NCBI GenBank assembly: GCA_964631365.1
Contig: CAZVZW010000003.1
Span: forward strand, 1 to 41,002
Reading direction: 5' to 3'
Length of the DNA stretch: 41,002 bases
Source: an uncultured Chloroflexota bacterium
Lineage (GTDB): Bacteria; Chloroflexota; UBA11872; VXNJ01
Shown here: positions 1 through 41,002 of the stretch, one piece after another
Layout: each line of letters begins with the position of its first letter
Position numbering within the stretch: position 1 is the first letter of the stretch
Made by a program: the position numbers and the translations under genes
The notes under the pieces: model-generated
What the model was told of the DNA's origin: nothing
The model's input: the letters and a program-made list of their open reading frames with translations, nothing else
Databases searched by the model: none

Positions 1-195
1 GTTGATACCCGAATCAGGAGAGAAGTCGTCGGACAGATGCTGGACTACGCGGCGAACGCCGCCGTCTATTGGAAGACGCCGCCCACACTCGCAACCGGCG
101 ACGGGTCCTTCCTTCCGGCCGCTGCGACGCCGGATCGCCAACCGGCTATCCTCGGCGCGGCAGGCAGACCGCAATCTCCCCTGGGGCAAGGCAAA

Positions 196-1344
196 ATGAA
201 GATAACCGACATCCGCACCATCGACGTCGGCGCCCCACCCGACGAGCACTTCCTGCTCAACCGCAACTGGACCTTCGTCCTCATCGACACCGACGAAGGC
301 ATCACCGGCATCGGCGACGCCACCCTGCTGGACATGGACACCGCCGTCATCGGCGTCATCCAGCACCTGCGCAATGTCCTGCTCGGCCAGGACCCCACCC
401 GCGTCGAGCACCTCTGGCAGCAGATGTACCGCCATCCCTTCTGGCGCGGCGGCCCCGTGCTCGGCGCCGCCATCAGCGGCATCGACATGGCGCTCTGGGA
501 CATCGCCGGCAAGGTCGCCGGTATGCCCGTCTACAAAATGCTCGGCGGCGCCGTCCGCGATCGCGTCCGCTGCTACGTCCGCAACGACTTCGCCGGCACC
601 GCCGTCGATCAGGCCCTCGAGGCCCGGGACGCCGGTTTCGGCGGCATCAAGTACGGACCCGAGGCCGAAAGGAACGCCATCTCCGAACTCGAACTCGCCG
701 ACGTCGCTGCCGACATGACCGCCGAGATTCGCGCCGCCGTCGGACCCAAAATGGACCTCATGATCGACTTCCACGGCCGCCTCACCCCGCCGGCCGCCAT
801 CCGCGCCCTGCAAAAACTCGAACCGCTCGATGTCTTCTTCGCCGAGGAACTCATCCCCCCGGACAACATCCCGGCCTACGCCGAGGTCGCCCGTGCCGTC
901 CCCGGCGTCCCCGTCGCCACCGGCGAGCGCCTCTACACCCGCTGGGGTTTCCGCGAACTGATCGAGACCCGTGCCGTCCCGATCATCCAGCCGGACATCT
1001 GCTACGCCGGCGGCATTTCGGAGCTACGCCGCATCGCCGCCCACGCCGAGACCCACTACATCCAGGTCGCCCCCCACAATCCCAACGGCCCGGTCGCCAC
1101 CGCCGCCAACCTCCACTTCGCGGCCGCCACCCCCAACTTCCTGGTCCTCGAATACGCCCGCAAGAAACCCTACTTCGAGGAAGCCCTGGCGGAGCCGCTC
1201 GTGGTCAAGGACGGCCATTTCGAATTGCCGACCGGACCCGGGCTCGGCATCGAACTCGACTTCGACTACATCGCCAAGCACCCGCGCCACCTGGTCCCCA
1301 TCGGCAGCAACTGGCACGCCGACGGCTCCGCCGCCGACGTCTGA
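196..1344 (+). CDS. Enolase-superfamily acid-sugar dehydratase (mandelate racemase/muconate lactonizing enzyme family, galactonate/mannonate-dehydratase-like)
   Basis: ORF 37..1344. Start placed at the in-frame ATG 196, giving the canonical MKITDIRT N-terminus with purine-rich GGGGCAAGG just upstream. Motif order DFHGR ... AEE ... TGER ... QPD ... PHNP is the enolase-superfamily barrel signature. Strongly C-ending codons (Ala GCC, Leu CTC). Confidence 0.85.
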   Translation: MKITDIRTIDVGAPPDEHFLLNRNWTFVLIDTDEGITGIGDATLLDMDTAVIGVIQHLRNVLLGQDPTRVEHLWQQMYRHPFWRGGPVLGAAISGIDMALWDIAGKVAGMPVYKMLGGAVRDRVRCYVRNDFAGTAVDQALEARDAGFGGIKYGPEAERNAISELELADVAADMTAEIRAAVGPKMDLMIDFHGRLTPPAAIRALQKLEPLDVFFAEELIPPDNIPAYAEVARAVPGVPVATGERLYTRWGFRELIETRAVPIIQPDICYAGGISELRRIAAHAETHYIQVAPHNPNGPVATAANLHFAAATPNFLVLEYARKKPYFEEALAEPLVVKDGHFELPTGPGLGIELDFDYIAKHPRHLVPIGSNWHADGSAADV

Positions 1345-1509
1345 TCGAGTGCAGCCCGACCTGCTCGTGCACCGTCTCGGTCACCTTCGTGTTGCGCACA
1401 TGGTTTAGGAATTCGGACACTGGCGACCGTCCCTGTCCCCAGCAAGCCGATCGAAGCCGTACCTACAGGGTGGCCACGCCACCAGCAGCCGAATGAGTCC
1501 TTCTGATTC

Positions 1510-1548
1510 CGAAGCTGTCATGCCTATTCCGTTAGCAATCCGTTAGCA
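1510..1548 (+). repeat. Composite motif CGAAGCTGTC-N10-CGTTAGCAA-N3-GTTAGCA (contains tandem TCCGTTAGCA x2, 11-nt period); partner copy at 40872-40910
   Basis: Read directly. It aligns ungapped with 40872-40910 at a constant offset of 39362 nt, as conserved blocks separated by unconserved spacers. Confidence 0.7.
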
Positions 1549-1609
1549 GAAGTTTATTCGACCGAGCCGGCCCACTCCACGCATATCGAGCGCCCCTCCC
1601 CCTTCACAC

Positions 1610-1650
1610 TTTGACTATTGACGGGCCGGGCGATTTGTTGTGGTTTTCAC
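1610..1650 (+). repeat. 41-nt element TTTGACTATTGACGGG...GTTGTGGTTTTCAC upstream of the MFS gene; partner copy at 3134-3174
   Basis: Hand alignment with 3134-3174 gives 29/41 identical with no gaps; 8 of the 12 mismatches are transitions. Contains a TTGACT -35-like hexamer. Confidence 0.6.
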
Positions 1651-1770
1651 GCCAGTGGCCAGTTCCCTTTGCCGACCGGCCAGTCGTCGTTCCATAGTCC
1701 CAGGCGCAGGCCCGGAACCGGTCCGAGGTCACCCTGCAATGGCTCGGACAGTCTCCGCTGATTCCGGGCT

Positions 1771-3129
1771 TTGTGGAGGACAGTCGGGGGTGCTATCGTC
1801 GCGCCACTCCAGCCCCAGGCCGCCACCACCGTTTCCTGTCCCCAGGCGGATACCTTGCCCGACGACCCCCGCAGTCACCTCCTCAATCGCAATATCCGGC
1901 TCCTTCTCGGAACCGTTGGCCTGCTCAGCGGTTCCCTTTTCGGCAGCTACGCCGTCCTCATGAACCTATTCCTCTTGCGCCTCGGCTATGGCCCCGGGTT
2001 CGTCGGCCTCGTGAACGGTATCGGGATGCTCTGCTGGGCCATCGCCGCGCCCCTCGCCGGCGCCCGCGCCAACCGATTCGGCTACCGACGGCTCATGCTG
2101 GTCGGACTCGGCAGCGTCTTCGCCGGCAACAGCTTGCTCCCCTTCGGAGCCAGTCTCTCCGGCGACGTTCGCGCCGTCTGGCTTGTCACCACCTACTCCC
2201 TCGCCACCGCCGGCGCCGGCATCTACTTCGCGAACTGGTCACCCTTCATCATGGGTGCCGTCGACCCGCGGCTACGCAGCCGCGCCTTCGCCCTCGCTAT
2301 GGCCACGTTCCCCACCGCCGGATTCGCCGGCAGTCTCATCGGCGGGTTCCTCCCTGGCCTCTTCGGCGGTCTCGTCGGCGTCGGCCTCGATGACCCAGCC
2401 GCCTACCGCTATTCCCTACACCTTGCCGCCTTTATCGTCATGCCCGGCCTCCTCCTCGTTGCCGCCACTACCGAAGTCAAGCCCGTCCGCCGGGACTCAA
2501 AAAACGGGGGGCACAGCAGCGTCCCCTTCTTCGCCATCGCCGTCATGACAGTACTCGGCATCTTTCAGGCTTTCGGCGAGGGATCCGTGCGCATCTTCTT
2601 CAATATCTACATGGACGGCTTCAACGTCGACACAGCCACCATTGGCATGACCTTCGCGTTCTCCCAGTTGTTCATCGGGCCCCTGGCCCTCCTGTCGCCG
2701 ATCATCTCTGGCCGCATCGGCACCGTGCGCACGGTGCTCGTCGCTACCGTCGGCATCGCCACTTCCCTCGTCGGCATGGCGCTCATTGTCTCCCCCGCCG
2801 CCGCAGTCACCGGGCTCATCATCGTCTTCGCCTTCGGCTCGCTGATGCGACCAGCCCTTTCCCTCTATCAAATGGAACTCGTCCGCCCAGAGTTCTGGGG
2901 GCTCATGTCCGGCTTCGTTACCCTCTCCTGGGGTCTTGGCTCCGGCAGTACCGCCCTCATCGGCGGTGCATTGGTCTCCAGCTTCGGCTACGACAGCCTT
3001 TTCCTAACCGGTGCCACCATATCCGGCCTCGCGGCGCTCCTTTTCGGCCTCTTCCTCATCGTCCACCGCCCCCCGCCACCTGACAAGGTTGGTCCAGCCG
3101 TCGTCCCTCCAGCCAGGCCGGTCGGCTAG
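1771..3129 (+). CDS. MFS transporter
   Basis: ORF 1771..3129 with TTG start. An in-frame TTG at 1855 preceded by AGGCGGA is an alternative start. Hydrophobic segments throughout, plus an MFS motif-A-like loop GARANRFGYRR. C-ending codon style. Confidence 0.8.
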   Translation: MWRTVGGAIVAPLQPQAATTVSCPQADTLPDDPRSHLLNRNIRLLLGTVGLLSGSLFGSYAVLMNLFLLRLGYGPGFVGLVNGIGMLCWAIAAPLAGARANRFGYRRLMLVGLGSVFAGNSLLPFGASLSGDVRAVWLVTTYSLATAGAGIYFANWSPFIMGAVDPRLRSRAFALAMATFPTAGFAGSLIGGFLPGLFGGLVGVGLDDPAAYRYSLHLAAFIVMPGLLLVAATTEVKPVRRDSKNGGHSSVPFFAIAVMTVLGIFQAFGEGSVRIFFNIYMDGFNVDTATIGMTFAFSQLFIGPLALLSPIISGRIGTVRTVLVATVGIATSLVGMALIVSPAAAVTGLIIVFAFGSLMRPALSLYQMELVRPEFWGLMSGFVTLSWGLGSGSTALIGGALVSSFGYDSLFLTGATISGLAALLFGLFLIVHRPPPPDKVGPAVVPPARPVG

Positions 3130-3133
3130 TCCA

Positions 3134-3174
3134 TTTGACTACTGATGGGTCAGTGAATCTGTTGCGATTGTCAA
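3134..3174 (+). repeat. Second copy of the 41-nt TTTGACT element, immediately after the MFS stop codon
   Basis: TTTGACTACTGATGGG...GTTGCGATTGTCAA. See 1610-1650. Confidence 0.6.
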
Positions 3175-3378
3175 GAACGGCCTAGAGCGGGAATTCGGTC
3201 TCGGTGCCCTCTTGTGCTACCCATCAAGGTCCGCGATATCGTCTGATGAGAAGCACCGGTCAACCTACTATGATCCCCCGCTTCCGCCGCAGTCCCGAGC
3301 ATGTTGTTCGCGACCAGCCCGACGCACGTCTCGGTTTGGGGAAAGGCTGAGGAGTAGACGGGGCCGTGGACGGGAGGC

Positions 3379-4506
3379 TCAGCCGTCGAGGGCGGCCCAG
3401 TCCACTTCGGACCAGCGGGCGTCGCGGACGCTGCGCATGATGGCGTCGTGCACGATGAGGCCGGCCTGCCCGGCGGCGAAGGTGGGATAGGTCGGCTCGC
3501 CGCGTTCGGCCGGCGCCCGCCCGACGTCGCGGTATATCTCGCGAAACAGCAGGCGGAACGTTTCGGAGAAGCCTTCGCGGTAGGCGCCGGGGTTTTCAAA
3601 GAAGCCGCGGGCGGCCTCGCTGGCTTCGCGGGGGTCGGGGGTGACGATTTCGTTGGGGTGCCCGCGGTGGCCGATCAGCAGCTCATTGGGCCGCTCGGAG
3701 TTCCAGCCGGCGCCGGATTCGGCGGCGTCAATTTCGACCGCCAGGCGGTAGGGGTGCCCAACCGCCATATGCGACATCGAGAGCGCGCCGCGGGCGCCGG
3801 ATTCGTAGCGGACCATCAGGTTGGCGATCTCTTCGCCGCCGGGGCCGGCAGCGGCGGCGCGACGGGCCGGATAGGCGGTGTGAAAGTCGGCGCAGACGGC
3901 CGCGACCCGTTCGCCGAGGATGAAGCTGGTGAGGTCGATGAGGTGGCTACCGGTCGTGGTGGCGACGATGGACGGCCCGCCGATGGTGGGGTCGAGCCGC
4001 CAGTCGGTATCCGAATCTGCCCACAGCGAGTCATCCACGATTGATGCGCGGACGGCGAAGACCGACCCGAGGCTGCCGGATCGCTGCCGGGCGGCCATCT
4101 CCTGGACAAGCGGGTAGAAACGGTTGTTGAAGCAGATGGCGTTGACGACCCCGGCTTCGGCGGCGCGGGTGCGCAAATCGGCGGCCTCGGCCGGGAGCAT
4201 GGTGAGCGGCTTTTCGCAGACGACGTGTTTGCCGGCGGCCAGGGCGGCGCTGGCCATGGTGTAGTGCTGGTGGTTGGGGACGCAGATGTGGACCACATCG
4301 GGGTCGGCGCCGGCGAGGGCGCTGGCGAGGTCGGGGTCGCCGCGGGGTACGCGAAACTCCCCGGCAACTTCGCTGCTGCGCGCCGGCGTGGAGGCGACGA
4401 CGCTAACCACCTCGATGCCGTTGCGCCGGAGCGCGTTGATGTGGACACGGCCAATCATGCCGACGCCAACCACCACCGCCCGCGGCGGCCGGCCGGGGTC
4501 AGTCAT
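3379..4506 (-). CDS. Gfo/Idh/MocA family oxidoreductase
   Basis: ORF 3379..4506. N-terminal Rossmann segment VVVGVGMIGRVH and the family EKP motif (HVVCEKPL). Its ATG overlaps the upstream IclR stop by 8 nt. Confidence 0.85.
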   Translation of the reverse strand: MTDPGRPPRAVVVGVGMIGRVHINALRRNGIEVVSVVASTPARSSEVAGEFRVPRGDPDLASALAGADPDVVHICVPNHQHYTMASAALAAGKHVVCEKPLTMLPAEAADLRTRAAEAGVVNAICFNNRFYPLVQEMAARQRSGSLGSVFAVRASIVDDSLWADSDTDWRLDPTIGGPSIVATTTGSHLIDLTSFILGERVAAVCADFHTAYPARRAAAAGPGGEEIANLMVRYESGARGALSMSHMAVGHPYRLAVEIDAAESGAGWNSERPNELLIGHRGHPNEIVTPDPREASEAARGFFENPGAYREGFSETFRLLFREIYRDVGRAPAERGEPTYPTFAAGQAGLIVHDAIMRSVRDARWSEVDWAALDG

Positions 4507-5341
4507 GCGATTCGTGGCCGGCCCCGGCGGGCGCGGCGTCGGGAGCGCAATACCCGAGCTCGCCCGAAATCTTGATGGCGACGCTGGTTACGTTCTCGCC
4601 GAGGCCGACGGCGGCTTCCTCACCAAACTCGCCGCTGGGACCGGCGACGCTGACGGCGGCCACCGGGCGGCTGGTGTAGTCGCGGATGACCGCGCCGACG
4701 CAGCGCAGGCCGGCCATGGCCTCTTCGTCGTCGATGGCGTAGCCGGTGGCGCGTATCTTCTCGATCTCGACCTGGAAGGCGGACCATTCGGTGATGGTGT
4801 TTTCGGAGTTGGCGGGCATGCCCTTGAGTTCGAGGATGGCGGCGATCTCTTCGTCGCGCATGGCGGCGGCGATGGCTTTGCCGGTACTGGTGCTGTGGAG
4901 GGGAAGGCGTTCGCCGACGTAGGTCATGCGCCGGAGGGGGCGGTCGGGATAGGCGAGGCCGATGTTGACGGTGGTGCCGTCGTCGAGCTGGGCGAGCGTG
5001 GCGGTCTGGCCGGTGTGTTCGGCGAGCCAGCGCAGATGCGGGTCGGCGAGCGCGGCCAGGGTGGTGGACTGTTGGAAGGAACTGGCGATGGGAAGGACGG
5101 CGGGGCCGACCTGGTAGGTGTTGCGCTCAGGGTCGCGCCGCAGGAACCCGGTTTCAACGAGCGAGGTCAGGAGCCGGAAGGCAGTAGCTTTGCCAAGGTC
5201 GGTGCGCTGGGCCAGCTCGGCCAGGGTCAACTCGGGGGTGTCGGGGACGAAACAGGCCAGCAGGCTCAGCCCGCGCAATAGCGCGCGCGTACGGTATTGC
5301 CCCCCCCGGCGCCGCCGGGGGGGGGCTTCTTCCTGGCTCAC
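4499..5341 (-). CDS. IclR family transcriptional regulator
   Basis: ORF 4499..5341 with GTG start. Winged-helix segment RALLRGLSLLACF...LTLAELAQRTDLGKATAFRLLTSLVETGFL, followed by an IclR-type effector domain. Divergent from the large + strand operon. Confidence 0.85.
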   Translation of the reverse strand: MSQEEAPPRRRRGGQYRTRALLRGLSLLACFVPDTPELTLAELAQRTDLGKATAFRLLTSLVETGFLRRDPERNTYQVGPAVLPIASSFQQSTTLAALADPHLRWLAEHTGQTATLAQLDDGTTVNIGLAYPDRPLRRMTYVGERLPLHSTSTGKAIAAAMRDEEIAAILELKGMPANSENTITEWSAFQVEIEKIRATGYAIDDEEAMAGLRCVGAVIRDYTSRPVAAVSVAGPSGEFGEEAAVGLGENVTSVAIKISGELGYCAPDAAPAGAGHESHD

Positions 5342-5368
5342 TCGTGGACCGCCGTTGCGGGGGGGGGG
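5300..5368. repeat. Three G/C homopolymer tracts (C8 5300-5307, G9 5317-5325, G10 5359-5368) at the 5' end of the IclR gene
   Basis: Counted directly. The first two lie in IclR codons 6-14 and are mutually complementary. The third lies 18-27 nt upstream of the GTG start. Confidence 0.9.
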
Positions 5369-5470
5369 ACGGAGCGGAGCCCTCGTGGAGACCGTGGCAT
5401 TTTACCCGCGCCTTCGGGCGCGCTGGACCTTTGATCGATTCGGCCGCGGGCTGGGGGTCATGTTCTCATT

Positions 5471-5490
5471 TGCCGGCGATTGCCGGCGAT
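5471..5490 (+). repeat. Perfect tandem duplication TGCCGGCGAT x2
   Basis: Read directly in the divergent intergenic region. Confidence 0.9.
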
Positions 5491-5507
5491 GCTATCCACC
5501 GACCTCG

Positions 5508-5557
5508 GCAATTCATGAAATGTCATTTTGCAATAGGAGACCGATCCGATGCAAATG
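5508..5557. promoter_or_regulatory. AT-rich operator-like cluster: TTCATGAA (5512-5519), AAATGTCATTT palindrome (5518-5528), imperfect inverted repeat CATTTTGCA / TGCAAATG (5524-5532 / 5550-5557)
   Basis: An AT-rich island in a GC-rich genome, lying between the IclR gene and the transporter operon. IclR-family operators are typically AT-rich inverted repeats. Confidence 0.35.
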
Positions 5558-5734
5558 GGGACGGATAGGCCGGAGGAAGGGCGGATTGGGAGCGATGGGT
5601 GGTGTCGGAAGAGGCGCCAAGTGGGAAGTTGACGGGTTGGAGGAGTGGTACGACTGGAGGGCTGGTGGGACATAAGGACGGTGTGGTGGCGGGACGGCTG
5701 TTTGGCGGGGTCGTGGTGGCTGCCGCTAGGCAAC

Positions 5735-5763
5735 TTGACACTCGTTGGGGCGGGCGGTAGATT
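5735..5763 (+). promoter_or_regulatory. Candidate sigma-70-type promoter TTGACA-N17-TAGATT for the 5934-28250 operon
   Basis: TTGACA at 5735-5740, an exactly 17-nt spacer, then TAGATT at 5758-5763. This implies a leader of about 165 nt. Confidence 0.35.
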
Positions 5764-5933
5764 TCGCGCACATTCCAGTGGAACGGCGTTTCATGAATAT
5801 CGTGATGGGGTTGGGCAAGCAAAGGAAGATCGTCATATTGAGAGCTCGGGAGGGCCGGAAGGCAGACCGGTCGTCGGCAGCGCACAGCCTCATTCTTGCG
5901 GTGATCCCGGTCGATTTGGCAGGCAGCTAGGTT

Positions 5934-6854
5934 TTGACGGCAGCCAATCCCAAGGTATTCGATCCCGTGGCGGAGGGGGAGGCCTCCAGCAAGGTGCGCA
6001 GCGAGTGGTTGCTGGCGTGGTACCGGTTCCGCCGCAACAAGGGCGCGATCGTCGGCGGGATCATCCTAGCGGTGATAGCCACGATCGCGGTGTTCGCGGA
6101 CGTGATCGCGCCGTACGATCTGAGCGAGTACGAAACGGGCATGGAAGGGTTTCTGGCCCCCCCCGGCAGCCCCGGTCACCTGCTGGGCACCGACGACTTC
6201 GGCCGCGACGTCTTGAGCCGCGTGATCCACGCGTCGCGAATCTCACTACGGATCGGGATTGTGGCCGTCGTCATCGGATCGATCGGCGGCACCCTCATCG
6301 GATTGACGGCCGGATTCATCGGCGGCCGGACCGATTGGAGCATCAGCCGCGTCCTGGACGTCATGCTGGCGTTCCCGGGAGTTCTGCTCGCGATCGTGAT
6401 CGTGTCGTCGCTCGGGCCCGGCCTGACCAATGCGATGATCGCGCTGGGAGTATCGGCGATCCCGTACTACGCGCGGGTGGTGCGGGGATCGACGCTGGCG
6501 GCGCGGGAACTGGTGTATGTGCGGGCGGCGCGGGCGGTGGGGATGAGCGAATTTCGAATCATGCTGCGCCACGTCCTGCCGAACATCATCAGCCCGATCA
6601 TCATCATGGTCACGCTCGGCATGGCGACCAGCATCATCGCGGCGGCGGGTCTGAGCTTCCTGGGCCTGGGGGCGGTGCCGCCGACTCCCGAGTGGGGCCT
6701 GGAGCTGTCGGTGGCGCGGCGGCTGTTGCGGATCGCGCCTTGGATTGGAATCTCCCATGGGGTGGCGATCTTCGTCACCGTAATGTCGATCAACCTGCTG
6801 GGCGACGGCCTGCGCGAGGCGCTGGACCCACAGGCCACATCGTGGGTCAAGTGA
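5934..6854 (+). CDS. ABC transporter permease (DppC/OppC-like)
   Basis: ORF 5934..6854 with TTG start; GTG 5967 is an alternative. Membrane-spanning pattern and the conserved cytoplasmic loop ARAVGMSEFRIMLRHVLPN. G-ending codon style begins here. Confidence 0.85.
   Translation: MTAANPKVFDPVAEGEASSKVRSEWLLAWYRFRRNKGAIVGGIILAVIATIAVFADVIAPYDLSEYETGMEGFLAPPGSPGHLLGTDDFGRDVLSRVIHASRISLRIGIVAVVIGSIGGTLIGLTAGFIGGRTDWSISRVLDVMLAFPGVLLAIVIVSSLGPGLTNAMIALGVSAIPYYARVVRGSTLAARELVYVRAARAVGMSEFRIMLRHVLPNIISPIIIMVTLGMATSIIAAAGLSFLGLGAVPPTPEWGLELSVARRLLRIAPWIGISHGVAIFVTVMSINLLGDGLREALDPQATSWVK
6827..6843 (+). other. Intercistronic stem-loop TGGCGC-GAGTA-GCGCCA upstream of the binding-protein gene
   Basis: Perfect 6-bp stem with a 5-nt loop and no following T-run. 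It is preceded by the AT-rich patch 6855-6890, which contains TAGATA. Confidence 0.4.
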
Positions 6855-6969
6855 GGTTATATCGAATTATTTAATCTAGATACTGAGTGCTCCAGCCGGA
6901 ATCCCCGATGGGACTCCGCATTCCGTTGGCGCGAGTAGCGCCAGTAAACATCCAAGGGAGGATGTAGAC

Positions 6970-8886
6970 ATGAGAGCATTGAAAACATTGAGTCGACGAC
7001 GGCTCATTCAGGGCAGCCTGGTGGGTGGCGTAGGGGCGATCGCCCTGGCCGCCTGTGGCGAGACCGAGGAAGTCGTCCGAGAAGTCCCGGTCGAGGTCGT
7101 CAAAGAAGTCCAGGTCGCGGGCGAGACCATCGTTGAGAAGGTCGAGGTAGAAGTCCCGGTTGACCGTATTGTCACGGTCAAAGAGGAAGTCGTCCGAGAA
7201 GTCCCGGTCGAGGTCATCCGCGAGGTCGAGGTCGAAAAGGTCGTCGAAGTCGAAGTGATGGTCGGCGGCGCGGACGCGCCGGACGACGTCTTCTCGATCG
7301 GGCCGATCACCGCGGTGCGCATGGGCGCGGCGCGCGATGTGACCCCGTGGAACCCGCGACGTGGGGGGACTATCACCCATGGCTCGCCGTCGAGCATCAA
7401 CAATCTTGACCCGCTGCACATGCCGGACGGCTGGTCGCTGATGGCCGGCGGACAGCCGTTGTACGACGGGCTGATCGCCTACGGCCCCGGGGCGACGTTG
7501 CAGCCCTGGCTGGCCGATAGCTGGGAAATTTCCGACGACCTCATGACCTACACCTTCCACCTGCGCCAGGACGTGAAGTTCCACGATGGGACTCCGTTCA
7601 ACGCGGCGGCGGCGGTGTTCAACTTTGAGCTCTGGATGGACCCGGCCAACACCCCGGGCGCGGTGGCCAACGTGGCCTCGCAGATCGAGCGGGTGGAAGC
7701 TTCCGACGAGTTCACGCTGGTGATCACGCTGAACGCCCTCAACGTGTTCTTCATGAACGACCTAGTGGCCAACCAGGGCGGGGTTGTGTTTGCGTCGCCG
7801 GCGGCGATCGAGGAGTTCGGCGAAGACCTGACCCGGAACCCGGTCGGCACCGGCCCGTTCAAGTTCAGGGAGTGGAAAGAGAACCTGTCGCTGACACTGG
7901 ACCGGTTCGACGACTACAACTGGGGCCCGCCCTGGGCGCGCAACCGTGGCCCGGCCTACCCGGACACATTCATATCGTTTGAGATGACCGATGTGGCGTC
8001 GAAGATGGCGGCCTTCGAGGCCGGTGAAGTGGGCTTCATGCAGCACTTCAGCCTGACCGAGTTGCAGCCATTCTTTTCCGACCCGGGCACGGCGATCCAC
8101 CTGCACCTGATTCCGGGGCAGCCGTGGTACCTACAGACGAACGCCTCACTGTTTCCGACCGACGACGTGATCGTGCGCCGGGCGCTGATCCACGCGGTCG
8201 ATCGCGGCACGGTGACCCGTGGCGTGACGCTCGGTTTCGGAGCCCTCGCCGGCAGCCTGCTGGTACCGGGCACGGTGGGCTTCAACCCCGAACTGGAAGG
8301 CATGTACGAGTTCGACATCGCCAAGGCCAACAAGCTGCTTGACGATGCCGGCTACCTGCGCGCCGAGGATGGGTTCCGCTATACGCAGGACGGCCAACTG
8401 CTGGAAGTGGACTTCCCGGACACGCCGAACCCGTTCTCGCAGCCTTACAAGCTGAACATTGAGAACGCGATCGGCATCTCGGTGATCACGCCCAACATTG
8501 AGTGGGGCACGGCGGTCGAGGGCTACCTGGTGGGCAAGCACACCCACAAGTGGCAGGGCGGAGTCGGCGTGGAGGGCGGCGTTGTAATGAACACCGTCTA
8601 CCACTCGGACAACTTCGGCGTACCGGGCAACCGGGCGTTCACGTGGTACTACGACGACGTTCTGGACGGCCTGCTAGATCAGGTGAAGCAGGAGCCGGAT
8701 GTCGAGAAGCGTGCCGAGATCACGAACAAGGCCCACACCATCTTGATGGATCAGGCCCTTGGAATCCCGCTGGTGGAATGGGGCAGCCTGTTCCCGACGA
8801 ACACCAGCCTGGTCGGCGGCAGCGTGTTCCACGGAATCTCGCAGACGCCGTACACCTTCGACCTGTACTCGACGGACGAGGGATAG
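6970..8886 (+). CDS. ABC transporter substrate-binding lipoprotein, family 5 (peptide/nickel/opine type)
   Basis: ORF 6970..8886 with SD GGGAGGA 7 nt upstream. Tat-like SRRRLIQ signal plus lipobox LAAC (Cys codon 7054-7056), then a V/E-rich repeat linker, then a long family-5 binding-protein body. Confidence 0.9.
   Translation: MRALKTLSRRRLIQGSLVGGVGAIALAACGETEEVVREVPVEVVKEVQVAGETIVEKVEVEVPVDRIVTVKEEVVREVPVEVIREVEVEKVVEVEVMVGGADAPDDVFSIGPITAVRMGAARDVTPWNPRRGGTITHGSPSSINNLDPLHMPDGWSLMAGGQPLYDGLIAYGPGATLQPWLADSWEISDDLMTYTFHLRQDVKFHDGTPFNAAAAVFNFELWMDPANTPGAVANVASQIERVEASDEFTLVITLNALNVFFMNDLVANQGGVVFASPAAIEEFGEDLTRNPVGTGPFKFREWKENLSLTLDRFDDYNWGPPWARNRGPAYPDTFISFEMTDVASKMAAFEAGEVGFMQHFSLTELQPFFSDPGTAIHLHLIPGQPWYLQTNASLFPTDDVIVRRALIHAVDRGTVTRGVTLGFGALAGSLLVPGTVGFNPELEGMYEFDIAKANKLLDDAGYLRAEDGFRYTQDGQLLEVDFPDTPNPFSQPYKLNIENAIGISVITPNIEWGTAVEGYLVGKHTHKWQGGVGVEGGVVMNTVYHSDNFGVPGNRAFTWYYDDVLDGLLDQVKQEPDVEKRAEITNKAHTILMDQALGIPLVEWGSLFPTNTSLVGGSVFHGISQTPYTFDLYSTDEG
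7066..7215 (+). repeat. Perfect 33-bp in-frame direct repeat (7066-7098 and 7183-7215) inside the V/E-rich linker
   Basis: GAGGAAGTCGTCCGAGAAGTCCCGGTCGAGGTC occurs twice, 117 nt (39 codons) apart. Each copy encodes EEVVREVPVEV. Confidence 0.95.
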
Positions 8887-8937
8887 GGAACGTTCGGTAG
8901 ATAGGATCAAGTAACCCGGAACTGATCAGGCGCAGAC

Positions 8938-9885
8938 GTGGCCAAATACCTTGCATTGCGACTCCTGGCGGCCATACCAGTGCTGCTGGGAGTGCTAGTC
9001 ATCGTGTTTGTCCTGCTGCGCCTGATCCCGGGTGATCCGGTCGATATCATTTTTTCCGGCCGCGGCGCGGGCGCCTCAAGCGCGCGCACGACCGGTGATG
9101 CAGTGGAGCGGTTGCGGGAGGCCTATCACCTGGATCGCTCGATCCCGGTGCAGTTCCTGTACTACCTGCGTGACGTCGTCACCGGCGATTTCGGCCGCTC
9201 CTTTCGTACCAACATCCAGGTCGGCGACCTGATCAAGGAACTCTTCCCACAGACCCTGCAACTGACCATGGCGGGGATGGGAGTGGCGCTTTTTGTCGGG
9301 ATCCTGGCCGGGGTGATCTCGGCGATCCGCCACCATACGTGGGTCGACTATGTGGGCCAGTTCGTGGCGGTCTTTGGCGTCTCCATCCCGGACTTCTTTT
9401 TCGGGCTGGTCATGATCTTCATCTTCAGCATATGGGCTGGCTGGCTCCCGGCGATCAGCGGTGACAAACCCATCGGCCTCATCATGCCCGCGATCACCCT
9501 GGGAGTTAGCTCGGCGGCCATCCTGGCCCGCCTAACGCGATCTTCGATGCTGGATGTGATGAGCCGGGATTTTATTCGCACCGCCCGCGCCAAGGGCCTC
9601 AAAGAGGGCAAGGTAGTTTGGCGCCATGCGTTTCAGAACGCCCTCATTCCGGTAATCACGATTGTGGGCCTGCAGTTCGGCAGCCTGCTAACCGGCGCGA
9701 TCGTCGTCGAGGTTGTGTTCACCCGGCAGGGCCTGGGATTCGAACTTGTGAATGCGGTGGTCACACGCAACTACCCGGTGGTGCAGGCGCTGGTAATGAT
9801 GGCATCGCTCGTGTACGTGGTCATGAATATTCTCGTCGATACCCTCTACACCTACGTCGATCCGCGCGTGCGGATTCAAACGTAG
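8938..9885 (+). CDS. ABC transporter permease (DppB/OppB-like)
   Basis: ORF 8938..9885 with GTG start. Conserved loop IRTARAKGLKEGKVVWRHAFQNAL. Confidence 0.9.
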   Translation: MAKYLALRLLAAIPVLLGVLVIVFVLLRLIPGDPVDIIFSGRGAGASSARTTGDAVERLREAYHLDRSIPVQFLYYLRDVVTGDFGRSFRTNIQVGDLIKELFPQTLQLTMAGMGVALFVGILAGVISAIRHHTWVDYVGQFVAVFGVSIPDFFFGLVMIFIFSIWAGWLPAISGDKPIGLIMPAITLGVSSAAILARLTRSSMLDVMSRDFIRTARAKGLKEGKVVWRHAFQNALIPVITIVGLQFGSLLTGAIVVEVVFTRQGLGFELVNAVVTRNYPVVQALVMMASLVYVVMNILVDTLYTYVDPRVRIQT

Positions 9886-9907
9886 CCGGCCGTGGGCTGA
9901 CGGGCCG

Positions 9908-10888
9908 ATGATACTGGGACTTTCGCAGGCGTCGTATCGCTGGGTCGCCTACCCGGGGCTGCGCATCGATCAGCCGGAGTACGGCTTTCGCGGCATGCCC
10001 TTCCCCTACGGCAGCACTACCGGGGGCCTGCGCGAGTTTGACGACAACATCGGCTGGTGGCTGGATCGCTGCGCCGAGTGGGACCTGGAAGTTCTGTACC
10101 TGGCTATGAGCTGGTTCAAGGACGAGGCGGCGGTGGTGGCGAACGCCCGGGAGATGGCCCGGCGCGGGATCGATTGGATCGGCTCGGTGAGCGGGGCCTG
10201 GGCGGTGCCGGAGGAAGAGTGGCCGGAATGCCGGGCAGAGGCGCGCCGGAAACTGGAGTTGGCGGCGGCGGCGGGAATGAAGACGACCGTGATCGTGAAC
10301 GCCGACCCGCCGGGCGCCGAGGGCCAGCCGGTGCCGAACGGCGGGCTGCGCTTCGGGCACTTCAGCCGCGAGATCGCGATCGACCAGCAAATTGAGAACA
10401 TGATCCGCAACCTGGGCGAGTTCGTGGCGGTGGCCGAGGAATGCGGAGTGCGGCTGGCCTACGAAAATCACATGGACTACCGGATCAGCGAATTGGTGGA
10501 GGTGGTGGAGGGGGTGGACTCGCCGTGGCTGGGTATCTGCTACGACTTCGCCAACAGCTATTCGGTGGTGGAAGACCAGCTGCAGGCGGCGCACCGGGCG
10601 GCGCCCTACACGCTGGTGACCCACGTGAAGGACATGCGGGTGCAGTCGATCACCACCACCGGCGAGCCGCGCTTTTTCCTGACCCCGATCGGGTACGGCG
10701 ACGTGGAGGTGGCAGAGATATTTGAGGTCCTGCAACAGGGGGCACCGGACGCGGACAACCTGCCCAATTGCGCGTCGCCGCCGTGCCTGCCGGAGTTCGA
10801 TCCGCAACTCTGGATGAAGTTGAGCGTGGAGTGGCTGGGGGCGAACTGCGCGGGGTACTTCCCGAGACGTTTTCAAACGGCGGCGTGA
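9908..10888 (+). CDS. Xylose-isomerase-like TIM-barrel protein (sugar phosphate isomerase/epimerase family), paralogue A1
   Basis: ORF 9908..10888. Motif order AYENH ... YDFAN ... THVKD. At the position where A2, A3 and A4 have C-x-E, it has C-A-S (Ser codon 10775-10777). Confidence 0.8.
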   Translation: MILGLSQASYRWVAYPGLRIDQPEYGFRGMPFPYGSTTGGLREFDDNIGWWLDRCAEWDLEVLYLAMSWFKDEAAVVANAREMARRGIDWIGSVSGAWAVPEEEWPECRAEARRKLELAAAAGMKTTVIVNADPPGAEGQPVPNGGLRFGHFSREIAIDQQIENMIRNLGEFVAVAEECGVRLAYENHMDYRISELVEVVEGVDSPWLGICYDFANSYSVVEDQLQAAHRAAPYTLVTHVKDMRVQSITTTGEPRFFLTPIGYGDVEVAEIFEVLQQGAPDADNLPNCASPPCLPEFDPQLWMKLSVEWLGANCAGYFPRRFQTAA

Positions 10889-10913
10889 TGCACACCAACT
10901 GGAGCGGCAAGAA

Positions 10914-11900
10914 ATGAGACTGGGACTGTCACAAGCGGCGTACCGCTGGGTATCCTACCCGGGCCTGCGGATCGACCAGCCGGAGTACGGGTTTCGCGGC
11001 ATGGCTCATCCGTACGGCACGGTGACCGATGGCCCGGTGAGCATGGACGAGGCGCCGGTGGAGTGGTGGGCGGATCGCTGCGACGAGTGGCACCTGGATT
11101 CGCTGTACATGGCGACCTCCTGGTTTACGACCGAGGCGCAGTACAAGGCAGCGGCAACGACGCTGGCGGACCGGAATATCGAATGGATCGGCTCCCTGGG
11201 GATGGCCTGGGCGCTGGAGCCAGACGAGTGGCCGGCGATCCTGGACGACGCCACCTTCGCGCTGGAGCAGATGCAGGGCGTGGGCGTGACGATGACGGCG
11301 ATGGTCAACACTGATCCGCCGGGGGCCGAGGGGCAGCCGGTGCCGAACGGCGGGTTGCGCTTCGGACACTTCAGCCGGGAGATCCCGATGGCCCGGCAGA
11401 TCGAAAACCTGACCCGCAACCTGTCCGAACTGGTGAAGGTGGCGGAGAAGACGGGGATCGTACTGGCCTTCGAAAACCACATGGACTACCGCATCAGCGA
11501 GATCGTGCAGGTGGTGGAGGCCGTCGACTCGCCGTGGCTGCGGATCAACTACGACTTCGCCAATTGCTACTCGGTGGTGGAAGACCAGGTGGAGGCGGCG
11601 CACCTTGCGGCGCCCTACACGGTGATGTCGCACATCAAGGACATGCGGGTGCAGTCGATCACCACCACCGGCGAGCCGAAGTTTTTCCACGCGCCGCTGG
11701 GCTACGGCAACGTGGAGATACCGGAGATCCTGGAGATCCTGCAGCAGGGCTCGCCGGAGCCGGATTCGATTTCGCACTGCATCGAGACCTGCTGCCTGCC
11801 CGAGTACGACCCGCAGCTGTGGATGAAGCTGAGCATCGAGTTCCTGGAGACCGAATGCGCGCAGTATTTCAAATCGCGTCCGCCCGTGAACGCTTCGTGA
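10914..11900 (+). CDS. Xylose-isomerase-like TIM-barrel protein, paralogue A2
   Basis: ORF 10914..11900. Roughly two-thirds identical to A1 by eye. Motifs AFENH ... YDFAN ... SHIKD ... CIE (Glu codon 11784-11786). Confidence 0.8.
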   Translation: MRLGLSQAAYRWVSYPGLRIDQPEYGFRGMAHPYGTVTDGPVSMDEAPVEWWADRCDEWHLDSLYMATSWFTTEAQYKAAATTLADRNIEWIGSLGMAWALEPDEWPAILDDATFALEQMQGVGVTMTAMVNTDPPGAEGQPVPNGGLRFGHFSREIPMARQIENLTRNLSELVKVAEKTGIVLAFENHMDYRISEIVQVVEAVDSPWLRINYDFANCYSVVEDQVEAAHLAAPYTVMSHIKDMRVQSITTTGEPKFFHAPLGYGNVEIPEILEILQQGSPEPDSISHCIETCCLPEYDPQLWMKLSIEFLETECAQYFKSRPPVNAS

Positions 11901-12940
11901 ACCCGGAATCGAGTGTCGCCGTGCTAACTCCGGACGCCCCGTTGGAGGCGATCGGCCCGGGTGGGCCGGGACGCTTCAAGGTGCTGATCACCGGGGTGTT
12001 CCTGCCGCACACCGAAATGGAAATCGCGGCGCTGGCGGACATCGCCGACGTGGTCGTCAATCGGGAGCCGAGGCGAGATGAGTTGCTGGCGCTGGTGGCG
12101 GATGTGGACGCGCTGATGGTGGATATCTCGCCGGTGGACGCCGAGTTGCTGGAACACGCGCCGCGGCTGAAGGCGGTGGTCATGTACGGGGTGGGGACGG
12201 ACCACATCGACGGCGTGGCGGCGGCGGCGCGCGGCGTAGTGGTGTCGAATACACCGGAGGCGTTTTCGACCGACGTGGCCGAGCACGCGATGGCGTTGCT
12301 GCTGGCGCTTTCGCGCGGGGTCGGCAAGGCCAACGCCGAGATACGTACGCGACGCGAGTGGGACCCCTACGGCGCGGGCCACGCACCGGTGCGGTTGCAC
12401 GGCAAGACGCTGGGGTTGATCGGGATCGGGCGGATCGGCCGCGAGACCGCGCGGATCGCGGCCGGGCTCGGCATGCGGCTCCTGGCCTATGACCCCTATG
12501 TTGATCGAGCCGGGTTCCGGCGGCTGCCGGGAGTGGCGATGGAGTTCTGCGACGACCTGGCGGCGCTGCTGGCCGAGGCCGACGCCGTTAGCCTGCACGT
12601 GCCGCTGACGGAGGAGACGCGGCGGCTGATCGGGAAGCCGGAACTGGAAGCGATGAAGCCGGGGGCGTTCCTGGTGAACGTCTCGCGGGGCGCGCTGATC
12701 GATCTGCCGGCGCTGCGGGAAGCCCTGGAAGGCGGCCGGCTGGGCGGGGCGGGGCTGGATGTGTTTGTGCCCGAGCCGCCCGACTGGGACGACCCGCTGT
12801 TGGTGGCGCCGAACCTGGTGCTGACGCCGCACATGGGCTGGCGGTCGGACCTGTCGGAATTGGAAGTCGAGATGGGGGCAGTGGCGGAAGTCCGGCGGAT
12901 CTTGCTGGGTGAGGGGCCGAAGTTCCGGGTGAACGGATGA
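11897..12940 (+). CDS. D-isomer-specific 2-hydroxyacid dehydrogenase (phosphoglycerate-dehydrogenase-like)
   Basis: The real gene is the 3' part of ORF 11534..12940. GTG 11897 overlaps the upstream stop (GTGA); GTG 11921 is an alternative. NAD site GLIGIGRIGRE; motifs NVSRG, LDVF.PEP, TPHMGW. Confidence 0.8.
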   Translation: MNPESSVAVLTPDAPLEAIGPGGPGRFKVLITGVFLPHTEMEIAALADIADVVVNREPRRDELLALVADVDALMVDISPVDAELLEHAPRLKAVVMYGVGTDHIDGVAAAARGVVVSNTPEAFSTDVAEHAMALLLALSRGVGKANAEIRTRREWDPYGAGHAPVRLHGKTLGLIGIGRIGRETARIAAGLGMRLLAYDPYVDRAGFRRLPGVAMEFCDDLAALLAEADAVSLHVPLTEETRRLIGKPELEAMKPGAFLVNVSRGALIDLPALREALEGGRLGGAGLDVFVPEPPDWDDPLLVAPNLVLTPHMGWRSDLSELEVEMGAVAEVRRILLGEGPKFRVNG

Positions 12941-15042
12941 GCGGCGGGGTGCGCATCGGCATCGACACCGGTGGGACCTTCACCGACTTGGTGGTGATGG
13001 ACGAGGCGACCGGCGAGGTGGTGGTGGTGAAACGGCCCTCGACGCCGGGCGATCCGAGCGAGGCGATCCTGGACGCGCTGCTGCGCTCGGAGGTGCGGCC
13101 GGAGGCGATCGAGACGCTGGTGCTGGGGACGACGGTGGCGGTAAACGCGCTGCTGCAACGCACCGGGGCGCGGGTGATCTACGTGGCGACCGACGGGCTG
13201 CAGGATGTGCCGTTCCTGCAACGGGTGAGCCGCAAGTTCCACTACGACCTTTCCTGGGAGCGCCCGCTGCCGCTGGTGCGCCGCAACGATTGCCTGGGGG
13301 TGGTGGAGCGGGTGGATTACCTGGGTCGGGTGGTGGATCCGCTGGAGCCGGCGGCGCTGGAAAAGCTGAGTGCGGACCTGCGGGAGCGGCTGGCGGAAGA
13401 CCCGGACGCGGACGTGACGGTGGCGGTGAACTTCCTGTTCTCGTACGTGCGACCGGAGCACGAGCGGATTGTGCGCGATTACCTGTCGGCGGAGTTCCCG
13501 GACCTGCTGGTGTCGGTGTCCAACGAGGTGGCGCCGATCTGGCGCGAGTACGAACGGGCCAGTACCACGCTGGCGGATGCCTACGTGCGGCCGCTGGTGG
13601 CGCGGTTCGTGGCGCGGATGCAGGATAAGTTGCGCGACTTCGGCTTCGCGAAGCCCTGGGCGCTGATGAAGTCGAACGGCGGACAGCTGCTGGCCGAGGC
13701 GGCGGCGCAACGCCCGGTGCACACCCTGCTGTCGGGGCTGTCGGGCGGGGTGATCGCCGGTCAGCACTACGGCGAGCTACTGGGCGACCGGGACGTGATC
13801 ACCTTCGATATGGGCGGCACCAGCGCGGATGTGGGGGTGGTGGCGGACGGGCATATCGGTTACACGACCGAGTGGGAACTGGAGTTCAGCCTGCCGGTGT
13901 CGGCGCCGTTTATCGAGATGACGACGATGGGGGCCGGCGGCGGCTCGATCGCCTGGATCGACAAGGGCGGGTTCTTGAAGGTGGGGCCGCAGAGCGCCGG
14001 TGCGGAGCCCGGTCCGGCCTGCTACGGGCTGGGCGGGACCGAGCCGACGATCACCGACGCGAACGTGGTGTTGGGACGGCTGAACGCGGAGAACTTCCTG
14101 GGCGGGGAGATGAAGCTCGACGCCGGGCGGGCGCAGGACGCGGTGGCGGGGATCGCGCAGCGGCTGGGAATCGCGCCGGAGCGGGCGGCGCAGGCGATCA
14201 TTGAAGTGGCCAACGAGAACGTGGCCGAGGCGATGCGGCAGTTGACGGTGCGACGCGGGCTGGACCCGCGCGATTTCACGCTGGTGGCGTTCGGCGGGGC
14301 GGGTCCGTTGCACGCCGCCGCGATTGCGCGAGCGGTGGGGGCGCGGCGGGTGATAGTGCCGCCGCACCCGGGGCTCAGCTCGGCGTTCGGCACGCTGCTG
14401 GCGGACATGCGAGTGGACAAGACCTGGACCCACATCGTGCGCTCGGACGGGATCGACGCACCGGCGATCGACACCCGGATGGCGGAACTGGAGGAGGAGG
14501 CGGTGGCGGAACTGCGCGAGGAGGGCTTCGGCGGCGAGCCGGCGGTGCGGCACTCGAGCAACATGCGCTACCTGGGGCAGAACTATGAGGAAGAGATCGA
14601 CATGCGGCCGGGCGAGATCGACGACGCGGCGATGGCGGCGCTGGTGGAGTCGTTTCACGCCCACCACGAGACTACTTACGGCTACCGGATCGCCGGCGAG
14701 GTGATCGAGATCGTGCGTTTCAACGTGACGGTGGGGGGCGCGGCGTCGCGGCCGACGCTGCCGAAGCTGGAAGTGGGGCCGGCGGCCGAGCCGCGGGCGT
14801 TCCGCGAGGTGATCTTCCCTGACACCGGGGTGGTGCGCTGCCCGATCTACGAGCGCGAGGACCTGCGCCCGGGCCAGGTGCTGGAGGGGCCGGCGGTGGC
14901 GGAGGAACTGGATTCGACGACGCTGCTGCATCCGGGCGACACGCTGACGGTGAGCGAGCGGGGGCTGGCGCTGATCGAGTTTGGCGAGGACGCCGCGATG
15001 GCGGCCACCGGGGCGACCTACGCGAAGGCGGGGTCCCGATGA
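12937..15042 (+). CDS. Hydantoinase/oxoprolinase family protein, A-type subunit (HyuA-like), copy 1
   Basis: ORF 12937..15042 with ATGA overlap to the upstream gene. N-terminus IGIDTGGTFTDLV and a length of about 700 aa are typical of N-methylhydantoinase A, 5-oxoprolinase and acetone carboxylase beta. Confidence 0.9.
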   Translation: MSGGVRIGIDTGGTFTDLVVMDEATGEVVVVKRPSTPGDPSEAILDALLRSEVRPEAIETLVLGTTVAVNALLQRTGARVIYVATDGLQDVPFLQRVSRKFHYDLSWERPLPLVRRNDCLGVVERVDYLGRVVDPLEPAALEKLSADLRERLAEDPDADVTVAVNFLFSYVRPEHERIVRDYLSAEFPDLLVSVSNEVAPIWREYERASTTLADAYVRPLVARFVARMQDKLRDFGFAKPWALMKSNGGQLLAEAAAQRPVHTLLSGLSGGVIAGQHYGELLGDRDVITFDMGGTSADVGVVADGHIGYTTEWELEFSLPVSAPFIEMTTMGAGGGSIAWIDKGGFLKVGPQSAGAEPGPACYGLGGTEPTITDANVVLGRLNAENFLGGEMKLDAGRAQDAVAGIAQRLGIAPERAAQAIIEVANENVAEAMRQLTVRRGLDPRDFTLVAFGGAGPLHAAAIARAVGARRVIVPPHPGLSSAFGTLLADMRVDKTWTHIVRSDGIDAPAIDTRMAELEEEAVAELREEGFGGEPAVRHSSNMRYLGQNYEEEIDMRPGEIDDAAMAALVESFHAHHETTYGYRIAGEVIEIVRFNVTVGGAASRPTLPKLEVGPAAEPRAFREVIFPDTGVVRCPIYEREDLRPGQVLEGPAVAEELDSTTLLHPGDTLTVSERGLALIEFGEDAAMAATGATYAKAGSR

Positions 15043-17138
15043 GCATGAAAACGGACTCCGCGGCGGTGGACCCGGTGACGCTGACGGTGGTGCACAACCG
15101 GCTGGTGGGAATCTGCCGGGAGATGGGCACGACGATGATCCGCACGGCCTATTCGCCGATCTTCAGCGAGAGTCGCGATTTCTCGTGCGTACTCTTCAAC
15201 GCCGACGGGGACATGCTGGCGCAGACCGAGTTCTGCCCGGCGCAGGTGGGGGCGATCCGGTTCGTGGTGAAGTGGCTGATCGCCGAGATCGGGGCGGAGA
15301 ACCTGAAGCCCGGCGACGTAGTGGTGCACAACGATCCGTATCGCGGCGGGGTGCACATGCCGGAACACGTGGTGATCAAGCCGGTCTACTACGACGACGA
15401 ACTTTTCGGCTATGTGGCCAACATCGCGCACCTGGTGGAGATTGGCGGGCAGGCGGTGGGAGGGTTCGCGGCGACGGCGACGGAGATCTACCAGGAAGGG
15501 CTGCGGGTGCCGCCGGTGTGGCTGATCCGCGAGGGTGAGTACAACCACGACGTATGGAAGATGATCATGGCCAATCACCGCGCGCCGCGAATCTCGTGGG
15601 GCGATCTGCACGCGATGGTGGCGTCGTTGACGGTGGCCGAGCGCCGCGTGCACGAACTCCTCGATGCCTATGGCGTGGAGCAAATCAAGACGATCAGCCA
15701 GCAACTGCTGGACCACGCGGAGCGCTGGATGCGCGAGGAGATTCTCGCGATCCCGGATGGCGTGTACCACTTCGAAGACTGCATGGAGGACGCCCGCGAG
15801 GAACCGGAGCGGGATTGGATTCGGCTGAAACTGGTGATCGAGGACGGGGACATCCTGGCGGACTTCAGCGCTAGTGACCCGCAGGCGGAGCATGTGCTGA
15901 ACGCCACGTATGGTGTCACGGCGTCGGGGGTCTACAACGCGGTGTTCCACCTGGCGGACAACGAGATCCCGCACAATGACGGCGCCTACCGGCCGATCAC
16001 GGTGATCGCAAAGCCGGGGATGATTACGAACGTGGTCCACCCGGGGGCCTGCGTGGGCGGGAACACGGAAACGCATCCGCGAATCTGGGGGATCACAATG
16101 GGGGCGCTGGCGCAGGCGGCGCCGGAGCGGGTGTCGGCCGATACTGGTTCGACAGCCTGTAATTTCCTGTTCGGCGGGGTCAATCCAGACAGCGGGCTGT
16201 ATTACGTGCACTACCACTTCGACGGGGTGGGGTGGGGCGGGCGGCACGACGCCGACGGCAACAGCCACCAGGTGATCCCGAACGGCAACACCCAGACCAC
16301 GCCAGTGGAGATTTTCGAGACGCGCTATCCGTTCCTGGAGCGGCACTACCGGCTGCGCACCGACTCCGGCGGACCTGGTCGGCACCGGGGCGGGCTGGGA
16401 TCGGACCGGATCCTGGAGGTGCGGGCGCCGGAGATCACGATGTCGGCGCTGTTCGATCGGATGGTGATGAAGCCCTGGGGCATTTTTGGCGGCGAGGGCG
16501 GTGACAACTCGGAATTGCTGATCAGGCTGGCCGGGAGCGATGAATTCGTTACGTTCCGGGAGGCCTACGGCACGCCGAGTAACTCGCGGGTTTCGAATAT
16601 CAAGCTGAAGCGCGGGGACCGGGTGCTGCTGCGGTCGTCGGGGGGCGGGGGCTACGGCAAGCCGGAGGAACGGCCGGTTGAGGCGGTGCTGGCGGATGTG
16701 CGCGAGGACTTCGTGTCGATCGAGGGCGCGCGGGACGATTACGGGGTGGCGATCGTGGCGACCGGCAAGGATCTTGCGGTTGACCACGGAGCGACGGCCC
16801 GGCTGCGCTCGCGGCCGCTGGCGGGAAGGGCGATCACGCCCGACCGGCGCGGCGCGGTGGCGGACGGCGGAGCGGCGGACGGCGGAGCGGCGGGCGGGGG
16901 CCTGCTGGCGGCGCTGCGTGAAGAAGACGGTGAGCCGGCCGGGCACTGGGAAACGCTGGAAGGCGACTGGTGGGACCCGGGGATCATCAACTGCGAGATG
17001 TGTGGTCAGATGATCCCGCGCGATGTCTGGGTGGCGGATGACGGGCTGCGGGTCTGCTCGCACCAGTGCGACCGTTTGTATCGTTCTTACGGCGGCCCGC
17101 GCCTCGCGACGACGGAGCGGGCCGGGGGAGAGAGATGA
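15039..17138 (+). CDS. Hydantoinase B/oxoprolinase family protein (HyuB-like), copy 1, with a C-terminal Gly/Ala linker and Cys4 zinc-ribbon (TRASH-like) extension
   Basis: ORF 15039..17138 with ATGA overlap. Core motifs [35 protein letters not shown]. The tail CEMCG-x17-CSHQC lies at 16992-17069. Confidence 0.9.
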
Positions 17139-18139
17139 TGGCCGAGGCGCAACGGCTGCTGGCGGTCGATGGACTGGAGGTGCAGTTCAGCACCGACGAG
17201 GGAATCGTGCGGGCGGTGAACGACATCTCGTATGCGCTGGAAGCCGGGGGGGCGTTGGGGATCGTGGGCGAGTCGGGCTGCGGGAAGAGCGTGAGTTCGC
17301 TGGCGGTGATGGGGCTGGTGCCGCAGCCGGTGGGCAAGATCGTGGCCGGGAGCGTGGAGTTCAAGGGCCAGGACCTGCTGGAGTTGAACCCGGGCGAGAT
17401 GCGGGAGATTCGGGGCGGCGACATCTCGATGATCTTCCAGGATCCGATGAGCTCGCTGAACCCGGTGCTGACGGTGGGCCATCAAATCCAGGAGTCGCTG
17501 CGGCTGCACCTTGGGATGGACAAGAAGGCCTCGGCGGCGCGGGCGGTGGAACTGTTGGACATGGTGGGGATCCCGTCGCCGGAAGACCGGGTGAAGGACT
17601 ACCCGCACCAGCTTTCCGGCGGGATGCAGCAACGGGTGATGATCGCGATGGCGATCTCGTGTCAGCCGAAGTTGCTGTTCGCGGACGAGCCTTCGACGGC
17701 GCTGGACGTGACGATCGAGGCCCAGGTGATCGAGTTGCTGGGGCGGCTGCGCAAAGAACTGGGGATGGCGGTGGTGCTGATCACCCACGACCTGGCGGTG
17801 GTGGCGGGGTTCTGCGAGGAGGTGGTGGTGATGTATGCGGGGTACATCGTGGAGCAGACGTCGGTCGGTGAGATCTTTCACAACCCGCGGCACCCGTACA
17901 CGATCGGGCTGCTGGGCTCGATGCCGGGGACGGATACGGAAACCGGTCGGGGAAACCGGCTGAACGCGATTCAGGGGGCGCCGCCGGACCTGACGGCGCT
18001 GCCGGACGGGTGCCCGTTCGCGCCGCGTTGCGCGTTCGTGCAGGATCGCTGCCGGACCGAATTGCCAGAGCTTGAGGAATCGCCGCCCGGTCACGCGATT
18101 CGTTGCTTCGTTGACGTGGAGACGGGAGAGGCGCGATGA
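17135..18139 (+). CDS. ABC transporter ATP-binding protein (DppD/OppD-like)
   Basis: The real start is ATG 17135 inside ORF 17066..18139, overlapping the HyuB stop (ATGA). Walker A GESGCGKS, signature LSGGMQQR, Walker [13 protein letters not shown]. Confidence 0.9.
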
Positions 18140-19185
18140 GCCGGGAGACGCCGACGAACGACGGGCAGCCGATCCTCGAGGTGAAGGGGCTGACCAAGCA
18201 CTTCCCGGTGGTTCGGGGGGCGATCTTCAGGCGTGAGGTCGGCAGCGTGAAGGCGGTGGACGGGATCAGCTTCAGCATCCAGCCGAACGAGACGCTGGGG
18301 CTGGTGGGGGAGTCGGGCTGCGGGAAGACGACCACCGGCAACACGGTGCTGCAACTGGAGAAGCCGACTTCCGGAGAGGTCATCTTCGAGGGCCGCAACC
18401 TGGTGGAACTGCCGATCGCGGAGCAGCGCCGGGCGCGCCGCCGGATGCAGATGATCTTCCAGGACCCGTTCGGGTCGCTGAATCCGCGGATGCCGGTGGG
18501 CAAGATTATCGAGGAGCCGCTGGGCGTGCATGGGATCGGTGACAGCCGTCAGGAACGCCGCGACCGGGTGGCCGAATTGCTAAGACTCGTGGGGTTGAGT
18601 CCGAACCATGCGGTTCGCTACCCCCACGAATTCTCCGGCGGCCAGCGCCAGCGCATTGCTCTCGCGCGGGCGCTGGCCGTTCAGCCCAGCTTCATCGTCT
18701 GCGACGAGCCGGTGTCGGCGCTGGACGTGTCGATCCAGGCGCAAATTATCAACCTGTTCCTGGACCTGCAGGAGCAGCTGGCGGTGGCCTACCTGTTCAT
18801 TTCCCACGATCTGAAGGTCGTGCGGCAAATCAGCGACCGGATCGCGGTGATGTACCTGGGCAAGATCGTGGAACTGGCGCCCAGCACGGAGCTGTATTCG
18901 CGGCCGCTGCACCCGTACTCGCGGGCGCTGCTGTCGGCGGTGCCGCTGCCCGATCCCGATCTTGAGGCGAACCGCGAGCGGATCATTCTGACCGGCGATG
19001 TGCCCAGCCCGGTGGACCCGCCGTCGGGCTGCCGGTTCCACCCGCGGTGCCCGTGGGCGGTGGAGCGCTGTGGGGTGGAGGACCCGCCGGAACGGGAAGT
19101 GTCCACCGGCCATTTCGTTGCCTGTCACCTGGCGGAGGAGATCGAGGTGGGAGGCGGGGCGCTGCCCGGAGCGAACGGTGCATGA
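18136..19185 (+). CDS. ABC transporter ATP-binding protein (DppF/OppF-like)
   Basis: ORF 18136..19185 with ATGA overlap. Walker A GESGCGKT, signature FSGGQRQR, Walker [13 protein letters not shown]. Confidence 0.9.
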
Positions 19186-19212
19186 GGGCGGGCCGCACCC
19201 GGGCAGGGTAGG

Positions 19213-20382
19213 GTGAAGATTAGGTCGGTGGAGGCGCACGTTGCCTCGGACGGGCTGCGCAATGCGACGTACGTGACGGTGACGACGGAGTCGGGGATGG
19301 TGGGGCTGGGGGAGGCGTACACGGCGGGGCCCGACCTGGCGGTGGCGGAGACGGTGCGCTACCTGGGAGATTGGCTGGTGGGGCAGGATGCTTCGCGGCG
19401 GGAGCGGCTGTGGGCGGAGTGTTACCGGGGCCTGCGCTTCCCGGCGGGGGCGGTGGGCTGGGCGGCGATAAGCGGGATCGACCTGGCACTGTGGGATCTG
19501 GCCGGGAAGGCGGCCGATCTGCCGGTGTACGAGCTGCTGGGCGGGGTCTACCGGGAGCGCATCTGGGTGTACCTGGACATCGTCACCGGCGAGCCGGAGT
19601 TCATGGCGGAGCAGGCGCGGGCCGGGCACGAGCAAGAGGGCTTCACGGCGTTCAAGGTGTTCCCCTACGCGACTGAGGACGACGTGTTGCCGTGGCGGAC
19701 GATCTGCGACCTGGTGGTGGCGCGGGTGGCGGCGGTGCGGGCGGCGGTGGGCGAGGAGGCGGATATCGGGGTGGACTTCCACTCCAAGCTCGAGGAGCCG
19801 GCGCGGGCGGCGGAACTGGCGCGGCGGCTGGAGCCGTTTCGCCCGATGTTTATCGAGGAACCCATCCGCCCGGGGAGCCACGCGGTGATGGCGGAGACGC
19901 GGCGGCGCTTCACGATCCCGCTGGCGACGGGCGAGAGCCTGTACGGCAAGCATGAGTTCCTGGACCTGATCGACGCCGGAGCGGTGGACCTGCTGCAGCC
20001 GGACCTGCTGCTGTGCGGCGGGCTGACGGAACTGCGCAAGATCGCGGCGGTGGCCGAGGCGCACATGATCTCGCTGATCCCGCACAACCCGTTTGGCCCG
20101 CTGACGACGGTGATGACGGCGCATTTCGCGGCGGCGACGCCCAACTTCACCCTGATGGAACTGCCGCAGGCCGGGCTGCCGGGGAGTCGCGAGGCGGATG
20201 CGCAGGCGCTGCGGCGGAGCTTTGTGGAGGTGGACACGACGGTCAGCGACGGCCACCTGGCGCTCCCGGAGGGACCGGGGTGGGGCGCGCGGGTGAATCT
20301 TGATGAGATCGCACGACATCCTTATCAGCCCTGGCGGCGGCCGGTCCCGGAAAAGGCCGACGGCGGCTTCGGCTTCTACTAG
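19213..20382 (+). CDS. Enolase-superfamily acid-sugar dehydratase, copy 2
   Basis: ORF 19213..20382 with GTG start. Motifs VDFHSK ... IEEP ... TGES ... QPD ... PHNP. Strongly G-ending codons (Ala GCG, Leu CTG). Confidence 0.85.
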   Translation: MKIRSVEAHVASDGLRNATYVTVTTESGMVGLGEAYTAGPDLAVAETVRYLGDWLVGQDASRRERLWAECYRGLRFPAGAVGWAAISGIDLALWDLAGKAADLPVYELLGGVYRERIWVYLDIVTGEPEFMAEQARAGHEQEGFTAFKVFPYATEDDVLPWRTICDLVVARVAAVRAAVGEEADIGVDFHSKLEEPARAAELARRLEPFRPMFIEEPIRPGSHAVMAETRRRFTIPLATGESLYGKHEFLDLIDAGAVDLLQPDLLLCGGLTELRKIAAVAEAHMISLIPHNPFGPLTTVMTAHFAAATPNFTLMELPQAGLPGSREADAQALRRSFVEVDTTVSDGHLALPEGPGWGARVNLDEIARHPYQPWRRPVPEKADGGFGFY

Positions 20383-20393
20383 GAGGCAGGATC

Positions 20394-21371
20394 ATGAGTT
20401 GGGAACCACGGTTTTCGGTCGGTCTCTACCATCACTTCGGGCCGCATTTTGTGGACCAGCCGTCGAACGACGAAATCGACGCGGCGTTCGTGAGCCTGGA
20501 CCGGGTGCCGGACGTGGCCGGGGTGGAGTTCTTCGCCAACACGACGGTGACGCCACGAAACGCGGCGCACATCCGCCGGCGGCTGGACGAGCGGGGGCTG
20601 GAATGCTCGATGCTGCATCACGGGGAGCCCTATGTGCGCGGGGTGATGACGGATGCGGCGCTGACGTCGCCGGCATTGCCGGACCGGCAGACGGCAGTCG
20701 ATATGTGTCTGCGGGCGGTGGAGGTGGCGCAGGCGCTGGACGCCATGGGCATCTATGTCTTCACGCCAATGGACGGGGCGGACTATCCGTTCCAGCAGGA
20801 TTTCGCGGCCGCGCGGCGTTACACCATCGATGCGTTGCACGAAATCTGTGAGGCTGCCGGCAACCTGAAGGTGGCGCTGGAGTTTCGGCCCTATGCACCG
20901 CGCGGCTGGGCGAACGTGGGCTCGGTGAGCAAGGCGCTGGAGCTGGTGCTGGCGGTGGACCGGCCGAACCTGGGTATCCAACTCGAGGTCAGCCACACGC
21001 TGATGAGCCTCGAAAATCTGGCGCAGTCGACCTGGGAGGCGGCCCACCGCGGCCTGCTTTATCACGTGCACCTGAACGACACCCAGCTGCCGCAGGACCT
21101 GTCGACGATCTTCGGCAGCCAGCATTTCTGGGAGTGCCTGGAGATGATGTACTGGCTGCAGGAGACGGAGTATCCGCACTACCTGGGGCTGGACGTGGTT
21201 TGGACCCGCGAGGACGGCGCCGGCAGCGGCAGGCAGTTCATCCGCAATACTCAGTACATGCTGCGGGTGCTGGACGCGATCGACCGGCCGGTGCTGGCGG
21301 AGGCGATGGCGCGGAACGACGTCCTTGCGACCCAGGACCTGCTGTGGACGGCACTGCGGGAGACCTCCTGA
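20394..21371 (+). CDS. Xylose-isomerase-type TIM-barrel sugar isomerase (short form)
   Basis: ORF 20394..21371 with SD AGGAGG. EFRPYAPRG, QLEVSHTLM and HVHLND resemble the EPKPNEPRG, E.GH and HIDLN motifs of class-I xylose isomerases, but the protein is only 325 aa. Confidence 0.7.
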   Translation: MSWEPRFSVGLYHHFGPHFVDQPSNDEIDAAFVSLDRVPDVAGVEFFANTTVTPRNAAHIRRRLDERGLECSMLHHGEPYVRGVMTDAALTSPALPDRQTAVDMCLRAVEVAQALDAMGIYVFTPMDGADYPFQQDFAAARRYTIDALHEICEAAGNLKVALEFRPYAPRGWANVGSVSKALELVLAVDRPNLGIQLEVSHTLMSLENLAQSTWEAAHRGLLYHVHLNDTQLPQDLSTIFGSQHFWECLEMMYWLQETEYPHYLGLDVVWTREDGAGSGRQFIRNTQYMLRVLDAIDRPVLAEAMARNDVLATQDLLWTALRETS

Positions 21372-21419
21372 GGTGCGGCTCTGCGTGACGGCGGGTCCGC
21401 GCGAGATGGTGGCGGTGCG

Positions 21420-22361
21420 ATGAAGCTGGGGATGTCGCAGGCGTGCTACCGGTGGGTGTTCTACCCGCAGATGCGCCGCGACCGCCCGGAACACAAGTCG
21501 CTGGGGCGGCCGTCGCCGTACCTGCAGACGGTGGCCGGGCCGGGAGTGGGGGAGAGCCCGCGGGATTGGCTGATCGAGCGGACCGCCGGGCACGGGTTCG
21601 AGTCGCTGTATATGAGCTCGGGGTACCTAGGGGACGATGAGGATGTGGCGGTGTTTCGCGACGGGATGGCGGCGCGCGGCCTGGAACTGATCGGCGGGTT
21701 GGGTCTGACGGTGGCGGCGGAGGCGGACGAGTGGGACGGGCAATTCGAGCGCTGCGTGAGCGATATTCGCACGATGGCGCGGGCCGGGGCCAGGTTCGTG
21801 GCGGCGGTGAATGACAAGCCGGACAGCCTGAACCACTTCACCCGCGATCCGTCGATCGATGAACAGATCGAGCGGGCGATCGCGAACTTCAAATCACTGC
21901 TGCCGGTGTGCGAAGAGGTGGGGCTGCGACTGGCGTTCGAGAATCACCTGGACTACCGGATTTCGGAAGTTGTGCAGGTCGTGGAGGGGGTCGATTCGCC
22001 CCGGCTGGGGATCAACTTCGATACCGGCAACCCGGTGGCGGTGATCGAGGACCCGCTGGTGGCGGCGCGGGCGGCGGCGCCGTATGCGATCAACGCCCAC
22101 CTGAAGGATTTCCGCATCCAACCGGCGACCAGCACCGGCGAGCCACGCATCTTCTGGACGCCGCTGGGGCGGGGCGACGCGCCGATCGCGGAGATGGTGG
22201 CGATCCTGGCGAAGGAGGCCCCCGACGCGACGACGCTGTCGGCGTGCGTGGAGGTGGCGCCGCCGCCGGAGCACGACCCGGCGGTGTGGGTGCAGGCGAG
22301 CGTGGACTGGCTGCGCGAAAACTGTGCGGAGCACTTCCCGGGCATCGACGGTGGGCCATGA
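21420..22361 (+). CDS. Xylose-isomerase-like TIM-barrel protein, paralogue A3
   Basis: ORF 21420..22361. Same N-terminal signature as the others (MKLGMSQACYRWVFYP). Motifs AFENH ... NFDTGN ... AHLKD ... CVE. Confidence 0.8.
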   Translation: MKLGMSQACYRWVFYPQMRRDRPEHKSLGRPSPYLQTVAGPGVGESPRDWLIERTAGHGFESLYMSSGYLGDDEDVAVFRDGMAARGLELIGGLGLTVAAEADEWDGQFERCVSDIRTMARAGARFVAAVNDKPDSLNHFTRDPSIDEQIERAIANFKSLLPVCEEVGLRLAFENHLDYRISEVVQVVEGVDSPRLGINFDTGNPVAVIEDPLVAARAAAPYAINAHLKDFRIQPATSTGEPRIFWTPLGRGDAPIAEMVAILAKEAPDATTLSACVEVAPPPEHDPAVWVQASVDWLRENCAEHFPGIDGGP

Positions 22362-23356
22362 GGTTGGGGCTCTCGCAGGCGACCTACCGCTGGGTCTGCT
22401 ACCCGTGGCTGCGTTTTGACGTGCCGGAATTCCGCTACTCGGAGCGGCGACTGCCATACTTCATGTCGGTCGATCCGCCCGAGACCGGGGGGGCGCCGGT
22501 GGACTGGCTGGTGGACCGGGTGCTCGAGCACGATCTGACCTCGCTGTACATGGAGGCGGGCTGGCTGGCGGAGGGGAAGGCGGCGGGGTTCAAGCAGCGG
22601 ATGGAAGCCGGCGGACTGGCGTTTATCGGGTCGTCTTCGGCCAACCTGGCCGCCACCGCCGAGGAATGGGGCGACACCACCTATCCGTTGCCGGACGCGG
22701 CGCGGGAGCGACTCAGCTACCGGCCGACCGTTGGCGATCACGGCTGGGCCGGCGGCAGCCAGTTTGCGGTGTTGGTGCGGGCGCTGGAACTGGCGGCGGA
22801 GGGCGGGGCGAAGATCATCAACGTGGTCCACGACTACCCGGAGCGCCACAACCATTTCACCCAGGACCCACCGGTCGAGCGGCAGATCGAGCGGATGATC
22901 CGCAACTTCCGCTCGCTGGTTCCGGTGGCCGAAAAGCTGGGAATCGTGATGGCGACCGAGTCGCACATGGATTACCGCTGCGCGGAACTGCTGGCGGTGA
23001 TGGAGGCGGTGGACTCGCCGTGGCTGCGGCACTGCTTTGACTTCGCGAACCCGATAACGGTCATCGAGGACCCGCTGGACGCGGTCAAGCTGGTCGCGCC
23101 CTACACGGTGGTGACGCACATCAAGGACATGCACGCGCGGCCGATGACGAGCCTGGGGGAGCCGCGGTTCTTTCACGCCCCGATCGGGTACGGCGATGTG
23201 CCGGTGGCGGCGATCCTGGAGGTGCTGCAGTCGGAAGCGCCGGACCCGGACAACCTGGAGCACTGCCTGGAGATCGTCCCGACCTCGGAATATGACCCGG
23301 AGGCGTGGTTGGCGGCCAGCCTGGAATGGCTGCGGACGGAATGCGCGAAGTTTTAG
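22358..23356 (+). CDS. Xylose-isomerase-like TIM-barrel protein, paralogue A4
   Basis: The real start is ATG 22358 inside ORF 21908..23356, with ATGA overlap to A3. N-terminus MRLGLSQATYRWVCYP. Motifs ATESH ... CFDFAN ... THIKD ... CLE. Confidence 0.8.
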   Translation: MRLGLSQATYRWVCYPWLRFDVPEFRYSERRLPYFMSVDPPETGGAPVDWLVDRVLEHDLTSLYMEAGWLAEGKAAGFKQRMEAGGLAFIGSSSANLAATAEEWGDTTYPLPDAARERLSYRPTVGDHGWAGGSQFAVLVRALELAAEGGAKIINVVHDYPERHNHFTQDPPVERQIERMIRNFRSLVPVAEKLGIVMATESHMDYRCAELLAVMEAVDSPWLRHCFDFANPITVIEDPLDAVKLVAPYTVVTHIKDMHARPMTSLGEPRFFHAPIGYGDVPVAAILEVLQSEAPDPDNLEHCLEIVPTSEYDPEAWLAASLEWLRTECAKF

Positions 23357-23390
23357 AGCTAGCCGGCCGCGGCCGGGATTGGAGAGCCGG

Positions 23391-24212
23391 ATGGGTACGG
23401 ATCGAACGCGGGCGGTGATCAGCCCCCGGGTGAACCCGGTGACGCGGGCGCTGAGGGCGGGGAAGGTGGTGCTGGGCTCGTGCAGCATCGCGTTCGGCAG
23501 CGTGCCGACGGCGCAAATCTTCGCGGCGGCCGGGTTCAGTTTCAACTACTTCGACCTGGAGCACAGCCAGACGAGTCTGGAGGATCTGGCGGCGATGTGC
23601 GCGGTGTCGAAACTGGCCGGCGCGGTGCCGATCGTAGGCCCGTCGAGTATCGGCGATCACCTGATCGGGCGGCCGCTGGATGCCGGGGCGATGGGGGTGA
23701 TCGTGCCGCATGTGTCGACGGCGGAGGAGACGAGACGAGTGGTGCAGTACTCGCGCTACGCGCCGGTAGGTATCCGCGGGCTGGTGTCACCGGGAATCCT
23801 GACCGAGTTTGAGTCGCCGGATGGCTCAGACTGGGTCGAGTCCCAGAACCGCGAGATCCTGGTGGCGGTGAAGGTGGAGAGCGGAACGGGGATTGACAAC
23901 ATTGAGGAAATCGCCGCGGTGCCGGGCCTGGACGCGATCCTGATCGGCACCGGGGACCTCTCGGCAACGCTGGGGATACCGGGGCAAACCGGGCACGCCG
24001 ACGTGGTCGATTGCATCGAGCGGATGCTGGCGACGGCCAACAAGAACGGCGTGGCCGGCGGGCCGCACGTAGGCAGCGCGGCGGACGCCGCGCACTGGGC
24101 GGACCGGGGTGCGCGGTTCATGAGCGTGAGCTTTGACGCGGCGATGTTGCTGGAGGTGGCGGCCGGGGCGGTCAGCGATGCCCGCGCGCGCCTCGGCGAC
24201 CGGATGCTGTGA
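23391..24212 (+). CDS. HpcH/HpaI family 2-keto-3-deoxy-acid aldolase
   Basis: ATG 23391 inside ORF 23196..24212, with SD GGAGAG. Motifs FDLEHS, VIVPHVSTAEE, VKVESGTGIDNIEEIAAVPGLDAILIGTGDLS. Confidence 0.8.
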   Translation: MGTDRTRAVISPRVNPVTRALRAGKVVLGSCSIAFGSVPTAQIFAAAGFSFNYFDLEHSQTSLEDLAAMCAVSKLAGAVPIVGPSSIGDHLIGRPLDAGAMGVIVPHVSTAEETRRVVQYSRYAPVGIRGLVSPGILTEFESPDGSDWVESQNREILVAVKVESGTGIDNIEEIAAVPGLDAILIGTGDLSATLGIPGQTGHADVVDCIERMLATANKNGVAGGPHVGSAADAAHWADRGARFMSVSFDAAMLLEVAAGAVSDARARLGDRML

Positions 24213-24240
24213 TGTCCCGCCGGGCGAAGCGACGCCTCCC

Positions 24241-25011
24241 TTGAATAATCGCCTTGAACTGACCATTACCGAACTCGACGGCGGTTCGGCACCGGTATCG
24301 GTTGACGTTGGGGCGGTGCGCGGGGCGGGGCTCTGCGTGCGCGATCGCGCGGCGGCGGGGCGGGAGCAGGAACGGCGGCGCGCGGCCGGCGAGCCGTGGC
24401 ATTCGAGCGATCTCTTCACCTACCGGATCGGCCGCCACTTGGCGACGACCGACGCCAGCATCGAGGTGCAGGGGCCGCTGACCGGCGGCGAGGCGGAAGT
24501 GGTGGTGATCTTCGTCGGGGAAGAGGTTCTGATCGGAGTCGGCAGCGACCAGTGCGACCGGGAACTGGACGCGCTGTTCCTGGAGAAACCGAAGCAGCTC
24601 TGCCCGCACCCGCTGGGCCGCCGGGTCTGGCGCTATGCGGATGTGGAGGATCATTGGGATGAGCTGCGGGTTGAGGCCGAGGTTGAGATAGATGGGAAGG
24701 CCGTGGCGATCCAAAGCTTCGCGCTGGCGGAACTGGTGACCTTCGACACGCTGCTGGCGACTGACGCGCTGCGGGAGCGCCCGGACGGGACGGTGTTCTA
24801 TTGCGGGACCGGCGGGGCGCCGCCGGGGGCGGTGGCGGAGATCGCGCGGCTGGGGCTGCCGCCGGAGACGATTTCCGGGGTAGGCGAGGTGTTCCGGATG
24901 CGCCTGTACGACCCGGTGCGGGATCGCGAGTTGCGGCACGAGTACCGGGTAGAGGTGCTGGGGGATCACCTGGCGGATCGCCGCCTGGATGACGGGGAAG
25001 ACGCGCGATGA
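24241..25011 (+). CDS. DUF2848-like protein of unknown function
   Basis: 3' part of ORF 24133..25011. TTG 24241 is the only in-frame start after the upstream stop, and there is no clear SD. GSDQCDRELD...KPKQLCPHP and the overall layout match my recollection of DUF2848 (GSDHTDRE...SKQ.C.KP). Confidence 0.55.
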   Translation: MNNRLELTITELDGGSAPVSVDVGAVRGAGLCVRDRAAAGREQERRRAAGEPWHSSDLFTYRIGRHLATTDASIEVQGPLTGGEAEVVVIFVGEEVLIGVGSDQCDRELDALFLEKPKQLCPHPLGRRVWRYADVEDHWDELRVEAEVEIDGKAVAIQSFALAELVTFDTLLATDALRERPDGTVFYCGTGGAPPGAVAEIARLGLPPETISGVGEVFRMRLYDPVRDRELRHEYRVEVLGDHLADRRLDDGEDAR

Positions 25012-26162
25012 AGATCACCGACGTGAAGCACTTCGCGGTGAAGGTCGGGTTTCGCTGCCGCTTCGTGGTGAAGGTGGAGACCGACGCCGGGATCCACGGG
25101 CTGGGAGAAGCCGGCACGGCCGGGCGGGAACGGGCGCTGGCGGGAGCGATCGACCACTTTCGTGAGTTCCTGATCGGGCAGGACCCGCGGCGGATCGAGG
25201 ACATCAACCAGGTGCTGTACCGGTCGCAATACTTCGAGGGCGGGACGATCATCACGGCGGCGGCGTCAGCGATTGATATCGCGCTGTGGGACATCCTGGG
25301 CAAGCACCTCGGAACGCCGGTGTGGCAGTTGCTGGGCGGGGCGACGCGGCAGGAAGTGACCTGTTTCGCGGACCTGATCTCCGGCGAGGGCGAGACCTGG
25401 GCGGAGCGCGGGGCGGACCTTGTGGAAAAGGGCTGGGGGACGATCCGCTGCGCGCCGGGGATGCCCGATGACTTCGAACGGCTCGCGGACACGATCTATG
25501 AGCCGTGGGAGTCGATGCAATGGACGGCGGAGCGGCTGCGGGAGTTGCGCGCGGCGGTGGGGCCGGGAATACGGCTGGCGGTGGACTTCCACCACCGGCT
25601 GAGTGTGGCCGAGGCGGCGGAGTTCTGCCGGATGATCGACGACGTGGGACTGATGTTCTTGGAGGAGCCGATCCGATCGGAGAGCCCGGATGCCTACGCG
25701 GCATTGCGGGCGATGACCGCGATGCCGTTCGCGATCGGCGAGGAGTTCTCGGGGATCTACGTGTTTGCGCCGTTCATCGAGCGCGGGCTGTGCAACTACG
25801 CGCGGCTGGATGTCTGCAACGTGGGCGGGTTCACCGCATCGCGCAAAGTGGCGGCGATGGCCGAGGCGCACTACATCGACGTGATGCCGCACAACCCGCT
25901 GGGGCCGGTGTCGACGGCGGCGGCGGTGCATTTCGCGATCGCGACGCCGAACTTCGCGCTGCTGGAATACAACTGGGACGTGCGCCATCAACCCGAAGAT
26001 CTGTTCCCGCGGGTGATGCACATCGAAGGTGACCGGTTCCCGATCCCGACCGAGCCGGGGCTGGGGGTGGATTTTGACGAGGCGGCGGCGGCGGACTACC
26101 CGTTCGAGTACTGGGAGCCGCCCCACTGGCGCCGGCGCGACGGCTCGTACACAAACTGGTAG
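25008..26162 (+). CDS. Enolase-superfamily dehydratase, copy 3 (mannonate-dehydratase-subgroup-like)
   Basis: ORF 25008..26162 with ATGA overlap. N-terminus MKITDVK. Motifs VDFHHR ... LEEP ... IGEE ... ARLDVCNVGG ... PHNP. Confidence 0.85.
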   Translation: MKITDVKHFAVKVGFRCRFVVKVETDAGIHGLGEAGTAGRERALAGAIDHFREFLIGQDPRRIEDINQVLYRSQYFEGGTIITAAASAIDIALWDILGKHLGTPVWQLLGGATRQEVTCFADLISGEGETWAERGADLVEKGWGTIRCAPGMPDDFERLADTIYEPWESMQWTAERLRELRAAVGPGIRLAVDFHHRLSVAEAAEFCRMIDDVGLMFLEEPIRSESPDAYAALRAMTAMPFAIGEEFSGIYVFAPFIERGLCNYARLDVCNVGGFTASRKVAAMAEAHYIDVMPHNPLGPVSTAAAVHFAIATPNFALLEYNWDVRHQPEDLFPRVMHIEGDRFPIPTEPGLGVDFDEAAAADYPFEYWEPPHWRRRDGSYTNW

Positions 26163-26169
26163 GCGCGAC

Positions 26170-27192
26170 ATGATCCTGGATAGCCGTGAATGGGACGCCC
26201 GCTACGGCCCGGACGTGCTGGCGGAGCACGCCGCGGAACTGGACGACTGCATCGCGATCACCTCGCCGAGTGCGTGGGCGGTGGTGGAGCCGAGGCTGGT
26301 CCACTCGCCGCGCCATCGCGAATTCCACGGCGGCATGGGCGAGGCCTACCTGGACGATCTGCTCGGGCGGCTGCCGGGGGCGGGGCGGGTGGTGGCGATC
26401 GGTGGGGGCAACGCGCTGGACGTGGGCAAGTACGTGGCGTGGCAAAAGGCCCTGCCGCTGGTGATGATCCCGACGATCGTCTCGACCGGAGCGGTATTCC
26501 AGTCGCCGGTGGCGGTGCGGCGGGCGGATCGGTGGGAGTTCTGCTGGGAGACGGTGGCGCCCGAGTACTTGTTGTTTGATTACGGCGTGATCCGGTCGGC
26601 GCCGGCGCACCTGAACCGGGCGGGGATGGGGGAGTGCGTGTGCCAGCTGGGCGGGAACGGGGCGTGGCGCTGGTGGGGCCGGCATGGTTTCGGCGGCCTG
26701 CCGTTCGACCCGGAACTGGCGGCGGGGACGGCGGCGTGGGTGCGGGAGCGCTGCGCGGAGTTCAGCGGAGACCTGGACGCGGACGGGCAGCCGGGCGAAA
26801 TCGGTATCCGCATCGCGGCGGAGATCAACCGCGAGCGCTACGATCTGCCGACGTGGGATATCGAGCGGCGCGGCGTGGATCACGCCTTCGTGATCGCGTT
26901 TGAGTGGGTAAACCGCCGGGAGTTGATCCATGCGGAGGGGGTGTCGCTGGGATCGCTGATCGGCGCGTATCTGTACGAGGCGGATTTCGCGGAGACGAAG
27001 CGGCTGCTGGACGGTTGTGGGGTGCGGTACCAGCCGGCCGAGATCGGCTGCACCCACGCTGAGGTGCGGGAGACGCTGGCGCGGATCAACGAGCCGGTGG
27101 GACCGAGTGGGCCGGAGAACTGGTTTCATCGAAAGACGCTGGACGATGCGACGTTCGACGTAATGATGACGGCGATTGAGTCAGGAGAATAG
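26170..27192 (+). CDS. Iron-containing alcohol dehydrogenase superfamily protein (glycerol-1-phosphate dehydrogenase/AraM-like)
   Basis: ATG 26170 inside ORF 26029..27192. Motifs GGGNALDVGKYVA, IPTIVSTGA, and later DHAF / IHAEGVSLG histidines. Confidence 0.65.
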   Translation: MILDSREWDARYGPDVLAEHAAELDDCIAITSPSAWAVVEPRLVHSPRHREFHGGMGEAYLDDLLGRLPGAGRVVAIGGGNALDVGKYVAWQKALPLVMIPTIVSTGAVFQSPVAVRRADRWEFCWETVAPEYLLFDYGVIRSAPAHLNRAGMGECVCQLGGNGAWRWWGRHGFGGLPFDPELAAGTAAWVRERCAEFSGDLDADGQPGEIGIRIAAEINRERYDLPTWDIERRGVDHAFVIAFEWVNRRELIHAEGVSLGSLIGAYLYEADFAETKRLLDGCGVRYQPAEIGCTHAEVRETLARINEPVGPSGPENWFHRKTLDDATFDVMMTAIESGE

Positions 27193-27200
27193 GGATAGAT

Positions 27201-28250
27201 ATGAGTGTGAAGGCAGACGCGGGCGGCGGGGTACTGCGGGTGGGGCTGGTCGGGGCCGGTGGGTTCGGGATCGAGATCGCGAAGATGATCGCGCGACTGC
27301 CGGAACTGGACCTGGCCGGGGTGGCGGATGTGGACATCGCGGCGGCCCGGGCGTTGGGGGAGGAGTACGGCGCACCGTCCTGGGGCGATCACGCGGCGCT
27401 GCTGGCGGAGTGTAAGTGTGCGGCGGTGGCGGTGTCGACGCCGCACAACACCCACCGCGAGATCGTGGTGGCGGCGGCGGTGGCCGGGCGGCACATCTTT
27501 TGCGAGAAGGCGATGGCGATCAACGTGGCGGAGTGTCACGAGATGATCCGCGCCGCCGAGGAGAACGATGTGAAGCTGATGGTGGCGCACAAGCGACGGC
27601 TGCGCCCGACGTATGCGGAGATCAAGCGTCTGCTCGACGGCGGTGAATTCGGCCGGCCGATGGCGATTAACGTGGCCGGTTACTTCGGGCGCACGCTGAC
27701 CGGTTGGTGGAACAGCCGGGAGGCCTGCGGCGGGCTGATCTACTGGGCCGGGGTGCACGATATCGACACGATGCGCCACCTGATGGGCGAGGTTTCGCGG
27801 GTGCACGCGGTGACCGGGCCGAAGCTGTATCCGGACATCACCGACTACGAGGACTCGATCGCGATCACGCTGGAATTCGCCAGCGGGGCGGCGGGGTCGG
27901 TGCAGGTGTCGACGTTCTACCCGATGGCGACGTACCGGACGTCATTCGACTACGAGATCGTGTGCGAGAACGGCGGTATCGCCTACGACTCGCGGCAGGT
28001 GGCGATCCACTCGCAACTAAAGGACCGGCCGCTGGCGACGACGTTCTTCGAGGGCTACGGGCATGACGTGGCGTACGACGAAGAGTGGTCGAGCTTTGCC
28101 GGCTGGGTGCTGCGCGGCGAGGCCCCGGTGCTGACCGGGGAGGACGGTCTGCGCTGCGTGGAGATAATGCAGGCGGCCTACATTTCGGTGGCCAACGGCG
28201 CGCCGGTGGACCTGCCGCTGGCGACCGACGACCGGCGACCCTGGGGGTAG
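27201..28250 (+). CDS. Gfo/Idh/MocA family oxidoreductase, copy 2
   Basis: ORF 27201..28250. Rossmann segment VGLVGAGGFG and an EK(P)-type motif HIFCEKAM. Last gene of the + strand block. Confidence 0.85.
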   Translation: MSVKADAGGGVLRVGLVGAGGFGIEIAKMIARLPELDLAGVADVDIAAARALGEEYGAPSWGDHAALLAECKCAAVAVSTPHNTHREIVVAAAVAGRHIFCEKAMAINVAECHEMIRAAEENDVKLMVAHKRRLRPTYAEIKRLLDGGEFGRPMAINVAGYFGRTLTGWWNSREACGGLIYWAGVHDIDTMRHLMGEVSRVHAVTGPKLYPDITDYEDSIAITLEFASGAAGSVQVSTFYPMATYRTSFDYEIVCENGGIAYDSRQVAIHSQLKDRPLATTFFEGYGHDVAYDEEWSSFAGWVLRGEAPVLTGEDGLRCVEIMQAAYISVANGAPVDLPLATDDRRPWG

Positions 28251-28253
28251 CGG

Positions 28254-28994
28254 CTACGGGTAGCTGAGGGTATCGCCGGGCTTCATCTCCAGCACTTCGG
28301 TGCGCGGGGTGAGGTCGTCGATGCGGCGGCGCAATTCGCCGATGTCGGCGGCCTGGTTGGGGAAGGTGTCGTAGTGGCAGGGGATGACGGCGCGGGGGCG
28401 GATGAGGGAGGCGGCGACGGCGGCCTCTTTGACCCCCATCGTGTACTTGCCGCCGACGGGCATGATGGCCAGATCGGGGGCGTACATCTGGCTGATCAGT
28501 GCCATGTCGCCGAAGACGCCGGTGTCGGTGGTGTTGTAAATGATTGGGCCGTCGTCGAAATCCAGGACGTAGCCGCAGACGCTGCCGTCGGGCTCGGCGT
28601 AGGCGGAGCCGTCGCGGTAGGCGATGCCGTGCATTCCGGTGGAGTGGTGGGCCTGCACCATGGTGTAGCGGACTGAGCCCAACCTGGCTGAGCCGCCGAT
28701 GTTGAGCGGGCAGGAATCGGTCTCGAAGCCGATGCCGTGGGTGGTGGCATAGCCGGCGACCTCGGGGCTGCCGATGAGGGTGGCGCCGGTCTGCTTCACG
28801 ATCTCAATCGCCTCGCCGAGGTGGTCGACGTGGCCGTGGCTGACGCAAACGATGTCGGCGGCGGTGATGTCCTCCAGAGTCGTCGTGCAGACAGGGTTGT
28901 CGGTGATCCAGGGATCGAAATAGATGACCTCGCCGCCCGGGGCGGTGAACTTGAAGGACGCGTGCCCCAGGAACTCGATCTGTACTGACTTCAT
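28254..28994 (-). CDS. Metallo-beta-lactamase-fold metal-dependent hydrolase (UPF0173-like)
   Basis: ORF 28254..28994 with SD GAGGAG. Motif SHGHVDH. Its stop lies only 3 nt from the convergent stop at 28250. Confidence 0.8.
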   Translation of the reverse strand: MKSVQIEFLGHASFKFTAPGGEVIYFDPWITDNPVCTTTLEDITAADIVCVSHGHVDHLGEAIEIVKQTGATLIGSPEVAGYATTHGIGFETDSCPLNIGGSARLGSVRYTMVQAHHSTGMHGIAYRDGSAYAEPDGSVCGYVLDFDDGPIIYNTTDTGVFGDMALISQMYAPDLAIMPVGGKYTMGVKEAAVAASLIRPRAVIPCHYDTFPNQAADIGELRRRIDDLTPRTEVLEMKPGDTLSYP

Positions 28995-29043
28995 CGCGCG
29001 ACTCCTCGCTGGCTGCCGGCGGACCGGGAATGATCCGCGCTGG

Positions 29044-29481
29044 TTACGTGCCGGGCGCCCCGGCGTCTCCGTTCTCCAACAGTTCCTTCAGGGTGGTGGC
29101 GTCGGCCAGCATCTGGCGCTTGTACATGCCGAAGATGCCGAACATGCCGCTGGCGAGTTCCATTTCGTAGCCGAATTTCGTCCCGCCCTCCTCCTCCGCG
29201 AAACTCCAGCGCACTCTGAAGGGAACCAGCCCCGACGTGCTCCTGATGGCGAAGGCCCGCTCCGGGTCGAACTCGGTGACTTCGATGTCGACTTCGAAGC
29301 GCCAGCCCAGGTGCGAAACCTTCAACCGCCCGGCGGTGCCCAATCCCGGCGCGCCCTCGCTGGTCTGCTCGGCTTCCACCACCGCCCCGACCCAGCGGAG
29401 GTTGTTCTCGATCCGGGTGACGAATTCTGACACTTCCGCGATCGGCCGGCCAATCGAAACGTCTATCTCGTTCGTAGGCAT
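29044..29481 (-). CDS. SRPBCC (START/polyketide-cyclase-like) family protein
   Basis: ORF 29044..29481 with SD GAGGA. About 145 aa with a beta-rich pattern typical of the family. Confidence 0.6.
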   Translation of the reverse strand: MPTNEIDVSIGRPIAEVSEFVTRIENNLRWVGAVVEAEQTSEGAPGLGTAGRLKVSHLGWRFEVDIEVTEFDPERAFAIRSTSGLVPFRVRWSFAEEEGGTKFGYEMELASGMFGIFGMYKRQMLADATTLKELLENGDAGAPGT

Positions 29482-29552
29482 GTCGAATCCTCGATTTCAA
29501 CCGCCGCGACCGGGGATGGTGTGGCCTATCGCCGACAATTCAATCCAGTGGC

Positions 29553-31097
29553 TCAAAGCTGCCCGAGGTCTTTGATGACGGCCATCGCGGCGTTGTGGCC
29601 GGGCTCGCCGGTGATACCGCCGCCCGGATGACAGCCGGAACCACAGAGGTAGAGATCGCCGATCGGGGTGCGGTAGTCGGACCAGCCCGGGACCGCCCGC
29701 CGGTCGAGCATCTGGTCGATGTTCATGTCGGTGTGATGCATGTGGCCGTGGGTCAGGCCGTAGCGTTCGGCGATGGATTCGGGGGTGACCAGGTACCAGT
29801 CGTCGACGAGGTCGGGGAAGTTGGGGGCGTGCTCGGCGACCTGGTCGATCATGTTCTGTGCGGCGACGGCGGCCATGTCGTCCCAGGAGCCTTCGGCCAG
29901 ACGCATGGGGGCGAACTCGCCCCAGATGCTGATGCAGAATTTGCCCGGCGGGGCGGTGGTCGGGTCGTGGACGGTGGTGGAGATCATCGCCAGCGAGAAG
30001 CGGCGCGGGATGCGGCCGTGGCGGGCTTCGATCCAGGCTTCGTCGTAGATATCGAGCGAGTTGCAGATGTGGGTCTGGGCGTAGTGGATTGGCAGCGGCC
30101 CGGCGCCGGGCGATGCGGTCCACTCGGGGAGGCCGCTGCAGGCGCAGTGGAGCTTGAAGTAGCCGGCGACGCCGCGGACGCGGTCGAGGCGCTCGGCGAA
30201 ATCGGGGTCCAACTCGTCGCGCCCGACCAGGCCCAGCAGGGTGCGCTGGGGGTCGACGTTGGAGATGACGACGCGGGCGGAAATCTCGGTGCCGTCGCTC
30301 AGGCGCACACCGACGGAGCGCCCGTCGCGCACGATGACGCTTTCGACGCCGGCGTTGGTCTTGATCTCGACGCCGGCCTCTTCGGTAGCCTCGCCGATGA
30401 CCTTCGCCACCGCGCCCATGCCGCCGCGCGGGTAGCCGCTGAGGCCGCGGGCGCCGAGGCCGGCGCTGGTGGCGGTGTGGAAGGCCCAGTAGAGCAGCGC
30501 CCCAGGAGCGTCGGTGGTGCCGGAGTCGAAGGTGGCGATCACGGAGGCCTTCAACTCTTCGGACTCGAAGAAATCGTCGACAAAGCCGCGGACGCTGCCG
30601 GTCAGCAGGCGGTAGAAAATCTCTTCATCCTCGGTGCCCTCGAACTTCCGCGCCAGTTCACCGAGGCTGGGTGGCTCGGTGAGCAGGTAGGGCTCGAACA
30701 TAGCGCCCATGCGGGCGTTGGTGGCCAGCCAATCGGGCCAGGCCTCGGCGTCGCGGGGGGAGATGGCGGCGATGGAATCGAGGGTTTTTTCGAAGTCGCC
30801 CCAGAGCGTCAATTCTTTCCCGGAGGGGAACGGGTGGAAGTAGCCCGGGTCCTTGACGTCCATGTGCAGGCCGCGTTCCAGCAACCGCATGTCGTCCATG
30901 ATCTTCGTGTGGAACATCGTGAAGCTGTGGCCGTAGGTGGTGAATTGGTAACCCGGAATCAACTCGTCGGTGGATGCCATGCCGCCGACCTTGTCGTTAC
31001 GCTCCAGGGCCAGGACTTTGAGCCCGGCGTCGGCGAGGTAGTAGGCGGCGACCATGCCGTTGTGCCCACAGCCGATGACGATGGCGTCGTAGTCCAT
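29553..31097 (-). CDS. FAD-dependent oxidoreductase, phytoene-desaturase (CrtI)-like family
   Basis: Start trimmed to ATG 31097 inside ORF 29553..31256, with SD AGGAG. N-terminal dinucleotide fold DAIVIGCGHNGMVAAYYLADAGLKVLALERNDKVGG. Confidence 0.8.
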   Translation of the reverse strand: MDYDAIVIGCGHNGMVAAYYLADAGLKVLALERNDKVGGMASTDELIPGYQFTTYGHSFTMFHTKIMDDMRLLERGLHMDVKDPGYFHPFPSGKELTLWGDFEKTLDSIAAISPRDAEAWPDWLATNARMGAMFEPYLLTEPPSLGELARKFEGTEDEEIFYRLLTGSVRGFVDDFFESEELKASVIATFDSGTTDAPGALLYWAFHTATSAGLGARGLSGYPRGGMGAVAKVIGEATEEAGVEIKTNAGVESVIVRDGRSVGVRLSDGTEISARVVISNVDPQRTLLGLVGRDELDPDFAERLDRVRGVAGYFKLHCACSGLPEWTASPGAGPLPIHYAQTHICNSLDIYDEAWIEARHGRIPRRFSLAMISTTVHDPTTAPPGKFCISIWGEFAPMRLAEGSWDDMAAVAAQNMIDQVAEHAPNFPDLVDDWYLVTPESIAERYGLTHGHMHHTDMNIDQMLDRRAVPGWSDYRTPIGDLYLCGSGCHPGGGITGEPGHNAAMAVIKDLGQL

Positions 31098-31150
31098 TGC
31101 GGTATCTCCTCGAAGGGGGGAATCGCGTCGGCGAATCCCGGCGAGTGGCC

Positions 31151-31486
31151 CTACGACTTGTGATAGGAGAGGGCCTGCTGGCGGATCAGGTTGTCGTGGA
31201 TGTGGAAGACATCGACGCCGTGGGCCTGGTTGCCTTCGGCGTCGCGGCCGCTCCATTCGAAGAGGACGGTTGGCCCATCGACGGTGACCGATTCCTGGGT
31301 GAGCGCGAATCCGGCGAGGTCTTCGCCGAGGTCGTCGAAGGTTTCGAGGATCGCGGTGTGGCCGCGGGCGACCTTGCCGGGTTGGACGAAGGCGGCGTCG
31401 TCGGCGTAGTCGGCGATCACCCGGTCCATGTTACCGGCTTGAATCGAGTCCCAGTGGTCGTCGTAGACCTGGCGTGGGCTCCGCAT
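31151..31486 (-). CDS. SnoaL-like / NTF2-fold protein
   Basis: Start trimmed to ATG 31486 inside ORF 31151..31543, with SD GAGGAGG. About 111 aa with the pattern VYDDHW..I..G..D.V...Y..DA.F. Confidence 0.6.
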   Translation of the reverse strand: MRSPRQVYDDHWDSIQAGNMDRVIADYADDAAFVQPGKVARGHTAILETFDDLGEDLAGFALTQESVTVDGPTVLFEWSGRDAEGNQAHGVDVFHIHDNLIRQQALSYHKS

Positions 31487-31543
31487 TGACGTCCTCCTCA
31501 ACCTGCTTCCAGTTCGCGCCGCGGATCGGCGTGGGCCAATCAT

Positions 31544-31555
31544 GAACTAAAGTTC
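31544..31555. promoter_or_regulatory. Palindrome GAACT-AA-AGTTC within ATCATGAACTAAAGTTCCA, in the divergent intergenic region
   Basis: Read directly. Shares the core A.TCATGAA.T with the operator-like cluster at 5508-5521. Confidence 0.3.
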
Positions 31556-31661
31556 CACGATGGCGCAAATCGGCCGCCCGGCGAGGGTATCGCGGCGGGT
31601 TTACCGGAGAAACCGCAAGACGTAACGCCATTTCAGGAGCGCTGCAAAAGAACCCTGAATA

Positions 31662-31670
31662 TGTTGTAAT
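31662..31670 (+). promoter_or_regulatory. Extended -10-like element TGtTGTAAT, candidate promoter of the RraA/Hyu operon
   Basis: TG at 31662-31663 and TGTAAT at 31665-31670. The -35 is weak (CTGCAA). It lies about 70 nt upstream of ATG 31743. Confidence 0.3.
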
Positions 31671-31742
31671 CAGCACCCGCGGAAACGGGATTTCACGCGG
31701 TGGCCCAAAGCGGCGCGCGGCGGCCTCACGACGGAGGAAGCA

Positions 31743-32408
31743 ATGCCCAACGACCAACTCCCCGAAGACTTCCGGCAGCGGTTCATGGCGCTGCATACGG
31801 CGCTGTTTTGCGACAGCATGGATCGCATGGGCCTGGATCCGCAGGTGATGGATCACCGGATCCGCCCGATGTACCCCGGGGCGGTGATCGTGGGGCGGGC
31901 GCTGCCGGTCCTGTGGGCGCCAGTGTACCGGTCGCCGGAGCATCCCTACGAGCATCTTTTTGAGGCCTATCGGGCGCTGGAGGAGGATGATGTCTTCGTG
32001 ATGACGACCAGCGGGTTCGCCACCGCCGGAGTGTGGGGCGGGCTGCTGGCCACGGCGGCCCGGGCGCAGGGGGCCGTCGGCACGATTATCGACGGGCTGA
32101 CCCGGGACGTGGATGAGATCGAGGAGATCGAGTTCCCGGTGTTCGCGCTGGGGCGGTCGGCGAAGGACTCGGAGGGCCGCGCGGAGGCGATTGAGTTCGG
32201 CACGCCGATCGAGTGTGGCGGAGCGCTGGTGAATCGCGGCGACATCGTGTTTGCCGACGACATGGGCGGGATCGTGATCCCGGCGGCGGCGGCGGCGGAG
32301 GTGCTGGAGCGGGCCGAGGAGAAGAACCGCGGGGAATCAGACGTCCGCAAGATCCTGGCGGCCGGTCGGGACGTCGGCGAGGTGTTTCGCGAGTACGGGA
32401 TTCTGTAG
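31743..32408 (+). CDS. RraA family protein (4-hydroxy-4-methyl-2-oxoglutarate aldolase / oxaloacetate decarboxylase-like)
   Basis: ORF 31743..32408 with SD GGAGGA. Motifs FCDSMDRMG, VWGGLLATAARAQGAVGTIIDGLTRDVDEI, VFADDMGGIVIP. Confidence 0.8.
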   Translation: MPNDQLPEDFRQRFMALHTALFCDSMDRMGLDPQVMDHRIRPMYPGAVIVGRALPVLWAPVYRSPEHPYEHLFEAYRALEEDDVFVMTTSGFATAGVWGGLLATAARAQGAVGTIIDGLTRDVDEIEEIEFPVFALGRSAKDSEGRAEAIEFGTPIECGGALVNRGDIVFADDMGGIVIPAAAAAEVLERAEEKNRGESDVRKILAAGRDVGEVFREYGIL

Positions 32409-32447
32409 GTCAGCGGCGCGGCCGGACCGGCCGGAAGGGGGCGGGCA

Positions 32448-34478
32448 ATGAGCCTGAACATCGCGGTGGACGTCGGCGGGACGTTCACCGACTTGATATC
32501 GCTGGACGCGGTGGGTCGGATCGGCGAAGCGAAATCGCTGACCACGCCGGACGATCCTTCGGGCGGGATTTTCGATGTGCTCGGCAAGGCCGGGGTCGAT
32601 TTCGACGCCATTGCCTACTTCGTGCACGGCTCGACGGTGGGGACGAATCTGCTCATCGAGCGGCGCGGCCCGAAGGTGGGACTGATAACCACGAAGGGCT
32701 TTCGCGACATCCTGCGAATCCAGCGGGTGGTGCGGCCACGGTCTTTCGACCTGCACTGGGTGAAACCGCGACACCTGGTGGAACGGGCGATGAGCATGGA
32801 AGTACGCGAGCGGATCGGGGCGCACGGGGAGATCGTGGAGGAGTTGCACGCGGAGGACGTGCGGGCGGCGGTGGAGCGGTTCAAGGCCGAGGGAGTGACG
32901 GCGATCGCGGTGTGCTTCTTGTTCTCTTTCGTGAATGGCGATCACGAGCGCCGCACCCGGGAGCTGCTGAACTCGCTATATCCGGAGGCGTATGTGTCGA
33001 TCTCCTCGGAGGTCTATCCGCAGTGGCGCGAATACGAGCGGATGAGCACGACCGTGATCGACGTGTACCTGAAGCCGCGGATCGATGACTACCTCACTTC
33101 GCTGGAGACGGGACTGGCGGAGCGGGGGGCGTCGAAATTGCTGATCATGCGCAGCAACGGCGGCGTGATGACGACCGCCGGGGCCAAAGAGCAGCCGGTG
33201 ACGATGATCCAGAGCGGCCCCGCCGGCGGGGTGATCGCCAGCCTGTATACCGGAAGGCTACTGGGGCTGGATCCGTTGATGACGGCCGACATCGGGGGGA
33301 CGAGTTTCGATACCTGCCTGATCGCCGACGGCCGGCCGGCGACCACCAGCACCACGGAGCTGGAATTCGGTATGCCGATCGCGACACCGATGCTGGATAT
33401 CCGGTCGGTGGGCGCGGGTGGCGGCAGCCTGGCCTGGATCGACCCGGCAGGGCTGTTGAAGGTGGGCCCTCAGAGCGCCGGGGCGTTCCCGGGGCCGGCC
33501 GGCTACGGGCGCGGCGGGGAGACGGCCACTTCGACGGACGCGAATATCGTGCTGGGGTGGCTGGACCCGGAGTTTCGGTTGGGCGGCGACGTGCAGTTGC
33601 GTCCGGAACTGGCGCGGGAAGCGGTGGAGAAGATCAGCGCGGGGGTGGGGCTGGGACCGCGGCGGACGGCGGCGGGGATTCTGGACATCATGAACGCCAA
33701 CATGGCGGAGACGATGCGGCTGCTGACGATCGACCGGGGCCTGGACCCGCGGGAGTTCGCCCTGGTGGCGTTCGGTGGGGCCGGACCTTTGCACGGGGCC
33801 TACCTGGCGGAGGAGTTGGGGATGCGGCGGGTCGTGGTGCCGCCGTCGCCGGGCGCATTCAGCGCCCTCGGAGCACTGATGGCGGATACGCGATTCGACT
33901 ACGTTAAGACGCGGATGGCGTTTTCGGAGAGCATCGACCTCAACGCCATCAACGCCGACTTCGCCGAACTCGAGGAACGGGCGCGGCGGGATTTCGCGCG
34001 GGAGGGCTTTGCGGACCCGCCGGAGCTGCTCCGCAGCATCGACTTCCGCTACTCGGGACAGAACTGGGAGCTGGAGGTATCGATCCCGGGCGAGGCGGTG
34101 ACGGCGGAGACGATCGCGGCGGCGCGGGGACGCTATGACGAGGAGCACGACCGTCAGTTCGGCTGGTCGTTTGCCGACTCGGAGTTCGAGTTGGTGAACT
34201 TCCGGGTGGTGGCGCTGGCGCGGCACGGGGAAATGGTCTTGCCGGACGTGGCCACGGGTCCTCCGGCGGAGCCAATCAAGACGGCCGGAGTGTACTTCAG
34301 CGAGGCCGACGGCGAGGTGGAGACGCCCTTCTACCGCAGGACGGAACTGACGGCCGACAGCGAACTGGCGGGGCCGGCAATTGTGATTGAGGACGATGCG
34401 ACGACGCTGCTGCCGCCGGCGTGGACGGCGCGGGTGGAGCGGCACGGCAGCATCATCATGGAAAGGAGCGCGAAATGA
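32448..34478 (+). CDS. Hydantoinase/oxoprolinase family protein, A-type subunit (HyuA-like), copy 2
   Basis: ORF 32448..34478. N-terminus IAVDVGGTFTDLI. Collinear with copy 1 but clearly divergent. Confidence 0.9.
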   Translation: MSLNIAVDVGGTFTDLISLDAVGRIGEAKSLTTPDDPSGGIFDVLGKAGVDFDAIAYFVHGSTVGTNLLIERRGPKVGLITTKGFRDILRIQRVVRPRSFDLHWVKPRHLVERAMSMEVRERIGAHGEIVEELHAEDVRAAVERFKAEGVTAIAVCFLFSFVNGDHERRTRELLNSLYPEAYVSISSEVYPQWREYERMSTTVIDVYLKPRIDDYLTSLETGLAERGASKLLIMRSNGGVMTTAGAKEQPVTMIQSGPAGGVIASLYTGRLLGLDPLMTADIGGTSFDTCLIADGRPATTSTTELEFGMPIATPMLDIRSVGAGGGSLAWIDPAGLLKVGPQSAGAFPGPAGYGRGGETATSTDANIVLGWLDPEFRLGGDVQLRPELAREAVEKISAGVGLGPRRTAAGILDIMNANMAETMRLLTIDRGLDPREFALVAFGGAGPLHGAYLAEELGMRRVVVPPSPGAFSALGALMADTRFDYVKTRMAFSESIDLNAINADFAELEERARRDFAREGFADPPELLRSIDFRYSGQNWELEVSIPGEAVTAETIAAARGRYDEEHDRQFGWSFADSEFELVNFRVVALARHGEMVLPDVATGPPAEPIKTAGVYFSEADGEVETPFYRRTELTADSELAGPAIVIEDDATTLLPPAWTARVERHGSIIMERSAK

Positions 34479-36280
34479 GCGGGGTGGACGCGCGGGCGGA
34501 AGCGGAACTGGAACTGCCGGAGATCGCCGATCCGATCCTGCTGGAGGTGGTGCGCAACTACCTGGTGAGCACCTGCGAGGAGATGGGGATGGCGATGATG
34601 CGCACTTCCTACTCGACGATGTTCAACGAGGCCCGCGACTTCTCCTGTGTGATCTTCGACGCCCGCGGCGAAATGGTGGCGCAGGGGGACTTTTGCCCGG
34701 CGCACATCGGAGCGATCGTGCACACCGTCGAGTGGGCCGTCAAAGAGGTCGGCCCGGAGAACATGCACCCCGGCGATGTGATCCTGCACAACGACCCGTA
34801 CCGCGGCGGCTGCCATCTGCCGGAGTTCATGACCATGAAGCCATGCTTCCGGGACGGCGAGATCGTGGCCTACGCGGCGAACATCGCCCACATGACCGAC
34901 ATCGGCGGGATGGTTCCGGCCGCGTTCGGCGATACCCGCAACATTTTCCAGGAAGGGCTGCGGCTGCCGCCGGTGAAGATCTATCGCGACGATCAGCCGG
35001 TGGAGGACATCTTCGCGATTATCACTTCGAATGTGCGCACGCCGGTGGTTTCGCGGGGTGACCTGATGGCGATGGTGGGGTCGACCTACCTGGCGGAACG
35101 GCGGATCCTGGACCTGGTGGAGAAGCACGGGATCGAGCGCTTCAACGAACTCGCGGCGCAGATGAAGGATGTCTCCGAGGTGCTGATGCGCCGGGCGATT
35201 CGGCGAATCCCGAACGGCGAGTACACCGCCGAAGGCTTGCTTGAAGACGACGGCGTGATTCCCGACCGGCCGTGGAAGATTCGGGCGACGCTGGTGGTGC
35301 GCGACGACGAGATCATCGTCGACTACACCGGGTCGGACGAGCAGGCGGCGGGGGCGATCAACCAGTCCTTCGGCACCACCGCCTCCGCCACCTACGCCGG
35401 CATTTTTCACATGGTCGACGAGGACATCCCGTGGAACCACGGCGCCTATCGCCCGATCAGCATCGTGGCCCCGCCGGGGTCGATTGTGAACGTGGAATAC
35501 CCGGGCTCGTGCGTGGGCGGCAACTCGGATACCTACCCGACGACCGTGGATATCCTGCTGAGCGCGTTCGCCCAGGCCAGCGACCGTAGCTCGGCGCCGG
35601 ACGGCGGCACCTGCGGGTTGCTGGGCTTCTACGGCAACTCGGTGGACACCGGCCAGCCGTTCGTAATCCTGCATCACGAGGGGATGGGCTGGGGCGGCCG
35701 CGACGACGCCGACGGCAACGACGCGCAGATTGTGAAGAACGGCAACTGCCTGAACGCGCCCTGCGAAATCTGGGAGAGCCGCTACCCGGTGCGGATCGAG
35801 GAATACCGGATCGCCGACGGCAGCCCGGGGCCGGGGCGGCAGCGGGGCGGGGCCGGGGTGCAACGAATCTGGCGGTGCCTGGAGCCGATTACCGTGAGCG
35901 CGCACCTGAACCACACCCGGCTGCCGATCTGGGGCCTGCACGGGGGGAAGGCCGGGGGCAACACGGCGCTGCTGTTCAAACGCGACGGCGAGGATGAATG
36001 GCGGACGGCGACCGATCTGTTCGGCACGATCTCGGACGGCAAGTTCTCGAACGTCATGCTCGAGGCGGGCGACCAAATCCTGCTGCGGATGCCGGGCGGG
36101 GGTGGCTACGGCGATCCGCTGGATCGCGATCCGCATCTGGTGGCGGAGGACCTGCGCGACGAGTTGATCGGGCGGGAGGCGGCCGAAGCCGTGTACGGGG
36201 TGGTGATCGGGGTGGACTTTGCGCCGGACGCATCCGCAACCGCCCGCCGGCGAGAGGAGTTGCGCCATGCCGCTTCGTGA
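34475..36280 (+). CDS. Hydantoinase B/oxoprolinase family protein (HyuB-like), copy 2 (no C-terminal extension)
   Basis: ATG 34475 inside ORF 34421..36280, with ATGA overlap and SD GGAAAGGAG. Motifs RTSYSTMFNEARDFSC and [13 protein letters not shown]. Confidence 0.9.
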   Translation: MSGVDARAEAELELPEIADPILLEVVRNYLVSTCEEMGMAMMRTSYSTMFNEARDFSCVIFDARGEMVAQGDFCPAHIGAIVHTVEWAVKEVGPENMHPGDVILHNDPYRGGCHLPEFMTMKPCFRDGEIVAYAANIAHMTDIGGMVPAAFGDTRNIFQEGLRLPPVKIYRDDQPVEDIFAIITSNVRTPVVSRGDLMAMVGSTYLAERRILDLVEKHGIERFNELAAQMKDVSEVLMRRAIRRIPNGEYTAEGLLEDDGVIPDRPWKIRATLVVRDDEIIVDYTGSDEQAAGAINQSFGTTASATYAGIFHMVDEDIPWNHGAYRPISIVAPPGSIVNVEYPGSCVGGNSDTYPTTVDILLSAFAQASDRSSAPDGGTCGLLGFYGNSVDTGQPFVILHHEGMGWGGRDDADGNDAQIVKNGNCLNAPCEIWESRYPVRIEEYRIADGSPGPGRQRGGAGVQRIWRCLEPITVSAHLNHTRLPIWGLHGGKAGGNTALLFKRDGEDEWRTATDLFGTISDGKFSNVMLEAGDQILLRMPGGGGYGDPLDRDPHLVAEDLRDELIGREAAEAVYGVVIGVDFAPDASATARRREELRHAAS

Positions 36281-36458
36281 GGTGAACGAGATGCCGCGCT
36301 GCGCGAGTTGCGGAATCCTGATGCCGACCGCCGAGATCGAGAAACAGCACAGGGGGCACACGATCCTGGTGTGCAGCGAGAAGTGCTTCCGTACGTATCG
36401 GACCTACGTCTACCCGAAGTACGGGGCGAGCCCGCCCCGGCCCGGGGAGTCCGGCTAG
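36267..36458 (+). CDS. Small Cys4 zinc-ribbon (TRASH-like) protein
   Basis: Within ORF 36219..36458. ATG 36267 has [10 protein letters not shown] upstream and overlaps the HyuB2 end by 14 nt; ATG 36291 is an alternative start. CASCG-x20-CSEKC followed by F.R.YR.Y mirrors the HyuB1 tail. Confidence 0.6.
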   Translation: MPLREVNEMPRCASCGILMPTAEIEKQHRGHTILVCSEKCFRTYRTYVYPKYGASPPRPGESG

Positions 36459-36722
36459 AGCGGGCAGCGTCGGCGCGGGTCGTGGAGGTGCCTGGTCGAC
36501 CAGTCCGAAGGCGATAGCCGGCGGGCGCCGCCGCCGCTCCCCTGGCTCTCCTGCCCCCTCCTCGGCCTATCCGCGTTTCTCCCCCGCCCCCTTGCCCGCG
36601 CCCTCGGCCGCCGCGAGAACTGGACCCTGTAGTCCGGGGGCCGGGGGCGTGGACGTGGGATTCGGGGTAGGCTCAGGCGATCAGCCATAGGCATGCAGGA
36701 CACTTCCGGAGGTGACGGGGCG

Positions 36723-38072
36723 ATGGCGATGAAGGCGAAGGCCGACTCGACGAACGTCGACGCCGACCGGCATTTCGCGGCGGCGCGTAAGGTCCTGGTC
36801 GCCGGCATTTCCGGCGCGGCCCGTGAGAATACCGCCCTGGGCTGGCCGATGTTGGCGGCGCGTGGGGATGGGGCGTGGACCGTCGCGCCCGACGGCACCC
36901 GCTACATCGATCTTCACGGAGGCTACGGCGCCACCATCCTGGGTCACAATCATCCCCGGGTGCGGGCCGCCATCGAGCGGGCGCTCGACATGGGTATCGT
37001 CTTGGGGCCCGAGACCCTTTACCAGGAGCGGCTCGCCGCCCGCCTGGTGGAGGTCATCCCGAGCGCCGAGCTGGTCCGCTACGCCAGCTCCGGGACCGAA
37101 GCCACGATGTCCGCCATCCGCCTGGCCCGCGCCCATACCGGGCGCGACAAGATCCTGAAATTCGAGGGGCATTTTCACGGCCTGCACGAGCTTGTGGTTT
37201 TCAGCACCCACCCGCCGGCGCGGCCGCCGGCGCCCGGCGAGTTGCTGGCACCGATCGTGGACTCCGGCGGCGTCCCGGCGGCGTTCGCCGGCGCGGTGGT
37301 GGTGGCGCCGTGGAACGACATCGCCGCCGCCGAGCGCGCCTTCCGCGAGCATGGCAACGACCTGGCCGCCGTCATCATGGAGCCGGTCCACTACAACGCT
37401 GGCTGCATCCTGCCCGACCCCGAGTACCTGCGGGTGGTGCGCGACTTGGCGACTCGCGCGGGCACCGTCCTGATCTACGACGAGATCCTGTCCGGGTTCC
37501 GCACCGGGATCGGCGGTGCCCAAGGGCATTTCGAGGTCTTCCCCGACGTCACCCTGCTCGGCAAAGCGGTGGCCAACGGCGTGCCCATCGCCGTGATCGT
37601 CGGGAAACGAGAGGTGATGGAGTCCTTCAGCCCCCTCGGCACCGCCGCCCACAGCGGCACCTTCTCCGGCCACCTCTTCGGCGTCCTCGCCTCCCTCGCC
37701 ACCCTTGAAGAACTGTCCGCCCCCGGGTTCTACGACGGACCGGCCGGAATCCTGGCGATGGCCGAACGGTTGTACTCAGGCCTGCGGGAGGTTTTCGCCC
37801 GCGCCGGTCTCAACTGCAGCGTCAACGGCTTCGGCACCCGCTTCGCGCTCTACTTCGGCCAGGAGCCGGACTTCATGCCCCGCGCCTATCAGGACATCAC
37901 CGGCTGCGACACCGATCTGCTGCGCCGGTTCGCGCGCGCCTGCTTTGAGAAGGAGGTCGTGTTCCACACCTACGACGTCGTCATCGGCCATCACGGGTTC
38001 GGCCAGGCGCACGACGCGGCGGTCATCGACGAGGCGTTGAACCGCATCGAGAGCGCCTGCGCGACCCTCTGA
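36723..38072 (+). CDS. Class-III pyridoxal-phosphate aminotransferase (glutamate-1-semialdehyde aminomutase-like)
   Basis: ORF 36693..38072. I prefer ATG 36723 because GGAGG lies 10 nt upstream. Motifs SSGTEATMSAIRLARAHTGRDKILKFEGHFHG and YDEILSGFR, with the PLP lysine in LLGKAVANG. C-ending codon style, unlike the hydantoinase genes upstream. Confidence 0.85.
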   Translation: MAMKAKADSTNVDADRHFAAARKVLVAGISGAARENTALGWPMLAARGDGAWTVAPDGTRYIDLHGGYGATILGHNHPRVRAAIERALDMGIVLGPETLYQERLAARLVEVIPSAELVRYASSGTEATMSAIRLARAHTGRDKILKFEGHFHGLHELVVFSTHPPARPPAPGELLAPIVDSGGVPAAFAGAVVVAPWNDIAAAERAFREHGNDLAAVIMEPVHYNAGCILPDPEYLRVVRDLATRAGTVLIYDEILSGFRTGIGGAQGHFEVFPDVTLLGKAVANGVPIAVIVGKREVMESFSPLGTAAHSGTFSGHLFGVLASLATLEELSAPGFYDGPAGILAMAERLYSGLREVFARAGLNCSVNGFGTRFALYFGQEPDFMPRAYQDITGCDTDLLRRFARACFEKEVVFHTYDVVIGHHGFGQAHDAAVIDEALNRIESACATL

Positions 38073-38108
38073 TCGGCCAAATCCCGCGACCGGCCCCCGC
38101 CGAGCCGC

Positions 38109-38336
38109 CTACCCCGGCAGGTCGAAAAGGATGATCTCAGCCGTCGCCTGCCCGCGCACCGCAACCTCCGGCTCCCTCGCGTATTCCAGCGCATCCCCGG
38201 TCGCCAACCTGTGGCCGTCGGCTTCGATTTCACCTTCAGCGATGAAAAGGTAGGCGGAGCGGCCGGATGCCAGGGGATGGCCGACGCCGGTGCCGAGGGC
38301 GATTCCGAACACCCGATTGCGCGGGCGATCGTGCAT
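38109..38336 (-). pseudogene. C-terminal remnant of a pirin-like cupin
   Basis: The 75-aa ORF ends AYLFIAEGEIEADGHRLATGDALEY...AEIILFDLPG, which resembles the last cupin strands of pirin/YhaK-type proteins. No SD and no N-terminal domain. Confidence 0.4.
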
Positions 38337-38528
38337 GGCGCGGAGTCGCGTGGGGTCGAGGCGCCTCGCTCAGGCAGGTTCCGCTCGATAACCGGCGGGG
38401 GCGTGCGCGCCCGGGTCGGCGAGCGCGAGGTCGTGGTCGGGACGGAAGCCTTGCTGACCGAAGAGGGGATTGCGGTCGGCGAGGCCGCCGACACCGCAAA
38501 CTCGCCGGCGGCGGTCCTGGCGGTGGCG
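38280..38528 (+). pseudogene. Internal fragment of a heavy-metal (P1B-type) translocating ATPase
   Basis: Frame of ORF 38211..38714. AGAEGDSEHPIARAIVHGAESRGVEAP...F.SITGGGV.A.VGEREVVVGTEALLTEEGI matches the SEHPLA nucleotide-binding-domain region. About 80 of roughly 750 aa survive; the flanks are arginine-rich nonsense. Confidence 0.55.
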
Positions 38529-38796
38529 GACGAGGTGTCGTGGGAGTTGAGGCGAGGGAGCGGTTGGGGCCGGAAGAATACCCGGCGCAGGACTCGGGCA
38601 GCGGCGGTAGCGACTCGACCGATGCGGCGAGCCGGGCCGGCCGTGCCGTACACGGGCCGCGAAGGTCACCGGGATCTTCGCCAGCGTAGGACAATCATCA
38701 CCTTCAAAACCTAGCAGAGATGCGGCCCGGAGCGCGGCCTGTTGCCGGGGCGCATAATCGAGACGGGCCGATCCGATTCAGCGCGGGGTTTGCGAT

Positions 38797-40359
38797 ATGT
38801 GGATTGCGTACAAGGAAGACCAGCGGTTCAAGAACGTCGGGAACCAGCGGCAGCTATTCATCGATGACGACGTGGTAGCGGCGGTGAAGAACCTGACCCG
38901 CCGGCAGCACACGCCGAAGAAGCACGAGCAGAATCCGCTGATCAAGCGCGACCAGCCCTGGGAGGTGAATCCGTACTTTCGCACCAGTTGCTTCAGCGTT
39001 GTGCGTGACGAGGCCGACGGGCTCTTCAAGTGCTGGTACCAGGATTTCTATACCTACGGGACGGTGGCCAAGGACGACTACGACCTGCAGAGCCTGCGGG
39101 CGCGGGTCTACTACGCCGAGTCGGCCGACGGGCTGAACTGGACCAAGCCGGCCACCGGCATATTCGAGATCGACGGCCGCGACACCAACACCGTGTTCGG
39201 GCATCCGCCGTACCGGGAGGTGATCTGCCCGAACATCTTCCTGGACGAGCGCGACCCGGACCCGGCCCGGCGCTTCAAGATGGTCTATCTGTACCACGGT
39301 GAGACGGTGACCAACCCGAAAAAGGCTTACGCCGGGCAGATCAGCGGCGGGCTCTGTATGGCCGAGTCGCCCGACGGCATCCACTGGACGCCCTTCGCCG
39401 GGAACCCGATCGTCCCCGGCTGGTTCTCGGACGTGGAGATCATGTCCTGGGACGAGATCGACGAGAAGTACGTGCTCTGGGGACGCTACGGCGGGATGGC
39501 CGGCGAGAGCGATCACCCGGCGATGGATAACTGGTTCGGCCCGGTGTGGCCGGCCCGACCGGAGGGGACCTGGGGCGTGCGGAGGCGGATCTATCGCATC
39601 GAGAGCCCGGACCTGGTCGAGTGGAGCGAGCCGGAGTTGCGCTGGGACCCGGGCCCGGAGGCGAACCTGGACGACGGTTACTACGGCTTCGTGCACTGGC
39701 GCGCCGGGGAGATGCACCTGGGGCTCCTGGACGTGCTGCACCAGGTGGACAACACGATGGATATGTATCTGCACCACGGGCGCGACGGGCGGGAGTGGAA
39801 TCGCTTCCTGGAGCATCGGCCGTTCATCCCCCACGGCGGACCGGGGAGCTACGACGAGTTCGGGGTGGAGACGACCTGCCGGCCAATAGAGGTGGGGGAC
39901 GAGTTGTGGTTCTACTACGGCGGCATGAAGGTGCATCACGACTGGTGGGTGATCGGCAACGACGAAGGACTGGACGTGCCGGAGGCGATCGATCCGAAGA
40001 TGGGGATGGACGGGCACCACCTGGCGCTGGCGACGCTGCGCAAGGATGGCTACGTGTCGCTGGGGGCGACGGTGCGCGAGGGGTGGGTGGAGACGAAGCC
40101 GGTGTACTCGACCCACCTGCACCTCTACATCAACGGTGCCTGCGCGCCCGACGGGCACATTCGGGTCGAGGTGATGGATACGTTCAACAACGTGTGGACG
40201 GGCTTCTCGCGGGATGACTGCCAGGCGTTCACCGGCGACGCGGTGCGGCACCGGGTGGAGTGGGCGGGCGGGGATGTCGTGGACGGGATCCCGGGCGGGG
40301 TGAAATTGCGCATCTGGCTGAAGAACGCGGAGTTGTACGGGTTCGAGTTCGGAGACTGA
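38797..40359 (+). CDS. Beta-propeller glycoside-hydrolase-like protein (GH32/43/68/130-type fold), function unknown
   Basis: ORF 38797..40359. Recurrent blade motifs AESADGLNWTKP, AESPDGIHWTP, IESPDLVEWSEP. N-terminal RQLFIDDD...NPLI...PWE and C-terminal LRKDGYVSL beta-sandwich-like tail. Confidence 0.5.
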   Translation: MWIAYKEDQRFKNVGNQRQLFIDDDVVAAVKNLTRRQHTPKKHEQNPLIKRDQPWEVNPYFRTSCFSVVRDEADGLFKCWYQDFYTYGTVAKDDYDLQSLRARVYYAESADGLNWTKPATGIFEIDGRDTNTVFGHPPYREVICPNIFLDERDPDPARRFKMVYLYHGETVTNPKKAYAGQISGGLCMAESPDGIHWTPFAGNPIVPGWFSDVEIMSWDEIDEKYVLWGRYGGMAGESDHPAMDNWFGPVWPARPEGTWGVRRRIYRIESPDLVEWSEPELRWDPGPEANLDDGYYGFVHWRAGEMHLGLLDVLHQVDNTMDMYLHHGRDGREWNRFLEHRPFIPHGGPGSYDEFGVETTCRPIEVGDELWFYYGGMKVHHDWWVIGNDEGLDVPEAIDPKMGMDGHHLALATLRKDGYVSLGATVREGWVETKPVYSTHLHLYINGACAPDGHIRVEVMDTFNNVWTGFSRDDCQAFTGDAVRHRVEWAGGDVVDGIPGGVKLRIWLKNAELYGFEFGD

Positions 40360-40871
40360 CTGCCGGCAACCGGCTGTCGCCTGACCGGGGCGGCGTCGGC
40401 GGTGCGACGTAGGTCGGCGCCGGGAATCCGGCACGGTGCAGGAGGTTGGAATGGAAGGCAGAAGGCTGGGGACGACCGACATCGGGGCGGCCCGCCTCGG
40501 CTCGCCCGCCGCCCGCATCCGCTGCTGACAGCAGTCTGCGAAGCTGGCCGCCCGTCAATCGCGCTCACCGCCAGAGAAGACGGCTAAACCTAGCTGCCCT
40601 CCACCCGCCGCCGAATGCCGTCCAGCATCCCCCACTGCATCAGCGCATCCACTGGGACGACCAGCGCGTCCGTCACCCACGGCACCCACCACTGCCCCGA
40701 GACTCCACCCGCGTCCGGACGATCAGCCGCGTCGCCACCTCCACCTTCGTCGTCCCCAGGTTCGCCAGCCACGTCCTACCGGGCTTGCAGGATGCCGCCG
40801 CCGAACGGCTGGATGAGTGGCTATCGGGAGGCTAGGCGGACGCTCAGACGGGGTAGCACGAGGCCAGCTTT

Positions 40872-40910
40872 CGAGGCTGTCTCAGACCGGGCGTTAGCAA
40901 ATTGTTAGCA
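40872..40910 (+). repeat. Second copy of the composite motif CGAGGCTGTC-N10-CGTTAGCAA-N3-GTTAGCA
   Basis: See 1510-1548. It lies 61 nt from the 3' end of the tRNA gene. Confidence 0.7.
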
Positions 40911-40970
40911 AACGGGCAGTTCGCAGCGGTTGTGCAGATCGCGCCGGTGGTTGCCAAACCTGTGAAACGA

Positions 40971-41002
40971 TGGTCCCCCCAGCAGGACTCGAACCTGCGC
41001 AC
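40971..41002 (-). tRNA. tRNA gene, 3' portion only (T-arm, acceptor 3' strand, encoded CCA); possibly tRNA-Pro
   Basis: The reverse complement reads GCAGG-TTCGAGT-CCTGC (T stem-loop), TGGGGGG (acceptor), A, CCA. G72 implies C1, which together with A73 is the bacterial tRNA-Pro pattern. The rest of the gene lies beyond the window edge. Confidence 0.6.

Follow-up and report, generated by a model that had tools for sequence, protein, structure and literature searches.

The question raised by this locus is whether the peptide-type ABC importer, HyuA/HyuB homologues, xylose-isomerase-like TIM barrels and acid-sugar enzymes encoded together in the window (the whole 41,002-nucleotide stretch of DNA that was analysed) serve one pathway, and what kind of substrate such a pathway might consume. 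An ORF listing, inspection of start codons and Pfam scans confirmed the initial annotation of 19 co-directional genes (g1–g19) on the + strand between 5934 and 28250, with seven 4-nt start/stop overlaps (GTGA at 11897, and ATGA at 12937, 15039, 17135, 18136, 22358 and 25008) and a widest gap of 115 nt (6855–6969), every other gap being 51 nt or less. No terminator-like hairpin was found in the intergenic gaps of the block; the three matches in the block all lie within coding sequence, a lower count than the 7.7 of shuffles. Translational coupling and a single transcript for the block would fit this sequence. The OppD and OppF ATPase genes (g9 and g10) sit mid-block, apart from the permease and binding-protein genes (g1–g3), and the gene order is inherited and not an assembly accident, because the same order, including the flanks, is kept on independent contigs at approximately 80–83% (related loci L067, L075/L084, L011 and L074) and 97% (L056) protein identity.

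The block lies behind a 592-nt control region (5342–5933), described earlier as AT-richer, and this was borne out by a GC content of 61.5% compared to 66.9% for the block. It contains a strong sigma-70-like candidate promoter site, TTGACA-17-TAGATT (5735–5763, + strand, 10/12 positions), which is the sole such match in 5000–24999 and is followed by the palindrome TTCCAGTGGAA read from the sequence. On the other side is the expected divergent IclR-family regulator gene (4499–5341, – strand; Pfam HTH_IclR and IclR_C), for which gene callers favour a 259-aa version beginning near 5278, and the block is probably under one IclR-controlled promoter. The regulator matched the NCBIfam BhcR, PcaR and IclR models below all cut-offs, and its gene is syntenic in L084 (65%) and L081 (57%).

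None of the enzymes of the block reached a curated NCBIfam equivalog cut-off, and therefore every activity is assigned here at family level. The importer consists of an OppC-type permease (g1, 5934–6854; Pfam OppC_N and BPD_transp_1), a family-5 solute-binding lipoprotein (g2, 6970–8886; SBP_bac_5, 3e-64), an OppB-type permease (g3, 8938–9885; BPD_transp_1_N and BPD_transp_1), and the OppD and OppF ATPases (g9 and g10, 17135–19185; ABC_tran and oligo_HPY), with the start of g9 overlapping the end of HyuB (ATGA at 17135). The lipoprotein has a Tat signal (SRRRLI), a lipobox (LAAC) and a Glu/Val-rich linker; it missed all NCBIfam equivalog cut-offs, and its top PDB matches are 5u4o, HbpA and DppA, with AgaA at rank 8 (116 bits). 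HyuA (g7, 12937–15042; Hydant_A_N/Hydantoinase_A/Hydant_A_C) and HyuB (g8, 15039–17138; Hydantoinase_B, with a conserved C-terminal Cys4 zinc-ribbon tail) are predicted to form a hydantoinase/oxoprolinase-type ATP-dependent cyclic-amide hydrolase pair. Their best NCBIfam matches are the caprolactamase alpha (521 bits) and beta (338 bits) subunits, for which the cut-off is 1000 in both cases, and PDB scores of 277 bits for N-methylhydantoinase and 272 bits for the hydantoinase 6yra_B (which we take to be caprolactamase), compared to 70–112 bits for the carboxylases, place the pair with the hydrolases of its family. A D-isomer-specific 2-hydroxyacid dehydrogenase (g6, 11897–12940; 2-Hacid_dh and 2-Hacid_dh_C), whose NCBIfam matches are below all cut-offs, immediately precedes HyuA in arrangement types A and B (see below).

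Five xylose-isomerase-like TIM barrels had been proposed, and five AP_endonuc_2 proteins are indeed present, of which four belong to one subfamily (39–63% identical), referred to here as TIM-X, and the fifth is of another type. The TIM-X proteins are the tandem pair g4 (9908–10888) and g5 (10914–11900), which are 63% identical, and the overlapping pair g13 (21420–22361) and g14 (22358–23356), which are 42% identical, with 39–43% identity between pairs. The fifth, g12 (20394–21371), is a xylose-isomerase-type barrel showing no significant similarity to these four and matching 3ktc (81 bits) and classical xylose isomerases (about 50 bits) in the PDB. No PDB sequence relatives of g4 or g5 were found at E<0.001; the AF2 model of g14 (pLDDT 90) most closely resembles the Art22 isomerase (TM 0.66), UlaE, IolI, ketose 3-epimerases, DgpBC and YcjR, and this model places TIM-X in the fold class shared by keto-sugar isomerases, epimerases and eliminases. 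TIM-X is rare (26 representatives at E≤1e-30 among 1.84 billion), and more distant members pair with Gfo proteins in glycan-degrading contexts. The block itself ends with a Gfo/Idh/MocA dehydrogenase (g19, 27201–28250; assigned by Pfam) which matches NCBIfam IolG at 167 bits (cut-off 355) and inositol dehydrogenases and DgpA-type enzymes in the PDB at 58–103 bits, and a second, u3, lies behind the IclR gene (3379–4506, – strand; GFO_IDH_MocA and C-terminal domains), with levoglucosan dehydrogenase as its best NCBIfam match (103 bits, cut-off 650).

The acid-sugar enzymes include two enolase-superfamily dehydratases of the GalD/ManD subgroup, g11 (19213–20382; MR_MLE_N/C) and g17 (25008–26162; assigned by Pfam), which score 285 and 283 bits against NCBIfam galactonate dehydratase (cut-off 311); g17 also scores 273 bits against ManD (cut-off 550) and about 200 bits against galactonate and mannonate dehydratases in the PDB. 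An HpcH/HpaI-type 2-keto-3-deoxy-acid aldolase (g15, 23391–24212; HpcH_HpaI) matches GarL, HpaI and KDR aldolase under the NCBIfam cut-offs, and is followed by a DUF2848 protein (g16, 24178–25011; start ambiguous between 24178 and 24241) with invariant residues E105, E107, D124 and K139. This is a predicted FAH-fold enzyme (AF2 pLDDT 88.6), as all 15 of its significant PDB fold matches have this fold, beginning with 2-keto-3-deoxy-D-arabinonate dehydratase. The remaining enzyme is a glycerol(-1-phosphate) dehydrogenase-like oxidoreductase (g18, 26170–27192; Fe-ADH_2, 41 bits), for which PDB matches to glycerol-1-phosphate and glycerol dehydrogenases score no higher than 48 bits and span only residues ~57–167.

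Comparison with about 120 related loci allowed us to discern four modules: IclR divergent from OppC–SBP–OppB–TIM–TIM (M1), (TIM–2-hydroxyacid dehydrogenase–)HyuA–HyuB–OppD–OppF (M2), enolase–XI-like–TIM–TIM (M3), and HpcH aldolase–DUF2848–enolase–FeADH-like–Gfo (M4). The full block is not widely conserved and was found only in close relatives with HyuB identities of 78–97%, and it appears to be a lineage-specific, head-to-tail fusion of the four catabolic modules in an uncultured, free-living marine Chloroflexota bacterium. What the comparison shows as a conserved kernel is the Opp/Dpp-type importer, HyuAB with the zinc-ribbon-tailed beta subunit, two Gfo/Idh/MocA dehydrogenases and the TIM-X pairs, and these parts remain together through at least three different gene arrangements. 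The u3 gene belongs to this kernel: in types A, B and C its homologues (52–64%) lie upstream of, and divergent from, the HyuAB operon; homologues of g19 (57–63%) are the first gene of the permease–TIM operon in L081, L089 and L103. The g13–g14 pair is adjoining or overlapping in all arrangement types, and the copy number of the g4/g5 barrels varies from two to four (four in L067/L084).

Among 26 species-representative genomes in which HyuB is of the long form and is flanked on either side by at least 9 kb, OppDF is immediately downstream of HyuB in all 26, and TIM-X and Gfo are each within 10 kb in 25. These figures overstate independence, because the 26 genomes reduce to about three or four independent arrangements and related lineages living with sponges account for many of them. 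Type C loci (L066, L102, L103, L089 and L081), in which HyuA–HyuB–OppD–OppF converges on Gfo–OppC–SBP–OppB–TIM–TIM, divide one Opp-type transporter between the ATPases with HyuAB and the permeases and binding protein with TIM-X/Gfo, and this split ties the importer, ring-opener and sugar enzymes together. Counting against the importer linkage, type B loci have OppDF without adjoining permease or binding-protein genes, and L012 (a 78% relative) has HyuAB without OppDF. The enolase g11 is present in 9/26 loci, and the DUF2848 gene is missing in the 97% relative L056. The acid-sugar tail M4 (g15–g19), found in 1/26 genomes and confined to the narrow lineage of the window itself, is a lineage-specific addition. 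On the Planctomycete-like contig L071, DUF2848, an enolase and a g18 homologue (57%) lie together, so that DUF2848–enolase–FeADH-like also travels as a trio of its own. Some relatives also have unrelated genes between g10 and g11. The importer, HyuAB and the Gfo and TIM-barrel enzymes are thus linked in evolution, whereas the earlier view of three modules as one indivisible pathway is not supported. The idea of a single substrate needing all of the enzymes is weakened by the variable presence of M3 and M4 and by the dispensability of DUF2848.

We tentatively favour, at somewhat less than even confidence, a four-module fusion block for import, ring opening and keto-sugar chemistry, probably expressed from one IclR-controlled promoter, as the best explanation of the whole. 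The lipoprotein would capture a non-peptide, nitrogen-containing carbohydrate-type compound bearing a cyclic amide, such as the lactam or hydantoin of a sugar or cyclitol, or else an Amadori or opine-like conjugate that has cyclised, although ordinary peptides, nickel and oligosaccharides are also ligands of family-5 binding proteins, which counts against this reading of the ligand. After import by the Opp system, HyuAB would open the ring at the expense of ATP, the Gfo enzymes would generate a keto group by oxidising a secondary alcohol, and the TIM-X pairs and g12 might isomerise, epimerise or eliminate around it. In this lineage alone, the added tail of two dehydratases, the FAH-fold DUF2848 protein, the aldolase and two further dehydrogenases could take a sugar acid to pyruvate and a small aldehyde or alcohol.

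Also counting against this explanation, the closest plasmid homologues of HyuAB (45%) adjoin an aminotransferase and, in one case, also a succinate-semialdehyde dehydrogenase, which is a plain lactam to omega-amino-acid layout without sugar chemistry. The agropinic-acid precedent proved correct, with the octopine Ti plasmid NC_002377 having a peptide-type ABC importer divergent from an FAD oxidoreductase, HyuA and HyuB. The layout is alike, but the Ti-plasmid proteins are only 40, 33 and 27% identical to g7, g8 and g2, and, in agreement with the initial annotation, neither the plasmid collection nor the literature searches yielded a characterised locus with the same synteny. Where the Ti plasmid has the FAD oxidoreductase beside HyuAB, the kernel here is repeatedly accompanied by a flavin amine oxidase: d3 (29553–31256, – strand; Amino_oxidase/DAO) lies outside the block, has homologues (55–65%) beside the block or kernel in L075, L081, L007 and L014, and is possibly a C–N deconjugating enzyme.

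On the listed ORFs, their start codons and the results of Pfam scans, the layout of the block is confirmed as 19 plus-strand genes (g1–g19) at 5934–28250. Genes g1–g10 encode an OppC-type permease (g1; OppC_N and BPD_transp_1), a family-5 binding protein (g2; SBP_bac_5), an OppB-type permease (g3; BPD_transp_1_N and BPD_transp_1), two xylose-isomerase-like TIM barrels (g4 and g5), a D-2-hydroxyacid dehydrogenase (g6; 2HADH), HyuA (g7; Hydantoinase_A with its N- and C-terminal domains), HyuB (g8; Hydantoinase_B) and the ATPases OppD and OppF (g9 and g10; ABC_tran plus oligo_HPY in each). These are followed by an enolase-superfamily protein (g11), three further TIM barrels (g12–g14), an HpcH aldolase (g15), a DUF2848 protein (g16), another enolase-superfamily protein (g17, with MR_MLE N- and C-terminal domains like g11), an Fe-ADH/glycerol-dehydrogenase-like protein (g18) and a Gfo/Idh/MocA dehydrogenase (g19), all assigned by Pfam. 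The seven 4-nt overlaps and the largest gap of 115 nt described in the initial annotation were borne out when the junctions were read, as were the 592-nt AT-richer upstream region (GC 0.615 compared with 0.669 in the block) and the IclR-family assignment of the divergent gene, behind which there is a second Gfo/Idh/MocA gene. A hairpin scan found no terminator-like hairpins in the intergenic gaps of the block.

The control region (5279–5940) contains a single strong sigma-70-like match, TTGACA-17-TAGATT at 5735–5763, which is a predicted site, and a palindrome, TTCCAGTGGAA, lies about 10 nt past the −10-like hexamer. The motif TTCATGAA occurs twice in the same region, and a perfect G/C hairpin (CCCCCCCCGGCG/CGCCGGGGGGGG, 5300–5324) is found at the 5' end of IclR when its longest ORF is taken; gene callers place the start later, to give a protein of 259 aa. 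The GC content of the window is about 67% throughout, with 1-kb steps ranging from 0.61 to 0.72, and a recent foreign origin was rejected as these steps show no local departure across the block. A biosynthetic cluster was likewise rejected, given the presence of an importer and of catabolic-type families only. The same contig appears as MPMF02370727.1 in a metagenome assembly, and near-identical contigs are present in others.

We retrieved about 120 related loci and mapped all of the window proteins onto them by tblastn. Each of the close HyuB relatives is from a Chloroflexota metagenome-assembled genome (two bins carry other labels, one Gemmatimonadetes and the other Actinobacteria), and we take many of the bin names to indicate a putative sponge origin. 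Among these loci the full 19-gene order is confined to close relatives, as are the flanks kept with it (Gfo and IclR upstream; an MBL hydrolase, an amine oxidase and RraA downstream), namely L056 with 97% HyuB identity, L067 and L075/L084 with 83%, and L011 with 82%, while the partial locus L074 retains g11–g19 at 70–86% protein identity. Within this full-order group the g4/g5 TIM genes are found as two or four tandem copies, with four in the 83% relatives (L067:2817–6833 and L084:7980–11993), and the 97% relative is without DUF2848, its g15 and g17 being spaced by 47 nt (L056:19118–19165). The HyuB and OppF matches in this last locus are split, and frameshifts or assembly errors are possible.

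At about 70% HyuB identity the gene order differs. The type B arrangement is Gfo(−) / TIM–2HADH–HyuA–HyuB–OppD–OppF–enolase–XI–TIM–TIM–BNR propeller, without g15–g19 or adjacent permease genes, and in some type B loci a 2–3 kb insertion carrying MFS and GT87 genes follows OppF, between g10 and g11. Type C consists of two convergent operons, Gfo(−) / HyuA–HyuB–OppD–OppF–BNR–unknown and Gfo–OppC–SBP–OppB–TIM–TIM, and in type D a creatininase-family gene precedes HyuA–HyuB–OppD–OppF. Because of these changes in gene order the block resolves into four modules: M1, IclR / OppC–SBP–OppB–TIM–TIM; M2, (TIM–2HADH–)HyuA–HyuB–OppD–OppF; M3, enolase–XI–TIM–TIM; and M4, HpcH–DUF2848–enolase–FeADH-like–Gfo. 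We note that a BNR/Sortilin-type double-propeller protein of 630–650 aa follows OppF or the TIM pair in types B, C and D (examples are L007:14241–16184, L066:14191–16080 and L021:18469–20427); it has no obvious signal peptide at the N-terminus by eye and no homologue within the window.

The association of the importer with HyuAB and the Gfo/TIM enzymes was assessed in 26 species-representative genomes in which a long-form HyuB is flanked on each side by 9 kb or more of sequence. OppD and OppF directly follow HyuB in 26/26 of these, and a gene of the TIM subfamily that includes g4, g5, g13 and g14 (referred to here as TIM-X) lies within 10 kb in 25/26, as does a Gfo gene (25/26), with a g11-type enolase in 9/26 and g15 and g17 in 1/26; with no more than three or four arrangements among the 26 genomes, the independent observations are few. 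The type C transporter is split, with the ATPase genes accompanying HyuAB and the permease and binding-protein genes accompanying TIM-X and Gfo, and this provides strong qualitative evidence for linkage. Exceptions are L012 (78% HyuB identity), which carries HyuAB without OppDF, and the type B loci with no adjacent permease genes. The linkage of modules proposed in the initial annotation can be retained in part: the importer, HyuAB and the Gfo/TIM enzymes are a conserved functional neighbourhood kept across three rearrangements, but the acid-sugar tail was added recently and in a single lineage (M4 is found in 1/26). We rate the block as a whole as a putative modular catabolic operon made of known families, and its substrate class would be a carbohydrate-type compound with a cyclic amide.

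The importer is complete by Pfam, having a family-5 binding protein, OppB- and OppC-type permeases and two oligo_HPY ATPases. The N-terminus of the binding protein (6970–7300) carries a twin-arginine signal (SRRRLI) and a lipobox (LAAC), with a Glu/Val-rich repetitive linker of about 70 residues ahead of the family-5 domain, and this N-terminal region gave nothing usable from Pfam at E ≤ 1. The protein falls far below every cut-off of the DppA, OppA, NikA, GsiB and CntA NCBIfam equivalogs; its nearest solved relatives include DppA and HbpA, with AgaA (6hlx) ranking only eighth, and as a group they bind peptides, haem/glutathione, nickel, opines and oligosaccharides.

The HyuA and HyuB genes overlap by 4 nt and form a side-by-side pair with Pfam scores of 309 and 578 bits. 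In the PDB sequence search they matched solved hydrolases at 272–277 bits and carboxylases at 70–112 bits, which places the predicted activity on the hydrolase side of the family; a carboxylase reading was rejected on this difference, and scores for the NCBIfam acetone/acetophenone carboxylases were 113–300 bits against cut-offs of 1250–1500. The closest solved relatives are N-methylhydantoinase (PDB 7HK5) and 6yra_B, labelled 'Hydantoinase' in the search but which we take to be the caprolactamase CapAB. Caprolactamase is also the best NCBIfam match, at about half the cut-off or less, with the CapA/CapB equivalogs (NF050156/NF050157) missed at 520.8 and 337.8 bits against 1000 each. The window pair shares the two-domain Hydantoinase_A plus Hydantoinase_B family with caprolactamase and N-methylhydantoinase, but its beta subunit has an additional C-terminal tail of about 60 residues (residues ~640–699; 16950–17138) with four conserved Cys in the pattern C-x2-C-G ... 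DG-x2-FCS-x2-C followed by YWLPRY, characteristic of a Cys4 zinc-ribbon. Pfam found no match between this tail and the acetone carboxylase gamma subunit at E ≤ 1. The same motif forms a free-standing 64-aa ORF directly 3' of hyuB on a Sulfitobacter plasmid (L134:11702–11896), which suggests that the tail may be a small third subunit fused to HyuB in the Chloroflexota.

The closest plasmid HyuAB (45% identity) has an aminotransferase gene after it, joined on one plasmid by a gene for a succinate-semialdehyde dehydrogenase, and this is a plain lactam layout. In contrast, HyuAB in the block lies between ABC ATPase and sugar-enzyme genes with no adjoining aminotransferase. We note that a second HyuA/HyuB pair in the window (31743–38072), 42–46% identical to g7/g8, has an RraA-like gene and a class-III aminotransferase on its flanks and is closer than the block to the plasmid arrangement for turning a lactam into an omega-amino acid, and that in type B relatives the HyuB2–RraA part lies directly upstream of the block rather than downstream as it does here.

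The TIM-X paralogues g4, g5, g13 and g14 are 39–63% identical to one another, the members of each pair being full-length, and belong to a rare subfamily, for which a search of 1.84 billion proteins gave 26 representatives at E ≤ 1e-30. The fifth barrel, g12, is of another type and is truly xylose-isomerase-like. A PDB sequence search with g4 gave no match, and a model of g14 (pLDDT 90) has a standard xylose-isomerase-like barrel, with fold neighbours at TM 0.54–0.66 that include the Art22 isomerase (0.66), UlaE, IolI (0.63, at 11% identity), ketose 3-epimerases, DgpBC (0.54) and YcjR, to all of which TIM-X is no more than 19% identical. The predicted fold would fix the class of chemistry, within which isomerase, epimerase and eliminase are not separable by fold search. 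More distant TIM-X members adjoin Gfo genes in glycan-degrading contexts without HyuAB.

The best PDB matches of g11 and g17 are galactonate and mannonate dehydratases (about 200 bits), and the galactonate dehydratase equivalog (cut-off 311) was narrowly missed at 285 and 283 bits, placing both in the predicted GalD/ManD subgroup. A third enolase of this type, 38–42% identical to g11/g17, is found with an MFS transporter upstream of the Gfo–IclR pair (37–3129), and its homologues (64–68%) adjoin a g19-like Gfo gene and a short-form HyuB in other Chloroflexota (L050–L054). For the DUF2848 protein g16 (model pLDDT 88.6), all 15 fold matches at E ≤ 0.001 have the FAH fold, with TM only about 0.5, the top match being 2-keto-3-deoxy-D-arabinonate dehydratase (KdaD), while a PDB sequence search returned a chance match only and none to any solved structure. 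Across 33 sequences E105, E107 and D124 do not vary, and these residues are candidates for a metal triad; DUF2848 genes elsewhere lie among enolase, HpcH aldolase and Fe-ADH genes. The modelled fold gives DUF2848 its first structural placement, among the FAH-fold enzymes that serve in acid-sugar pathways.

The agropinic/mannopinic-acid catabolic region of the octopine Ti plasmid (aga/moa genes) reportedly handles, on published genetics, a sugar-lactam opine. This precedent, cited in the initial annotation, can be recognised in NC_002377, where a peptide-type importer is divergent from an FAD oxidoreductase, HyuA and HyuB. An Opp/Dpp family 5 importer thus lies beside a HyuA/HyuB-type pair in both, but identities of 40% (HyuA), 33% (HyuB) and 27% (binding protein) indicate that the proteins are not orthologues, and other plasmid HyuAB are closer to the window (45%). 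The Ti HyuB (gene of 1653 nt) lacks the zinc-ribbon tail, the Ti ATPases are fused and located with the permeases whereas those of the window are with HyuAB, and genes for TIM-X, Gfo, enolase and aldolase are all missing from the Ti locus. It also has a flavoprotein oxidoreductase with HyuAB and the block has none inside, though a flavin amine oxidase (29553–31256, minus strand) lies 1.3 kb downstream and recurs near the conserved genes elsewhere.

The pairing of Gfo with xylose-isomerase-like TIM barrels is shared with IolG/IolE/IolI, DgpA/DgpBC, YcjS/YcjR and LgdA/LgdB, in which an NAD-dependent secondary-alcohol dehydrogenase is combined with metal-dependent TIM barrels acting beside the new keto group. 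However, the window Gfo proteins miss the IolG cut-off (167 bits for g19 compared with 355) and that for levoglucosan dehydrogenase, and no IolD (the TPP enzyme), IolB or IolC/kinase of the myo-inositol set was found in the window. Non-phosphorylative acid-sugar pathways, in which a GalD/ManD/RhamD-type dehydratase is followed by a KDx aldolase or FAH-type dehydratase, as described for SAR202 Chloroflexota (PMC10444878), provide a further basis for comparison, and the predicted functions of g11/g17, g15, g16 and g6/g18 would together make such a route; however, no window enzyme reaches an equivalog cut-off, the DUF2848 family is uncharacterised, and fusion to the HyuAB–importer genes is seen only in the lineage of the window. 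Literature searches covering Chloroflexi/SAR202, sponges, hydantoinase, oxoprolinase, agropinic acid and Art22 turned up no description of the gene set.

How far the block serves a single compound can be weighed from these data. It is a serious possibility, though one we would not call probable, that the block is a catabolic island. A genome rich in enolase, aldolase, dehydrogenase and TIM-barrel paralogues would then have come to carry several small pathways side by side in the same orientation (for example a lactam/hydantoin pathway and its importer, a keto-sugar isomerase set, and non-phosphorylative sugar-acid pathways, one or two in number), which would have at most a promoter in common and no shared substrate. 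Such drift would suit the modularity of the block (M3 in 9/26 and M4 in 1/26 related loci), the loss of DUF2848 from the 97% relative, the free DUF2848–enolase–FeADH-like trio on a contig of another phylum, the different sugar-ABC/aldolase context of DUF2848 in related Chloroflexota, the varying TIM copy number, and the MFS and GT87 insertion that separates g10 from g11 in a subset of type B loci. Cultured SAR202 Chloroflexota are reported to have 80 paralogues of the enolase superfamily and numerous sugar-acid pathways in parallel, and very large sets of enolase, aldolase and dehydrogenase paralogues are described for SAR202 Chloroflexota (PMC10444878, PMC6946804); this raises the prior for a chance adjacency of M3 and M4 in this contig, possibly itself from SAR202. 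An island is harder to reconcile with a kernel of importer, HyuAB, TIM-X and Gfo that outlasts three rearrangements, including the division of the transporter between the two enzyme sets, with the single importer of the block, and with the six consecutive 4-nt or near-zero junctions that join TIM-X, the 2-hydroxyacid dehydrogenase, HyuAB and OppDF. We tentatively suggest, while considering it rather unlikely, that the long-form HyuAB–OppDF cassette and its TIM-X/Gfo partners constitute an undescribed ATP-driven route for the uptake and breakdown of cyclic amides derived from carbohydrates in marine Chloroflexota, both SAR202-like cells living freely and symbionts of sponges. Candidate substrates would be lactams of amino-sugar acids, Amadori products in cyclised form and glycosylated hydantoins, with different stereoisomers handled by the tandem TIM-X paralogues.

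It is quite unlikely that the kernel is a nitrogen-scavenging cassette in which HyuAB is an N-methylhydantoinase or 5-oxoprolinase for the use of creatinine, hydantoin or pyroglutamyl-peptides, with Opp importing peptides or such heterocycles and the sugar enzymes as bystanders. N-methylhydantoinase and hydantoinase 6yra_B are indeed the closest solved relatives, DppA and HbpA are among those of the binding protein, and types C and D have a creatininase-family gene close to the cassette; N-methylhydantoinase-annotated genes are also reported from marine Dehalococcoidia (PMC7506110), and sponge-microbiome work reportedly ties methylhydantoinase to creatinine use (PMC6742649). The similarity to solved enzymes is nevertheless modest (about 275 bits) and under the NCBIfam cut-offs, and the window contains no creatininase, creatinine deaminase or carbamoylsarcosine amidase. 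Creatininase and N-methylhydantoinase, moreover, belong to alternative branches of creatinine breakdown. A creatinine pathway was rejected for the window, which has no creatininase, CE4 or related genes, and scavenging would leave unexplained both the retention of TIM-X and Gfo (25/26 loci) and the permease and binding-protein genes that travel with them. We regard as very unlikely an oxidative glycoside or C-glycoside cleavage of the DgpA/DgpBC, CarABC or 3-keto-glycoside kind, in which Gfo would oxidise C3, a TIM-X heteromer would eliminate the aglycone, and HyuAB would then take a lactam- or hydantoin-type aglycone or an unrelated compound. Gfo does occur with TIM barrels in pairs for which translational coupling is predicted, the fold neighbours of g14 include DgpBC and YcjR, a 3-keto-glucoside epimerase, and glycoside-hydrolase-like and BNR-propeller genes adjoin the kernel in types B–D. 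The sequence matches of g19 include DgpA-type enzymes, and there are weak NCBIfam matches to glycoside 3-dehydrogenase families, but the NCBIfam scores are far under the cut-offs, the fold does not discriminate (it is closer to Art22 and IolI than to DgpBC), and there is no small DgpB-like subunit, the TIM-X partners being full-length paralogues.

The bacteria that host the kernel are abundant in the ocean and in sponges but have hardly been brought into culture, and the Tat-lipoprotein binding protein, the zinc-ribbon-fused HyuAB and the rare TIM-barrel subfamily provide concrete proteins for work on amide-rich dissolved organic matter. Should a single imported compound be the substrate of the kernel, this would represent a new catabolic logic that combines ATP-dependent ring opening with keto-sugar chemistry, and a cyclic-amide route, if true, would act as a hidden sink for dissolved organic nitrogen of the amide type, which is resistant to ordinary hydrolases. 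If the block is instead an island, it would be an ordinary product of paralogue-rich genomes. Pfam at E ≤ 1 returned nothing usable for the ORFs at 28991–29500 and 38797–40359 (520 aa) or for a 547-aa partner protein. The 520-aa ORF is 25–28% identical to proteins of about 500 aa that recur beside the HyuAB–OppDF cassette in relatives, one of which has a weak BNR_2 match.

Follow-up and report, generated by a model that had tools for sequence, protein, structure and literature searches.

Four xylose isomerase-like TIM-barrel paralogues in a single operon from an uncultured marine Chloroflexota: an ancient gene couple and a recent tandem duplication

An operon of the nutrient-uptake type from an uncultured marine Chloroflexota bacterium carries four genes for xylose isomerase-like TIM-barrel proteins, arranged as two adjacent pairs (A1/A2 and A3/A4). 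This arrangement raises the question of whether the two pairs are equivalent, and whether paired genes encode subunits of one enzyme, consecutive enzymes of one pathway or independent enzymes. We analysed the locus in a window of 41,002 nucleotides (GCA_964631365.1 CAZVZW010000003.1:1-41002), which includes the following genes.

3379..4506, minus strand: GFO_a, Gfo/Idh/MocA oxidoreductase, divergently transcribed
4499..5341, minus strand: IclR-family regulator, divergent from the operon
5934-6854, plus strand: OppC-like permease
6970-8886, plus strand: family-5 solute-binding protein
8938-9885, plus strand: OppB-like permease
9908..10888, plus strand: A1, S-lineage PF01261 protein, upstream tandem copy
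10914..11900, plus strand: A2, S-lineage PF01261 protein, downstream tandem copy
11897..12940, plus strand: D-2-hydroxyacid dehydrogenase (likely GTG start at 11897; alternative GTG at 11921)
12937-15042, plus strand: HyuA, ATP-dependent hydantoinase/oxoprolinase-type subunit
15039-17138, plus strand: HyuB, ATP-dependent hydantoinase/oxoprolinase-type subunit
17066..19185, plus strand: OppD and OppF ABC ATPases
19213..20382, plus strand: enolase-superfamily (MR/MLE) enzyme 1
20394..21371, plus strand: XI5, fifth PF01261 gene, true xylose-isomerase type
21420..22361, plus strand: A3, U-lineage PF01261 enzyme, upstream partner of the couple
22358..23356, plus strand: A4, D-lineage PF01261 enzyme, downstream partner
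23391-24212, plus strand: HpcH/HpaI aldolase (likely ATG start)
to 25011, plus strand: DUF2848 protein
25008-26162, plus strand: enolase-superfamily enzyme 2
26029-27192, plus strand: Fe-ADH-like protein
27201..28250, plus strand: GFO_b, Gfo/Idh/MocA oxidoreductase

Family and predicted fold of the four proteins

The reading frames of A1, A2, A3 and A4 translate at these coordinates without internal stops, and their products score 82.7, 72.2, 84.2 and 82.3 bits, respectively, against the PF01261 profile (AP_endonuc_2, xylose isomerase-like TIM barrel), above its Pfam gathering threshold of 31.1 bits. Their alignment comprises 85 invariant columns, including an N-terminal MxLGxSQAxYRW motif, an ENHMDYR core and the motifs VDSP, (V/I)ED, APY, HxKD, GEP and DPxxW. 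Pairwise identity is 63% for A1/A2, 44% for A1/A3, 45% for A1/A4 and 42% for A3/A4. The reading frames, profile scores and shared motifs all bear out a preliminary description of the locus, which had recognised four paralogues of one TIM-barrel subfamily. The loop DPPGAEGQPVPNGGLRFGHFSREI, which it had noted as specific to A1/A2, is kept throughout the A1/A2 clade. Two features are new to the present analysis: an insert of about 27 residues specific to the lineage of A4 (A4 105-134), with an invariant GWxG, and the gene XI5 upstream of A3. The best PDB match of XI5 is 3ktc, a 'xylose isomerase' (E 5e-22), and an hhalign probability of 5% rules it out as a member of the subfamily.

A1 to A4 are true PF01261 paralogues of a single rare subfamily with no characterised member. 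Among 1.84 billion representatives, the subfamily accounts for some 45 clusters at 50% identity, and within Chloroflexota it is found in one order only. Purifying selection acts on all four genes, with dN/dS values of 0.03-0.16. The preliminary description found the subfamily unassignable, and so did we: its only annotation is 'sugar phosphate isomerase/epimerase', and A1-A4 score at most 37 bits against NCBIfam equivalogs with cut-offs of 200-317. Two specific assignments were rejected, IolE myo-inosose-2 dehydratase (TIGR04379; best score 24.9 bits, partial, cut-off 290) and UlaE/SgbU L-ribulose-5-phosphate 3-epimerase (NF009688, NF009689, TIGR00542; best score 37.2 bits over ~115 residues, cut-offs 200-317).

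AlphaFold2 models of A3 (pLDDT 95.7) and A4 (pLDDT 91.3) are TIM barrels in which eight strands and helices alternate in a (β/α)8 arrangement. We searched for structural homologs of both models using Foldseek. All top matches are PF01261 structures with a probability of 1.00, and include Art22, D-tagatose 3-epimerase, IolI, UlaE, the 3-keto-glucoside 4-epimerase YcjR, AsbF and DgpC. As identity to the closest solved structures does not exceed 20% and no member is characterised, the type of reaction is deduced from the superfamily only. Art22, an 'isomerase' (PDB 8z1i, 9koj), is the best match by both sequence (profile E 4e-14) and structure (Foldseek E about 1e-12, TM 0.66-0.80). It is 16-20% identical, shorter (about 275-300 residues), and lacks the N-terminal MxLGxSQAxYRW extension loop and the lineage inserts. 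A literature search returned no paper on Art22. The protein is probably part of the aurantinin (art) cluster, the main product of which bears a 3'-keto sugar (PMC8302727).

Many of the other top matches are ketose 3-epimerases (D-tagatose and D-psicose 3-epimerase) or UlaE, which have the same fold at 12-17% identity and NCBIfam scores far under the cut-offs for A1-A4. Ketose 3-epimerases hold their metal in an E-D-H-E site, with two Glu acting as opposing bases. The putative ligands of A3 are E174 (strand 5), D201 (strand 6), H227 (strand 7) and E278 (strand 8), as assigned from the strand topology of the model and the ligand spacing of ketose 3-epimerases. By the same topology, A2 and A4 are predicted to carry the canonical set, and A1 to have a Ser at the fourth position (CAS versus CxE).

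Two gene pairs of unequal history

A tree of 127 subfamily members splits into three lineages, U (A3 type), D (A4 type) and S (A1/A2 type). Lineage U (SH-aLRT 99) has 43 rows, 42 of them upstream partners of a couple; lineage D (SH-aLRT 100) has 44 rows, 42 of them downstream partners; and 25 of the 31 rows of lineage S are single genes. Position labels change 7 times on this tree against a mean of 59.8 in shuffles, a far tighter clustering. Three rows of U or D are unpaired: in one the partner is shortened (L019), one lies at the start of a contig (L050) and in one the partner is split (L094).

In every intact case (42/42), U and D are adjacent and in the same order. A 4-nt overlap of U stop and D start, like the ATGA junction of A3/A4, is present in 40/42 pairs, even where identity within a lineage drops to about 40%. 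The distance matrices of U and D correlate with r = 0.969, the highest value among the gene pairs tested. The partial correlation of U and D given SBP5 is 0.73. OppB-OppC reach 0.83 when U is given, U or D paired with OppB 0.21-0.24, and the rate covariation of U and D is as tight as that of OppB and OppC. A3 (U) and A4 (D) are an ancient couple that is co-inherited and translationally coupled; with its constant adjacency, fixed order and conserved overlap, the A3/A4 pair behaves as a functional unit, which supports the preliminary description on this point.

The A1/A2 pair has a different history. The S gene usually stands alone beside a Gfo/Idh/MocA oxidoreductase, and its tandem form occurs only in the genus of the window, one species of which has three consecutive copies. 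A1 and A2 are 25 nt apart, which, like the 4-nt overlap of A3/A4, agrees with the preliminary description, and A2 is preceded by a Shine-Dalgarno-like GGAG of its own. A2 is 68-69% identical to single-copy orthologues of other genera versus 63-64% for A1, and the dN/dS of A1 (0.07-0.16) exceeds that of A2 two- to threefold. A1/A2 is a recent, genus-specific tandem duplication of a normally solitary gene, after which A1 evolved faster and lost one putative metal-ligand and catalytic Glu, that of strand 8. The two pairs are thus not equivalent, and the proposal that they are two heteromers of the same standing is not supported.

The youth of this tandem and the triple S copy would be in keeping with four independent isomerases, epimerases or dehydratases, each specific for its own substrate, in which paralogues expanded for breadth and adjacency merely records duplication. 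So would the 2-7 subfamily copies of related genomes, which lie at several loci with differing neighbours. SAR202 bacteria are noted for running parallel pathways composed of paralogues (PMC10444878), and an expansion for substrate breadth has been proposed for their enolase-superfamily enzymes. For U and D, however, duplication alone leaves unexplained the 42/42 adjacency, the fixed order, the mirror-image subtrees and an overlap maintained while the lineages diverged to 42% identity, and we consider this explanation unlikely for the set as a whole.

One complex or two consecutive enzymes

The U-D couple may act as one hetero-oligomer. In the strongest form of this idea, U and D would be subunits of an obligate complex derived from a homo-oligomeric ancestor, each inactive or unstable alone, and A1/A2 may be repeating the same route, with A1 as the ligand-deficient copy. 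The overlap in 40/42 pairs across deep divergence would favour equimolar co-translation, the partners are never separated, and their rates covary as those of the physically interacting OppB and OppC do. The putative strand-8 ligand Glu, kept in all 43 U rows, is replaced by Lys in one D subclade (23/44 rows), an asymmetry that, like Ser in A1 versus Glu in A2, is typical of paralogous heteromers. A two-Glu epimerase mechanism would therefore be impossible for A1 and half of lineage D.

Gene order, 4-nt overlap and rate covariation are, however, also seen in non-interacting enzymes of one pathway. Each partner has near-complete catalytic residues and its own active-site insert, and could be an enzyme by itself. 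The E, H and D of ENHxD, the strand-6 D, ED and the H..D of HxKD reach a conservation of at least 0.95 in U, D and S. A D-specific insert after strand 3 and an S-specific insert after strand 4 are both predicted at the catalytic face. No U-D fusion protein was found among the top matches listed from large searches, and heterocomplexes are reported to be absent in sugar isomerases of this fold except for DgpC (PMC8563793). We give the obligate complex somewhat less than an even chance.

The known heteromer of this kind differs in architecture. DgpB-DgpC and CarB-CarC have a catalytic subunit that is a Mn-binding PF01261-like TIM barrel, their genes are always adjacent and their substrate is a 3-oxo sugar from a Gfo/Idh/MocA enzyme (PMC8563793); the fold search with A4 lists DgpC at ranks 36-43. 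The partner (DgpB, CarC) is a small beta-sandwich, whereas U and D are both full-length barrels, each with a predicted ligand set. DgpB and DgpC are thus not the paired paralogues they had been taken for, and a DgpBC/CarBC-type architecture was rejected for A3/A4, where the neighbouring gene encodes a paralogous full-length TIM barrel.

Other systems comparable to U-D are LgdB1/LgdB2, from the levoglucosan pathway in Bacillus smithii, and AL1/BT1, 3-keto-glucoside 1,2-lyases of gut Bacteroidota. None of them is named in the top 50 fold matches of A3 and A4. They too are TIM barrels annotated as 'sugar phosphate isomerase', they catalyse beta-elimination and then hydration of a 3-keto sugar after a Gfo/Idh/MocA-type 3-dehydrogenase, and two such genes may lie in one cluster by an ABC transporter. 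LgdB1 is metal-independent and LgdB2 Mn-dependent (PMC7676230), which recalls the Glu/Lys and Glu/Ser asymmetry of U-D and A1/A2. LgdB1 and LgdB2 had been cited as paired or heteromeric paralogues; they were, however, purified and assayed separately, act in consecutive steps and have no marked mutual similarity (PMC7676230), whereas U and D are evidently paralogous at 42% identity, and their 4-nt overlap is conserved. The Bacteroidota system also differs from U-D in that its hydratase is a DUF1080 protein.

Neighbouring genes and possible pathway

The iol operon of B. subtilis holds IolE, IolH and IolI, each responsible for a different enolisation-type step on inosose. Several PF01261 paralogues in one operon are thus not unusual in themselves, contrary to the earlier impression. 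As here, the iol paralogues accompany a Gfo/Idh/MocA dehydrogenase (IolG) and an aldolase, and IolI (1i60) and IolE (3cny) are among our fold matches, but they do not form a fixed overlapping couple.

Of 40 related loci, 31-33 have the importer (OppB/SBP5) next to U-D, and 23 have an orthologue of GFO_b next to the module of transporter and U-D. In the window GFO_b is non-adjacent, 4 kb downstream of A4, and is a candidate maker or consumer of the keto intermediate. XI5 and enolase 1 precede U-D in 5/40 loci. A GFO-family gene stands beside S in 21 of 26 S loci. In other genera, the single S gene is directly adjoined by a divergently oriented GFO_a orthologue, and the closest solved relatives of GFO_a include scyllo-inositol/L-glucose dehydrogenase. 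PF01261-type enzymes, Gfo/Idh/MocA dehydrogenases (GFO_a, GFO_b) and a transporter thus cluster in the window, as in the 3-keto-glycoside lyase and hydratase systems (LgdB1/LgdB2, AL1/BT1). The D-2-hydroxyacid dehydrogenase is a conserved downstream neighbour of S, its start overlapping the A2 stop (GTGA) if GTG 11897 is used, and HyuA/HyuB follow in 10/26 S loci.

The enolase, HpcH aldolase and hydantoinase genes, and the amine oxidase and aminotransferase genes of relatives, make it possible that the substrate is not a glycoside or cyclitol but an acid sugar or a sugar-amine conjugate. Catabolism of conjugates (Amadori, opine-like or aminocyclitol compounds) would comprise import by the family-5 system, lactam opening by HyuA/HyuB, oxidation by GFO, elimination by U/D with release of the amine, and processing of the amine by the amine oxidase or aminotransferase. 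The Ti-plasmid agropinic-acid operon combines such a transporter with hydantoinase-like lactamases, and HyuA/HyuB lie downstream of the S gene. PDB matches of the family-5 binding protein include the opine binders AgaA and AccA, but its best match has no characterised function, and binders of peptides and nickel reach similar scores. In one U-D locus type, 10-13 of the 40 loci, genes for a flavin amine oxidase and a class-III aminotransferase come after the couple, and the C-N bond of acarbose is also cleaved by an oxidise-then-eliminate route (bioRxiv 10.1101/2024.03.25.586180). Ti-plasmid-type plasmids, however, give only distant matches (27-36% identity), a literature search on the agropinic-acid analogy turned up nothing usable, and the enolase, HpcH-aldolase and DUF2848 genes of the window suggest acid-sugar catabolism instead. 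Sugar-amine conjugates are an improbable substrate.

Our best reading is that U and D form an obligate unit of two enzymes, with keto-sugar or inosose intermediates as substrates. A1-A4 would be cytoplasmic, metal-dependent enzymes, in which a divalent metal, coordinated by Glu, Asp, His and Glu of strands 5, 6, 7 and 8, respectively, would stabilise an enediolate beside a carbonyl. A compound taken up via the adjacent family-5 ABC transporter would be oxidised by the neighbouring NAD-dependent Gfo/Idh/MocA dehydrogenase, yielding a keto-sugar, inosose or keto-acid-sugar. U and D, possibly as one hetero-oligomer, would then carry out either beta-elimination followed by hydration, or isomerisation/epimerisation followed by dehydration; there are precedents for lyase and hydratase steps by PF01261 enzymes after oxidation by GFO (PMC7676230; bioRxiv 10.1101/2024.03.25.586180). 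Overall, it seems somewhat more likely than not that U and D serve the catabolism of an imported compound through consecutive enolisation-type steps, and that S provides a separate enolisation step, which would be tied to its own oxidoreductase and D-2-hydroxyacid dehydrogenase.

The four paralogues and their operon

The open reading frames A1 to A4 lie where the preliminary description placed them, translate cleanly and each pass the gathering score of PF01261 (Pfam, xylose-isomerase-like TIM barrel), with scores of 72-84 bits against a cut-off of 31.1. Their alignment contains 85 invariant columns and reproduces the motifs listed in that description, namely the N-terminal MxLGxSQAxYRW, ENHMDYR, VDSP, (V/I)ED, APY, HxKD, GEP and DPxxW. 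The spacing also holds, with an A3/A4 overlap that reads ATGA and a gap of 25 nt between A1 and A2, the latter being preceded by its own GGAG. A1 and A2 are 63% identical, A1 shares 44-45% identity with A3 and A4, and A3 and A4 are 42% identical. The genes are arranged as follows.

Genes of the operon and its upstream flank
3379-4506, minus strand: GFO_a, a Gfo/Idh/MocA oxidoreductase, located with an IclR regulator upstream of the operon and divergent from it
Operon start, plus strand: OppC-like permease, family-5 solute-binding protein (SBP5, 6970-8886), OppB-like permease
9908-10888, plus strand: A1
10914-11900, plus strand: A2
After A2, plus strand: D-2-hydroxyacid dehydrogenase, HyuA, HyuB, OppD, OppF, enolase-superfamily enzyme 1
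20394-21371, plus strand: XI5, a PF01261 gene directly upstream of A3
21420-22361, plus strand: A3
22358-23356, plus strand: A4
After A4, plus strand: HpcH aldolase, DUF2848, enolase-superfamily enzyme 2, Fe-ADH-like
27201-28250, plus strand: GFO_b, a Gfo/Idh/MocA oxidoreductase

XI5 was considered as a fifth member of the subfamily and rejected, with an hhalign probability of only 5%; its kin are true xylose isomerases, and its best PDB relative is 3ktc (E 5e-22). An in-frame GTG of the D-2-hydroxyacid dehydrogenase at 11897 overlaps the A2 stop codon (GTGA, 11897-11900), an arrangement that could couple the translation of these two genes; another candidate GTG start lies at 11921.

The subfamily is real, rare and uncharacterised. 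When 1.84 billion representatives were searched with a profile, 45 clusters scored at E < 1e-30, only about 20 of which match from residue 1, and a 90%-identity collection holds 74 clusters whose most specific name is 'sugar phosphate isomerase/epimerase'. The source assembly (2.05 Mb, 78% complete) has its relatives among uncultured Chloroflexota recovered from metagenomes of sponges and the deep sea, and the subfamily is present in 27 of 401 Chloroflexota genomes and 5 of 218 genera, with one exception all within the window's order. The signature had been described as one that could not be assigned, and NCBIfam equivalogs indeed score no higher than 37 bits, far short of their cut-offs of 200-317. 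As these matches are weak and partial, assignment to IolE or UlaE was dropped. A tblastn search of a plasmid collection with A3 gave only distant 'sugar phosphate isomerase' matches of 27-36% identity, none of them characterised.

Three lineages and an overlapping gene couple

A maximum-likelihood tree of 127 distinct full-length members from 102 loci resolves three lineages. Lineage U, which includes A3, comprises 43 sequences (SH-aLRT 99), 42 of which stand upstream in an adjacent pair. Lineage D, which includes A4, comprises 44 sequences (SH-aLRT 100), of which 42 are the downstream member. The three unpaired sequences are from L019, where the partner is shortened, L050, at the start of a contig, and L094, where the partner is split, and the U and D subtrees are mirror images, locus by locus. 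Lineage S (31 sequences, SH-aLRT 99) includes both A1 and A2 and is a single gene in 25 of 31 cases. The two pairs are thus of different kinds: A3 and A4 belong each to a lineage of its own, whereas A1 and A2 belong to one that is mostly single elsewhere. These lineages, the S singletons and the identities to single S genes given below show that the A3/A4 couple is old and that A1/A2 arose by a young local duplication. What stands out in the operon is the U-D couple, strictly conserved and overlapping, rather than the four-fold gene count.

The U stop and D start codons overlap by 4 nt in 40 of 42 pairs (ATGA, GTGA or TTGA), and the overlap is kept even in loci whose U or D protein is only about 40% identical to that of the window. 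The pairwise distance matrices of U and D correlate with r = 0.969 over 30 loci, the highest value of all gene pairs tested, and controlling for the binding protein leaves a partial correlation of 0.73. The corresponding value is 0.83 for OppB and OppC, two permeases that interact, when U is controlled for, and only 0.21-0.24 for U or D with OppB. This supports co-evolution of U and D in excess of shared history and is not proof of contact. The D gene is never in the U frame (start offsets of 929-944 nt, none divisible by 3), and reading through the stop codon to obtain a fused U-D chain for single-chain AF2 prediction was therefore rejected. A U:D heteromer is a serious possibility, although we place it somewhat below even chances.

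Sporadic members occur in Latescibacterota, Poribacteria, Lentisphaeria and one Firmicutes MAG (L044, L046, L053-L061, L073). Together with the complete couple, including the 4-nt overlap, in the Latescibacterota locus L054, they suggest that the U-D couple is horizontally transferred as a unit. The sporadic copies in unrelated phyla share habitats, namely sponges, deep ocean and groundwater.

Tandem S genes are confined, in the 127-member tree, to the window's genus. The single S gene of other genera shares 68-69% identity with A2 and 63-64% with A1, and the non-synonymous rate of A1 is two to three times that of A2. Ser290 of A1 (window 10775-10777) lies in a C-A-S motif, shared with its orthologues in two further species of the genus, where all remaining S proteins have C-x-E. 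A1/A2 is, from these comparisons, a recent duplication with incipient asymmetry. Another species of the genus (L003/L025) carries three S genes in a row, one of A1 type and two of A2 type, the second of these truncated by the contig end; the array therefore continues to grow in this genus. Gene conversion between the copies A1 and A2 was rejected, as a 42-nt identical tract sits in a generally conserved stretch (the GEP region). No clear conversion signal was found in the comparison of the two genes; their nucleotide identity is 72% overall, and third-position identity tracks amino-acid conservation.

Catalytic residues and structural relatives

In the AF2 model of A3 (pLDDT 95.7), E174, D201, H227 and E278 lie at the ends of strands 5, 6, 7 and 8 and are, by topology only, predicted metal ligands. 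Their spacing agrees with the Glu-Asp-His-Glu site known from ketose 3-epimerases. The first three putative ligands, the His and Asp of ENHxD, the ED pair and the Asp of HxKD are conserved at 0.95 or higher in all three lineages. The presumed fourth, metal-binding ligand on strand 8 varies among lineages, being Glu in 43 of 43 U proteins, Glu in 28 of 31 S proteins with Ser in three A1 orthologues, and Glu in 21 and Lys in 23 of the 44 D proteins. A4 retains the Glu. The Lys sequences form one subclade, in loci of the GFO_b-OppC-SBP5-OppB-U-D type, and the change from Glu to Lys looks like a single evolutionary event. Lys-type D genes are found at L018:9063-10046 and in 22 others (e.g. L023, L065, L071, L079), with an upstream partner that is always of the Glu type. 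The lineage-specific inserts of D and S lie on the catalytic face: that of D consists of about 27 residues after strand 3 with an invariant GWxG, modelled as a short helix and hairpin, and that of S follows strand 4 (DPPGxxGQPxPNGGLRFGHFS). Purifying selection acts on each of the four genes (dN/dS 0.03-0.16), none of which looks, from its sequence, like a dead copy.

Structure searches place the A3 and A4 models among PF01261-type barrels, as anticipated, with no close characterised relative. The best Foldseek matches in the PDB are to 'isomerase Art22' (8z1i, 9koj; E ~1e-12, TM 0.66-0.80, identity 16-20%), followed by D-tagatose and D-psicose 3-epimerases, IolI, UlaE, SCO6571, AsbF, YcjR (a 3-keto-D-glucoside 4-epimerase), IolE and DgpC. 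Profile-to-PDB sequence searches agree with these neighbours, and with the 4-sequence and 59-sequence profiles the only significant matches were Art22 and uncharacterised barrels. To our knowledge, all those fold neighbours use a metal-stabilised enediolate beside a carbonyl. A literature search on Art22 found no paper; the name presumably refers to the aurantinin cluster. The main product of that cluster carries a 3'-keto sugar, the one relevant point made in the aurantinin paper (PMC8302727).

The preliminary description had cited LgdB1/LgdB2 and DgpB/DgpC as paired or heteromeric paralogues, and these precedents hold only in part. LgdB1 and LgdB2 do not markedly resemble each other in sequence, and each was purified and assayed on its own (PMC7676230), whereas U and D are paralogues (A3/A4 42% identical). 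DgpB is a β-sandwich subunit and not a DgpC paralogue (PMC8563793), whereas both U and D are xylose-isomerase-like barrels. A hetero-oligomer of two paralogous barrels is not known to have been described for this fold, and the papers cited here contain no heteromeric-paralogue precedent for it; a U:D heteromer would thus be more novel if true and is less backed by analogy.

Genomic context and a possible pathway

Neighbourhoods were counted for 40 U-D loci with 6-kb flanks and for 26 S loci. The U-D couple adjoins an OppB-like permease in 33 of 40 loci and a family-5 binding protein in 31, and a GFO_b orthologue is present in 23. A class-III aminotransferase (13/40), a flavin amine oxidase (10/40) and enolase 1 with XI5 (5/40, XI5 travelling with enolase 1 in front of the couple) are less frequent. 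S lies beside a Gfo/Idh/MocA gene in 21 of 26 loci and is accompanied by a 2-hydroxyacid dehydrogenase followed by HyuA/HyuB in 10. Nearest solved kin of GFO_a and GFO_b include inositol dehydrogenases, scyllo-inositol/L-glucose dehydrogenase, 1,5-anhydrofructose reductase, DgpA and 6a3f, an entry titled 'putative dehydrogenase' that we take to be levoglucosan dehydrogenase.

Several further genes were observed. In the commonest U-D locus type (L018:4707-9010), the interval between D and OppF encodes a 629-aa BNR/sortilin-repeat protein, a 552-aa Pfam-less protein and a PhyH-family dioxygenase. A Pfam-less protein of about 520 aa (window 38797-40359; L013, L017, L021) is often present in 2-3 tandem copies beside the transporter of U-D loci of the amine oxidase/aminotransferase type. 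A second hydantoinase-pair module (window 31743-38072) comprises an RraA-like gene, HyuA2, HyuB2 and a class-III aminotransferase. Its orthologues in genus g7 lie directly upstream of GFO_a and a single S gene (e.g. L031, L034), which ties it to the S/GFO_a module.

In the proposed mechanism, a compound would be imported and oxidised to a ketone by an NAD-dependent dehydrogenase, and the ketone would then pass through two consecutive enolisation-type steps catalysed by U and D. S would perform a separate step tied to GFO_a and the 2-hydroxyacid dehydrogenase. This oxidation-then-enolisation logic has published precedents in the turnover of levoglucosan by LgdA, LgdB1, LgdB2 and LgdC through oxidation, elimination, hydration and reduction (PMC7676230), and in the broad-specificity 3-keto-glycoside lyase route of gut Bacteroidota (bioRxiv 10.1101/2024.03.25.586180). 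A fuller and more doubtful reading, which we consider rather unlikely as a whole, is that U and D form a paralogue hetero-oligomer with non-equivalent sites, one of them a Lys variant without the fourth ligand in a sister genus, that channels an unstable enone or keto intermediate. The complex would serve an 'oxidise, eliminate, hydrate' route by which marine and sponge-associated Chloroflexota would import glycosides or sugar-amine conjugates through a peptide/opine-type transporter and remove the sugar-like moieties of these compounds, and A1/A2 would be a young second instance. A literature search on a conceivable analogy of the module with agropinic acid was dominated by beta-lactam work and yielded no usable support. 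The SAR202 papers examined make no mention of xylose-isomerase-like proteins, Gfo or oxoprolinase.

Marine and sponge-associated Chloroflexota, among them SAR202-like groups, are believed to break down unusual dissolved organics by means of expanded enzyme families, and we know of a substrate for almost none of these enzymes. The subfamily offers a defined target, rare TIM barrels in a strictly conserved, translationally coupled two-gene unit with a dedicated importer and an NAD-dependent dehydrogenase for sugars or cyclitols as neighbours. Should the couple be merely two consecutive enzymes, the result is a useful yet ordinary annotation of a new pathway module. If it is a heteromer of paralogues, it would represent a new quaternary arrangement for a well-studied fold and a natural series from duplicated enzyme to asymmetric complex, in which the fourth ligand is Glu, then Lys, then Ser.
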